Shown: positions 1 through 64,000, counted from the first letter of the stretch. The stretch is DNA of 64,000 nt from Massalongia carnosa (GCA_965645245.1 OZ287078.1:62001-126000), one strand, 5' to 3'. A program made the numbers and translations. Notes: a model not told the origin generated them from the sequence alone.

Positions 1-199
1 CGACGACGTTACACGAGGTGGATTGTCGGCCGTCGTAGCAATACGGTCTTCGATGGCTTGATATATCTTAAGCGTTACATTATGTGTAGATAGTTTCAAA
101 GACATAACTTCGTTACATGATTCATGGAGTTATGCGGCCATCCAGCCTCCGGCGACGAGCTTAAGGCGAGGGCCACATCAGTCAAGACCTCATAAACAA

Positions 200-2658
200 C
201 GAGAAGACTCGGGACAGTCCCCCCCCACCGTCCCCCTAGCAAAGATCATTCCAAATTAGGACTAGCTACAAGCCACCTCCATACTAAATATGTGCACGTC
301 CACCGTCTCTCCGCAAGCTTCCTCTAGCTGATTTAGCTTAGCCCCGCATTCTGAAAAATCCTCATCTGTTCATACTACTACTATTACTACTACTCCTACC
401 ACTCATTGCGATGATCTCAATTCCGAAAATGCATCACTCAATTGCGAAACATTATCCTTTCTAGGCTTCATAGTCTTAGCAACCTTTCTTGTAGCTGTGT
501 TTTTCCTCTCCTCAGCCCTTGCTTGTTTGGCCGCTTGGTCGGCCCTCTGCTGAGACTCCAACTCCAACTGAGCCTTCGATTTTTTGGTTACCACACCCCG
601 TGACCCTCATGTTGTTGTTGCAGACGATGTGGATGGTAGCTGGCTAGCGCGGATGTTTTTTTGACTGAGGCTATAAAGGGAAGGAGCTTTTGGAGAGGGA
701 ACCGTTTGGGAAAGAGCCTTTTGGCTATGTTTCGCCAGCACTTCATCAATATCTTCAAATGAATCGGAAGAAGATGCCGGGGATGGAGGGATAAAATCAT
801 CGTTCTCATTCAGAGAGAGTGGAGGATCGGGGGTAGGCTGAGTTGCTATATATTGCAGGTCATCGTCGTCAGATACGATGATAGCATCTCCTGAATCTAT
901 ACCGAATATTAGCCGCGCTACATCGATCGATTTGCTGATATCCTGGGTTTTTTATCATCAATCATACCCTTGTCTTCACCGCCTGCCCGCAATTCATCCT
1001 CATGCCTTCTTCTCCTCCCTTCTTCAATCGAGTCCTTACGTTTAGCACGTCGCTGCTTAGCTTCATCTGCCTCAGCTGCCTCCCGGCCAGTGTAAGCCCG
1101 CCGGCGACTCCCACTCTTTTTATACATGAGGTTGTCCTTCGGTCGGATTTCGTCGGGGAAAGTTGTAGGGATAAGTGGCCTCGCCAGCTCCTTATCCTGC
1201 CATTTTAATTGAAAATAGCAGTGAATTTGGCGAATTCACGAGCGTATCCCTCCCTTCTATGCACATTTTCTATTGATTTATGAAAATCAATAGATTGATG
1301 TACGGCCGCATGCAGCAAATCAACACCCCCGCGACGAAATCTATCCCCAGTATTATTTTCAACTGCCTTCTCGATCTCCTCTTCCGGCTCAGATTCTTGT
1401 CTTTGTTGAGCATTCCCCCCCTCATCCGCCTCCTCATCCTGCTCTTCTGTGGTCTTCCTGTGAGCTGCTCTCCGAAACATCTCAGCGAAATTTATGGTGG
1501 GGTCGAAAACCATTCTCCACGAGACCACAAAAGGCGGGCCATCGAAAAACCAGCGGGGATGAATGAGGGAGATAGGTATGGGGATAACGTCAATGACGCA
1601 ACGATACAACCAGCATCTGCACGGAAGACCGTATCGTGGAGGCAAATCACAATCATACATACAATCCTCACCGGTTGGTTCGATTAATTGCTGCATCTGG
1701 GTTTATTTCCTTAGCCCGTTTTTTATGCATCGCTGCAGTCAATCCAGCGGCGAAGTCTCCGAGGATGACCCTAGGACCAGGACATGTATCATGAAAAAAG
1801 ATATCTTTCATACAATCAAATAAAAACGTAAAGCGCTCAGCCGATTCAGAAGTTATATAACAATAGGCCGCGGGGAAAGTCTGATTTGTGTTGGTGATGC
1901 CAACCAACACCGGTAGAGGCAAGTCATTCCCAAAACGCGAGATGCTTGACCGTATCTAGTTGATGCATCACGGAGACTTTTTGCTTGATCTAGGGCAGTT
2001 GCTCGATCGAGGTCTTGTCTACGATGCTCTTTGAAACCGAAGGGGTCTGTAGCCATCTCGTGATTGTGATCAGGATTGGTGATGATTAATCTCCACGCTT
2101 CGTCTTTATTTTGCTTCAATCTTAATCGATATTTGCACTCGTTGAACGAGACCTTCGTGTTTTTTCGTACGCGGTCCTTCTCCTCTAGCTTTCTAGTGTT
2201 TCTTTCTCTTTTGTGATGACGGGTGCAATCTAGTATAACGAGATGATTCTTCTTATCATTAGTCTCTGTGACCAATGCAAAGCCTTGAGTAAAGGCATAA
2301 TTCTGAAGGCGGGTTTTTCCCTCCTCCCAGGAGATAAAGATTTCACTCTCACTCGGAGGAAGACGATGAGACGACGGTAAACTCGCTATAGCCCTTTGCA
2401 AACGTGCATCCAGGGACGTTGATGTGAGGGCCATAGCAAAGAAAAAGATAAGGGAGAGAAGAAGTGCGGTCTACCTATCATAGTGATAAATTTATACAGA
2501 GGGTTGGCTGCCTATACCTATAATATTATTAATAGAGACGGTGAACGAGGTATATGCACCTAATTATTTAGTATGGGGAGGTGGCTTGTAGCTAGTCCTA
2601 ATTTGGAATGATTTTCGCTGGGGGGACGGTGGTTGGGGGACTGTCCCGAGTCTTCTCG
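200..2658 (-). mobile_element. Mutator-like (MULE) DNA transposon, internally deleted, non-autonomous
   Basis: ~100-bp imperfect TIRs (CGAGAAGACTCGGGACAGTCC... / ...GGACTGTCCCGAGTCTTCTCG) and a 9-bp TSD CATAAACAA (191-199, 2659-2667). Its ORF pieces are homologous to the MULE transposase at 46400-49387. Confidence 0.93.
403..2434 (-). pseudogene. MULE transposase remnant (FAR1-like N-terminus, partial DDE, SWIM-like C/C motif)
   Basis: ORFs 1853-2434, 1668-1922, 1205-1696, 918-1127 and 403-594 are collinear with the MULE2 protein. Large deletions at ~1925 and ~1700, plus frameshifts. Confidence 0.9.
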
Positions 2659-3074
2659 CATAAACAACACATATAAAACCCGAGTCATTGCATCATCAAA
2701 AGTCGCTCTCGTTCTCAAGGGTAAGCCGTTGCGAGCTGGTCGTCAGCATCAGGTTAGAGCGAGGTGGAGGTCGGAACAAGGCACACGGGAGGGGTTCAAT
2801 CCTCGGTACAAGCTCTAATGTGAATTGAAAAAGTCGGGTGAATTGGCAACTTTGCACGGGAAGATGAGCCTGTCAGCTCAGTCAATTCTCAGCAGAGCGA
2901 TCTCGTGGGGGACAGACGAGAACATGTACTTTAAAACACAACCGCTGTGTGAGAGGAATTATGAAGAGTTCTGCGTTTCTGGTGGTCTGAAAGAATGAGT
3001 CGCTGCACTCTTCGTTCAAACAAACATGCCTCAATTGGAAGAATACATATCGCTCTTGGGTTGAATTAGGAACG

Positions 3075-4911
3075 TTATATGAGCGTCGTAGCGGAAAGCT
3101 TTTGTATGACGTCTCGATTGAATGTTGTCGCAAAGTCGTCTCGTCCAGTGCGATCCTTGTATTTGGATTCAAGACACAGTAACACGGCACTGGAGTAAGC
3201 CTCGCCCATGTTGTGCGCAATCTTTCGCTTGGCATACCAGCTGTAAAACTTACTGATCTCCAATGCACTCATTCTTCGAGGTTCACCGACACGTCTTCGG
3301 TCGCGTTGTGACTGATCGGTCATGGCTTTTGCCGTCTGCCAAACCGCAATCTCCAGAAGAATCACACCAAGCGAATATATATCGTGCGTCTTGCTGTGAG
3401 GAGGCCGGAAGGATCCTTGTAAATCCGCGTGAAGGTAAGGATCAACCTCGCTGGTATAAGCCGCAAGCGTAGATGAAGCCCCGTTAGGTCTGGAGTACTT
3501 AAAATTGACAAGGTAGGGCATATAACAGAGATTGTCCTGACCTATGGTTTCCTCCTCACGGTGATTAAAAAAAACCACTGGTTGGCTCCGTATACCCTTG
3601 TGGATCCAACCATCGGCATGGAAATTACCCAGACTCAGAGCTATCCTCTGGGCAATCTTGAAGCGAGTGGACAGGGATAACGATCTCCTGCTTTCGATGA
3701 TGGAATGTAAAGAGATTGGATCGCTCGGTTCGGCATCCTCGGGAATCTCAAACACAAAGGCATGCCTTCCCATCGCTGGTTGGTGGATGAGACCCTTGAA
3801 CGGCAATGTTCCAAGTTTGTTGAGGCCTAAAATATCAAGAATACTTACCAGCTGGTTGACCCGCACCTTAACTATTTCTCGGGTTGAAGCTTCCTCTTGA
3901 ATCGGTGCATCAAAGTCCGCAAAGACCGGCGGCCCCTCGGTGCCGCTAGTGAGCCAGCTGAACCGTGAAGGGCTGGTGGTTGTTAGGTGTCCATTCTGCT
4001 CGCCGGCCTTCAAAGTGTTGAAGTATGCTTTGTATTCAATCAAGACAGTCTCTGTGGTGGTATTTCCTTCTGCTATTTTCCGTTTCAACGTTGCCATGTG
4101 AACAGTAGATGTATCACCCGTTGACTCGATGTAGCCGTTTTCGATATTGAACCGCCTATTGCCCGAGCTAGCACCCATCGCGAGCATTGTCCTCTCAGCT
4201 CGAGCTGCGAAACCTAATATATTTGCATCCTTGTCGTCACGTAGAACTTCGTATGGTTTTTATTGCTGGCCCCGAAGACTTTGCAGACGTGACTGGTACG
4301 CTACTGCGATCTGGAGAGTACCTGACAACTGGGCATTCCACTCACGGAATTTCTGCACGATGGCCTCCAACTTCTTCTTGTCAAACAGTGACCATCTTGA
4401 AGCCACACGAAGCTCTTCAGCTTTCGTTTTCATCCGGGAAAGGGTGGATGGTTTGCCTGTCTCGCTTTAATCTGGTTTCTGTGGCTCGATTGACTTGCTC
4501 GCCGGTAAAACCTGCTCAATCCATGGCGAGTAGCTAGTCCGTGCGAGCCTCGCATAATCGGAAAAGTCATCTCGGAAGCGTTCACAGATGTGAATGGTGT
4601 CAAATAGTATCTCCTGCAAAGAGAGTTTTGGTAAGCGTCTCCGAAGCATCTACAAGTCATGGTCGTCGCACAGGGCACAGACCGACCTCATTGATTAGCT
4701 CATCGTCGACAAGGTTCCCTTCGGCCTTACTGAACCATCGTTCGAATGCGCTGAGAATGACAAGCTCGTGACGGATATCATCCACAACTCGTTTCCTTTC
4801 CAAGTCGCATTGTTTGGCTGATTGAACTGTATCGTAAATATATTTCCCTACCGTGTAGGCTTCGTGGCAAATCGCGATAACCCCGACAGTGATGCTGAAT
4901 GGATCGGCCAT
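3075..4911 (-). pseudogene. HeLo/HeLo-like domain + pseudokinase protein (MLKL-like architecture)
   Basis: Hydrophobic N-terminal helix MADPFSITVGVIAIC. Predicted intron 4614-4686 (GTCGGT...TTGCAG). HeLo C-terminal motif RWSLFDKKKLEAIVQKFREWNAQL. Kinase-fold motifs FHADGWIHKGIRS, PYLVNFKYSRP and DIYSLGVILLEIAVW, with both the HRD and DFG aspartates missing. Two in-frame TAA stops at 4467-4469 and 4260-4262. Confidence 0.8.
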
Positions 4912-4917
4912 TCCCAC

Positions 4918-5279
4918 CTCATTGGACTGGATCTATGCTTGTTCAATCGCAATGTGAGTATATGCGCCGAAAGTCAAGTTATAGGTATGAGGTAGTTGAT
5001 ACCGAATTGTTTACAGAGTACAGTCCGCCGTACGAGTATGTAATATACGTTCTCGTGTTATTAATCCATGCTAGCCGACGATCTGCACTACAACACTGTA
5101 TCGTTATCGAAGCTCTCAGCCTTCACGATCATTCTATAGGCAGTCGAATTTATGAAGAAATGGCACATCCTGAAAAATAATGTCGCTATGTCGCTCAAAG
5201 AATGATAGCCTTGTCGAAGCCGGCGAGGTTGGCCTGAGTTGAACAACTAGTTGGATGGACAGTAACGCATCCATCCACG
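4918..5279. promoter_or_regulatory. putative bidirectional promoter between the divergent gene pair
   Basis: ~360-bp spacer between two head-to-head start codons. No specific motif identified. Confidence 0.4.
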
Positions 5280-5943
5280 ATGGCTTCCTCAGATGCGTGG
5301 GAAGGTTCTTCAGATCCGTCAGCCTCGAGATCCTACTCCTCCGCTTGGTCATCCTCTCTGGGCTCCGCCTCCAACATCTTCATATACTCGAGATCAGACT
5401 CGGTCATGCCGGACGGAAAAATCAACTGGGATATGAAGTCCATTTTTGACATATTGTGGAGAACCGGGATACCTGGTCCTCACCTACTTCGGGCAACGAA
5501 AGAGTTCACGCTGGGCATGGGGAAAGGCTCCCAGGGATATGTTTGGGCTGCATGTGACTTATTCGCAAGTGCGAGGGATTCCATTTCGCATGACCCTGAT
5601 TGTCGGCTGCGAAGGTCGTTGGATGGCTGGACAGCCTGTGTGATCAAACGAGTACGTTCTGATGGGAAGCAAGACCTTCGGCAACAAGTTCGATCCACCT
5701 ACAGCGAAGTAATACGACTATGCCATAATGATTTACGCAATCACGAAAATATAGTGAAGTTGATTGGATGGGGGTTGTGTTTGGATTCTTTGGAAACCGT
5801 TACTACGGAAGACCCGAGATTACCGCTCCTTATTTTAGAGCGAGCGCATTGTGATCTAGGCATGTTCCTCGACGATTCGAATTTGGAAAAGACGTCGATC
5901 GTCGTCCTTCGGGAAATCTGTCTCGCCGTTGGAAGAGGCCTGG

Positions 5944-8900
5944 TGTCAACCTTTCACATGAATTCAGGAAGGATGAAAAAGGCTGTATTCTGTATGTGGG
6001 AAATGCCCACATCTAGCTACCTATATAGAAGGGAAAAGGGGTCATGGCAGCAACGATATTAACCCCGGCAAATTGAGGGGTAAAGGTGTGGAAGAAATGG
6101 CGTAGCTTAGCGGCATCTGCCGCGACAGGGGGTCGAGGATCGGCGATGAGAATCGACCACATTCAGGTTTGACACACCCCCCCAGGATGCGAAGCATCCT
6201 GACCAAAAGAAGAAAACATGAAGCAATTCCCATTCGAGAAAAAGGTGCAATTCTTGCAAAATCAAAATGAGATGCCAGTGAAAAGAAATTTCTGCCCGCC
6301 GAGAGGAATTCCGCCCGGTTCACTCCCGCCTGCCCCATTCCTAAATCAGACACTTGATATCAATAAGGCCTAGCATTTCCAGAAAGGAACGATGCTTTTG
6401 CGGAGGCAAGGGCTTGGTGAGACCATCTGCCGTCATCCGGTTGGTCTGTAGATAACCCACATTGAGATGACCAAATTGAACGCTCTGTCTCAACCACAAC
6501 TGAGCGATGTCTACATGCAGAAGTTTGGTGGTAACTTTGGGCTGTTCCGACGTCAGAATGCGGATGGTCTGCATGTTATCATTGTAGATTTTGACCGAAT
6601 GGTCGTAGTCGAATCCCAGCTTGCCAAAGAAATTAATCCACCAGATGCATGCCTTGCAGGCATGGAGAAGGGCAAGCAATTCTGCCTCTGTCGTCGAAGT
6701 TGAGACGGTCGCCTGCTTCCTGGCAGCCCAGTCGATCATGCCGCCATACAGCTTGAATGTGAAACCCTCGTAGCTGCGTCGCTCGGGACTATTTGCAAAG
6801 CTGGCATCGGCAGTGTTTTCGAAGACATGCTTTGCCGAGAGCTGATCATCATCCGGAGACTGCACGGTAAGCTCGCCACCTCCCGAGGGTGAGTATTTTA
6901 TCGCCAGATACTTAGTCGCGTGTAGATATTGCAGGCAGTGATTTGCCGCGTCTAGATGCTCCAGACCGGGACAGGTGAGATGCTCTGCCAATTTGGAGGC
7001 AGCTTTGGCAACGTCCGGCCGAGTGATATTCGCGGGATAGCAGATCGATCCTACCTTTTTACGATATTCCTGCCTCAGGGATTGGTCGACTGACCGAGGC
7101 GAGTCCGAGTCTGGGCTAGCTGCCGAGGCAGAGGTGAATGCGATGAAGTCTGACGGTAGCGGGGATGACGGAGATTTAGACGTGTCTATCTCGTATTCAA
7201 TTGCCAACTTGTCCATGTAGGAGTCTTGACAAAGATAAATGTCGCCAGCATTTCGAACAATCCGTACACCGAGAAAGAAGCTCAATTGGCCCATGTCGCG
7301 TAATTCAAATCGAGCATTCAACTTCTGAATCAGCAGATCTACGTCTGCAGCTCTACTTTCCGGAAAGATGATGACTATGTCATCCACATAGAAAAAGAGG
7401 ATGATGCCAGAGTAGTCGGTAAAAAGGCAGGGCTCGCCAGGGATCTGCTGCATGTCCAATGAGGTGAGTGCTTTGGAAAATTCTCGTAGCCATAGTAGAG
7501 GCGATTTTCGAAGCCCGTACAAAGCCCGGACCAGGAGCAAGCATTTCCCCTCGATGACGAAACCATCTGGCATGTACACGTGGATGACCCTATCGGCTTT
7601 GGCATTTAGGAAGGCATTGATCGCGTCAAACTGCCTTGTCCTGAGTCCGAAAGCAGACGTCAGGGCCATGAGGCACCTGAAGATCTTAATTGCCAGCGTA
7701 GAGGCGTATACATCTTCCGCCGAGACTTCTTCCAAATCCCCTCGGACTACCAGGCGTGCCTTGTATTTTACTAGAAAGCCATCCGGGTCGAACTTGTATG
7801 TAAAGACCCACATTAGTGGAAGCGGCTTCTGATTGGAAGTTTTGGGAATGACGACGAAGGTGTCCATTCTGAGAAGAGTCTGATATTCAAAGTCGGCTGC
7901 TTTGCGAAATCCTTCTGCATGGGGATGTCGAAGCATACCTCGCCACTGCTTCGGCGGCGGCGGCAGGCTGTCTCTATGCAATCTGGTCGACCTAGTGGTC
8001 ACTGCAAATGCCAAATAAACTTCCTTCATCCCGTCATCCAATCTCGAGTTTGTATTCCCTAGTGGTTCCGAAGCGATGCCGAGTGGTCTGATGCCGAGAG
8101 GTGCTGCAAGATTTGCGAATTTCTGCTTCGGTTTTCTGACTCGTTTTCCTTCGACGATATTGCTGACATCCAATTTGGCAGATCCGATATTCCTACTGGG
8201 ACCGGTGCCAAAAGATTCGGCAATGCCGAGAGGCGTCCGGCCGGTTTCTGGCAGATCAGTCGGTAGATCTATGCTACTCGGAAGACTGTCTTTTACCACC
8301 CGTTTGTCGCGAGATGTTGACGAAGATGTAGCTGCAGGTGCTGAGGTCGATGGAGGCGGAGTGCTCTCGGGAGTTGGAAGATGCTGCTGACTCGGTGAAT
8401 GTCTCGGCATGATAGGGACGTCTTTCGCAGTCAACGACGCGGGCACATCCAGTGCAGACGAATTTTCAACCGACGAAGAAGGATCAGCAAATGACCGATT
8501 GCGCACAGATGTCGCCAGCCATTGCTCCTCATTTTCTGCCAAATCAACAATGTAGGGAGCAGCATCGAAAACTTCCAGCTCTACAAACTCGGCCACCTTC
8601 TCTTTGGGAATCAGATCCTTTTTGACGTATGTGGAGAAGGTTTGATCCTCATCAAAGATAACATCTCTATATCCGCTGACCGACCAGGTCTCGGGATTCC
8701 AGACTCGATAAATGTTTGTAGAATCGTATCCGACCAGATAGCCAACAAATGCTCGAGGGGCTAGTTTCTCACTTTTTGGCGGGGCATCTTTACCTTTCAG
8801 AAGGGGATATGCCTTGCACCCAAAGACCTTGAGATGACCAATTTCGGAATTGTATGGCTTCTTCAGGGCTCGGTGCAGGGAGATGTGAGGCGATTTCCAA

Positions 8901-11772
8901 TCTAGTCCTTTTGTCGGCGTCCTATTTAGCAAGTGTCCAGCAGCGAGATAGCACTCGGGATACAGATCTTCTGGCAAATCGGCGCCGATGCGAATGCATC
9001 TAGCCTTCTGAGTCAAAAGGCTTCCTGCCCTCTCAGCCGACCCATTCTGCTCCTTAGTATGCTTTGCGGACCATTCAAACGCGATTCCCTGTTCCTTGAC
9101 GAAGTCTTGAATGACGTCTCCAACCGACGTTTCCTGATCCATTCGAAAGGTCTGAACGAAAAGACCGAATTCGGCTCCGAGTCGATCGCACCGATTTATG
9201 ACATGCTTGACAATCCGAAGTAGTGTCTCCTGCTTATGATCTTGCAGGGGGAAGACCCAATGAAACGAGGTGAAATCATCCTGAAAATGAGCGACGCAGG
9301 TGGTCCCATCGAAAGCAGTCCTTTTCAAAATAATGAGGTCAAAATGAAGACGCTGGAATGGTTTAGTGGCTTTAGTAGCCGAGACCCTTGATACTAGTGT
9401 ATGCATTTTTGACAATGCGCACGTCTCACATTTCACTGTCTTTGGAGCATCTTGACCACTGTTACCTCTTGAAATCTCAATCATCTTCTGATTCGACAAC
9501 TGGTTAATGACTTCCGGTTGGCAATGTCCTAGGCGGAGATGAAATTTCCATGGCGTGCCTTTTGGGATTGCATCTGCCGAGACTCGGGAACCGACGAAAT
9601 TTGCGAAAGCACCAGCGTGGCCAACGGGACGATACTCGGCAGTGTAGAGACCGAAATGCTCTTCCAATTCGAAGATTGAAATACCCTTCTTCTCGACCGT
9701 GTCCGTATGCATGTTCCACAGAAATCCATCCTTTTTCAGCTTGCTGACCGAAATCAAAGTCACCGATGAGTCGGGAACGTATGCTGTGTGTCGAAAATGC
9801 AGAGGCTGATTCTTCCCTTTTAGTGTCCCATTCACCAACATTGTCCCAAAACCTTCAATAAGGAGATCTCCGTCGGGAGTCGAGACCCATTCGTATGCCG
9901 GGATGATTTCGTCAATAAACCGGGATTTGTCCCAGGTCAGATGATTGGAGCATCCCGAGTCGTAGGAGACGCTGAGATGAAGCAGATTGTCGCGATCCGA
10001 GATAGTATTTCCAAAAGAGACTGGAGCATTCTCGACAACAGGGAGCTCGGCGGGAGCATTGCCATTGCCTCGGCCACGACCTCCATCTCCGCGACCCCCT
10101 CGACCTCCACCTCTTCCTCGATATCGAGGTTTCAAAGGTTCATCAGGCTCGGAGATGCCGTTGAGAATGTCGGATGTAGCGGCGCGTTTGACATACCAAT
10201 AAAGCTTGGAATTGGACCCGATTTTTTGTCGGATGTGGTCGCGTATCTCCTTATTGAATTTCCATCCCGAGATTCTAGACTCGACTGTCAAATAAGGGCA
10301 TCTTTTCCAGGAGTGAGTTTCGCCGCAAAGGCATTCGCTATTGCCGTACTTGCTATCTTCAGAAGTGGAATTTCCCTGATCGGAAGAAGACTGTCCTTGC
10401 AGAGAAGCGGAATTCGCCGAGAGCTGCTGACGACGACCAGTGCTGATTGCATTTTCTTCTATCTCGGTCCGATACTCATTGGCGGCCTCGAAGAATTTAA
10501 GGGGACGACCTGATACATTTCGTATCTTGATCCAGGTGTCGCAAAAGAATGGTGCCCATATCCGAGCGGCTTTCAGAAAGTGCTGAGTGTAGATATACTC
10601 ACTATAGATGGGTTCAACTTTCAAAGCAACGATTTCTTCCCTCAGCGTTTCCCATTGGCAGATCCAAGATTCGATCTTCCCTTTCACCGGGTGAGAATTT
10701 CTCAACTCGTCGTATTGGCGATCGATCTGCCTTTGAACTTCGTCCTGACTCTTTTTGAATTTATGGGCCAGGGACTGAAGAATTTCTCGAACCGAGGATG
10801 ATCTGACATTCCTGGCGACATAATCTTTAGCCGACTCTAGGATGACCGTATGAACCTTCTCAATTCCCATGGCTGCGGCCCTGGCATCTGCCTGAAGCCC
10901 TCGATGTGACCGTTCATCTGCATTGTACGACTCCTTCTGTGATTCCGAGAGATCGGCATACCGAGAACATGGTTCGGGAATCAGGACCGGCGGGCCATTT
11001 AAATCGCCGAGAACTGTCCCTTGAGAAGAACCTTGAGAAGCGACAATAGCAGGCGTAGGGATATTGGTAGAGTCAGTGCCAGGCGTATTAACCGGGACGA
11101 CTTTGACGTAATCACTGAATTTGGGAAATTTGGGAATGGTAGGTTCCGATTCTGATCCTTCCGGATCGACGTACTCCCATACCTGAGATCGTACTGCGAT
11201 ACCCTTGATTTCCGACAACCAGGAATTGTAGGTCCTAGGCGTCAGAGCCGAGACGATGAGTTTCCGAGACGATCCCGACGAGTAGTCTTCCATTTGGGAT
11301 AACCGACCAAAGATGGAGACAGATGGGAAAAACAGGGAAACGACCAAAAAGGCAAAGGAAAACAGAAGCACGAGGAATAAATCAACTCTGCGATGCTCCA
11401 TGAGAGATACGATAATTCCGGCGGCGATACTCAGCCTGCCTAGGATATTTCGGGGTCGATGAAGGCAGCGATAAATCAGCTTACCAATAACTAAAGTTAA
11501 GACGGAGGCAGCGAAAAATTCAGCTAACCCGGGCTCATAGCTGTCAACCTTTCACATGAATTCAGGAAGGATGAAAAAGGCTGTATTCTGTATGTGGGAA
11601 ATGCCCACATCTAGCTACCTATATAGAAGGGAAAAGGGGTCATGGCAGCAACGATATTAACCCCGGCAAATTGAGGGGTAAAGGTGTGGAAGAAATGGCG
11701 TAGCTTAGCGGCATCTGCCGCGACAGGGGGTCGAGGATCGGCGATGAGAATCGACCACATTCAGGTTTGACA
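5944..11772 (-). mobile_element. Ty1/Copia LTR retrotransposon 1, intact
   Basis: Identical 231-bp LTRs (5944-6174, 11542-11772, TG...CA) and TSD CCTGG. PBS GCTATGAGCCCGG; PPT GGGGGGGTG. Confidence 0.97.
6341..11401 (-). CDS. Copia gag-pol polyprotein (PR-IN-RT-RH order)
   Basis: 1686 aa with zinc knuckle CLCGETHSWKRC, PR YDSG, GAG-pre-IN HLRLGH, IN QNGSAER, RT FYVDD and RH ADASF/ADGLTK. Start may be the ATG at 11293. Confidence 0.95.
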   Translation of the reverse strand: MEHRRVDLFLVLLFSFAFLVVSLFFPSVSIFGRLSQMEDYSSGSSRKLIVSALTPRTYNSWLSEIKGIAVRSQVWEYVDPEGSESEPTIPKFPKFSDYVKVVPVNTPGTDSTNIPTPAIVASQGSSQGTVLGDLNGPPVLIPEPCSRYADLSESQKESYNADERSHRGLQADARAAAMGIEKVHTVILESAKDYVARNVRSSSVREILQSLAHKFKKSQDEVQRQIDRQYDELRNSHPVKGKIESWICQWETLREEIVALKVEPIYSEYIYTQHFLKAARIWAPFFCDTWIKIRNVSGRPLKFFEAANEYRTEIEENAISTGRRQQLSANSASLQGQSSSDQGNSTSEDSKYGNSECLCGETHSWKRCPYLTVESRISGWKFNKEIRDHIRQKIGSNSKLYWYVKRAATSDILNGISEPDEPLKPRYRGRGGGRGGRGDGGRGRGNGNAPAELPVVENAPVSFGNTISDRDNLLHLSVSYDSGCSNHLTWDKSRFIDEIIPAYEWVSTPDGDLLIEGFGTMLVNGTLKGKNQPLHFRHTAYVPDSSVTLISVSKLKKDGFLWNMHTDTVEKKGISIFELEEHFGLYTAEYRPVGHAGAFANFVGSRVSADAIPKGTPWKFHLRLGHCQPEVINQLSNQKMIEISRGNSGQDAPKTVKCETCALSKMHTLVSRVSATKATKPFQRLHFDLIILKRTAFDGTTCVAHFQDDFTSFHWVFPLQDHKQETLLRIVKHVINRCDRLGAEFGLFVQTFRMDQETSVGDVIQDFVKEQGIAFEWSAKHTKEQNGSAERAGSLLTQKARCIRIGADLPEDLYPECYLAAGHLLNRTPTKGLDWKSPHISLHRALKKPYNSEIGHLKVFGCKAYPLLKGKDAPPKSEKLAPRAFVGYLVGYDSTNIYRVWNPETWSVSGYRDVIFDEDQTFSTYVKKDLIPKEKVAEFVELEVFDAAPYIVDLAENEEQWLATSVRNRSFADPSSSVENSSALDVPASLTAKDVPIMPRHSPSQQHLPTPESTPPPSTSAPAATSSSTSRDKRVVKDSLPSSIDLPTDLPETGRTPLGIAESFGTGPSRNIGSAKLDVSNIVEGKRVRKPKQKFANLAAPLGIRPLGIASEPLGNTNSRLDDGMKEVYLAFAVTTRSTRLHRDSLPPPPKQWRGMLRHPHAEGFRKAADFEYQTLLRMDTFVVIPKTSNQKPLPLMWVFTYKFDPDGFLVKYKARLVVRGDLEEVSAEDVYASTLAIKIFRCLMALTSAFGLRTRQFDAINAFLNAKADRVIHVYMPDGFVIEGKCLLLVRALYGLRKSPLLWLREFSKALTSLDMQQIPGEPCLFTDYSGIILFFYVDDIVIIFPESRAADVDLLIQKLNARFELRDMGQLSFFLGVRIVRNAGDIYLCQDSYMDKLAIEYEIDTSKSPSSPLPSDFIAFTSASAASPDSDSPRSVDQSLRQEYRKKVGSICYPANITRPDVAKAASKLAEHLTCPGLEHLDAANHCLQYLHATKYLAIKYSPSGGGELTVQSPDDDQLSAKHVFENTADASFANSPERRSYEGFTFKLYGGMIDWAARKQATVSTSTTEAELLALLHACKACIWWINFFGKLGFDYDHSVKIYNDNMQTIRILTSEQPKVTTKLLHVDIAQLWLRQSVQFGHLNVGYLQTNRMTADGLTKPLPPQKHRSFLEMLGLIDIKCLI

Positions 11773-12201
11773 CCTGGGAGCTGTTCATGCTGCAGGATTT
11801 GCACACGGTGACTTAAAACCAGCTATTGTTTTGATGTTTGCTGCAAAGAAAGAGAAAATGTGGAGCATGCAGAGATGGATTCCCAAGCTGTGTGACTTTG
11901 GCTCTTCAAATGTGAAGCAATACCTGGGAAGTCCTGGCTGGCAGCCACCAGAGTACTAGGTTCGGGTGAAAAGTATTGACGGATTAAGCGAGAAAATCAA
12001 AATCGATCTTTCAATCACTGTTGCGTCTAGGCAAGATTATACGAGTGTTGAAAGATGTTGATTAAATGAGCAAGTCTGCTCGCCTATATAAGCTTAAAAT
12101 ACGCTAGTCTCAATTGAGACTTCCCATAAAGGGAGCTACGACTATAGTCATAATACCATAATACCATAGCTATAACAGATGCCGATAAAAAAGCAAAAAG
12201 G

Positions 12202-15200
12202 TTAGCGACCTCGCTGACGCCCTCTACCCCTTCTAACGTTGCCTTCTCTGGGTAGTCCAGCTTCGTATTCGTCGACCAGTTCTTTGCAGTCCTTTAAGTC
12301 CTCTAGTTTGTACCAACCGTTATGTTCATGACCATAGCCTTTCCATTTGACAAGGTATTGATTTTTACCCCTTGTTATCCTTTTATTTAGTAGCTTTTCT
12401 ACCTCGTAGGCCGGATCCTGAACCTCGCCCTCTTCCTCTACAGGCGGGGGTTCTGGATTAGATAATCTACCGTATGGGTCTGGACCGGTATGAGGTTCGA
12501 GCTGAGCTATGGATATCACTGGATGTATTTTCATTGATGGAGGTAACTCTAACCGATACGCCAGATTGCCTACCTTCTCCAGGACTTTAAACGGACCTAC
12601 TCTCTGATAGGAGAGCTTTCTATTGGAAAGACCCGGAATAGTGTATCCATGATGAAGTTTAAGAAAGGCCTTGTCTCCTATTGCTATTGGTTTGTGTGAC
12701 TTGTCGTATCTAATTTTCGACATGGCTGAGGCGAAGGCCATGGCGGAATCAGCTTCCTCTCTTTTGATCATACGTAGTCTGCCGAAGTCTTCTGCTGGGA
12801 GGTCTGACAGCAGACTGACAGAGTCATTGACCTTGAAACCGTAAAGCAATTCATTTGGAGCGAAGCCGGTTGAAACATTAACGGCATTATTCATACTGGT
12901 TTGAATGAAGGGTAATATACTGACCCAGTCATTGGTTTCTCCAGTAGTAAGATGATAGCGTAGGGCAATCTCAATCGTCTGATTAGTGCGCTCCGATTGC
13001 CCATCGGTCTGCGGGTGATAGGCGGTGGAGGTAAGCATGGCTACTTTTAGCTTGGAGAATATTGTTTTCCAGAAGGATGACATGAACTTGGCATCTCTGT
13101 CACTGATGATTGCGCGTGGGATTCCCCAATCATGTTGTAAGAGCGCCACTATGACTATGTTGGCCCATTGGACTGCGTCATAAGTGGTCTTTCCTTGTAG
13201 CAATAGCACCTTTTTTGAGAACTTATCAGCGATGGTGAGAAGACTGTCATACCAGTCTGGAGGCGTCCCTGGTAATGCCACTATGAAATCCATTGCTATG
13301 GTGTGGAAGGGCATAGCCGGAGTGACAATGGGATTGAGTTCTCCATATGGTGCGTGCCTCTTGGTTTGGTTCAACTGACATTCCGGACAATGCGCTATGT
13401 ACGTTCTCAACCTTTTATTGAGGTGACGTATGTAGATCGAGTTAACTATCCGATCATAGGTTCTATGAAAGCCACCATGACTGGTCCTGTCATGAGCTTG
13501 CCTGAAGATCTCCTCCTCTAGGGAAGCGGGTATACATAATCGCTCTCGCCCATCGTCGGCTGATACGTAGTATAATAATCCATTTCTATAGCGAAAGCGA
13601 ATTCCAATGCGGGAGCCTTCTGGTGGGGTGGAATTGTCGTTCGTCAATTCGGTTGCCTCGCCTTCGTTGATTGAGGACAGGTCGCTCTCCTTTGGTTTTA
13701 TTAGGTTTAAAATCTTTTCCCAATATTCGTCATCATCGTATGCTTTTTTGAGCCTATTTTTGAACTCATCCGCCATTTCTACCAGTGTGACGTGATAGGC
13801 TACGGGAGCTAGGTCTGGTAGTAGGGAACTTAGCTCATGCTGAGCCAAGTTAACCGGGCATCCATACAAGGCTTCCAGTTCGCCTATCTTTTCAGCTGTA
13901 GATACGTCTGCTTGAAGGCGTGATAGGGCATCCGGGACGATGTTGGTTTTACCAGATTTGTGACGCAGAGTAAGATTGAATCCAGACAAGTACTGTGACG
14001 CCCGAACGAGTCTTAAGTTAAGCTTATCAGTGCTCGATGTAGTCATACTGGTTTGACGGGAGATGGGAATAGCGGCCGAGTGATCAGTGTATATGATGGT
14101 AGGTGGGCATTCTGTCGATTCTATCATGTGCCTGATTTTTCGTACAACCCATACTATGCCGGCAATCTCTAGTTCAGTCGGCCAGTAGTTCTTCTCGGCG
14201 GAGTTGAGGCACCTGCTAAGAAACATAATCGGTTCAATGTCAGCTTGGGCGGGATAAGCACTTGGAATGATGAGAATATCGCCTTTGACATGATAGATTA
14301 TAGCGGCGAATCCCCAGGATTTCGAGGCATCTAGGTCCACATAAAGACGGCGTTTGGGGCTGAAATGAACCAGAAATCTAGGAGACCTGAACGCGTCTTG
14401 CAAGTCCTTGAAGGCTAGCACTTCCTCTGTGGTCGGGTCATAGAAGAATACTCGAATAGAGTGCCGTTTACGGGCAGGACCCTTGGAACAGACCGGGAGC
14501 GTACGTGTTAGCGCGGTTTTTCGTTCTTGAAGAGGATTTGCTCTTTGAGCGTATCGCGGGATAGACGTCCGCAACCACCCGGTGAGTCCAAGGAATATTT
14601 CTAAGTCTCGTAGATTGATTGGGAACAACAGAGACGTAATAGCGGCTATTTTTTCTTCTGATGTTGACATTCCCAAGGAGTCCACGCGCTGACCGAGTAG
14701 TATGACGGATGGATAACCCAGAAATGACTTGGAAGGTGCTAGACTGACTCGTTTGAGTCGAAACGTGTCAAACAGCTGTCGTAAATGAGCTACGTGCTCT
14801 TTCAGAGTGCTGCTGAATATAATGATGTCGTCCATAAAAGCTCTAGCGAATTTACGGTACGGCCGTAGCAGCCTGTCAGTTTGTCGTTGAACATAGGGTG
14901 GAGTTCCTTTATATCCCATTAAGGCTACTCCGAATTCCTCTTGTCCCCTATGACTAACAACGGTAAGTTTGTGCCGATCCTTGTGTTGAACACTAAACTG
15001 GTAGAACCAGCCCACTGCGTCCACCGTACTGATATAAGGATAACCGGAGACCGCTGCGATGATATCGCTTTGTAAAGGCAAGGGATAGCTATCTATTTCC
15101 GTAATGTCATTTAGTCCTCTGATATCTATGACTACTCTACCCTTTCGTCCACTTGGAGTATCCTTCCACACTACGAAGCATGGATAGCTGAACGTTGTAG

Positions 15201-15463
15201 GTTGAGTGGTGAACTTAAGTTTTCCCTGTTCCTGAAGCTTATCAAAAGTTGTGTCGATACATTCTTTATCTCTTTGTCCTACCGGGTACACCTTCGCGGG
15301 CGGTTTTGGTACGACACCTGATTTCAGGTTGATGGGCATCCATTCTTCCTCCGGAATGTCCACGGTCGTACCCTGATCGATGAACACATCTTGGTATTCG
15401 GTGACAAGGTCAGAGAGCGGTTGATTCATACCGATATGGCCATAAACGGTAACTCCGTTAAAT
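12202..15463 (-). CDS. Gypsy pol portion: RT-RH-IN-chromodomain
   Basis: FMDD, DASKSWG, HGGFH/CPEC, QTDGQSER and chromodomain YEVEKLL...YLVKWKGY. In frame with the upstream gag-PR part (MKLF|NGVTVYG). Confidence 0.93.
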
Positions 15464-15905
15464 TATCAAAAGGTAGTATAGTAGATAGAGGATAGAACGC
15501 TTGCTTTTGTTCTATATAGTGGGAATAGCTAGATTTATAGACAATGTACGGTATCCTAGTATTAGACTAGCGATACGTCTAGCCATTAGCGTGCGTATAC
15601 TCGTGCGGTAGAAGGTGAGTGCGGCTGAAATGAAGTAGCCTGATTTGTAAATTCTAACACTCCCACTCAGGCACTGAAATAGCACTCCCACATGATAAAG
15701 AGAAATTCAATAACTCCCACATACTCCAGTATAATATCATGCTTCCCAGTGAATCACCTGCAGGTGAGTCAGTGTACTCCGCAGGCTAATGCTGCTGGCG
15801 ATGTACGAAAACACCCCCACAGGCTCAGCTGTGGGTGATACTTTCTTTTTTGGGGGGGTTAAGGTCGGATTTTTTACGACAAAAGGCTTCTGGTTTACTC
15901 TAAGC

Positions 15906-18900
15906 CTAAAGCCTTTCGAAAGACAACAATTTGTACTTTGGTAGGGCCTTGGTTAGGCCGTCAGCTACCTGCTCTTCGGTAGGAACATAGCGAAATTCCA
16001 CTGATTTGTCTTCGATCTTCTCTCTTTGGTAGTGCCATTGGATGTCAATATGCTTGCTCCGCGCGTGTGCCTGGGGATTTTTCGCCAAAGCCATTGCTCC
16101 TTGATTGTCGCAGTGAATGATGATAGCATTTAGGGCGAAAGATGTAGGCAAGCAGGCAAGGGCTACAGAGGTGCTCTGGGTTTGGAGAGAGTGATTCCCA
16201 GGGACTTGAGGTGCTGAAAGTTGGTCGAGAAGACTAGACAACCAGACGGCTTCCTTGGTGGCTTGAGTCTGACCCATGTACTCGGCTTCGCATGAAGATA
16301 GGGCTACGGTCGGTTGTCGTTTGGAAGACCAGCTAATAGCGCCACTACGCACATTAAACACGAAGCCAGAGGTAGACCTTCGGGTATGATGATCTCCGGC
16401 CCAATCCGCGTCGGTGTAACCGTTCAAGGATTGTGAGTGACCTTTGTATGTTGACTGCAACGGAAGAGTGCCCTTGATGTATCGAAAGATGCGTTTGACT
16501 GCCTTCCAGTGCGTGTCGGTCGGGTTCGAGGCATAGCGGCTGACCACCGATACGGCGTAGGCTAAGTCAGGCCTGGTGCCTAGCATAGCATACATGAGAG
16601 AGCCCACCGCTGATTGGTAGCGGAGGCGAGAGTCATCTGTGGCCTGATGGCCCTCTGGTGCAGCCTCCAGTCGCCCATCCATCGGGGTAGCTACGGGGTT
16701 AGTGTCCCACATGCCATGGTCGCGTAGTACTTTCTCCAGATAGGCCTGCTGACCAAGGCGAAGAATCCGATTAGCCCGATCCCGAGTTATCGTCATGCCC
16801 AGGTAATAATTGATAGGGCCTAAATCAACCATCGAGAACTCGTCGCTCAGCAGATTCTTGACACGTTGTATCTCGGAAGAAGAAGAGCCAGTGATGATTA
16901 AATCATCGACGTAAATGGCTACGATAACCCCTTCTTTAACGAAAACGCTAAGGTCGGCGTTGACTGGAACGAATTCATGAGACTTGAAAAAAGTAGTGAT
17001 CGTTTCATACCAGATTCTAGACGACTGTTTCAGGCCATAAAGAGCTTTGTTCAACTTGCAAACTCTCGTTGACCCGTCATCCAGACCGGTTGGTTGCTCC
17101 ACGCAGATTTTCTCGTCCACCCTTCCATACAAGAAGGCTGTTTTTACGTCCATTTGGTGAATTCCCCAGTCATTGGCTGCAGCGATAGCGAAGATGGCTT
17201 TATAGCTCATTGGCTTCACTACTGAAGCAAAAGTCTCATTGTAGTCAATGCTTTCACGTTGCTCAAAGCCTCTGACTACCCATCGAGCCTTGTAACGAAG
17301 AATCTCGCCAGCCGGGCCTCATTTGATTTTATAAACCCATTTGCCTCGCAGGGCTTTGCGGTCCGGGGGCAGGGAGGTGAGGATCCAGGTATCATTTTCG
17401 TTGATAGAGTCAATTTCTTCCTGCATTGCCCTTCGCCAATCCTTTTCCTCCCAACTATCTACGGCCTGCTTATAGGTTTTAGGCTCGTATGGCTCTGGGT
17501 CATTGGCTCGAGCAAGAAGTGCCAAAAGAGCTAGTGGTTCAGGCGAGGGGGCACGAAGTTTTGGGTGCTTAGAGAGAATATCTGCCTGGGACCGAGGCTC
17601 AATGGGCAGTTGGTTTGCCAATGCCTCTTGTCCAGCGTTTGATGGGAGAGGTCCAGTGGGAATTGATTCTATGGATTCATGAGCGTCGACTAAGTCCGTA
17701 TGAGGGGCGTCCGTATGATGGGCAATTTTTTGCTTTCTTGTGGGCGGTCCTGACTGTCCAACATGTAGGGCTCTTTTAGTTTGAGAGAATGATAAGGAAG
17801 GAGGAGTTGGGGGATTGTTATCTATCCACTGAACATTGGAATAACGCATGACCGCGCCCCGTGGATTTATCATTCGATAGATGTGATCGCCTTCGTATCC
17901 TACTAAAGTACATTTGGTGGCTCGTTCCTGAAATTTCTTCCATCCGGTGGAGGGCTTGCGATTTTGCGCATAGCCAGTCTGTCCTATTATCCTTAGATGT
18001 CCTAGTTCTGGTGGGCTGCCGGTGTGAGGCTCGTAGGGGGTGATGGAGCGTCCCGCAGTTGGTTGTCGATTTCTTAGGTAGTTGGCAGTGAGAACCATTT
18101 CAGCCCAATATTTGATGTCGAGTTTAGCGCCTTCTCGCATGGTGCTGGCTAACTTGTGAAGCGTTTGACATAGGCGCTCGGCTGTCCCGTTCATGGGTGG
18201 ATTTCCTGGTACGGTAGGTTCCCCCACAGTCCGATCGCAAGCGCTTAATTCGTTTGTCCCCATATTCATTTTGCTTGTAGTTTTTAAAAGCTTGAAGGAC
18301 TCCGCTTTTGACGCGCAGTAAGGTGACGTGGGACCGTTTATCGAAATCGCAAAGAAAGGTCACCATATATTTGGCGCCATTCAAGGCTTCTGGGAAAGGT
18401 CCTTGGACATCGCTGTGAATTAAGTCCAGCGGGTGCTTGCCTGGTTGGATGTGGGCCGGTGTGGTTCTACTTGGGACTGAGCGATGGCGCACGGAGGACA
18501 GGCGTCTTGGGGCGGGGGCTTGGTGAGGTCCATTCCTTTTGACATTCCAGCGAGCTTGAGAATGTTTTGATTTCCAAGATGGCCTAAACGAGCGTGCCAC
18601 ATTTTTATCGCCTCGCTATTAATTGCAGCGAGAGCGAGAGCGGCTTCAGAGACGTTCCACATATTCAGGATATACAGATTATTGTCCTGGCGGCGAGCGA
18701 TGATACCATAGTTCCCGATTTCAATTCCCTCTGGTACAATCTTCAGGGGACATCCATCTCGTTGTAATTGTCCTTGGGAGATGAGATTTAGGCCTCCGTC
18801 CGGAACGTATAACACATCGAAAAGAGGGAACTCCCGAAGACCCTCGTTACCGGCACACCGCAACATGACGTTACCTATTCCTTTGGGGATTAATACTCCT

Positions 18901-19958
18901 CCAATACCTTGAATTGGAGGGCAATCGGATGTCTTGAATGAGGTGAAGATGGAGCGATCGTGGGTAATATGTTGGCTAGTTCCAGAGTCACAGATCCAGA
19001 GCTTAGATATTTTGGTTATATCCGCGGTGGCCATGTAGGCGCAGAAGGCTCCTTTGGTTGAGTCATTGTTTCCGGTTGGCTTTTGACTTTGACCTTGACT
19101 TTTGGAATTCCTGCGACGCTTATTGGACTTACGCTGTGAGTCTTGGTTAACGAGGTGTGGATATTTTTCACGACACTCGCTCTCTACGTGATAGTCCTTT
19201 CGGCAGTGGTTGCAGTACTTGATGGTCTTGGTGATGATTCGAGAATGGGCTGTTCCGGGTTGAGCTCCTGCTTGGGTTTGAGCGTTTGAAACAGCTGCCA
19301 TTGCGATTACGGCCTTATCGCTGGACTTGCTTGGGTTGGTCACCGTGTTTTGGAAATGCTGCATTGCCTGACTTAACGTGTGCTTGGGTTCACCCATTTC
19401 ATTGAAAGGATCATGATCCTGAGCGTATCGTTCGAAATAGCTGTTGTATTCGAAGCCTAAATTGGTATGGAAGCGATAGATAAGCCAGTTTTCGTCCAGG
19501 CTTAGCTTGCTTGAGAAGGTGCGAAGCTTATTGACCGTGGCGCGAAATTGGGAAACGTAGTCTGCAGGGCTGCTGCAATCCGATAGGATAAGGTTGTCTA
19601 ATTTTCTGAAGGTGTCATTGAGGAATCCCGAACCGCGAGGCTTATAGTTTGACTCAAGCAGGTCCCAGGCGACGGAAGCAGTAGTATGGTCTTCTATATC
19701 GGTGTAGGCATTTCCTTCACAAGCTAATCGAAGAGCAGTGCAGGCCTTATCTTGGCCATTTTTCCATTTTTTGAAGCCATCATTGGGAGCGTTTGGGCGT
19801 GGTGCAGCTTCGGTGTTATCACAATAGATCCAAAGATCTATCATTTTGAGGCAATCTCGCATGGCTCGCTTCCATGCTGGATAACCCTCGTGGTCCACTA
19901 GCTTAGGGATCCTATCAATAGCGCTATAGGACCCCGATCCAGAGATTTTTTCACTCAT
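15906..19958 (-). pseudogene. Copia gag-pol with frameshifts, an integrase deletion and a nonsense codon
   Basis: Four ORF pieces: gag/PR CDSG, IN, and RT IYVDD with RH. Frameshift ~18460, deletion at RSDCGG|EPTVP (~18220), TGA at 17319. Confidence 0.9.
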
Positions 19959-20558
19959 GATGGAAAGGGTTTATTGGAAGAGCTTGATGGATTGTCCTTG
20001 TTAACGGACTGGCTTGAACTGGTGTTTGATTGTACCGGATTCCGACGGAGTGCTATTATAAGTGCTTGGTGACTTGGTTCTGGCTCTTAGATCGAAAGGA
20101 TCACAGTCGCTGGGCGGTTCTAGGTCCGATTATGATGTGGACCGACCGGGAGTGACTGGAGGCTCAGGGATGATGGTACAAAGCAATCCAATTTTGATTG
20201 ATCTGAGTTATCCTCTAAGAGAAAAGCAACGATTTCCGCACTAGCCGCCTGTAATGTTGTGAATCCCGTTCAAGCCTTGTTGCCGGCCTATTATTTGGTT
20301 GAGGCTCTGAGAGTCATTGGATCTCGGCAAGAGTGCCACGTAGGAATGGGGCAGTGATTGATATAATAGATCTAAATGCAGAAGCAGATGCAGGTGCAAA
20401 GATAGATTTGAGGCGTTTAGTTGTGCCTTTGGGATTGATAAATCGAGAGCGTTTTTTGTTGCTCGAAGCCATAATCCTGCAGTCTTATAACTGATACGCA
20501 GATGCTGACTATGAATAGAGGGCAAAATCGATGGTAGGGAGATTTGGTTTCATCCCAA

Positions 20559-20892
20559 TGGATGTCACATTCCTGGTTTTTTGTTGGGAACGTAGATCAT
20601 CCGAGACATCTGGATGTCACAATCCCAGTTTTTTGTTGGAAATGTAGATCATCCGAGACATCGAAGTGAATGTCACATTTCCGGTTTTTTATTGGAAATG
20701 TAGATCATCCGAGACACCTGGATGTCACATTCCCGATTTTTTGTTGGGAATGTAGATCATCCGAGACATCAAAGTGAAGTGGATGTCACATTCCCGGTTT
20801 TTTATTGGGAACGTAGATCATCCGAGACATCTGGAGTCACATTCCCGGTTTTTTGTTGGGAATGTAGATCATCCGAGACATCGAAACGAAGT
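20559..20892. repeat. six ~51-60-bp tandem hairpin repeats in the Copia 2 leader
   Basis: Unit approximately GGATGTCACATTCCCGGTTTTTTGTTGGGAATGTAGATCATCCGAGACATC, with alternating short and long linkers. Confidence 0.93.
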
Positions 20893-21355
20893 GCAAGGAG
20901 GTGCCTGTTAAAATAAAATATTTGTTAGCGTTCGTCTAGTAAGGGGCAAAGAAGAAGCCGGGCGCCTGATAGTAGTGCTTAGCCATCTCAAACACTGCCG
21001 ACTGTTTCATATGTGTCGATTTTTGTCGGATATTTTTGTAGGAGATTATTCGCGACGGTAATTGTTTGCGACGGTAAGGAGGCTTGTGTTAGGGTAGGTA
21101 AAGTAAGACAAGCAAACACATGTAAAGAGGCGCCCTGCGGCCGGGCTCATAACCTATCAAAAGGTAGTATAGTAGATAGAGGATAGAACGCTTGCTTTTG
21201 TTCTATATAGTGGGAATAGCTAGATTTATAGACAATGTACGGTATCCTAGTATTAGACTAGCGATACGTCTAGCCATTAGCGTGCGTATACTCGTGCGGT
21301 AGAAGGTGAGTGCGGCTGAAATGAAGTAGCCTGATTTGTAAATTCTAACATAAAT

Positions 21356-24300
21356 AGCTTCATCTCCATATCGGGAGCTATAACTGAGGTGGGTTTTATC
21401 GAAGTGGTGGTATCAACACCGATTGTGCCACTAGATGATACGGATGTGGCATAAGCCGTAGCCATTAAGGCCGCTCCCTTTGTGATTAATGATCTTATAG
21501 ATCTTCCAGTCTTCCATCCTGACGTAGCTAGATGGGCTTCCGCTGGTAATGTCATGTAGCATCCATGGTGCGTGTATTCTACCACTGATCCTAGGCGAGC
21601 TCTCTTCGGAAGAACCACCGGAGTGCTGGTAGCGTTATGAATGTTTACCCATGATAGGTCAGTGTCTACTATGTGGGCGAAAACGCCTCCCTCATGCCCC
21701 AAGTCATGACTGGCTGCAAGCTGTGGTTCGAAGAGAAAATCTCTGTCATCTGGTAACTGTCCATTGAAAGTGACTGGTACGCGCATGGTCCTTCCAGGAA
21801 GAACAGTGAAGGCATTCTTAGATCGGATCGTGCGCTTGATGTGTGGAGCAACACGGGCACGACTGTTGATGGGTATCTTGATGCCCTTGCAACTATCGAT
21901 CGTCATGATCTGCTTCCCTAAGTCTAAGGTCATACCTTGAGGCGTCATGACGTCGTTTCCTATGAGTAGATTGACTTTCAGGTCATCTACTATGTGGACC
22001 TCGATGATTATTACGCCGGTAGCAGGACCATCCTTGGAGATTCCATCAAGATTTACCTGTACAAGAGCTACTTCATCTGTTCTTACCTCGCCTTTACCTA
22101 CTCCACGAATAGGAACCGGAGATGCCATTCTAGTGATGACGAGATCCGGAACATGCTTCTGTAGATAAGCACGATCTCCCATAGTAACCGAAGTTCCGGA
22201 ATCCAAGCATATTTCTGACATCAGAGCGGAGCTTCCATAGGATACTTGAGCGGTAGCATAGTGATAACCTCGAAAGGCATATCCAACACCCTTGGTTTTA
22301 TCAGGGCTGATAGTTGACATTATTTTCTGTCTAAGATCGGTAGAGGAGGGTGATGTTTTTACGACCGCTAAGTTAGGTGAAAGCTTATCCTTGGCGACTG
22401 TAGTCATCATGCTGACTGTAGTCAGCGTATCCTCCGTTTGAGACCAGCAGTCCTTTCGTAGATGGCGAAATAGTTTATTCCTTGATGAGAAGGAGGCCGC
22501 ACATCTTGTGCAGAGAAAAATACTTGGTTCGACCGGAACAACAAAATTTGATGTTTCCTCATACTGGTATGGGTACTCTTCTTCCGAAAACTCCTGCTCG
22601 TTCCGTTCTTCTGCAAAGTGTGTTCCTAGCTCTTTCTCGTAGTTCCCGTAATCATCCTCGAGCTCCTCTGAGACCGAAGTCTGATATGCCTTCTGTTGAG
22701 GTCTTACGTGGTCAGACCAAGTACCACGATTAGACCCTGGTTGCTGCTGCGGGTTCGTCATGGGACGAAGAGGTTGTCTAGGACCTCCGGGTGCGTTTGA
22801 AGGTACGTCCGCGATCTGAGGACGTTGGAACTGATTGGAGGGTACAGAAGCTGGGGCTCTTGCGTTTACGTTGGATAGGTTGTTCTGATAGCGAGGATCT
22901 TGTCGTGTCTGTTGTGAATATCCGTTGTGTTGGAAGCCACCATTGGGTGTACCCAGATATCTTTTGTCGAAGTATCCCTGTAATTGCTGAGGCATGTAAG
23001 TCTGACCAGTTTGCGGAATACGATAAGATTCTCTATAAGGAAACTGATGCTGATCCTGAAAAAGCGACTTGTTCTGTTGAAAAGGCACTTGAAAAGGCCG
23101 TTGAAATGAACGAGAAAGAGACTGAGAAGGTCCTCCTCTTGTTTCGAACTTACTAGGTTGAATACGAGTGACCGGATGAGAGCGAGGTGCCTTGGCCCGA
23201 GCCCACCAGTCATGCTTACACTCATCCATGTCCTGAAGAAATTCGCTCAAGGTAGTGCCTTCCTTAGGCCTACGAAGGTCGCTTTGTCGCACCTCATTGT
23301 CTATACCGTTATAGATAATGTCCAACTGATTCTGCACACTGGTCATACCAGCATCCTTCGCAGATCGAAGCATCTTTTGGGCATACTCGCGTGGTTCCCG
23401 TCGATTAGCCGCGTCACGAATGGTGTACTTCTCATGTAAGATGGCATCCATAGCTATGTTGGATGGCTGCTGGAACCTCCGTAAGAGTAACCTCTCCCAT
23501 TGGCCTATCGATGTGTCTCGGCTGCCTGCTAGCTTGGTCATCTCCCGCTTATCGTCATCCAACTCACTGTGCCACCACTCCAATGCTTCGCCCTGTAAAC
23601 ACATCCACAGATTATTTCTCACTACGGCAGCACCCTTGGTGATGGCCATTTCCTTAGCCCTCTGGACAAAGAGATGAACGTCTCGGAAGTAAGTCTTGGT
23701 ACCGTCATGTTCTATAGCGTTCCCGGTGCTGATAGACTTTTCATCGTAATTGGGATCAAAAAACCCTAACTCGGAAGATACCCAACGTGATTCTCCCCGA
23801 GGAGCACCAGCAATGGATCCTCCGTCCTCTGTGGACACACCAGGGTCAGGTGGGGAAGTTTTGGCAGCGGCAACGGCATATTTGGCTAGGGCATCTTCGA
23901 CTGCCTTGTTGACCAAGGCTTCGATGTGAGCTTGGGATACAGTGGCTGCACTAGCGCTGGACCCGGCCATCTCTCTTGGTTCGATGGGTTGAGGAGTAGT
24001 GCTAGGGGGACGGTTAGTATTGTCGCGTTCCGCGAATGGCTGATAGGTTGGATGCTGTCTATGAGGCTTAGTTCTTATTCGATAGTCCTCGAAGACCGCT
24101 GTCCGGATGTCTTTTTCAGACCAGTTTGAAGGGTACGAGATAGTCTGAGAGCGTGTAACTGAACGGGTTCTGGCGCCAGAGCTTTCCGAGATCTCCCGTA
24201 AGCCTTCTGGTCGAGGAGAGACTGTAACCAGGTACTTGACAAAGCTTGCTATGCGAAGAGGTAGTTCCAAGGTCAAGCTGGGATGGTCCGCCAACAGGTC

Positions 24301-24549
24301 GTGGATCTGAAAGGTCAGAACGAGAAGATCCTCTTCCACGGGGATGGGGATGGAAGATGGAGCCAGGGTGATGGCTGTTCCAGTCAATGTACTGGTGGAC
24401 AGGCACAGTAACACGGATGAAAGATAAGGTGAAAGATGTGCAGGATAGTAAGGTCGGATGTGAATGTCTGCTAAGGCAGACCGAGCTTGGTTGAGTTCCT
24501 CAGCAAACAACTGGTGCCGGAGGACTGGCGATAGCTGAAGACGTATCAA
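21356..24549 (-). CDS. Gypsy gag + C2H2 finger + protease portion
   Basis: Gag region, CTRCAASFSSRNKLFRHLR and protease CLDSGT...LLIGND. First ATG is at 23970, but the frame is open further upstream. Confidence 0.88.
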
Positions 24550-25334
24550 TTGGTGTCTAGAAGCTATCGTACTGGAATCAAGAAATCAAAACAGTGCTAC
24601 CATTGTTGCGTCTAGGCAAGATTATACGAGTGTTGAAAGATGTTGATTAAATGAGCAAGTCTGCTCGCCTATATAAGCTTAAAATACGCTAGTCTCAATT
24701 GAGACTTCCCATAAAGGGAGCTACGACTATAGTCATAATACCATAATACCATAGCTATAACAATCACCTCCACAATCAAAAATACTAAACCTTCAATTCA
24801 ACACGATAATTTCTACAATTGATGTCGAAGTCAGACGTATGTATGAAGTAGTTGATCTGAAATTTTGAAGCATGTTTTACACTCAATATTTGGTGGAAAA
24901 ACCATGATTTTTAATCACAGCCCGACAACGATCTCGCATCGTGTTGATCCATTTCAGATGCTTATTTCCACCACCATCCCGTTCCATTCGTTCGTTCCTG
25001 CTATGAATATGTCTTTTGCATTCGTGACTAAACGAGGATATCGTTTGATCTTCTGCTTGCAGCCCCTCCACATGTACTCGATGGGATTGAGATCAGGACT
25101 CGAAGGGGGCCAGGTCATGACCTCTATCTGATGTTGTCGTAGCCACAAACGAGCCTCTTTGGAATCGTGAATGCTCGCATTGTCTTGCATGAAGATGGGA
25201 CGGTGGCCTTGTGCTTTGAGAGCTTCGTACCAAGGAAAAAGGCATGGTTCCAAGATCTGATTGATATAATCAGTGGTGGTTATCGAGTCCTTCAATAGGT
25301 CTTTGTTTTTCCCCCTCTTCATCTTCTTCAAAGT

Positions 25335-28300
25335 TGTTTAAAATAGGAGGGATGGATGGAGAATGATGGACCCAATGCACAGAAAATAGGTGGCAGAGTG
25401 CCAGAAGTCTCTGGATAGTACAGAACTTCTATGAATGAAATAATTCAGATTATTGCGACTGATCTCTAAGCTATGCGTAGGAGTGATGTTATATACATGT
25501 TAATCATAGAACATTCGAGATTCTCCTCGAACGTCTATAGACCTGAATTTCTAAGCATCGAAGATACCAGAAATTCTCAGATGTAACTATTCCCATATCA
25601 GGAAAATACGCGAGGGCATTCGCATATTACGTCAGAATGATCTAGCTGGCTTGGCATTCGCAACACTCCCACTGCAAAGTCAGCTGAGAAATTTTAACAG
25701 AAAAAATACCTATATCCCTAACTCCTAAACCGTTTATCAATCTATGTCAATTCACCTCTTCCGTATGCAATTTGAATTTGGGTTGGACCTGTTTTGTGCA
25801 ATCTGATTTGGTCCATTAGCTCCCACTGAGCCTGTGTTCCCCTTTTCTTATTCCACCTCTTGCACACCAAGCTTGGCTCGTAGTTCTTTGAACATGGTTG
25901 CTCCCAAGGGCTTGGTGAATATATCAGCTATCATCTCGTGTGTGGATACGTGACCAGTTGAAGCATAGCCATCGTTAATGACTTCGCGAAGGTAATGGAG
26001 TTGGATGTCTATGTGTTTTGATCGGCTATGATGCTCGGGGTTTCTGATCAAGTCGAGGGTTCCCTGATTATCACCGTTCAGCTTGATCGGGAAGTTCATA
26101 TGCTTGCCAAATCCCAATTCATTCATCCACCTTGTCACCCATACGATATCCTTGCCTGCTTGGCACATGGATGAATATTCCGCCTCCATTGTTGACGTAA
26201 CCACTGATCGTTGCTTCTTGCTTGCCCAAATCACTGCCCCATTGCCCAATAACATTGTATGCCCGTAGGTTGACTTGCGGTCATTGACGTCATCGCCGTA
26301 TGCGGCATCCGCAAAGCTAATGAGATCACCGTTACGGTTATGGTCGTATACGAGGGCTAGGTCGGCTGTCCCTTTGAGATATTTGAGGACTCGGTCAAGG
26401 GCTGTTCGATGCCTCGTGGCTGGATCATGCGTGTACTGACTGAGTTTTCCAACTGCAAAAGCGAGGTCTGGCCTCGTGCTTACCATAGCGTACATGACAC
26501 TGCCAATACGCTTCTGATATTCTAATTGATTGGTTCTGGGCTCGTCAGCCGTTGCAGGTGTAAGGCTTTCTTTCCCGTCTAGTGGTGTTAGTACTGGATC
26601 GGCGTTATCCATCTGGTAATCGCGAAGGAAGTTCTTGATGTAGTTGGATTGATCGAGGAAAACCCGTTTTCCTTCACGTCGAATGCGAATACCCAACACG
26701 TACTGTGCTGGCCCTAGGTCTTTCATTTTGTACTCAAGATTTAATAGCTCTTTGACATCTTTGATCGCTGTCTTGCTCTTTGAGAAAATTAGTAAATCAT
26801 CTACGTACAACGCGATGATTACGTGCGAGGTTTGGTTGACAAAGACACAATTATCGCCTGTGAGGGTCTTATAGCCAATAGAACGCAGGAATTTAGATAT
26901 TCTTTTGTTCCACTCTCGTCCAGATTGCTTCAATCCGTAAAGGCCCTTCCGTAGTCGTAATACGCAGTCTTCATAGCCTGGTGGTGGCGTGAGGCCTTCG
27001 GGCATCTCCATGTAAATAATTTCTTGTAGATCCGCTTTAAGATAGGCATTCGGAACATCCATTTGCTCGATTTCAAACCCGAAGTATGCTGCGAGCGACA
27101 AAAGCATCCGCAAAGATTCCTGACGGAGTGTGGGTGAAAAGGTCTCCTCGTAATCTAGGCCGAATATTTGTGTATATCCTCGTGCAACTAGGCGGGCCTT
27201 GTAGCGGTCTATGAAATTGTTGACCGTATATTTTATCTTGAATACCCATTTGGACGTCACGATATTTCTGCCATGCGGCCGCTTACAATACTCCCATGTG
27301 CCATTAGCAATGAGGGTACAAAGCTCCTCGTCTATTGCTATTAGACATTTACGCCAGTCAATGCATTTGATGGCTTCTTTATAGGAGCGGGGTTCGGATA
27401 GCTTGGGGGTTTGATAAACTTGCTTGTGACCACTCTGGTCTAGGTTTGCGTCCATGTCTGCTTTCCGAGCTATATGCCCGTGTGCTTTATCGAAGCCGTA
27501 CTTATCAAATGGCTTTCGCTCCCGCGTTGATCGACGAGTAGGCTTATTAGTAGAGGTTTGTATGGTGGAAGAAGAAGAATTGATGGTTGATGAAGATACG
27601 GAAGTGGAAGGGTTCGTAGGAGTGGAAGAGTTTCGATTATGATTTTGCGACCGGAATGTTAAACCATCTGGTCGCTGATAAGCATTAGGGGATGAATCAG
27701 TGATAACTTGCTGATTTTCAGGATTTGATCCTGAATCCCGTCCTGAATTTTCGTCTCTAACCTGATTTTGAACACCCTCAGGCGCTCCCACTTGATCAGA
27801 ATCAGGTTTATTTGTGTCATCCTCGTTATCAGTACTATTGTCGTCAGCATCATTAGCGACGCCGGACTGTACGAATAACTCGCGATCCTCATTTGGTTTT
27901 GCTCCTCCTAGAATAATCCCGCCGGGTGTATTTTCTAGGAACTTAATTGAAGTATGCCATTCTACCTTGCTCGTTTTTGGATTATAAATGCGATGTTGGT
28001 TTGAAGAGTGATATCCGACGAAAATTCCTTGCCAGGATACTTTATCCAGCTTGGATCGATTTTCCTTCGGGATATGAACGTGAACCAAGCAGCCAAAGGT
28101 GCGTAGATGGCTGATGTCCGGTTTTTGCTCCGTCCATTTTTCTTCGGGTGACTGGTTAACTTTGGCGGTAGGGAGGAGGTTTCTGAGATAGTTAGCAGTC
28201 ATTGCTGCTTCTCCCCAGAAGGAATGAGGCAATTTCGCCCATACGAGCATGGACCTAATCATTTGAACGATTGTTCGGTTATATCGTTCCGCAACTCCAT

Positions 28301-30827
28301 TCTGTTCTGGAGTATACGGTGTAGTGGGTTCAGCGCGAATGCCATCGGGTTGAATAAGTTCCATGAATTTCTTGTACTCCTTAGCATTGTCGCATCGGAA
28401 TTTGATTACCTGCTGATTCTTTTCTCCTTCAACGACATTCATCCATTCTTTGATAGCTCCATAAATGGTTCGTCGGTTTTTAAGGAGAATTAGCCAGGAC
28501 TTCCGTGTAAAGTCATCAATCAATGAAATAAAGTACGAATGGCCTCCGAGGCTAGCCGTATGATAGGGGCCCCAGATATCCGTGTGAATCCTGGCCAATG
28601 GCCGGACTGTTTTCGAAAACGGCTCGTGACTGACCACTCGGGTTAACTTGGTAAAGTTGCAGATAGAACATGAAAGTTGTGTAACAGTTGGTGAAAAGGA
28701 AGTTATTCCAGACGCATAGCGGTATAAATCCTGGAGTCGTTTTGGGCTGGGGTGACCCATTCGGGCGTGCCACAGCCTGTATTCACGCTCTTCTGGCCTT
28801 TCTTGACCTACAGGTGATACCGATTTTTCTCGCGTGCAATCTCTTGCTCTTATTGTAGGCTTGTTCGACGATTTAGGATCTTCGGGGTTGGCTTCCTCGA
28901 TATTTTCGCTGATTTCCGCGAATGCCTGTAAGGCAACCTGAGAGGTCCGCATGAAATACGTACGTCCTCTAAGAAAACCACTGGCCACTGAGGTACCCTT
29001 CCGCAGGATCTCCACACCTTTTCCATGAAACAAGACATTTAACCCCTTTTTGTTTAATGCCGAAATAGACAGTAGGTTTGCATCCAGTTGGGGTACGTAT
29101 AAAACGTCGGTCATGCGAATGGCAACACCATCGATATCCACAGAAATATCACCCTTACCCTTGCTCCAAAGCCTCTTGCCATTAGCAATTCGAATTGGGG
29201 TGCGGTGGTATTCGAATTTCGTGAAGATATTTCGCATATAGGTCATATGACGTGAAGCACCAGAGTCTAGCATCCAGCCACTAGTTTTATCCTCTGCACC
29301 TTCACGGACTTCAAAAATTTCTTCTAATTTTTCAACTTTCTCATCAATAACCTCCTCTTTTATATCCACGGCCATCCACCCCTCATCCTCACTGGCACCA
29401 TCGTCAAAGTCCTCTTCATTAGCCGGCCGGGCAGTGCCTTTGCTTCGGCCACTGAAGTTGGAAGAACTGGTATTGCTCGTGGAGGTAGGCCTAGTGGTAC
29501 TCCGTGATTTCAATTTGGGTACAGGTTTTGATGTTTCGGATTTGGACTTCGGTTTCCTCCGTTGCTCAGGATGGGTGCGTTCCCATTCCTGGCCTTCGTC
29601 GGTGTCATCAAGCCAGCTCCAGCAATAGATTCGGATATGTCCAAGTTTCCCGCAATGGTCGCACTTCTTTGGTGGCCCTTTACCCTTTTTTGCATTCGCT
29701 CGATGGGCATCCTCGACAGAGTCATCCTTTTCGAATTTTAGTCGCTGCTCCGTCGCTTTCAAGGCCTCCTTAGTTGCTTCCAAGGTAAGCTCGGGTTCCC
29801 GTTCCAATAAAAGCTTTGTTGTATCAAATGCAGGGTCCTCCACGGCACTCATCAGGGCTATGGCCATCAACGCATCGTGAGGCTCAAACTCCGATTTTAT
29901 GTCCGCAATCTGGACTCGTAAGGTCTCAAGGGCCCCTGCTATATCATCGATAGAGTCGCTGGATCCAGCCTTGTAGGTATAGAATCGCTTCAATAAATAG
30001 TTGATTCTTCCTCTGGCGTGGACTCCATGGACCTTCTTTAGAGCGTCCCAGGCGGCTTTGGATGTTGTTTTGTTTCGAAGGTGAGTCAATTGGCTTTTCT
30101 TACAGTTGGCCCGTATCCATTTCAATGCGTTGGTATCATCGTGGTCCCATTCGTCAAAGTCTTTTGGTCGGGTTACTGTATCTGGTTGAGGGGTTTTTCC
30201 TTCTACTAACTTGAGGACTCTCATAGATTTAAGCTGAATCCACATCTCTTCCGCCCAGGTTAAATAATTATCGGCACCTAGCTTGGGCTCTACCCTTATA
30301 TCCCCTTTCCTTACCGCTTTTGTATACTGCCCATCGGGGCCAGAAGATGAAGAGGAAGGAGGGGAAGGGCTGGTCATACTTGCTGGTGTATTAGGGTCTG
30401 TGGAGTCGCGTTGGTCCGCCATCTCGTTATGTATAACCTCGAAACTAACACAAGAAAATCACTCGGCAGCACTATAGGCTAACCGGGCTCATAACCTGTT
30501 TAAAATAGGAGGGATGGATGGAGAATGATGGACCCAATGCACAGAAAATAGGTGGCAGAGTGCCAGAAGTCTCTGGATAGTACAGAACTTCTATGAATGA
30601 AATAATTCAGATTATTGCGACTGATCTCTAAGCTATGCGTAGGAGTGATGTTATATACATGTTAATCATAGAACATTCGAGATTCTCCTCGAACGTCTAT
30701 AGACCTGAATTTCTAAGCATCGAAGATACCAGAAATTCTCAGATGTAACTATTCCCATATCAGGAAAATACGCGAGGGCATTCGCATATTACGTCAGAAT
30801 GATCTAGCTGGCTTGGCATTCGCAACA
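25335..30827 (-). mobile_element. Ty1/Copia LTR retrotransposon 3, intact
   Basis: Identical 331-bp LTRs (25335-25665, 30497-30827) and TSD AAAGT. PBS GGTTATGAGCCCGG. Confidence 0.97.
25848..30422 (-). CDS. Copia gag-pol polyprotein
   Basis: 1524 aa with CDHCGKLGHIRIYC, LDSGA, WHARMGH, QNGVAER, LYVDD and ADIFTK. Confidence 0.96.
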   Translation of the reverse strand: MADQRDSTDPNTPASMTSPSPPSSSSSGPDGQYTKAVRKGDIRVEPKLGADNYLTWAEEMWIQLKSMRVLKLVEGKTPQPDTVTRPKDFDEWDHDDTNALKWIRANCKKSQLTHLRNKTTSKAAWDALKKVHGVHARGRINYLLKRFYTYKAGSSDSIDDIAGALETLRVQIADIKSEFEPHDALMAIALMSAVEDPAFDTTKLLLEREPELTLEATKEALKATEQRLKFEKDDSVEDAHRANAKKGKGPPKKCDHCGKLGHIRIYCWSWLDDTDEGQEWERTHPEQRRKPKSKSETSKPVPKLKSRSTTRPTSTSNTSSSNFSGRSKGTARPANEEDFDDGASEDEGWMAVDIKEEVIDEKVEKLEEIFEVREGAEDKTSGWMLDSGASRHMTYMRNIFTKFEYHRTPIRIANGKRLWSKGKGDISVDIDGVAIRMTDVLYVPQLDANLLSISALNKKGLNVLFHGKGVEILRKGTSVASGFLRGRTYFMRTSQVALQAFAEISENIEEANPEDPKSSNKPTIRARDCTREKSVSPVGQERPEEREYRLWHARMGHPSPKRLQDLYRYASGITSFSPTVTQLSCSICNFTKLTRVVSHEPFSKTVRPLARIHTDIWGPYHTASLGGHSYFISLIDDFTRKSWLILLKNRRTIYGAIKEWMNVVEGEKNQQVIKFRCDNAKEYKKFMELIQPDGIRAEPTTPYTPEQNGVAERYNRTIVQMIRSMLVWAKLPHSFWGEAAMTANYLRNLLPTAKVNQSPEEKWTEQKPDISHLRTFGCLVHVHIPKENRSKLDKVSWQGIFVGYHSSNQHRIYNPKTSKVEWHTSIKFLENTPGGIILGGAKPNEDRELFVQSGVANDADDNSTDNEDDTNKPDSDQVGAPEGVQNQVRDENSGRDSGSNPENQQVITDSSPNAYQRPDGLTFRSQNHNRNSSTPTNPSTSVSSSTINSSSSTIQTSTNKPTRRSTRERKPFDKYGFDKAHGHIARKADMDANLDQSGHKQVYQTPKLSEPRSYKEAIKCIDWRKCLIAIDEELCTLIANGTWEYCKRPHGRNIVTSKWVFKIKYTVNNFIDRYKARLVARGYTQIFGLDYEETFSPTLRQESLRMLLSLAAYFGFEIEQMDVPNAYLKADLQEIIYMEMPEGLTPPPGYEDCVLRLRKGLYGLKQSGREWNKRISKFLRSIGYKTLTGDNCVFVNQTSHVIIALYVDDLLIFSKSKTAIKDVKELLNLEYKMKDLGPAQYVLGIRIRREGKRVFLDQSNYIKNFLRDYQMDNADPVLTPLDGKESLTPATADEPRTNQLEYQKRIGSVMYAMVSTRPDLAFAVGKLSQYTHDPATRHRTALDRVLKYLKGTADLALVYDHNRNGDLISFADAAYGDDVNDRKSTYGHTMLLGNGAVIWASKKQRSVVTSTMEAEYSSMCQAGKDIVWVTRWMNELGFGKHMNFPIKLNGDNQGTLDLIRNPEHHSRSKHIDIQLHYLREVINDGYASTGHVSTHEMIADIFTKPLGATMFKELRAKLGVQEVE

Positions 30828-33133
30828 AAAGTCTTCTTAAACTCCACCAATTCGCTGGCCTGCTGTCCACATATGCCTCCCCAAACCATGACTGACTGTC
30901 GACCCGAGTGCTTAAAGCTATTCAGACAATCAGGACAGTACTTTTCCCCTGACCTTCGGGTAACGAACTGACGAGCTCTCTGTCCCGTTTCAAACGTGCT
31001 CTCATCGGTAAAAATAATACGCAACCAGTCTTCTTCTTGCCAAGACAGATGCTCTCGTGCCCATTTGAGACGTTTGCGACGATTGATCCAGGAAACCAGG
31101 GGCTTGGGACAGGCCACACAGCGACGAAAGCCTGCTTTTCGAAGCGCCTTTCGAATAGTCGACATTGAAGCTTGAATTCCAAGATCTTTGGCTATCTTCA
31201 TGTAGGATGCTTGTCTACCATCTTTAGAACTCGCCACTGCACGCACAAGATGTCGCACGTCTCTAGGGTTGAGTTTGACAGGTCGTCCCGAGCGAGGATG
31301 TGCATCGTGCCGAGGCTCTCCAGATTTGCTCCATCTTCGCACAGTTGGTGTGGGTACACCAGTTGCTCTAAATATTTGAGCAGCTGGCATATGACTGTCA
31401 TGATATAGATCTAGTACTCGCTGACGTGTGGGAGTTTCCCATTCGGAATTGGGCTGATGGGAGGGGTGATTCATGATGATGATGTGGAGAAGAGGAGGGG
31501 AAAAATGCAAAATAAGCGAAAATCCGTCAATACTTTTCGCGCTAACCTCGTACTACGAACAAGATAAGGATAACGTGCTAGAATCTCTACAGCCGTGTGA
31601 TGTGTTCGCGTTTGGTGTTCTTGCTGCTGCTCTGTATGTTGGACGTTCATCTTCTCCCCTTGATGATTTCGGCAATCTAGATCGGGATGAGATCCGTCGA
31701 AGATGTCAGTGTCAATGCTTTTTACTCCAGGCAGAATCGGCAGTGCGCCAAATATGTGCCGCTATAATCACAGAATACCTCAGGCCTTGTAATAGAAATG
31801 ATCTTGATCATGATCATCGTGACTTAAATATGATTACAGACGAGCGTAATCGATATTTCGCTGTGTTGCGAATCTCGATGAACTACCATCAATCGTTTAG
31901 AGAAGCTCAGCCATGGCGCTATATGAACTCTATCCGCTTTCCTGTTATTGGTCCTAACGCGGAAGATCTCGATGGGAAACCTGATGTCGGAAGCTAGATT
32001 ACCCTTCCGTCTACAAGAGTCTTGGCGATCACCGAGGAAGTCTAGCATACTTGAACGGATTCTCGCTATTTCCCCACTCTATTAGCAGCGACATTGCCGA
32101 ATATGAAATATGTGCAGAAAAGAATCAATTCGTGGCAATAGCATCTCTGGAAATGGTTTCTACTTTTATTAGCAATCAAAGAGCGATCGACAAATAACAA
32201 TTGAGTCTATTCTAGCAATCATTGAGGATCATGCACACGTAGGATGGGATGACAGCGAAATCAGCACCTTCGCACATTCTGATGAGCCTCATATTTGTTA
32301 TGTGTATACTCTATTAAATGCTATCCATGAAGCAGAATCCTATCCGACGATCTTTGACCCACTCTCTCTACGCTACGCAAGAGTCCGACTTCGAAGTCGA
32401 TTTAGTATAGGCTGCTGGCAGAAGGCTAATGTCAGTGAGAATTTCTTATCGGAATATCTTCATTCATCATTTCCGTATGACATTGCTCCATTAGCTTGGC
32501 TCTGTCGCGGCGACGTCGGCATGCATGAATTATTGAGGCTCGGAGAGAACACCGAGCTTCTTTGGAGCTGTACCAATGACATTCGGTTGTCCGACAATTT
32601 TAAATCAGAGGCATTTCACTTATTCTTCGAAAGAGGGTGTAACATAGCACAAATCATAGGCCCGGACGAGAGATAAGTTATCAAAATTATCTGTACTCGA
32701 TTATCTTTTGATGGCATCAATTGATAGCTTATGCTATCTGCATTACGTTAAGTGGTTATTTTTGCTTAAAAATCTATGCTGCTTAAATATGTCGTCGATT
32801 CCAGGGAGTAGGGGGACTGGCCTTTTTAAATCCTTCCGTTTTTTCGGAATCTAACATTGATTTCAGAATATCTTTTCGGCGCTATCTCGAATCTCTCAAT
32901 GATGACAAAGAGGCTATCGGGATATGCGAGCATTTTAAGCGCATTAGTGGGTGCGAGAACATTGCCCCATGGACACAATTCTTCTTAACGGGTCAGCCTT
33001 CGGACCTCGTTGATGATCCGGAAGTCGAGACGCAGGCTTTTTCTACCACGGCTTTACACGATGCTGTACGTGTGTCAAACTATGAAGTTGTGGAATATCT
33101 TGTGCGTACAAATTTTGTGGTTGAGGCGCAAGA

Positions 33134-33531
33134 GTAATTCGGCTAGGGCGAAAGGTAATGCCGGGACCGAGTGGAGGCAGGCCGTGGATAGCCAACGAAG
33201 GCCGAAGGCCGAAGGAGGATGATGTCCAAATAGTTGGACAAGGAGGGGAGAGAAAGGGCATAAATAGGTGGCCTTTTGGCACTCTTCTCCTCATCATCAC
33301 CATTGATTCTGAGTTCAGCACCAAAAGGTCTTTTGCCCACCCACCCACTCCCTGAGTCAGCCGCATAGGTAGATGGAGTTTTTCCCCTCACTGCTGCCAA
33401 AACAAAGCCATTATAGGAGGGGCCCTCAGCAAAACTGAGCGCCAGCAGGGCAGCAGCGAGGGGAGAGTTGCCCAAACATAGATAGAAATTATATATATGT
33501 TCAGCTGACACGATGGAGCCCGCGAATTACA
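33134..33531. mobile_element. solo-LTR-like insertion in an ankyrin repeat
   Basis: Ends are GTAATTCG...CGAATTACA. Removal restores GCG CAA GA|T ACA TCT GGT GAA ACT (AQDTSGETALDL). The left terminal base and TSD appear to be lost. Confidence 0.7.
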
Positions 33532-34773
33532 TACATCTGGTGAAACTGCTCTTGATTTGAATTTCAACCTGAGGAATCCGCGTAACCGGATTCAAAATAA
33601 CCGAATCTTGGCTCTCTTACGCCAGCGACGAACAAAACCTACTGCGAATTTAAATAGAGAAAGCCATATTCGACACGCGGAATTGCCAATTGGATGGGAG
33701 GTCTCTATAGTTGAAAATGGGAGCAAAACCTATCAGGAAACAAGTATAGGATCTAACATCGATGCTCTCACCTTTGAGCAACCCTGCGCTGGTTTCCTGG
33801 ACGATAAGAGACTTGTAATAGGGGCTCTTAACGGTGAGAAAAGGTATGGGCACAGGCTTGATGAATGGAAGGGTGCGATCGTTGAAGCAGGTATGAGAAT
33901 AATCTTTTACTAGGAAAGGGTTGCTTGAGCAGGTTAGATCAAGGATGGGTACGAATCTCGCTATTCCTAACGGTGAGCCTCTTACATATAACGAGTTTAC
34001 TCTCACTTGAAGCTGGAAACTGGAATTCGCGCTCATATAACGAGGTGCGAAATCTAACAAGTAAAAGTAGTCATGGTTCCTTACCGATCAAGCCGGTTGG
34101 GAAGGAACCTCTACCACTCAGTGTCCTGAACCATCGGGCTTAGAACCCCACCCTAAATGACGAGAACTTTTGGATTTCAAGAGAAATGTGAAAGAATCAG
34201 CACATGAGCATTCAATAGCCATCCAATCCCACACGGTAACTTGTTAATGTCCGTATATTGATAGCGTCTTGTCATCAAAGTCTATGCATGTGCTGGTGAA
34301 TAGGTCCTTGACTGTGGCATTAAACAGTTCATTCTTCTGCAAGAGGAATGATTAGTAGCACATGAGATGAAGACTGTCGAGGACGTAGTCGCGAACCGAA
34401 GTGGGAACAGTTGATCCTCTTCGAGCGAGCTTGATCATCATGCTTTCCATATATCTGAAAGTGTTGTAATTATAAAATATAACTTTGTAATAAAACGAAG
34501 CGAGCAATAGATAAAACACCTTTATCTTCAACAACTTACTATTGCGAGGTTTTCACATGTAAAAGCGGTGGTTTTCTTTCGTCTGGTGTGATGTCTATCT
34601 TAGATCTTTATCTACTTCTTCTACTCGTCTTTGTGGTCTTCCAGATTCCATCGGCTGTAACCAGGCTACTTTGTTCTTGACACAACTTGACATTTATAGC
34701 TTCACTCACACACCCTCCATCCATACTCTGTCTGAGGTACACTGTCTATTGCAGAGTAACATTTCACGGGATC

Positions 34774-35450
34774 ATGGAACCGAACAATCAACCTATGATA
34801 CTGTCCAATAAGATTGTCGAGTTCCTCACCCAAAAGGGGCTTTTATCTCCAATAATAGCCAACAAACGGAAGATTTCAGTGACCTCCATCTCTCCGCCGT
34901 CATCTCGCCAAACTTCGGCAGGCTCGTCGGTGTCTACAGGCCTGTCTCCGATACCCGTCTCGTTTCACAGCGTCCTCCATCACCAAGGAAATGGCAAATG
35001 TGGAGATCCCGGCTTTGCTGGAAAGCATCGAGACATATGTGTTTCTCGGATTTACTCAAGAAAAAGCAGACTCCATGTGGTGGCGTTATCGCAATCAACC
35101 AGAAGATATGGACGCTAATTTTATTGAGTTCGCTCACTAGGCGATCGAAAACGATGAGATACCTGATGTCGAGTCGAGCTCTGATGACTGGGATTTGTGC
35201 ATGAGGACTGTGGGCATCGGCAAAAAGCTGCGTGAGGCCATACTATTGGCTGAGTACGAGGATATCAGGTACACGGCTACCTGTAAGTTTTGGCTTCACG
35301 ATGCCATTGATACAGCATATGAAACATTGGTCCATCTGAATGACCGTCTGAAACAAGATGCGGCATGGGTAGACTACAAGCACAAACGTGGAGACAGAAG
35401 AAAGTCCCTACCACCAAGCCTAGCCAACCCAATAATGAGATACCTGAAGT
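34774..35450 (+). pseudogene. fragmented fungal hypothetical protein
   Basis: Protein-like pieces across frames: VEIPALLESIETYVFLGF...DDWDLCMRTVGIGKKLREAIL...DIRYTATCKFWLHDAI. Contains a stop and a frameshift; function unknown. Confidence 0.45.
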
Positions 35451-36917
35451 TGCTACTTGTCATCGCAACATCAAGCCTGCGCGCGTACGCACGCTCACAA
35501 CCATTACAACAGCCGGCCCCCTACGACAGGCGATTCCCTTGCACCGAGGGGGAGCGAGTCATGCGGTAAGCTTCCTTCCTGCGCGATAGATAGCCCCTTG
35601 AACTCTGATTGTCTATTTATTTGTTTGTTTGTGGTGGCTTGATTAATGATCAGCGACTCGAAATGTTGTACATGTGTACGGAATACAATGTGTACAGTAC
35701 TAGGCCAAAAGTCTGCGTCCCCGCAACATTTCAATCATTCTATTCAATCAACAATCAACCACGTCACGATTGCTGAAATATCTTGAAACTTTACATAATG
35801 ATTACATACATACTAAACAAGAATTCTCCCAAAAATTGATTTTTAATATTTAGTATACCATCCTTCCGACGCTATACACGCTTTTATCCTCCTATTCATG
35901 CTCTCTATTAACCTCCTCATCATTTTCACATCTATCAACGTCCAGGCTTCTTCTAACGCTTTCCAAAGTACCTCACGAACAGTTTCATCACTGCCGATCA
36001 CCAAATCTATTTTCGGGTTGACTTGATAGATGAGCTTTTTGAGCACATACCAAACGTGCTCGATGGGATTTAAATCTGGTGAATAGGGGGGCCAATCGAT
36101 GACCTCTATGCCGTTCTCATTGAACCATTCCATCACCTTTTTAGCCTTATGTATAGGTGCGTTATCCTGCATGAAAATGAGGCCCGGTTGCCAAATTCCA
36201 AGTAGATTATTGTTCAATAATTCCATATATGAGTTCGCCGAGTACCCCATCTTCTTCGCAGCAAGATCACGAGCCAATTTGTAAAGATCTGACCCGTCAT
36301 CTCCCCAAAAAGCTGCCCAGACCATGACACTGACTCCTTTGCCTTTGGGGACAGGTTGTATCATCTCTTTATTCCATTTTTCTTTCGGCAATCTGAACAC
36401 CACTGACGCTGTTTTCCTGACCCCTTTTCCACCGAGCACTCATCTGACCATATAACTCTTGACCACTGCTCAAAAGTCCACTCACGCCGCAGCAAGCACC
36501 AATCCAATCGTTTCTTGGCCACCTCAGGCGTCAATAGAGGTCGTTTTTTAGCCACCCAGTTGGTTAAACCATACAGTTTGAGTGCCCGATAAATAGTCGT
36601 ACGACTGCAGCCGAGCCCCACTTCTAGTTTGATTTGTGCATAAGTGATTCGTGGATTGATTCGTGCATGCTTGATGATATAACGTCGATCGCGTTCTGAC
36701 AGCACTTCAGGCCGTCCAGAACGTGATTTAGACACGCCGTCGTTGCGAATTGAGTGCTTCTGAATGGTGCTCTGCACGGTCGATTTAGTGAAATTAAGAG
36801 TCTTCCCAATCTCGGTCGGTGTGTGCCCCAACGCCTGGGCCCCAACAATCATACCACGTTGATATGGCGTCAATGCAGTGTTACGAGGCCGATTACCACT
36901 TATGGGGGTCAAAGAAG

Positions 36918-39900
36918 TGTTGAGTTAAATAGGTACGTAATAGTATGTGTGGGAAGGATTGATTATTCTATCTAGGTGGCTATCTACTATGTTTATATAG
37001 CTAGATAGATGAGAGATGAATAAACTAGAGAGCAGGCACAGCGGCAGGGCAGTTTTGCCTTGAATCTCCCTGCCGTACCAGCTCATTACCTAGCCGTGTG
37101 CGGATCACTTGAGATATTATTCCCAAGCCGTTATGTTGCCGTCTGGCACGGCACATAGGATGGCTGTCTCATCTAACACTTCCATTCAGCCATTCAGTGA
37201 GGCTATTTAGAGATTTTTATTAGTGATTTGCCCCATACCCATCATGTTTACGAAAGAGTTGAAAGTCTTAGAGGGCAGTGGCCTAGTCAGCCCATCTGCT
37301 ACCATTTCGTTAGTACGGATATACTCTATTTTGACCTTTCCCTCTTTGACTACGTCTCTTATCCAGTGCCACTTTATTTCGATATGTTTGGTTCTTCGGT
37401 GGAATTCAGGATTTTCGGTGAGAGCTATAGCACCTTGGTTATCTCCTCGCAGTAGAATTGGTAAATTGGCCTCCCGAAATCCCAGTTCGTTGAGAAAACG
37501 AGAGCACCATAGAGCTTCCTTGGTAGCCTCCGTTAATGCCATGTATTCTGCTTCGCAAGATGATAGCGCCACCGTAGGTTGTAGTTTTGATGAATGAGAT
37601 ATCGGAGCACCTGCTAACATGAAAACATACCCACCGGTAGATCTTCTCCCATCCTTTAGGCCAGCGAAGTCCGAGTCAGAATAGCCGCTTATATCCTCGT
37701 CAGAATCTCTCCGGAAAATCAGACCTCTTGTTAGGGTGCCCGAAATATATCGTAGCACTCTCTGTAGGTGGTTGCAGTGATCAGCACCTGGATTGGAGCA
37801 ATATCTGCTTAGAACTCCCATTGCATAGGCTATATCAGGCCTTGTATGCATTGCGGGCCACATGAGAGACCCTACCAGAGACTGATACCATGATATAGTC
37901 TCTTTATCAGCCTGGTCTTCGGATGGCATGAGAATGTTTCCGATTCCAGGCTCCATGGGGGTTGAAATAGGCTTGCAATTAGCCATATTAAACCGTTCGA
38001 GGATTTTCTTTAGATAAGTTGTTTGGCGGAGTGCGATAGTAGACCTATCTTTGCTAATGTCTACCTCGATGCCTAAATAGTGCGATACTTCTCCCAGATC
38101 CGTCATCTGGAATCACGACTTCAATTCAGCTTGGAGTTGCTGCAGTTTCAAAGTGTCTTTGCCCATGATGAAAAGATCATCCACATAGATGGCAATAAAC
38201 ATGTCTTCGGAAACAAACACTCCATGATCTGATTCGGTGTGTTTGAACCCTATCTTCTGGAGAAAATCCAATAGGGTTTGATACCAAACACGAGGAGATT
38301 GCTTTAGCCCATATAGAGCCTTTCGCAACAAGCAGACCTTCTGCTCTCCCCCTGCTACTTCGAACAGGGTTGGTTGGATGATATATATCTCTTCATCGAG
38401 ATATCCGTATAGGAAGGCAGTCACAACATCCATGTGTCGAATGGAGAGACCCCTTTTAGCACTGATTCCTATCAGTGTCTTATAGGAGATAGGTTTTACC
38501 ACGGTGGCAAAGGTGTCTAGGTAATCTAGGCCTTCTTTTTGCTTATATCCATGGACTACCCATCTTGCTTTATACTTCAATATATCTCCATTTCTATCCT
38601 TTATCAGCTTGAAAACCCACCGTCCTGTGATAGTTTTCCTATCCGTTGGAGCATCGGTTAAAGTCCAAGTTTCGTTATCCATCAGGGATTGGTACTCAGC
38701 TTCCATAGCTTTTCTCCATTCATCCCAGTGGGGGGAGGCCATAGCCTCTCTCAATGTTGCAGGTTCATCCTGCCCAGCAGTCTCCGATCCTCTGGCTAGT
38801 AAAGCTAGGACTCTTACCATATGCTCGTGGGATTTAGGGGTCTGGGTGCTGGTAAATGTGGTAACTTTTTTTACCAAATGGCCGTCGTTGGCCACTTTTG
38901 GCAGCGATTTCTTCGATATATCGTACCGAATAGTGTCTGCTGCAGGTTTGGAAGGATTTCGTAACCTTCCGGATCTCCTTGGTGCGGGAATTGAAGGCTG
39001 ATCTGGGTCAGATTCTTCAGATTCCTGGTCTCGATGATTGATATCATCATTGGCTGCCTCCGGAGCTGTTTCTCCCATTGGATAAGACTCGTTTCGAGGT
39101 TTCGTTAGCGATAATCGTTGTTGGCTGTTCAATGAACTAAGGGAATTTGATGCCGGATATAGCGGAGTGCTATTTTTATGTTTCAGATCTTCAAAGTCAT
39201 CTGGATCTTGAAAACAAGCATCATCATCTTCATCCCATGCTACATCAGCTAGGTCCCAGTCCTTCGTCTCTTTGGAATCATAGGTGTTCAGCTCATCTAC
39301 TTGTATATCACGAGAGATGTGAACTTTTCCGGTGCGAGGGTCATAGATTCGAAACTGATTCGTTCCATCGTATCCAACAAAGATCCCTTGCCAAGATCTA
39401 TCATCCAATTTGGTCCTTTTTTCCTTGGGAATATGCACCCACGTCCTCGAACCTATGATCCTTAAGTGGCTTAAGGTAGGCTTCTCCTTATTGAGGCGCT
39501 CATATGGTGTGATTTCATCGACGCCGGGACATCGATTCTTGATGTAGGCAGAGGTTTTGATTACCTCGCCCCAGAGTGATTTTGGGAGCTTTTTGGCTTT
39601 GAGCCAGCTCCTCGTTGGTGCCATCAGGGTGGAATTTTGCCGTTCGGCTCTCCCATTTTGTTCAGGCACATATGGAGCTCTGGCCTCCCATTGAATTCCT
39701 TCTTCTTTAAAAAAGGTTAGTAGCTCTGTGTTTACATACTCTCCCCCTCCATCCCCTCTGACGTGTTTGATCTTCTGGCCAGATTGCTTCTCTATCCAGG
39801 CCGTAAACTGTTTGAACTTGTCAAGTGTTTGGCCTTTGATCTTCAACAGAAATACCCATACGACGCCCGTTGCGTCATCCTTTAGGGTCATGAAATATCT

Positions 39901-41995
39901 CTCACCGTACCTGGTTGGTGTGTAAGGGCCTCCAAGATCTGTATGAATGATTCCCAGGAATTCTGGAGCTCGAGATCTTGGGCTCCTGTTTACCAGCCTT
40001 TGTTGCCTTCCAACCATGCAATCTCCGCAGATTTCTTCCGGAACGGGACCGATGATTGAGGCTCCTGTGGCCAGTTGGTTGAGCTTCAAAAGGTTGTGAT
40101 AACCAAGATGCCCCATACGGGCATGCCAGGTTTGAATGGAGATATTCTTGGTTGTTGCGAGAGCGCGAGAGTTGGGTGTGGTTTGGATAACATACTGGTT
40201 ATCGATCAGTTTGGCGTGGCCAATTACCTCCTCTTCGTAATAGATTTTGGAGAGTTCTCCCGCCTTTCGAAGGAAGATTTCCACTCCCTTTTGTGCTAGC
40301 CTAGCAGTGCTGATGAGATTGAAGTTCAGGTCAGGAGTGTACAGAACGTCTGTTAGAACAAACTCTCGAACACCTCCTGTTTCGTTCTTTAAGAATAAAG
40401 ACAAAGATCCTCTTCCTTCTATTTTCAGCACCTCTCCGGAGCCTGTTTCCAGTTTATTTGGCATAATCCGATAGGATCCGGGTTCGAAAAGGTCTTTGTT
40501 GCAAAGAGCATGGTCAGTAGCACCAGAATCTATCAATAAATCTACTGGTTTAGAGATGGGGATGGAGCGGTTGATGGTGCAGAGAAATTTCCTTGTCTGG
40601 AAAGTCTTGTTAATATTGGTTTCGGGGTGCTTGATATTAGAGCCATCCTCTTCAGCGGTGTCAGGGAAGACAAAGGAGTCTGTTGAAGGAGGAGAATGAG
40701 TGGTGAGTACGCAGAAGATTTTCTTCCTTTCGACATCCGAGTCATCGTCTTTCTCCTTTCCCCTTTTGCTATTGCAAGCTCTTTCAATATGCCCTATTTT
40801 TCCACATCCGGTGCACTTCGTTTTGTTGAATTTGCACGTATTGGAATGTTTGTTTCCACACCGATGACACTTATCTTTATCATCTAATTTTGTATCGGTG
40901 ACCTTACCTTTTCCTTTCTTCTTTACGAAGTTGGCAGTATCTTCGGTGGTAGTCTTCGTCCGAGATTCTTCATCTGCCAGGTTTTTAAGAAGGCTGCTTT
41001 TGTCAGGGAGCTCCTTGTCCCGGCGAGCATGTTCGTTGATGATGGTGAGATAGGTGGAGAAGTTGGATCCGAGTCCGTTCAACATTTTGAGAACGATCAT
41101 CTGTTTGATGGTGAGGGCACTATCTATCATCTCGGCCTCGATCTCCTCTATCAGGGCACCATATTCTTCGATGGACTTGCACTTCTCATAGTTAATCTCA
41201 TCTAACCTGTTGAAAGTAGCCCACTTCGAGCTCCAATTCTGTAGGGTGTAACGTGCCGCCAGATGTTTCCAGAGCTTTTGGGGGACTATGATGGTTATAT
41301 TTCCCAAAATAGAGAGGAATTCAGACTGCACATCCTTGGAGCACATTCTCCCTATTTTGCCTACCACTCTTTGTTCTTTCTCCTTAAACTCCATCAAATC
41401 AAGGCTGTTCTGCCTGATTTCCCGAATGCGGACGTCGTCATCTTTGTCCGTTGGTATCATTATCTCTGGCTTGATCCTATCTCCCGTTATATATCCCAGC
41501 AGCTCGGCTTCGCTGAGGGCGAACGACATATCGCGAGCCCATTGCTTATAGTTGGTGCTGCCGTTTAGCTTGGGGAAAGTGTAGGGGAGGTCTTCCTTTG
41601 CCATCTTGGAGCAAGGGGAGAAAAGCGAATGGAGAGAGAATGGGAATGGAAGTTTTTATATAAAGGAGGAGAGATAGGGAATCAATCGATACTATTTTAA
41701 AAGGGTGCAGTTAAGTGCAGCCGGGCTCAGAACCTGTTGAGTTAAATAGGTAGGTAATAGTATGTGTGGGAAGGATTGATTATTCTATCTAGGTGGCTAT
41801 CTACTATGTTTATATAGCTAGATAGATGAGAGATGAATAAGATAGAGAGCAGGCACAGCGGCAGGGCAGGTTTGCCTTGAATCTCCCTGCCGTACCACCT
41901 CATTACCTAGCCGTGTGCGGATCACTTGAGACGTTATTCCCAAGCCGTTATGTTGCCGTCTGGCACGGCACATAGGATGGCTGTCTCATCTAACA
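36918..41995 (-). mobile_element. Ty1/Copia LTR retrotransposon 4, older insertion
   Basis: 261-bp LTRs (36918-37178, 41735-41995) differing at ~7 positions. TSD AGAAG; PBS GGTTCTGAGCCCGG. Confidence 0.96.
37207..41604 (-). pseudogene. Copia gag-pol with one in-frame nonsense codon
   Basis: ORFs 38113-41604 and 37207-38106 share a frame and are separated by TGA (LKS*FQMTDLG). Motifs IDSGA, IYVDD, ADGLT. Confidence 0.93.
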
Positions 41996-42105
41996 AGAAG
42001 CACGAAGCATGGTGAAATGATGAGGTGGAAGATGGGGGGTTGATGAGTTGAAAACGCGAAATCACGAAAATCACGGGTTGGGCCGCAGACTTTTGGCACG
42101 GGACT

Positions 42106-45100
42106 TTTGCGGTAGGGCTCTCTGGCCTTTCAGGGTATTTCAAGGAGTTTAACATTCGGTTTCTCTTGGGAATTTGACGTGATGATGAATGAGAAGAGTT
42201 TTTGCTCCTGGCTGATAAATTAATGGCTAATTCTGTTTGATTGTTTTTGATTTCGATCAACAGCGCTTTCAACAGCTCACTTGTCTCTGATGAGAGAATG
42301 CCGGCTCTAAGATTTGTGATGAGCTCCTTGCCAAAGTCACAAGTCAATCGTAAATGATTCTCAAGCGAACAAGAAGTATACTCCTGGAAAACAAGCAACA
42401 TTTTAAGCCAAGATTTTAGCTGATCTCTCTTGTCAATATGAGTAATCTCAAATAACTCAAACTCCGATTCCAGTACGTCGAGTGATTTTTTTGAGCTCAA
42501 CACGAACACATTCAACTCCGAAACAACGAAACTAGTTAAGTTCATCTGACCTGAGCTAGCCTCAACCAGCTTCAAGATTTTTTTAAGAGTGCCGCTGATA
42601 TTTTTAACATAATTACGAACTTCTAAAACTTCCTCAACCGCGGAAGGTGAATCGGTTTGAGATTCCATATAGAACGTCAAAGTGTCGATATTAATAGACC
42701 GTGGTTCAAGCCAATTCCCGAAGTAAGATCCTGTTGAAGGAAAAGCACGTGATTTCGGACTAATAACCGAGGCCTCGATCTTTCAGATGCTATTTCTTTC
42801 TATGCCATATATCTGATTTCTAATACTCAATGATTTCAAAGCATTGTACCTCGCATGGGTTCCGGATCACTAATGATCTATTAGTAAATAGAAGTGGCTG
42901 GAAGATATCTAGATTATGAAAGAATGTGGCGAAATGGTCTATATAGCTAGCTAGAATTTCCAGTTTAGATAGACAAGGAGAACATCATTTTCCAGATCAA
43001 TAAGAACGGTCCGACACAAAGCAACTATTACGTCTTCGCATTGCCTTATTCTTTCACGAGCATTTTTGAAGACACTGTCGGATTGAATCAACTGTAACTC
43101 CTCTTCGACGCTGACTGTTTGCGACAAGAAATTAAGTGGATGGTACCCTGACTGAGAATTAGATCTCTGGCGCAGCCTCTTATATTGGAGATAGCGTTGT
43201 TTTGAGCGTTTTCTGTGTACGTCTGTCTCAACCTTATCCAGTGAAGCAGATCTCTCCAAAGGTAGGCCTTCGCTTGGTAGTATACTGTCAGGGCTCGGGG
43301 CCTGAGCTGAGCTACTTATGTATCGACCAGCTATGTCACTCAGTCTACTGGCATCTGAATGAGAACAACTACCTTGAGTGTTATCATCCCGGAGATCACG
43401 AGTTGGTTTTTCGTGGCGAGGCTTGATAGACACTTCATACTTTACCGCTATCAAATGAGCTCTAGTCGGACTTTGTGCTTTCTCACCTGGTTTGAGTATA
43501 TCTGGGTCGGAGAACGATCTCCGCCGCTTTGCGAGAATTGTTGATTTAGCACACGAATTTGACATAGAACATTGCTCGCATAGTGGTTCTTCTTTTCTCG
43601 GGTTTCTTCTTTCGAACGACTTGATAGAGGCTATTGAAGTTTGTGAAGATTCAGACCTGTCGGATTCGAACAAGTCAAAATTCTTTGTTGTTTTTCTCGC
43701 CTCTGTTAATTGCAACAAATTAATGATGATTTTCATGATAACTAATGCTAATCATCATCTTTGAGAATAAGAAAACTCCAAGATTATCAGATATTCGTCG
43801 GATTTAAAAACTTCCCAGTAGATAGAATCGAATTTACACGTACCACGAAGCTCTCGAGTTCTTATGTGATAAGCCTCTACCTTCTTTCGGTCGAGGAGAC
43901 GCCGCACTATAATATAGCCCTCACGCTCTGAGAAACTCTCGTCACCTTCCTTTGAGGCCGCCGGATTGACAAACTTGCGATCAATTCTAGTCCAACGCGC
44001 CCCTGGAGGAATGCGTTTGTCTAATCTTTCAAGTGGCTCAACACCTTTTCAAGTTAACGAAAGAGACTTATATCTTAGCCTTGACTACATATCTTCTGTA
44101 GAAACTGTGTTTTGAGTCGTACTTCTTTTGATGTGTAATCCCCCTCGGGGATATATCGACTTTTTAAAACCATCGTTTGCACAGGTCGTTGATTCTTAAG
44201 ATTTATCCGTACTTTATGATTCTCCTGTTTCGAAATGCTGGAGTCAGAGAAGCTATCACTAGATGGAGTTCTACAGTTTTCGGTATTCCTGATCCTTTGG
44301 AGGCTAATAGAGCTGATATTTGAATTTCTTCGTTGTCTTCGTTTGTTTGTATAACGGAATTCTTTCTGAGTCAGACATGAAGTTCTAGCTCGTTCTGCTC
44401 GTCGACTTTTCACAATCTCCTGCCACTTTTCGGAGAGCTGCTTTGCCCGAACATTCGCCAGAATTTTTTCTTTCTCTGTACTGTTATCCGTCAAAATTTT
44501 CAGCGGAATCGGCATTGTTTCTGAAGTTCGATTGTTCAACAGCAGGAGTTGATGGTGGGCAGGGTTAGGAATGACATCCATATCGAGTTCATTATTTGTC
44601 AACTCCTCTTGAATGTTAAGATCATGTTTGAACGCCTCGCCAGGAGGATCGGATTCATTTACGTTTGATTGCATGCTCGGCACGATAAAATGGTATCTGA
44701 AAAACTTTGATTTGGGTAATTTCATGTTTAATTGACCGTACGAGCCCCTGGTGTCAATGGCAGACGTGAATGACCGATCTCCATCTTGTTGACGACGTAA
44801 CACTGGAGCCGTTTGACCACCCAGGTTGTTTGTAGCGAACGTGCTGGTTGGGGTTCTCAACTCATTCTTCGTATCAGATTCATTGGATTGCAGTCCATCA
44901 CCAACATCAGCATCTTGAAGCCATCTGCGTGTCACGGTGCGAGGGCGTGTAGTAATTCAGGTGGTGCAAACGTGAGGCTTGATTGTCTAGCTAAATAGAC
45001 AAGACGTTCGACAAGGAGAAAGAAACAGGAGATCAAAAAGACACGCCTATAACCCCGATAACTAAGCTAGTCCACCTTCGGGCGTAGCCTCTTGATTACC

Positions 45101-46052
45101 ATGTTCATGCTTTCGGCATGGACTTCCGCAATGTCATTACCTCATGACTGTTCTTAGCACCTTCGGAATGCTAGTTCTTCCCGTTCCGATGTGACACGTG
45201 CTTCATCACTTCGGTGACACTGCGAAGCTTTTGTCTGGCATGTTTCTTCTGGTGTTTTACGATTCTTCTATCACCTGATAATCTAGCCCAAGGTCCCTCA
45301 TCCTCCTCAAAATGCCTTCGAGCTCGCCGGTTATATTGAAAGCCAGCTACAGTCGTAACGTCCCACATCCGAGCCATCCAACAAGGATTTATAGTACCGT
45401 TGTTAATCCGAAGTCCATGCTTTTCATGAGACTGCCTTGGCGCAAAATGAATTAGAGCTCCTAATATAGGATGGCGTGAGCTTATGATGGTGCCCGCCGA
45501 GCCCTGCATTGATAGAGACTGGTTTTGAAAAGAGACGTCGGTGCACTCCATTCCTGCCATTATAGCGACGGTGATGACGTCTCTCATGGACAGTTGCATT
45601 GACACGACTGGTAAATCAGTCGGGCATCTGTCTGTGTCGCCTTCAATCATCTCGTAATGCAATGATTTCCCGCTTGAGTGTTGAATCACTCTGGAGAAAG
45701 ATACCCATGAAGCCTCTCCACAATTATTGCGATACAATTCTTGTTTCGATATATCGTAGTGACCAGCAGTAAGTTGATAGAAGCGATTTTTGTGCCCCGC
45801 AATTGGCGAACTCAGTTCAGGAAGAGTCAAACTGCTCTTTGCGTCAAATGAGGGACGCTCAGAGATGCTGGACCAAAGATGCGATGGCAAGTTGATTTGA
45901 GGAATGGAATATACGATCCGAAACCGAAATTGCGAAAACTGCCATACGCGACGGCCTTGTCCAGGCATCTTCCCATACACGACGGAGTCGCAAAGGCGGA
46001 TGAGTTGACCGCTCACCACATATTGTTGTATGGCCTGAGCAAGCGTTACAAT
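42106..46052 (-). pseudogene. large multi-exon gene with a MOD-A/'modin'-like N-terminal domain, 5'-truncated by a MULE
   Basis: 45171-46052 encodes LAQAIQQYVVSGQLIRLCDSVVYG...QFRFRIVYSIPQI, EASWVSF and DRCPTDLPV...DVITVAIMAGM, resembling modin-family motifs as I recall them. Downstream low-complexity ORFs 44075-44935, 42951-43736 and 42106-42680 lie on the same strand; their linkage into one gene is inferred. Confidence 0.5.
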
Positions 46053-49000
46053 CGAGGTGCTTAGGGACAGTCCCCCCCCGACCGTCCCCCCCCCCCCCCC
46101 CTTGTGTAAATCTTTGCTAGTAAACAGCCATTTCACTGCTTATCCAGGGTGCGTACAAGCTAGTAACTAATGCAACTGCCAACAGCACATTAAACTCTTT
46201 TCGGTTTAAATCGTATGACGTGTTATTGCTACTAGTAATTACCCTACTCGGTCTGATAAAGCATACCCTCACCCCCACCCTCACCCTCACCCTCACTTAC
46301 CATTTGCCCTTGCCCTTGTCCTAACCCTTTGCCCTCCCTAAATCTCCCCTTCCACTTATGCTATACCTCATATTATATATTTTACTACTCCTCATCGCGA
46401 TGGAGTTCGATCCCACTTCTTTGGATGCACGGAAGCAACATGCCATTGCCCTTCTACCCCCACCTCACCTCCTCCCTCCGCAAGAGAATGAGTTATTTTC
46501 GTCTTGGGAGGAGGCAAAGACTCGTCTTCAAGACTATGCCTTCACCCAAGGCTTCGCGTTGGTCACAGAAACTCACGATAAGAAAAACCATTTAATCGTA
46601 TTAGACTGCACACGCCACCACAAAAGAGTTAGAAACACTAGAAAAGTAGAGGAGGAAGACCGGGTGCGAGCCAATACCAAAGTTTCGTTCAATGAGTGCC
46701 CTTATCGCCTCCGTCTCAAAAGAAACAAAGACAATGCATGGAGACTAATAGTCACTAACTCCGAGCACAATCATGAGATGGCCACTGATCCCTTTGCATT
46801 CAGAGAACATCATAGTAGGGACCCTGATCGAACAGATGCCCTAGATCAAGGGAAGAGTCTCCGTGCATCGTCAACCCAATATGGCCAAGCAGCGAGAATA
46901 TTAGGAATCCAAGGACTCCGTCTGTCGAGGAGCGATTATTATAATCTCGCTCATTCGGAGGGAGCTCACACGCCTGAAGAAGAGCTTCTTTTGGCCTTAG
47001 GCTCGTTGAAAGGCAGGGGCTTTCATGTACGGTGTAAGGAAAAATCTATTGTTAAGAATAATGTGCGTGAGAGACGGGTGATAGAACATTTTTTTTTTTG
47101 CAATGCAGAGCAAATTAGGCTGGCTCGACGTTTCGTGGGTGGGGTTTTATTAGAAACGGATGCAACGTTCAATACTAATAAATTGAACTTGCCTTTATCC
47201 GTTTTGGTTGGAATCACTAACACCGACCTTTCGTTTCCCGTCGCTTATTGCTATATAACTTCCGAATCGGCCGAATGTTTCACTTTTATTTTCGAATGTA
47301 TGAAAGAGTTGATTTTTCATGATGATTGCCCCGGGCCTGGGGTGATTCTCGGGGATTTTGCAGCTGGGTTGACTGTAGCCATGCAAAGAAAAGCTAAAGC
47401 TCCGGCAATTGATCTCGATGCTGCATTGACCATTGCAAGAGAGGTCGCCGAAAATCTAAACCAATCAACGATGAAAGCGGGCGAGGAGAGATGCGTTTTG
47501 CAGCTGTGCACGTGGCATGCGGCCGAGGCAATAAAAAAACGACTGATCAAGGCAGGAAAATATCCCCAAGAAGTGCGCAAAAAGCTGGAGACTCTGATTT
47601 GGGATTATATAAAATCCCCCACTATTGATGAGTTGGATGAGAGACGAAGAAAGTTGCTGAATGAACTTCATCCCGCAGAAAAGGTTAGTACTGATATATC
47701 AAATTAAATTTCAAGCGAGTTAGGGCTACTGCTAACCCTACCTCTTTCGCAGGATTATCTCTTGAATTTCTATCAACGTCAAGAAATTCAATTCGTGCAG
47801 GCATATACTACTAAACTCCCTAATTTAGGCGCACACAGCACACAGCGTTCAGAAGGTCTACATTCATTGGTTAAAAATGTGACCAATAGAAATACTCCTA
47901 TAAGACAATCGGTGCAGAAAATATGTGATGAGGTGCGGAAAAAACAATTAGATCAGGAGATTTTGTGCAATCAACAGCGAATACGCAATCCTAGATTGAT
48001 CGATAGAAATGCTTTTACGTTACTCATTGGGAAAATTACGCATCATGCCATTGGCCTCGTTTCAAGAGAACTCGATGCCGCCAAATCATTTGCTGAACGA
48101 ATCCTTTCTATTGTCCCTGATGGTGGAAGCTGTGTTTATGGTTGTGAGTTGCCTTTAAGGTACGGTCTCCCATGCAAATGCTGGTTGTATAAATGCATCA
48201 TCGACTCGGTCCCTATTCCCGTTTCCCTCATCCACCCCCGCTGGTTTTTTGATGGCCCATCTTATGCGGTCTCTTGGCAAATGACCTTCGATTTCGCTCG
48301 CGGCTCGGAGCCCGAGGTCGAAAAGATCGTCGATGAGGTCGAAGGGACGGGAGAGATTGAGGCGGATAAGGATGAGGTCGAGCTCGAAGAAGGCGTGTTG
48401 AGTGAGGATAGATTTCGCCGCGGGGGCCTTGATTTGCTACATTCTGTGGCATATCAATCTATTGACCTGCATCAATCAATAGAAGATTCTCATCGAAGGG
48501 AGGAGTACGCTCGCGAGCATGCTCACATCGTTGAAAAGTTCAATAAGAAATGGCAAAAGAAGGAGCTGGTAAGACCTCTCATCCCCACCACATTCCCCGA
48601 CGAAATTCGGCCCAAAGAAAACCTCATGTATAAGAAAGGAGGGAGTCGTCGACGTGCCTACACTGGTCGCGAGGCAGCTGAGGCTAGAGAAACTGAACAG
48701 CGACGTACTAGGCGAAGGGACTCTATTGAACAAGGGAGGAGGCTTAGATATAATAGATTGCGTGCTGGGGGCGACGATGAGGTTGAAGGTGAAACAAAAG
48801 GTAAAATTCACGATGGTGGAAAGTTATTGCGCTCGGGTCGGCTAATATTGGGTACAATAGGTTTAGGAGAAAACTTAGTTATGGAGAGAATCGAAAACGC
48901 GTCTATCGTCTCCGACGACGATGACGAGGTGCAGTATATAAGCACTCAGCCCATTCTCGGTCGTTCTATGGACCCTATGCTTCCTTCGGATGACGAAAAT

Positions 49001-49551
49001 GATATTATTCTTACATCAGAAGCCTCGTCGGATTCGCTCGAAGATATTGACGATGTGCTTGCCAAGCATAGTCAAAAAGCCCTACCTCAGGCAGCGCTGG
49101 CTCCATCTCTTTATAGTCTTAGCCAAAACGAGCGCGCCAGTCAAATTCTCCCTACTTCCTCGGCAACAACGCGAAGGTCTCGGGGTGTGGCGAAGAAATC
49201 AAAGGCTCAGTTGGAGTTGGAATCTCAGCAAAGAGTCGAGAAATCAGTCAAACAGGCTAGGGCTCAAGCGAGAAAGGAAACGGCAATGAGAAAGGTGGCA
49301 AAAACCATGAAGCCTAGAAAAGATGATGTATCGCAATTGGCTGACGAGTTTTTGGAGTTGAAGTCATCGCAATCGGTAGATTTGTAGGTGTGGAATACAC
49401 TTAGTCAGTAACAGCAACATTATTAATACGTAGTGTAACTGCTAGCTTGTACGCACCCTGGATGAGTAGTAAAAAGGCTGTTTACTAGTAAATATTTACA
49501 CAGGGGGGGGGGGGGGGGACGGTCGGGGGGGGACTGTCCCTAAGCATCTCG
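46053..49551 (+). mobile_element. Mutator-like (MULE) transposon 2, apparently autonomous
   Basis: ~110-bp TIRs (CGAGGTGCTTAGGGACAGTCC... / ...GGACTGTCCCTAAGCATCTCG). The flanks do not form a TSD. Confidence 0.93.
46400..49387 (+). CDS. MULE transposase, two exons (46400-47683, 47753-49387)
   Basis: FAR1-like C..HNH, DATFNTN, LGDF, LCTWH, RSEG and SWIM-like CELPLRYGLPCKC. Phase-0 intron GTTAGT...GCTAAC...CAG at 47684-47752. Confidence 0.92.
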
Positions 49552-50660
49552 GTTCCACCATAGGAGACACTTTGAAGAAGGCTACAACACGCGACGACTA
49601 CAAATCGGAAGTACGATCTGGTCGGCCCAAAATAACCACAGCACGAGAAGATCGTCATTCGATTTGAGCAGCGATTAAATCGGGGTCAAAGGGTCGTCGA
49701 CAGCCTCTGGGGGAGTTGCAAGCTAAAATTATGCCCGATGTTTCTCGAGCCACCATGAAATGACGTCTTCGAGATCAAAACGTTCGCAAATGGCGCGCAG
49801 CTAATCGTACGATGTTAACGAAAACTCATATTGCTAATCGGCTGGGCTGGGCACGTCAATATGAGGATGTTTCGGAGGATGAGTGGGCTCAAGTGTGTTG
49901 GTCTGATGAGATGTCAGTTTGCAAACAGGATGGGAGTGAGAACGTGTGGGTTTTTCGACTTCCAAATGAGAAATGGGATCAAGAAAGCTTCGAACCAGTC
50001 AACAATGGATCGAGAGTCACAAAGATGTTCTGTGGCTGCTTTGCAGGCAATCGACGGGGTGGTTTGACCTCGTTGGAGCCCGATCCAGATCATACGGGAA
50101 AGAAAGGTATCACAGGGTTGATTATACTCGAGGCTTATAAACAACATCTTCCTACCATGCTCGATGACGATTCGGGCATTTTTTTCATGCAAGATGGAGC
50201 TAAAACACACAAAATTCGAGAGACAATGGACTGGTTCAAAGAAAAGGGGTACACGGTCATGGATTGGCCGGCCTACTCCCCCGATTTGAACCTCATCGAG
50301 ATGATATAGAAGAAAGTGAAGAACATAGTCTTTAGAAGACACCCCGAATTACGCATTCTGTCAGCAAGTGCCCCAAAAATTCAAGAGGCCATTGTTGATG
50401 CTGTCTTGGAGGCATGGGACTACATAACGGCGGCGTTTTTGGAAAGTTTAATGCGGTCAATGCCTCGTCGAGTGCAAGAAGTCCTGAATGCAAATGGAGG
50501 TTATACTAAATATTAGTTATATGTAAACAAATAATACATGTAAACAAATAATCGCATCATTTTACTGAAACGTTGATTTTGTAACAGCAACAATAGATAA
50601 TTTATACTGCTATGAAATTCGTTTAAATTCGCCTATCCGGACACTAACGACCTACCATAA
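49552..50660 (+). mobile_element. 5'-truncated Tc1 element 3 (transposase pseudogene ending at 50516)
   Basis: SGRPK, WSDE, MQDGA, YSPDLNLIE and GGYTKY, with stops. Begins abruptly at the MULE TIR; 3' end approximate. Confidence 0.85.
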
Positions 50661-50932
50661 TAGCACCTCGGCAGCTCCTTACGATTCCTGTGGCAGGATA
50701 AAACGCACCAGCTTGCTGGGGGCTAGTGAAGTTGTCACCGTGACGGACGGCACCAGGCGTGTAAGCGGGATAGGGCCGGACGCTAGCAGGGAGGTGAAAA
50801 ACTCTTCACCTCCTCCATCCCCCCATCTCTTCTCTCTTTCCTCATCAACACTCATCAAAAATCGTGTTTCGCTGTTTCTACACACACACACTCACACACA
50901 CGCAAACATATTATTCATATTCTATTCACATC

Positions 50933-51878
50933 ATGAACACACGCAGTCAAAGCGGGCGAGAGAATCGCCAGACGAATCCTCCCCGTGGTGCGACCGGCAG
51001 TCGGGGTCGAGGCAGAGGCACACGCGGCCGGGGAGGCCGAGTCACACCTTAATCAGACTCTAGAGAGGCCACAATAGAAAATGAGTAACGCCACTCCTCC
51101 CCCGAGGCAATCCCGCCTCCAGACCGTCACGCGGCCCTCAGGGCGGAAGCCGAAAGGCTACGAGCCGAAGCAAAAGCCAGAGAAATCGAGCAAGAGGAGG
51201 CAGAGCTCGAACGCGAGATACAACGTCTCAGAGACGAAGCGGTGCTGTCACGCACAGACTCCGCACCACCCACAAATTCTTTAATACTACCAGCGAGACC
51301 GAGCGCGTTCGCGACATTTCATGCTGAGGGTGGAATATCGGGAAGAGGACGCCCTGGCCTCGGACGCACGAGGAATCACACATCTTCTTCGCGCGTTTCT
51401 CGTATACTGTCAAATCGTTATTCACATCGCTCACGCGGGCACACAAATGGAACTTCAAGCGGCAATGCACGTCTACATCGATCAATTGCTAGGATGGTCT
51501 CTTCTATACACGTTCGAATCAATTCGTCAATTCCACTTCGGCTTTCATAAAGCCCGCCTCGTGGAGGGCGTGGACGACCCGCGCGGTTGGCGGACCCTGA
51601 ACAGAGGTTTAGAAAAACTATATCTCCGTCGAAAAATCGATTACAACGCTGGCCCCAATCTTCGTCGAACACAGAGCACGAATTCGCTCGTTCAACGCAC
51701 GTCAAGTCAAGACGATCAACGCGGCATAGCAGCGTGCAGACGATACAACAACGGCGGCGATTGTCCAAGCAACTGCACATTTCGTCACGTTTGCGCGTCA
51801 TGCGGACGCCAGCATACGCAACGCGATTGTCGCATGCGCGTCAACCCATATCCTCCACAGCAAAGCAAGCCCCGTTGA
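50933..51878 (+). pseudogene. gag-like ORF with a C-terminal Cys/His finger
   Basis: CRRYNNGGDCPSNCTFRHVCASCGRQHTQRDC; upstream part frameshifted. Confidence 0.75.
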
Positions 51879-51959
51879 CTATCCGTCTCAAGCGCTCTCT
51901 CGTTCATTTCCGACGGTTTTCCATATCGGATAGACACCGACGCGGATGCGGACGAGGTA

Positions 51960-54050
51960 CGATGCCCACTTAAGTCAGCGGAATGGATATGACGATTGGA
52001 GAAACATCCAGACAGTGTCTATAGAAGGATAATTCTTAACATCATTCGATGTGGGGCAAGGATTGGCTACACAGGGCCAAAACAGCGTATCATAAGCCCG
52101 AACCTATCTTCTGCCAAAGATGCACCCTAGGTGTTGTCCAAAGATCTGGACGAACAGATTCAACTCCACCGTGTAGTACCCGTACGGGAACCACCGCCTC
52201 ACTTTATGTCCTCCCCACTGGGCCTCGTCCCCAACCCCAATGGCAAATGGCGAAGAATTCATCATCTGTCTCATCCACGCAAGGGCTCGGTCACTTATCA
52301 CATTCCCGCTGAATGGGGTGCCCTAGAGTACACGTCATTTGACGAAGCACTAGAAGCTCTTCTTGACGTCGGACGAGGAGCATACCTCGTAAAACGCGAC
52401 CTCGCGGACGCCTTCCGGCACATACCCGTCACAAGAGCGGACTGGTGGCTACTGGGTTTTCAGTGGAACAATTCTTATTGGATGGACATCTTCCTCCCAT
52501 TTGGTCTTCGTACCTCCCCATTTATCTTCGATCTCTTCGCGAAGGGAATAAACTTGATATTAGTCGTTCAAAACTGGCTAGTCCTACATTATTTAGATGA
52601 CTTCCTCGCGATTGTCAAGACGAGCGAGGAGGCATCCCGTTACGAGTCCGCGTTCGACACGTTGTGCGACGAGTTGGGCATGCATATAAACGCATCAAAG
52701 GGAGAGACGGGGCAAATCTGCGATTTTCTCGGGTTAACACTAGACACCCAACGCATGGAAGCCCGCCTACCTCCCGACAAATTAAAAAGGCCATCGAATG
52801 GGTCAACAGCGCATTGACGCAAGACTATACGTCCAAAGACGAACTACGTTCCCTTCTGGGGTTTTCTATCATTTGCGGCCAAAGTGGTCAAACCAGGCAG
52901 AGCCTTTTTACGCCGCCTATTTACCGCCCTCGGCGAAGACACGGGTCGGATCCGCATAGCCGGCGACATGCGACTAGATCTATTATGGTGGCAATACTTC
53001 TTTCCCCGATGGAACGGCGTTCAAATCTTACGATCGCTGAACACTAGAGAGGAAATTCGTCTACGGACAGACGCTTCGGGAACATGGGGAATGGGCGGGT
53101 GCTATTCGGTGCACCGAACCCCATACTCCACCGAAGCGGGCACGCTTTCTCGTCATTCAAATACACAAACACCAGAGACAACCGAAAAACAGCGTGCATT
53201 TGCCGAGGTATTTCTCCCAAGACGAGGTGTTCTCACGAGACCCTCGCATTGGATGCCTTCAAAGAAGAAGAACTCAATCTCTTTCGAGACGTCTTCAGAC
53301 AACGAGTTAAGGATACAAGATGTCCGGGTCTCGCAGTCTCAGGGGATAGTCGGGGTGATAGACGACGAGAATTTCAACGAATTCCTAGTCACACCTGCCG
53401 AGACGTCAGCCATACGGACCTCGTCCGGGGACATCGCAATGCGCACCTTTAAGTCCGGGACAACCGAGATAACCGAAGAAGGAAATTACAGCGAATTTCT
53501 GGAGGTGTCTGCCGAGGTGTCTTCGATGCGGATGGCCGGGATGACAGACGAAGAAAATTCCAAAGAATTTCTCGCTGCATCTGCTCGAGGTATCAAAGGT
53601 TCACCGGACCTCGTCCGGGAACATGCCGCGTCACGCATGGCGCATAGCAAAATAGTCGGAACGATCGACGAAGGACATTCAAAGGAATCTCTAGTCTCGT
53701 CCGCCGAAGTATTCTCGATAAGGACCTCGTCTAGAGACATGAAGAAACATATCAATGTCAAAGAAATGATGGCTGTATTACACGCACTGCGCAAATGGCT
53801 ACCTATTTTAAAGGATCCAAACTCGTCATAAATGGCGACAATCAAGCGGTCGTAAATGGACTACGCAACGGCTCCATACGCGGCCCGGCCATGAAACCCC
53901 TACGGGATATTGCCATGCTACTAGCATTACATGACATCGTCATTGAATCACATTGGATCTCATCAAGAGAAAATACTCTGGCAGATATACTTTCCCGCGG
54001 TCAATGGAACAAAATTGCTGACAACTATCCTTTACTACAGGACTTGACAT
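51960..54050 (+). pseudogene. reverse transcriptase + RNase H (DIRS/Ngaro-type)
   Basis: RT motifs SPLGLVP, WRRIHHLS, DLADAF, LPFGLRTSP and HYLDD. RH motifs TDASG, HINVKE, DNQAVV and NTLADILSR. Several frameshifts. Confidence 0.92.
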
Positions 54051-54059
54051 TAGCCCACG

Positions 54060-55046
54060 GGGCACAATCGGTGAACCACCGGAACACTGGTTCCAAAACC
54101 AAGAACTGTCAAACTCAGCAGCGAGATATCTATGGTGGGGCCTAGCTGTAGGGACTAGAACATCGTACGAGCAGGCACGACGAGGCTACACCGAATACTA
54201 CGTGATATGGAATCACGTCCCCTTTCCTCCGTCCATTCGCTCATTATGCGACTGGGCAGCTCATTTAAGCGACAAGGGCATTAACCCAAAAATCATAAAA
54301 CAATACTTAAGCGGCATCAGATCTTATCAAGTCGACCGAGGCGCGTCGAAGGCCGAATTAGACACCATCATCCCCAACTAGAGAGAATCGTGGCAGGCAT
54401 ACGCCGGCTCCGTCCCGCCGCCCAGCCGCGAGAACGTCGTCCTATAACCCGATCCATCCTAGAAGAGATCGTTAGTACTTTTGATCAAAATTCCTTAAGG
54501 GGAGCCATACTGCACGCGGCCTTCTGTTTAGCCTTCGCGGCCTTCTTACGTATCGGAGAATTCACATGGGAAGAAAACATGTGGGGAGACGACTTTGCCC
54601 AATGGCACATAACCAGAGGTTCACTATTACTGAGCGAGGACAGATTACAGCTGACCCTTCCCGCCTCCAAGACGGATCCCTTCCGACAAGGGGTCACAGT
54701 TACAGTAGCGGCCGTCAACGACGAAGCCTGCCCAGTCCGATCATTGAGAATTCTGATCGAACGTTTTCCAACAGATCTCACCCAACCTATGTTCTATCCA
54801 AAAAAGGCTTTCACGCGAAACTTTGTCACTAAAGCATTACGAGACGTTTTTAAAGACAAGGGATATCAGGGAAATTATTCATGTCACTCCTTTCGGAGAG
54901 GGGCCGCCACCTCCGCGAAAAACGCCGGCCTAAACGAGAATGAAATCAAGCTGCTACGACGCTAGAAATCAGACGCCTACCGATTATACATACACACAAA
55001 CTCCTCAATCATATGGAATGCCTCAAGACGACATCAAAGAGGCTGA
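54060..55046 (+). pseudogene. tyrosine recombinase
   Basis: FLRIGEF, SKTD, CPV, HSFRRGAAT and LLRR*KSDAYRLY (a decayed LGRW.S.AY..Y motif). Confidence 0.9.
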
Positions 55047-55918
55047 ATACCACATGTCCCGCACCTTACTCGAACCCTCACCACATGCACACCGCGCCCA
55101 CACCATCGCGAGACTTCGCACGCTCTAAACCATTCTTCTGCGAGAAACACGGTTTTGGGGGTTTGGGAGTATGTCTTGACCCCAGGGTTCGCATCTACAG
55201 CGTCCATGGACCCCGTAGCCTACCCGTTGCGGCTCCGTACCCGGCGCGGACGGCGCACGAACGGTGTCATGCCACACCCTAGGGTCAGGACTTTGCCCAA
55301 ACACTAGAATAGCAATAAACACAAGGTGGCTGCGTTTCACTAGAGCGTGCTTTGTTTGCCTTTGGTGAAAAGTCTGCTAGGCTTTTCCTCTTACATAGCT
55401 ATATAGTCAATGCGATTACCTGCAACAAGAGTCTCCTTTTAACTCTACGTTTCTTTATTATCTTTTGTCATTTTCTTATTATTTCTTCATTTACGCCGCG
55501 CAACGGGTCGGGTTGGGAAACCTGTAGGGCTCAACCCGGTGGGTTGGGGAACCGTTCCCGGGTTAACCCGTTTGACCCGTTCGACCCGGTCGATTTTTTA
55601 CGTCAATTTTAATTGTGTTTTTTAGACGTTTTAAACACATTTGAAAATCCAGAAAATTCAGAAAATTATTCATCGAAAAATGATGATTAGTACACCCGTT
55701 TGCAAAATGGTGTGCCGAACTTTGAACCCCGAAACTGCGCGGTAAAAAAAAAAAAAATAAGCGACAGAATTGGACCACACACCAGAATTTGGTGCAGTAC
55801 ATAGCTAATAGCCCTCCTCCCCTTCACACTGCCCTTTGCAGTCTATAGGATAATATGGTTAATGATATCCTTTTGATTGTCGTTTGTATGAACTTTCAAC
55901 GTAGTTATTCCAGTCATC

Positions 55919-56804
55919 ATGCCTCGAAAACAGCCTCCTAAACAGCCTTCAAAACAGCCCCCCAAACAGCCCTCCAAACAATCATGAAAACGAGCATCTA
56001 CTACTGAATTACCTAGGAACTCAGCACCTTCATTTAAACAAAGGCTTAGAATCAATCCTCCTAGATCATCATCACCAGTTTTAAATGCCCGTATTCCTGA
56101 TCTTCCATCACGTCCACCTTTACCATCTCCTCCAGCTTCTCCTTCGGCTTCGCCTTTACCTCCTCATCGTCTCCTCCTCCCCGAGCCAAGGAATGTTCGT
56201 CCGACTCGCAGTAGTACGCCTTCTCCTTGTCTTTCCGAGCTATCTAGTGCTCCTGAACCTGAGCCTGAGCCTGAGCCCGAGCCTGTTTTGTTTACTCTGA
56301 TTTACAAACCAAACCATTCAGCAGTGGAAAGGTACTGTTTATGAGGAAAAATGGGAGAAAATGGGAATCGAACCTGGCATCGGCATACGTTTGGCTCGCG
56401 ATGTCAGCAAATTTGCTAGACAATTGAAGCAGCAATCATCCGAGCACGATTCTGAACCTATAATTGTTCCTCCTCCATCAGAATCACGTTCCTCCAGTCA
56501 ATCTTTGCCAAAGAATTTCCGGCCAAGCTTCAATGTACGTCCGCTAACTACTAGGACTACACAAAAGGCTTTGAATGACGAGGAGGAGGGAGAGGAGAAG
56601 GAGGAGGACCTTGACGAGGACGAGGAGGAGGAAGAGAAGGAGGACAATCAGGAGGACGAGGAGGACGAGGAGGACGAGGAGGACGAGGAGGACGAGGAGG
56701 ACGAGGAGGACGAGGAGGACGAGGAGGACGAGGAGGACGAGGAGGACGAGGAGGATGAGGAGGATGAGGAGGACGAGGAGGATGATACGGAAGACAGTAG
56801 CTGA
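55919..56804 (+). pseudogene. accessory ORF inside element 4 (KQPP/KQPS repeats, acidic DEE tail)
   Basis: MPRKQPPKQPSKQPPKQPSKQS*..., then GIEPGIGIRLARDVSKF and (DEE)n. Confidence 0.55.
56576..56790 (+). repeat. (GAGGAGGAC)n 9-bp tandem repeat encoding poly-DEE
   Basis: Directly visible; about 14 near-perfect units in the core at 56651-56783. Confidence 0.97.
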
Positions 56805-57219
56805 TGAGGAAATTGATTTTTATGAGTTTTATTCAATACTAGACTGTCGAAACAATGCACCTGCATCATGTGAAACATCTTCACTTATAGCCTGTAGTGC
56901 TATGAAAATATAGCTTCACTTTGTAGGTATAATAGCATGATTGTCATTGAAGGTGTGGATTATATGTGAGCTATCTACTCATTATATAGCAGTCACATTG
57001 AAGACTTTCCGGCGACCCTCTTTCATAGGGAGTCAGCTGGTCCACTGATTCTCGGTCCCCAGAGGTCACTTCGGCCCCCGTGGTAGGGTCACCAAAGATA
57101 GGCACTAGACGGATGCCCATGATGGTAGTCTAACAGTTCTTACCATCTAACACTTACCCTCTAACAGTTCTTACCATCTAATAACTAGATGGATGTTAGA
57201 TGTTAGTCCTTACCATCTA

Positions 57220-58167
57220 ACAAGTGCATCTTCTAAAAATCTCCCAAATCCACCAGATTCCTCTATATATGAATCAATTAAACTACTGTGACGTTTAATC
57301 CAGGCCTTAAGAATAGAGAATGAAGTCTCTATTGGATTAAAATCGGGTGATTACGGAGGCAAATGAACCAGCAAAACATATGCATCCTGACACATGATCC
57401 TCAATTCCTCACTCCAATGTATAGAGGCATTATCCATAATCAAAACCGAACGAGGACCATTACCTCCAGCGCAGTACATATGGTAAAGCCTTGAGCCTGA
57501 CGAATTCATTCAGAATATCTGATATTATAGAGCCATGATGCACCTCCCAAGCTATGAAACCGTCGATGGTGAACGCTAGTAATATACTCCATCTCTTAGA
57601 AAGTTTGAGCGCTTGAATCATGGTCGGTTTGATTCCTGGTGCGGCCCATCCATATCGACGATCACCTAAAGTAATAACAATTAGCAAAGAAACTGAAGTT
57701 CTTCAAATAGTACTGACCAGTATGCTCGCATGTAGCGCTTTCGTCCAGAAAATCAACTGATCAGCCCTCCATCCTCCCAGTCTAATCATCTTCTCATCAC
57801 GCAAAGATTGGTTGCGTTGTTATGCTATACGAATAGCCATCTTTCGATTCCAGGCCATCTGCTTAAGAGTTCGAGAAACCGTAGACTCGCTCACCAAGAC
57901 GTCGAATTCATCATACAAAAACCAGCATATCTCGTCCAAATAAGAGGTAGGTCTCTGATCCAGATACATGAGTAGTTGCTCGATTTGTTGTTGATTCATT
58001 TTCTTGCGCCGGCCACTAGCAAGCTGAGGTTTTGCAACCTCACTGAAATGTTCCCAATTATGTCTCATCTTACGTAGTTGTCTAATGCTGACACCAGTAG
58101 CATCTTCATCCGATTCCAGTCTGAACTTTATAGCCTGGCGTTTGATGATGCTGAATGATCGTCCCAT
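57220..58167 (-). pseudogene. IS630/Tc1 transposase
   Basis: RPTSYLDEICWFLYDEFDVLVSESTVSRTL, DES, RRYGWA, MDNASIH and SPDFNPIE; degenerate. Confidence 0.85.
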
Positions 58168-58604
58168 GTTTGCTTTTGAAACTACGAGGTAGCAAGAATA
58201 AAGATCTACATGAAAACACTACATATCATTTATCCTACAGACTGCAAAAGGTGGTGTGAAAGGGAGGAGGGCCATTAGCTACTGCACCAAATTCTGCTGT
58301 GTGGTCCAATTCTGTCGCTTAATATTTTTTTTTACCGCGCAGTTTCGGGGTTCAAAGTTCGGCACACCATTTTGCAAACGGGTGTAAGTAAACTTTTTAT
58401 AACTTCAAACGTCATATTTTCGTCGAATTTTCATATTTAATTTGCAAAAAAAACTGACCGGGTTTGGTTGAATGGTTTAATCCGGAAACCCGCATAAAAA
58501 ACCCTGTCACGATTCTACAACCTATCCGGCGATATAGTTGTTAGTATAGTACATGAAAAATCTGAACATACTATATCGGATGCGGCTTAGAGACTTAATG
58601 TAGC

Positions 58605-61565
58605 TGTAATACGGATGGCGCTTGTAATGGGCTACGAGACCAGTAAGCTTATCACGAGCGACACTGATCTCGAAAGGGGAAATGCTCAGCGTGAGAGGAG
58701 GAAGATAGCTACTACGTGCTAGTCTCCGAGAGTATACGTGATCCAAAGAACTAATGGATGTGGAAGTGCTTAGACCAAGAGATCTCGTCCGAGACCTAAA
58801 CGTAGGTTGTTCATAGAATAAAGACTAATTGCTAACGAATACTACAAGATTCGTTCTGATATTTATCCTACTCACCCCAAGCCTATAGCCTTGGGAGCCT
58901 TGGAACCTTAGGAGCCTTGCAAGCCTTGGGAGCCTTGCGAGCCTTACAGCCTTGCAATCCACATCCGACTTTATCGCATTACATCCAACCATCCCTCAGG
59001 ATCCATCCACGAACTCGGCGTTCGCTGGATCATCTAGTCAGCCTCGAGCAGCCTTCTAGACCTTCCCTTGCAAGGTAGAACAATTCTACCCCCGGCTAGA
59101 TCCCTCACTACATGCCTCAGGCTATGTAGCTTCATTTCGCCGTCACCACTACCTAGTGATGGAAGGTTACCTCCGACTGAATACCTCGCTACACTGCGGA
59201 CCTGCCTCTAGACACAAGGTCTAGACAACGAGGTCATGTAGGTTCATTCAGCCGACATCACTACCAACGTAGTAATAAAGGTTGAAGCTGAAGTTTACAC
59301 CGGGGAGCCTAGCTCAAACTGCGTCCAGCGAGCCGTGCCTCCTGCTACCTCTCTTGAACCATCAAGAGATCCAGTAGCTCCGAGTAGGCCAGTAGATCCC
59401 ATATAGAGTTCCTTGGCGTCTCCACAGGAGTCCGCCTTACACTCCATGGCAATCTACCACCACGGCCTCGACAGGTGTTTGATCTGTAAGTAGTCAAGAA
59501 CGTGATAACAATAACTCCGAAGTTTCGGGGCAAGATGGCAGTGTGTCAGCCTCGACGGCTTATGCGACTTCGTACTACGGCATGGTCCACGCTAGTTAAT
59601 CCCGCAACCGCCATAGGCGATCACGTATCCCTCTAGCGCTGTAATACGGATGGCGCTAGAGGGATACGTGATCGCCTATGGCGGTTGCGGGATTAACTAG
59701 CGTGGACCATGCCGTAGTACGAAGTCGCATAAGCCGTCGAGGCTGACACACTGCCTGTTAAATAAACAGTTGACGGCATAATGTTGAAATTACTACGGAG
59801 GTGACTGCTTATAGTAGTCATGGCAGCCTGCAGGGCTGAGCTAGAAATTAATGGGGCTAAGCGAGTATTCCAACACTCCCCTTCGAGCGTGGCTCCCCTT
59901 TCGCCTCCATAATTGAAACTATCCAGCTTTTATCACTCCCCTTGCGAAGTGATTCATCCAGCTGTGTCCGATTCGCTTCCCTTGCGGAACGAATCTAGCT
60001 CCCTCTGACTCCATTTTCCCTAAGCACGTAGTTCTTTCTTATGTCTTTTGTTGTCCTGCTTTGTAGCCTCATTAAACCCATAACCATCTCTCGAAACGTA
60101 GCTTTTGTGAGTGTATGGGTGGATGGGAAGAGTACTATGGACGTGTTTTATTGATGGCCTGAGCAGAGCTTTTCTCGATGTCTCTGTTAGACATTTTCCC
60201 GCAGACCATTGACGTTGGTGGCCTGATCGCAGGGCTTTTATCTCCCCTTGCTGATCTGACCAGTAATGCAAGATGTGAAGTCTTCGAGGCACCGCCCATT
60301 GTAGATGTCCTCCTCAGCACGTTTCGTACGTACACCACTTTCGATGACGTTTCCGCTTCGTTTCCGCTTCGTTTCTCATCCCTTTCGATGTCGTTTCCGC
60401 TTCGTTTTCGCGCTTTCCACGTCTGAACTTTCACCTCATCATCTTCTTGATACGACATGATAGTACGTAGTCTATGCATGAAGGATGCCGTCGGAGGGGC
60501 GCAAAGCACAAACCCGGGACTCATAACCTGTTAAATAAACAGTTGACGGCATAATGTTGAAATTACTACGGAGGTGACTGCTTATAGTAGTCATGGCAGC
60601 CTGCAGGGCTGAGCTAGAACTAATGGGGCTAAGCGAGTATTCCAACACTGCCATCTTGCCCCGAAACTTCGGAGTTATTGTTATCACGTTCTTGACTACT
60701 TACAGATCAAACACCTGTCGAGGCCGTGGTGGTAGATTGCCATGGAGTGTAAGGCGGACTCCTGTGGAGACGCCGAGGAACTCTATATGGGATCTACTGG
60801 CCTACTCGGAGCTACTGGATCTCTTGATGGATCAAGAGAGGTAGCAGGAGGCACGGCTCGCTGGACGCAGCTTGAGTATGGCCTCCCCGGTGTAAACTTC
60901 AGCTTCAACCTTTATTACTACGTTGGTAGTGATGTCGGCTGAATGAACCTACATGACCTCGTTGTCTAGACCTTGTGTCTAGAGGCAGGTCCGCAGTGTA
61001 GCGAGGTATTCAGTCGGAGGTAACCTTCCATCACTAGGTAGTGGTGACGGCGAAATGAAGCTACATAGCCTGAGGCATGTAGTGAGGGATCTAGCCGGGG
61101 GTAGAATTGTTCTACCTTGCAAGGGAAGGTCTAGAAGGCTGCTCGAGGCTGACTAGATGATCCAGCGAACGCCGAGTTCGTGGATGGATCCTGAGGGATG
61201 GTTGGATGTAATGCGATAAAGTCGGATGTGGATTGCAAGGCTGTAATGCTCGCAAGACTCCCAAGGCTTGCAAGGCTCCTAAGGTTCCAAGGCTCCCAAG
61301 GCTATAGGCTTGGGGTGAGTAGGATAAATATCAGAACGAATCTTGTAGTATTCGTTAGCAATTAGTCTTTATTCTATGAACAACCTACGTTTGGGTCTCG
61401 GACGAGATCTCTTGGTCTAAGCAATTCCACTACCTTTAGCTTTGGATCACATATACTCTCGGAGACTAGCACGTAGTAGCTATCTTCCACCTCTCACGCT
61501 GAGCATTTCCCCCTTCGAGATCAGTGTCGCTCGTGATAAGCTTACTGGTCTCGTAGCCCATTACA
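58605..61565. mobile_element. two antiparallel nested ~1-kb solo LTRs forming a long palindrome
   Basis: LTR ends TGTAAT...ATTACA. Arms are 58623-59639 and 59653-61565, the latter containing a TRIM. TSD GCGCT at 58618-22 and 59653-57. Confidence 0.85.
59756..60647 (-). mobile_element. TRIM-like mini LTR retroelement, copy 1
   Basis: ~120-bp LTRs (59756-59875, 60529-60647) and TSD CTGCC. PBS GGTTATGAGTCCCGG; PPT AAGGGGAG; no pol domains. Confidence 0.93.
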
Positions 61566-62155
61566 ATGGGCATTCTCTACTTCAAAGAGGACGTTTTTCG
61601 TACGTTTAATGTGAGTCATCATGCCGGCTGGAGAGCTTTAAATCAGGAGAGCTCGCGAAGAAATCACAATAAGCCTGATCTTCCTGAAATGCGAGGGCGA
61701 AAGGCTATTGTTACTCCGCAAAAAAGTCGCGAAATGGAGCGCATCATAGAGAAGGAGGGATTTGAGGCGCGTGCTCTCACTTGGGCACAGTTGGGCTATG
61801 AGGTGGGACTTGAATGCTCGGGACGTGTCAGGGTCCTAGCCTGACATAAGGCTGAGATAGAAGGGAGGAGCACGGGAGCACGCGAGGCTAGCGCAACACT
61901 CGGTGCAGATATTTCTAGCGAGTCGCGCACAATAATTCTTTTCTTCTTTTGTAGATAAATTTTGGTTTAATAGCGGTTGATTAGAATTGACGACAGCTTC
62001 CTTACAGGACGAATCATACAAATAGCTATAGGAACGATAGACTATCACAAATGCGCCACATGCAGAAGGGCTGGGTCAATGAGAAAAAAGCTAGTCGTCT
62101 CTTTGATTGGGCCAAAGTTATATTGAAAAGATATCCTGAAAATTCTGACTGGCAT
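61566..62155 (+). pseudogene. Tc1-like transposase fragment 5
   Basis: RGRKAIV...ALTWAQLGYEVGLECSGR|IIQIAIGTIDYHKC...GWVNEK...RYPENSDWH. Confidence 0.75.
61826..62006. mobile_element. 181-bp solo LTR
   Basis: TGTCA...TTACA with TSD GGACG (61821-25, 62007-11). Removal restores the transposase frame. Confidence 0.88.
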
Positions 62156-62987
62156 TGTTGGAATACTCGCTTAGCCCCATCAGTTCTAGCTCAGCCCTGC
62201 AGGCTGCCATGACTGCTATAAGCAGTCACCTCCGTAGTAATTTCAACATTATGCCGTCAACTGTTTATTTAACAGGTTATGAGTCCCGGGTTTGTGCTTT
62301 GCGCCCCTCCGACGGCATCCTTCATGCATAGACTACGTACTATCATGTCGTATCAAGAAGATGATGAGGTGAAAGTTCGTGGAAAGCGCGAAAACGAAGC
62401 GGAAACGACATCGAAAGGGATGAGAAACGAAGCGGAAACGAAGCGGAAACGTCATCGAAAGTGGTGTACGTACGAAACGTGCTGAGGAGGACATCTACAA
62501 CGGGCGGTGCCTCGAAGACTTCACATCTTGCATTACTGGTCAGATCAGCAAGGGGAGATAAAAGCCCTGCGATCAGGCCACCAACGTCAATGGTCTGTAG
62601 GAAAATGTCTAACAGAGACATCGAGAAAAGCCCTGCTCAGGCCATCAATAAAACACGTCCATAGTACTCTTCCCATCCATCCATACACTCACAAAAGCTA
62701 CGTTTCAAGAGATGGTTATGGGTTTAATGAGGCTACAAAGCAGGACAACAAAAGACATAAGAAAGAACTACGTGCTTAGGGAAAATGGAGTCAGAGGGAG
62801 CTAGATTCGTTCCGCAAGGGGAGCGAATCGGACACAGCTGGATGAATCACTTCGCAAGGGGAGTGATAAAAGCTGGATAGTTTCAATTATGGAGGCGAAA
62901 GGGGAGCCACGCTCGAAGGGGAGTGTTGGAATACTCGCTTAGCCCTGCAGGCTGCCATGACTGCTATAAGCAGTCACCTCCGTAGTA
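62156..62987 (+). mobile_element. TRIM-like mini LTR retroelement, copy 2 (3' LTR interrupted)
   Basis: 5' LTR 62156-62274, PBS at 62275, 3' LTR starting at 62924 and cut at ~62987. Near-identical to copy 1. Confidence 0.92.
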
Positions 62988-64000
62988 CAAAAACTTTCGC
63001 ACTTTTTAGCTAGCACTAGAAATTGCATTCGTTACCCATACAAGCCCTCAATAGTCATTGTGATCACGTAGAATTGCTCCCCGACTCTGTAGCTATCTTG
63101 GCCGAAAGTTATATCGTCCCTTCTGTTGTGGCTGCATTGTGGCAAACATGGGGAGCTCTTTTGTCGTGCCCAACGACGCCCCCCCCGATTCACTAGACGA
63201 GCATCGTCACTTCCTCACCAATGTGCTTAATAACTTAAGTAACTGCGAGGCATATCAGAAGCAAAGACCTATGAAGGTTCAGTCTTACACCCCGTTACTC
63301 TCCAGTATGCTCAGCCTACTGGAGAAGATGCGCAACCAGCCCACAATGGATCAGCTCCAAGCTACTATCAACCAAATAAAGAACACTAGAGCAAACGCTC
63401 ACTAAAGTCACCTATGTCGAGCGCAAGCAAGACACCGCCCGCACAACACCCACTACCTCCTCCGCGGCCACTACTGGCTACAAGAGGACAATAACCTGGG
63501 CAGAACGGGCAGCCTTTGCTGCCTCGGCCTCAACGATCTCTACGCTTTCGGGGACGTCCATCCCCGCTCCTATACTAGAAGAGAAAGCTCGTGAAATCGT
63601 CGTCAAACTGAACAACGAAGCCATAGCAAAGGATCTGGCCAAACTGGCCTCCTCAGCGCTCAAAGACAGAATCAACGCGGCAATATCTAACGCGTTAAAG
63701 GATCATAACAACACGAGAATTCCGACCAATCAAAACGCTCCCGCCCCCCCTATTTCCAATGGCACAGCCAAGGCAGCAGCCGTAGCAATAGCAGCAAGGG
63801 TCCTCCCTAGCGGAGACCTACAGGTAATAGTCAACAACGCCTCAGACACGGAACGCCTAAGAAAAGACACCCGATGGGCCATCAGGCTATCGAGCAAAGC
63901 TACTATAATACAGCCAAGCTTCGGCTTAATCGCGCACTTTGTACCGGCTAATCTAAGCATGACAGACATCAAGGAACGCCTCTGGGAGGAAAATAAGTCA
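62988..64000 (+). mobile_element. 5' end of a Tad-like LINE (degenerate ORF1), running off the window
   Basis: ITWAERAA, REIVVKLN, RINAAI, ARVLPSGDLQV, RWAIRL and FGLIAH match the pattern of fungal LINE ORF1. Stop at 63403. Confidence 0.75.

Follow-up and report, generated by a model that had tools for sequence, protein, structure and literature searches.

Can a fungus place an MLKL-like protein under the control of a kinase encoded next to it? Necroptosis is defined by the kinase RIPK3 switching on MLKL, a pseudokinase with a HeLo or four-helix-bundle (4HB) domain, and work on fungi has, to our knowledge, been confined to the HeLo part and to activation by the amyloid route. The question is raised by a lichen-type locus of the fungus Massalongia carnosa within the 64,000-nucleotide stretch of DNA analyzed here (GCA_965645245.1 OZ287078.1:62001-126000; below, the window). 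Two genes diverge from this locus, gene A on the minus strand (3075 to 4911) and gene B on the plus strand (from 5280). An interpretation made earlier from the DNA alone (the sequence-only reading) had placed them head to head about 360 bp apart; the measured distance between the start codons agrees, at 368 bp (4912 to 5279, no strand). This spacer is presumed to hold a shared promoter region, and estimates for related loci range from -330 to 1734 bp. We conclude that the pair in the window is a decayed, recently inactivated pseudogene copy of a conserved two-gene module, intact versions of which are found in sequencing data of the same organism and in Lambiella.

Gene A (587 codons) was delimited by open reading frames, Pfam matches, tblastn to two relatives (P0003 and P0001), and a gene model, and it encodes a HeLo domain joined to a DUF7580 pseudokinase. 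All of its features lie on the minus strand. Exon 1 (4687 to 4911, ATG at 4911) supplies the N-terminal helix, which starts MADPFSI, and the first helices of a HeLo-like bundle; it is 76% identical to residues 1 to 75 of P0003 (tblastn) and reaches 19.5 bits against PF17111, below the Pfam cut-off. A 73-nt intron with GT...AG ends (4614 to 4686), seen as a gap between tblastn segments, precedes exon 2 (3078 to 4613, stop codon at 3075 to 3077). Pfam assigns the piece at 4260 to 4466 to HeLo (PF14479, 25.0 bits against a cut-off of 23.2) and the piece at 3075 to 4259 to DUF7580 (PF24476, 34.8 bits against a cut-off of 27), the latter scoring just 16.1 bits as Pkinase (cut-off, 31.7). The brace and pseudokinase domain (3078 to 4259; located by Pfam, motif coordinates, and the orthologue model) contains the motifs VLIEYK (4029 to 4046) and DIYSLGVILLEIA (3345 to 3383). 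It lacks the catalytic aspartates of a kinase fold, with an HKG loop (3579 to 3608) in place of HRD and NFK (3486 to 3512) in place of DFG. MLKL itself shows comparable degeneration at its catalytic loop (HGK) and DFG motif (GFE). The reading frame is broken by in-frame TAA codons at codon 124 (4467 to 4469) and codon 193 (4260 to 4262), both of which are Gln in relatives, including the reference for these sites (P0001, 93% identical). RIP is a conceivable source of both CAA-to-TAA changes.

Gene B is interrupted by two transposon insertions. The first is a copia LTR retrotransposon (5944 to 11772, minus strand) with LTRs that are 100% identical and a target duplication of CCTGG. The second is a Tc1/mariner-like element (11959 to 31550, minus strand) bounded by 24-nt terminal inverted repeats, alike at 21 of 24 positions, and TACTA flanks; nested within it are a gypsy element (12019 to 24762), which itself holds a copia (15459 to 21350), and a further copia (25335 to 30827). 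Excision of 5944 to 11772 with one CCTGG copy, and of 11959 to 31555 including one flank copy, removes 25,431 bp (about 25.8 kb had been claimed) and, as the sequence-only reading had anticipated, restores one open frame from the ATG at 5280. Part 1 (5280 to 5943, plus strand, as are all parts of this gene) comprises the N-terminal region and kinase N-lobe, with a Gly loop, GMGKGSQG (5514 to 5537), and a VIK motif, CVIKRV (5637 to 5654). Part 2 (11778 to 11958) runs from the catalytic loop, HGDLKPAI (11804 to 11827), through the DFG motif, CDFGSS (11891 to 11908), to PPEY (11936 to 11956), and part 3 (31551 to 32672) encodes the kinase C-lobe, with DVFAFGV (31599 to 31619), and a middle helical domain. 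An ankyrin-like unit follows in part 4 (32865 to 33143; 62% identity to residues 669 to 761 of the relative P0039), including TTALHDAV (33045 to 33068), and part 5 (33539 to 33913) holds a WW-like motif, LPIGWEV...ALTFEQP (33683 to 33784), with similarity to relatives stopping at 33823. The predicted Gly loop, VxIK, HGD, and DFG can therefore all be read in the restored frame, and the overall architecture of both genes stands as originally described, by Pfam and motif reading.

The catalytic set of gene B is nevertheless incomplete in the window, as the loop Asn of the 96%-identical relative P0040 (HGDLKPAN) is replaced by Ile. Relative to the same protein, the interval 31965 to 32180 contains one stop and three or more changes of frame, and the splice donor expected at 32673 reads ATAAGT in place of GTAAGT. 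The C-terminal 350 residues of the Lambiella gene B orthologue have no match in the window; a tblastn search with its tail (residues 821 to 1207, E<=10) recovered the WW-like part alone. Run on the separate pieces of gene B, Pfam found no Pkinase match and no family at E<=1, hence no WW domain, in 33509 to 33913. With stops, frame changes, and a damaged donor, both genes are broken, and the proposal that the pair in the window is itself an acting module has to be abandoned: since this copy is a pseudogene pair, nothing at this locus can act. The stops of gene A and the frame changes, stop, donor change, Asn-to-Ile substitution, and missing tail of gene B had been overlooked in the sequence-only reading.

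Gln codons at both TAA positions of gene A, and an empty copia site, are present in public contigs from the same organism. At 4469, A>G is seen at 490 of 1245 in depth in X1, throughout X3 and X5, and not in X4; at 4262, it is seen at 494 of 1272 in X1 and throughout X3, X4, and X5. The TAA at 4469 is accordingly present in X1 and X4 and absent from X3 and X5, and that at 4262 is confined to the window type. The empty copia site, recognized as a loose end at 5943, occurs in X1, X3, X4, and X5; alleles or copies without the copia insertion exist.

The relatives of gene A support its proposed anatomy. Among 20 relatives scanned with Pfam, DUF7580 was detected in all 20 and HeLo in 15 (best HeLo E value, 2.5e-12), and the profile of a distant gene A clade matches the HET-S chains 2wvo, 2wvq, and 2wvn (E values of 2.8e-9 to 5.3e-8). 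The fold of the helical bundle was tested by structure search on a distant paired relative (L020) rather than on the protein of the window: for its N-terminal 215 residues, the HET-S HeLo domain (2wvo_A) ranked first of 48,161 chains (146 residues aligned, rmsd 4.2), with a Z score of 9.9 that is below the safe level for helical bundles, and plant CC domains and the MLKL 4HB domain were also among the matches. Foldseek with the isolated model of this domain returned nothing at E<=0.001, and 2wvo appeared at rank 7 (E, 0.24). Together, the Pfam and profile matches uphold the HeLo-like N-terminal domain that had been proposed, which the fold ranking may also reflect.

The claim of a kinase fold without catalytic aspartates is likewise borne out. 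The HxD...N catalytic loop is retained in 0 of 37 gene A relatives, every one of which shows W-x-H-K-[S/G/N/A/T], and alignment of the family to real kinases puts K-G/S at the R-D position. A model of the Lambiella orthologue (pLDDT, 67.6) consists of a helical N-terminal region and a kinase fold; residues 228 to 592 align with BRAF (9bp8; Z 20.2, rmsd 3.2, 257 residues aligned), and other kinases also match this segment at Z scores of about 20. For the entire model, the first-ranked Foldseek match is full-length MLKL (4btf; E, 2.3e-6; TM, 0.31/0.41), the sole match to cover both the helical and the kinase parts. Searched against the PDB, the pseudokinase profile matches IRAK4, KSR, MLKL, and RIPK2, all of TKL type. 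MLKL chains reached E values of 8.6e-4 and 5.6e-5 in two profile searches, with IRAK4 better in both, so the pseudokinase sequence is no closer to MLKL than to IRAK4.

The gene B family was represented by 105 sequences at E<=1e-30. The HGD loop occurs in 140 of 152 relatives, and the complete catalytic residue set is present in relatives, unlike in the window copy. Pkinase was detected by Pfam in 45 of 45 relatives, with 56.6 bits for P0040, 55.0 for P0038, and 49.5 for P0039 (cut-off, 31.7). The kinases best matched by the family profile in the PDB are BRAF/RAF1, ZAK, TAK1, and LRRK2, of the same TKL group, and the best 60 matches include no RIPK. The ankyrin repeats of the sequence-only reading survive in part: an ankyrin-like unit is present, but the window's clade has only one or two degenerate units, below the Pfam cut-off (P0039 scores 21.8 bits on Ank_2; cut-off, 27.3). 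Positions 725 to 796 of the family profile match DARPin repeats, long ankyrin arrays occur in the partner kinases of most other clades, in contrast to that of the window, and strong ankyrin repeats were detected by Pfam in 14 of 16 partner kinase genes scanned. Similarly, what had been called a WW domain is a conserved WW-like motif (LPxGW...Y/W.E...TF..P, in 48 of 75 relatives of at least 900 aa) that lacks profile support, P0039 giving no WW match at E<=0.1 in Pfam. Relatives of gene B also bear a multi-pass membrane tail resembling a Na/Ca exchanger, which is absent from the window copy (Pfam Na_Ca_ex in 5 of 45; similarity of the P0039 tail to Na_Ca_ex clusters, score 0.91).

Divergent linkage elsewhere, on which the earlier proposal depended, is well attested. 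In Lambiella insularis, the two genes have adjacent locus tags on one contig (MMC13_000156 and MMC13_000157). A divergent kinase lies immediately upstream of the gene A relative at 26 of 33 evaluable nonredundant loci, all on metagenome contigs without taxonomic assignment, compared with a kinase downstream at 2 of 30 loci in the control. The upstream partners are of the HGD type at 22 loci, a count obtained by tblastn with HGD-family queries, to which 4 HRD/HKD partners of another subfamily were added. In 8 of 37 gene A relatives, including that of Glonium stellatum, the longest contig is identical in size to that of a gene B relative. No kinase was seen upstream at 7 of the 33 loci, among them L001 and L004, the two metagenome loci with the highest identity to P0003 (about 40%); the pseudokinase can therefore occur with no kinase gene linked to it. 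To judge from the sequences, most partners are kinases of the non-RD (HGD) type that bear ankyrin repeats.

The two genes have also diversified jointly. Across 27 pairs, the gene A and gene B trees have 14 of 24 splits in common, a value never reached in 2000 shuffles of the labels (maximum, 3). The correspondence that the sequence-only reading expected from coevolution is thus present, but it is to be expected of any linked, vertically inherited genes and so shows that the linkage is old rather than that the products interact. Close pairs drive the Mantel correlation (Pearson, 0.69; Spearman, 0.14; r of 0.26 above a distance of 0.5). Linkage persists across clades with <30% identity and across the change of kinase subfamily (HGD versus HRD/HKD). 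We are highly confident of this descriptive picture, comprising the anatomy of the genes, the decay of the window copy, the conserved linkage, and the joint diversification.

The module resembles several known systems, each in part. Like animal MLKL, the gene A product combines an N-terminal domain of the 4HB/HeLo type, a brace, and a C-terminal TKL-type pseudokinase, and like RIPK3, the partner of this MLKL-like protein is a catalytically equipped TKL-type kinase. The fungal genes are adjacent and divergent, whereas those of animals are not, and the fungal partner differs from RIPK3 in being a kinase of the non-RD HGD type that carries ankyrin, WW-like, or membrane parts. The fungal pair also lacks a RHIM-like motif: the core tetrad [IV]Q[IVLC]G occurs in none of 37 relatives of gene A and in 3 of 190 relatives of gene B, there at unrelated places. 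Ankyrin repeats C-terminal to a RIP-type kinase are known from RIPK4 and ANKK1. The sequences may be compatible with shared ancestry with animal MLKL or with a similar fusion of domains.

As in the HET-S/NWD2, HELLP/PNT1, and HELLF/FNT1 clusters, a HeLo-family effector gene adjoins that of a presumed sensor, and ANK-type repeats serve as sensor parts in fungal clusters of NLR and HeLo/HELL genes, according to the accessible parts of two articles (PMC10197012, PMC12881547). The sensor in clusters of the HET-S/NWD2 type is a NOD/NLR protein and here a kinase; effectors of the HET-S type end in an amyloid prion-forming motif, whereas gene A ends in a pseudokinase, and no amyloid motif was found in the kinase/HeLo-pseudokinase pair. 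Plant MLKLs (AtMLKL1-3 and Pm13) show that HeLo, brace, and pseudokinase occur together outside animals and have a role in immunity, but the sections available of the relevant reports mention no linked upstream kinase gene (bioRxiv 10.1101/681015; PMC10951266), and the fungal family is DUF7580. The HeLo-plus-pseudokinase architecture is already known in fungi: a 2025 review in Cell Death Differ mentions fungal proteins in which a HELL/HeLo domain accompanies a kinase or pseudokinase domain and, in its accessible text, names no partner, gene neighborhood, or family (PMC12881547). In the literature searched, no paper on a linked kinase was found, and DUF7580 was not mentioned.

The recurrence of this pairing in many fungi suggests a kinase-controlled death switch. 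We propose a conserved two-gene module of filamentous ascomycetes in which a sensor kinase acts on an executioner, a reading to which, as a whole, we assign a probability of about 0.45. The gene A product is MLKL-like, with a predicted HeLo membrane-attack domain of the four-helix-bundle type, a helical brace, and a TKL-type pseudokinase. The gene B product is a catalytically equipped non-RD (HGD) kinase of TKL type in which a helical domain, an ankyrin unit, and a WW-like motif come after the kinase domain. A repeat or membrane part of the kinase would sense a cue, the kinase would engage the adjoining pseudokinase domain through phosphorylation or binding, and the HeLo domain would be released to permeabilize the membrane, giving a necroptosis-like switch without an amyloid motif. 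The elements of this scheme differ in likelihood. The two proteins probably act on each other, and the chances that the output is cell death seem evenly balanced. It is doubtful that the trigger is direct phosphorylation of the pseudokinase. The most specific version, an ascomycete hard-wired necroptosis-like axis in which an ANK-bearing or membrane-anchored TKL immune or danger sensor phosphorylates the adjoining HeLo-pseudokinase with no amyloid templating, we consider unlikely as it stands.

The pair may instead be a signaling unit in which the pseudokinase, targeted to the membrane, acts as a scaffold or allosteric partner of the kinase in the manner of KSR with RAF. The HeLo-like bundle would then serve only membrane association or oligomerization, and the output would lie in stress or ion homeostasis, tied to the exchanger-like tail. 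The PDB searches fit this alternative, with KSR1/2 near the top for the pseudokinase profile and BRAF/RAF1 at the top for the kinase profile, and so does the cation-exchanger-like membrane domain of gene B relatives. We nonetheless hold it to be rather improbable, as the N-terminal domain is HeLo by profile and the HeLo members studied are membrane-attacking death effectors, according to the available parts of the literature (PMC12881547, PMC10197012); moreover, partners with ankyrin arrays look more like the repeat-bearing sensors of fungal immune receptors than like scaffolds of MAPK pathways.

An inverse arrangement, to which we give somewhat less credence, would have the kinase silence the HeLo-pseudokinase as a guard or antidote, so that death follows its loss, inhibition, or mismatch, at an allorecognition (het-like) or guard locus with segregating loss-of-function alleles. 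Close linkage and joint diversification suit such a matched pair, and public contigs differ from one another at this locus (the stops at 4469 and 4262 and the filled or empty copia site), although this may be mere decay in a transposon-rich region; furthermore, both genes are broken here, and loss of the guard alone is predicted to be lethal unless the effector was lost first. Common regulation from a bidirectional promoter (e.g., in a stress regulon), with products that do not act on each other, would account for short divergent spacers being the rule. It seems the remotest of these alternatives, given that linkage survives both the low sequence identity and the kinase swap described above and that one partner has the fold of the other in a catalytically dead form, as is usual where a kinase and a pseudokinase function as a pair.

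For the window itself, the message is the more modest one of a transposon-riddled pseudogene copy of the pair. The accessible text of two articles calls for wider exploration of fungal HeLo/4HB proteins (PMC12881547, PMC10197012), and the conserved divergent pair offers a concrete two-gene system in which to ask whether an MLKL-like protein is activated by a kinase outside animals. Kinase-ankyrin proteins may represent a new class of sensor in fungi, and DUF7580 gains a context and a likely role. If the most specific version of the proposal, the hard-wired axis, is true, the null alleles that segregate here would represent the presence/absence variation typical of immune genes, and the pair would constitute a third class of fungal sensor/executioner pairs, beside NLR/HeLo-amyloid and protease/gasdermin. 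The logic by which a kinase controls an MLKL-like protein would then be much older than animals or would have arisen repeatedly.

Two divergent genes face each other across a short spacer in this stretch of Massalongia carnosa DNA, and one of them is readable only when inserted elements are taken out. Gene A, which encodes a HeLo domain and a DUF7580 pseudokinase, runs on the minus strand from an ATG at 4911 to a TAA at 3075-3077, as placed by open reading frames (ORFs) and the alignment of relatives; exon 1 covers 225 nt from 4911, and the intron (4686-4614; 73 nt) is of the GT-AG type. Gene B, a kinase gene on the plus strand, starts with an ATG at 5280, 368 bp from the start of gene A. Excision of 5944-11777 and 11959-31555 (25,431 bp) puts its pieces into one frame that carries a Gly loop, VIK, HGD, DFG, PPE, and a DxFxFG motif, and later pieces on the same strand (32173-32673, 32865-33143, and 33539-33823) match its Lambiella orthologue, P0039. 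Because this excision restores a single frame with kinase motifs, the sequence-only reading was correct in describing a divergent pair with a hidden kinase gene; its spacer of about 360 bp was right, and its figure of about 25.8 kb of inserted DNA was accurate within 0.4 kb.

The domain layout of gene A is that of MLKL, and the pseudokinase is of TKL type. HeLo and DUF7580 score over their Pfam cut-offs in gene A, and Pkinase scores under its own; among 20 aligned relatives, DUF7580 is found in all 20 and HeLo in 15, which supports the HeLo domain proposed earlier. The pseudokinase call is likewise borne out, by a kinase fold and by the catalytic loop: none of the 37 relatives found has HxD...N, and all 37 have W-x-H-K-[S/G/N/A/T] in place of the kinase H-R-D. 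HMMER alignments to IRAK4, a plant kinase, and PERK place the family's K-G/S exactly on R-D. The predicted model of the intact Lambiella orthologue (pLDDT 67.6, pTM 0.62) consists of five long N-terminal helices, two to three brace helices, and a kinase fold, with residues 228-592 matching BRAF, MerTK, and other kinases at Z ~20. Foldseek with this model ranks full-length mouse MLKL (4btf) first, the sole match aligned across both parts (595 columns), with poor superposition (TM 0.31/0.41). The solved chains nearest to the gene A profile are IRAK4, KSR1/2, a plant LRR kinase, MLKL, LIMK1, and BRAF; for a more distant gene A clade, they are HET-S (N-terminal part, E 2.8e-9), IRAK4, MLKL, and RIPK2. 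When the N-terminal 215 residues of a distant paired relative (L020) were modelled alone (pLDDT 72.4), the HET-S HeLo domain was the best of 48,161 chains (Z 9.9), further matches were the Rx and Sw-5b coiled-coil domains and NRG1.1 CC-R, and the MLKL four-helix bundle reached Z 6.9 and 5.9, all by a score that is not safe for helical bundles. Foldseek of the same model returned nothing at E<=0.001, so the HeLo assignment rests mainly on profiles.

The N-terminal piece of gene B matches P0040 (96%), P0038 (71%), and the 1207-aa P0039 (64%). An exhaustive search with P0038 gave 1823 representatives at E<=0.001, including 105 at E<=1e-30 that are mostly 700-1400 aa long. The catalytic loop is HGD (non-RD type) in 140 of 152 family members inspected, and the kinase part of the family profile is closest to BRAF/RAF1, ZAK, TAK1, and LRRK2. 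Pfam, run on 45 of the 152, identified Pkinase in all of them, ankyrin weakly in 11, and Na_Ca_ex as a C-terminal domain in 5; the family profile also matches DARPin ankyrin repeats over ~70 positions. Among members of at least 900 aa, 48 of 75 have an LPxGW motif and 26 of 75 at least four hydrophobic segments. The WW-like motif noted in the sequence-only reading is well conserved across an alignment of 29 long members, but as a WW domain it finds no profile support in Pfam. At their C-terminal end, P0039 (~940-1207), P0043, P0047, P0051, P0056, and P0074 carry a membrane domain with multiple passes that resembles Na/Ca exchangers (PF01699), and the P0039 tail resembles ascomycete Na_Ca_ex clusters (score 0.91; 30 of 30 matches). 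The fusion of a kinase to such a membrane domain is unusual; no trace of this tail was found in the window.

The arrangement of the two genes is conserved well beyond this locus. In Lambiella insularis, both orthologues (MMC13_000157 and MMC13_000156) lie on one 1.89-Mb contig, and for 8 of the 37 gene A relatives, including that of Glonium stellatum (28,637 bp), the longest contig is exactly equal in bp to that of a gene B relative. A metagenome scan with the gene A alignment yielded 267 relatives; the best 80 of these were retained and fell into 63 clusters at >=90% nucleotide identity, 33 of which have at least 2.5 kb of upstream sequence. A divergent kinase of the gene B family lies immediately upstream in 22 of these 33 loci (estimated spacer, -330 to 1734 bp), and six further loci with shorter flanks, also from the best 80 of 267, show the same arrangement; 26 of the 28 neighbouring kinases have an HGD-x-K-x-x-N loop. 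The remaining 11 loci were re-examined through upstream ORFs of at least 160 aa, of which there are 25 in nine loci and none in L001 or L004; 13 were scanned, and the 12 left out overlap a long ORF in L069 or each other. In four of these loci (L069:3622-8592, L080:7661-9046, L050:1339-2736, and L071:51-1457), the divergent kinase is from another subfamily and has an HRD or HKD loop. Ankyrin repeats occur in two of these four partners, one being a 1657-aa kinase-ankyrin ORF with at least seven repeat matches. The HeLo-pseudokinases paired with HRD/HKD kinases belong to more distant clades and read WLHKGLRSxN at the catalytic-loop position. The pairing theme persists when the partner kinase is of another subfamily. 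Therefore, 26 of the 33 loci from the best 80 of 267 have an upstream kinase, and 7 have none by the same ORF recheck; on the downstream flank, the control search for gene-B-family kinases was positive in 2 of 30 loci. The proposal that homologues are conserved as divergent neighbours holds.

Partner architecture was assessed from 31 of 99 ORFs, the long ones only and with L047 left out, covering 16 loci. In 14 of these, strong multi-copy ankyrin repeats stand just behind the kinase (Ank_2 E 4e-8 to 4e-42); the two loci lacking them, L006 and L010, are of the same clade as the window. For 27 linked pairs (26 loci and Lambiella), the maximum-likelihood trees of the two genes have 14 of 24 splits in common, deep ones included, and none of 2000 label shuffles reaches this number (maximum, 3). 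A Mantel test gave r = 0.69 (reached by 0 of 5000 permutations), with a Spearman coefficient of just 0.14 and r 0.26 among distant pairs. We read the agreement as pointing to a linkage that is old and stable, with no swapping of partners, and not as proof of co-adaptation, because linked genes have a common history anyway.

The local copy is a pseudogene pair. Gene A has in-frame TAA triplets as codons 124 and 193 (4467-4469 and 4260-4262), where the 93%-identical P0001 and other relatives have Gln, and its frame is otherwise intact. Of 73 columns with at least 90% conservation in the family, 4 differ in gene A; one of these (column 1) is an artefact, and another changes the DFG-equivalent NFE to NFK. 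Both nonsense changes are CAA to TAA, i.e., C-to-T in CpA context, as would be expected of repeat-induced point mutation, but two sites are too few to show it. Gene B has Ile where the catalytic-loop Asn is expected. Compared with P0040 (96% identical), its frame changes at least three times between ~31965 and 32180 and is interrupted there by one stop. We also read the splice donor at 32673 as probably damaged (ATAAGT at a position where the Lambiella protein calls for an exon-intron boundary with GT), and a TGA appears to follow directly after the sole fitting acceptor, at ~33540. No counterpart of the last ~350 residues of P0039 is detectable anywhere in the window. The earlier interpretation is supported in part: synteny, the HeLo domain, and the pseudokinase stand, and the phosphorylation-triggered switch is a proposed mechanism.

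The insertions in gene B belong to eukaryotic, transposon-rich DNA (GC 0.40-0.55), where the best protein matches with a named source come from lichen-forming and other filamentous ascomycetes. Gene B runs to 5943, where a copia element (5944-11772) sits in it. A Tc1/mariner-like element (11959-31550), with 24-nt terminal repeats alike at 21 of 24 positions and TACTA on either flank, encloses a gypsy element (12019-24762) with a nested copia (15459-21350) and a further copia (25335-30827). Four LTR pairs (identity, 99-100%) delimit the retroelements; target duplications are CCTGG, ATCAC, and AAAGT, and according to Pfam the matching transposon ORFs contain RVT_2, RVT_1 with chromo, and HTH_Tnp_Tc3_2 with DDE_3. 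Counting one more at 36918-41995, five LTR retrotransposons, several of them nested, have LTRs that are 97-100% identical; their sequences suggest very recent bursts, without visible repeat-induced point mutation in the elements. Elsewhere in the window, a MULE-type transposase gene with an AFT/FAR1 DNA-binding domain occurs twice (1-2470, minus strand, cut by the window edge; 46325-49387, plus strand). The stretch 52131-54965, in which a reverse-transcriptase ORF (RVT_1) precedes ORFs without a Pfam match at E<=1e-5, may represent an element of DIRS or LINE type. At 56559-56810, at least 17 tandem copies of a 9-nt unit encode an acidic Asp/Glu run within ORF 56301-56804.

The decay of the gene pair is recent and not fixed. 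The stretch is present in five public runs, none on record as RNA, and contigs from four (X1, X3, X4, and X5) were aligned to 3000-6000; such contigs demonstrate the presence of a sequence type, not absence. At 4262 (plus strand), A>G converts TAA to CAA, with G at a depth of 494 of 1272 in X1, 1882 of 1882 in X3, 8.35 of 8.35 in X4, and 26.5 of 26.5 in X5. The same change at 4469 (plus strand) accounts for 490 of 1245 in X1, all depth in X3 and X5, and 0 of 15.9 in X4, where a 593-nt contig identical to the window across 4314-4906 keeps the stop. Contigs in all four runs pass from 5943 straight into the sequence at 11778; in these contigs the copia site is empty. Another sequence type is ~93-95% identical to the window, encodes Gln at both stop sites, and lacks the copia insertion. 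In X1 and X3 (same organism) it accounts for roughly one third of the depth, and in the lichen metagenome run X5 it occurs alone, on a contig of 12,358 nt that shows 155 differences from the window between 3007 and 5943. This second type may be an allele, another strain, or a paralogue. Intact-looking versions of both lesion sites occur in the same material.

The gene A architecture has been noted before: a figure legend of a 2025 review points out that some HELL domains occur in proteins with a kinase or pseudokinase domain and likens these to MLKL (PMC12881547). MLKLs are known from plants as well (bioRxiv 10.1101/681015). The full-text literature searched contained no mention of DUF7580, and no description of a linked partner kinase was found in it, including the accessible text of PMC12881547, PMC10197012, PMC9815663, PMC8778642, and bioRxiv 10.1101/681015; subscription papers and supplements lie outside this scope and could hold an earlier description. 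What appears to be new is not the type of executioner, which is known, but its conserved kinase-ankyrin neighbour and the linkage across the family.

According to the accessible text of PMC12881547 and PMC10197012, RIPK3 releases MLKL by phosphorylating its pseudokinase domain, and fungal effector genes often adjoin sensor genes whose products bear ANK, TPR, or WD40 repeats. The module described here likewise combines an active kinase, repeat bearing or membrane anchored, with a HeLo protein that has a dead-kinase regulatory domain, and no RHIM-like or other amyloid motif is conserved in it. The two genes may form a scaffold-type signalling pair or a guard or allorecognition pair, or their proximity may reflect mere co-regulation. 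The simplest reading is that the sensor kinase would switch on the HeLo-pseudokinase encoded next door. In such a module, the two products would interact, as their linkage suggests, the switch would be phosphorylation, by analogy with MLKL, and the output, judging from the HeLo family, would be death.
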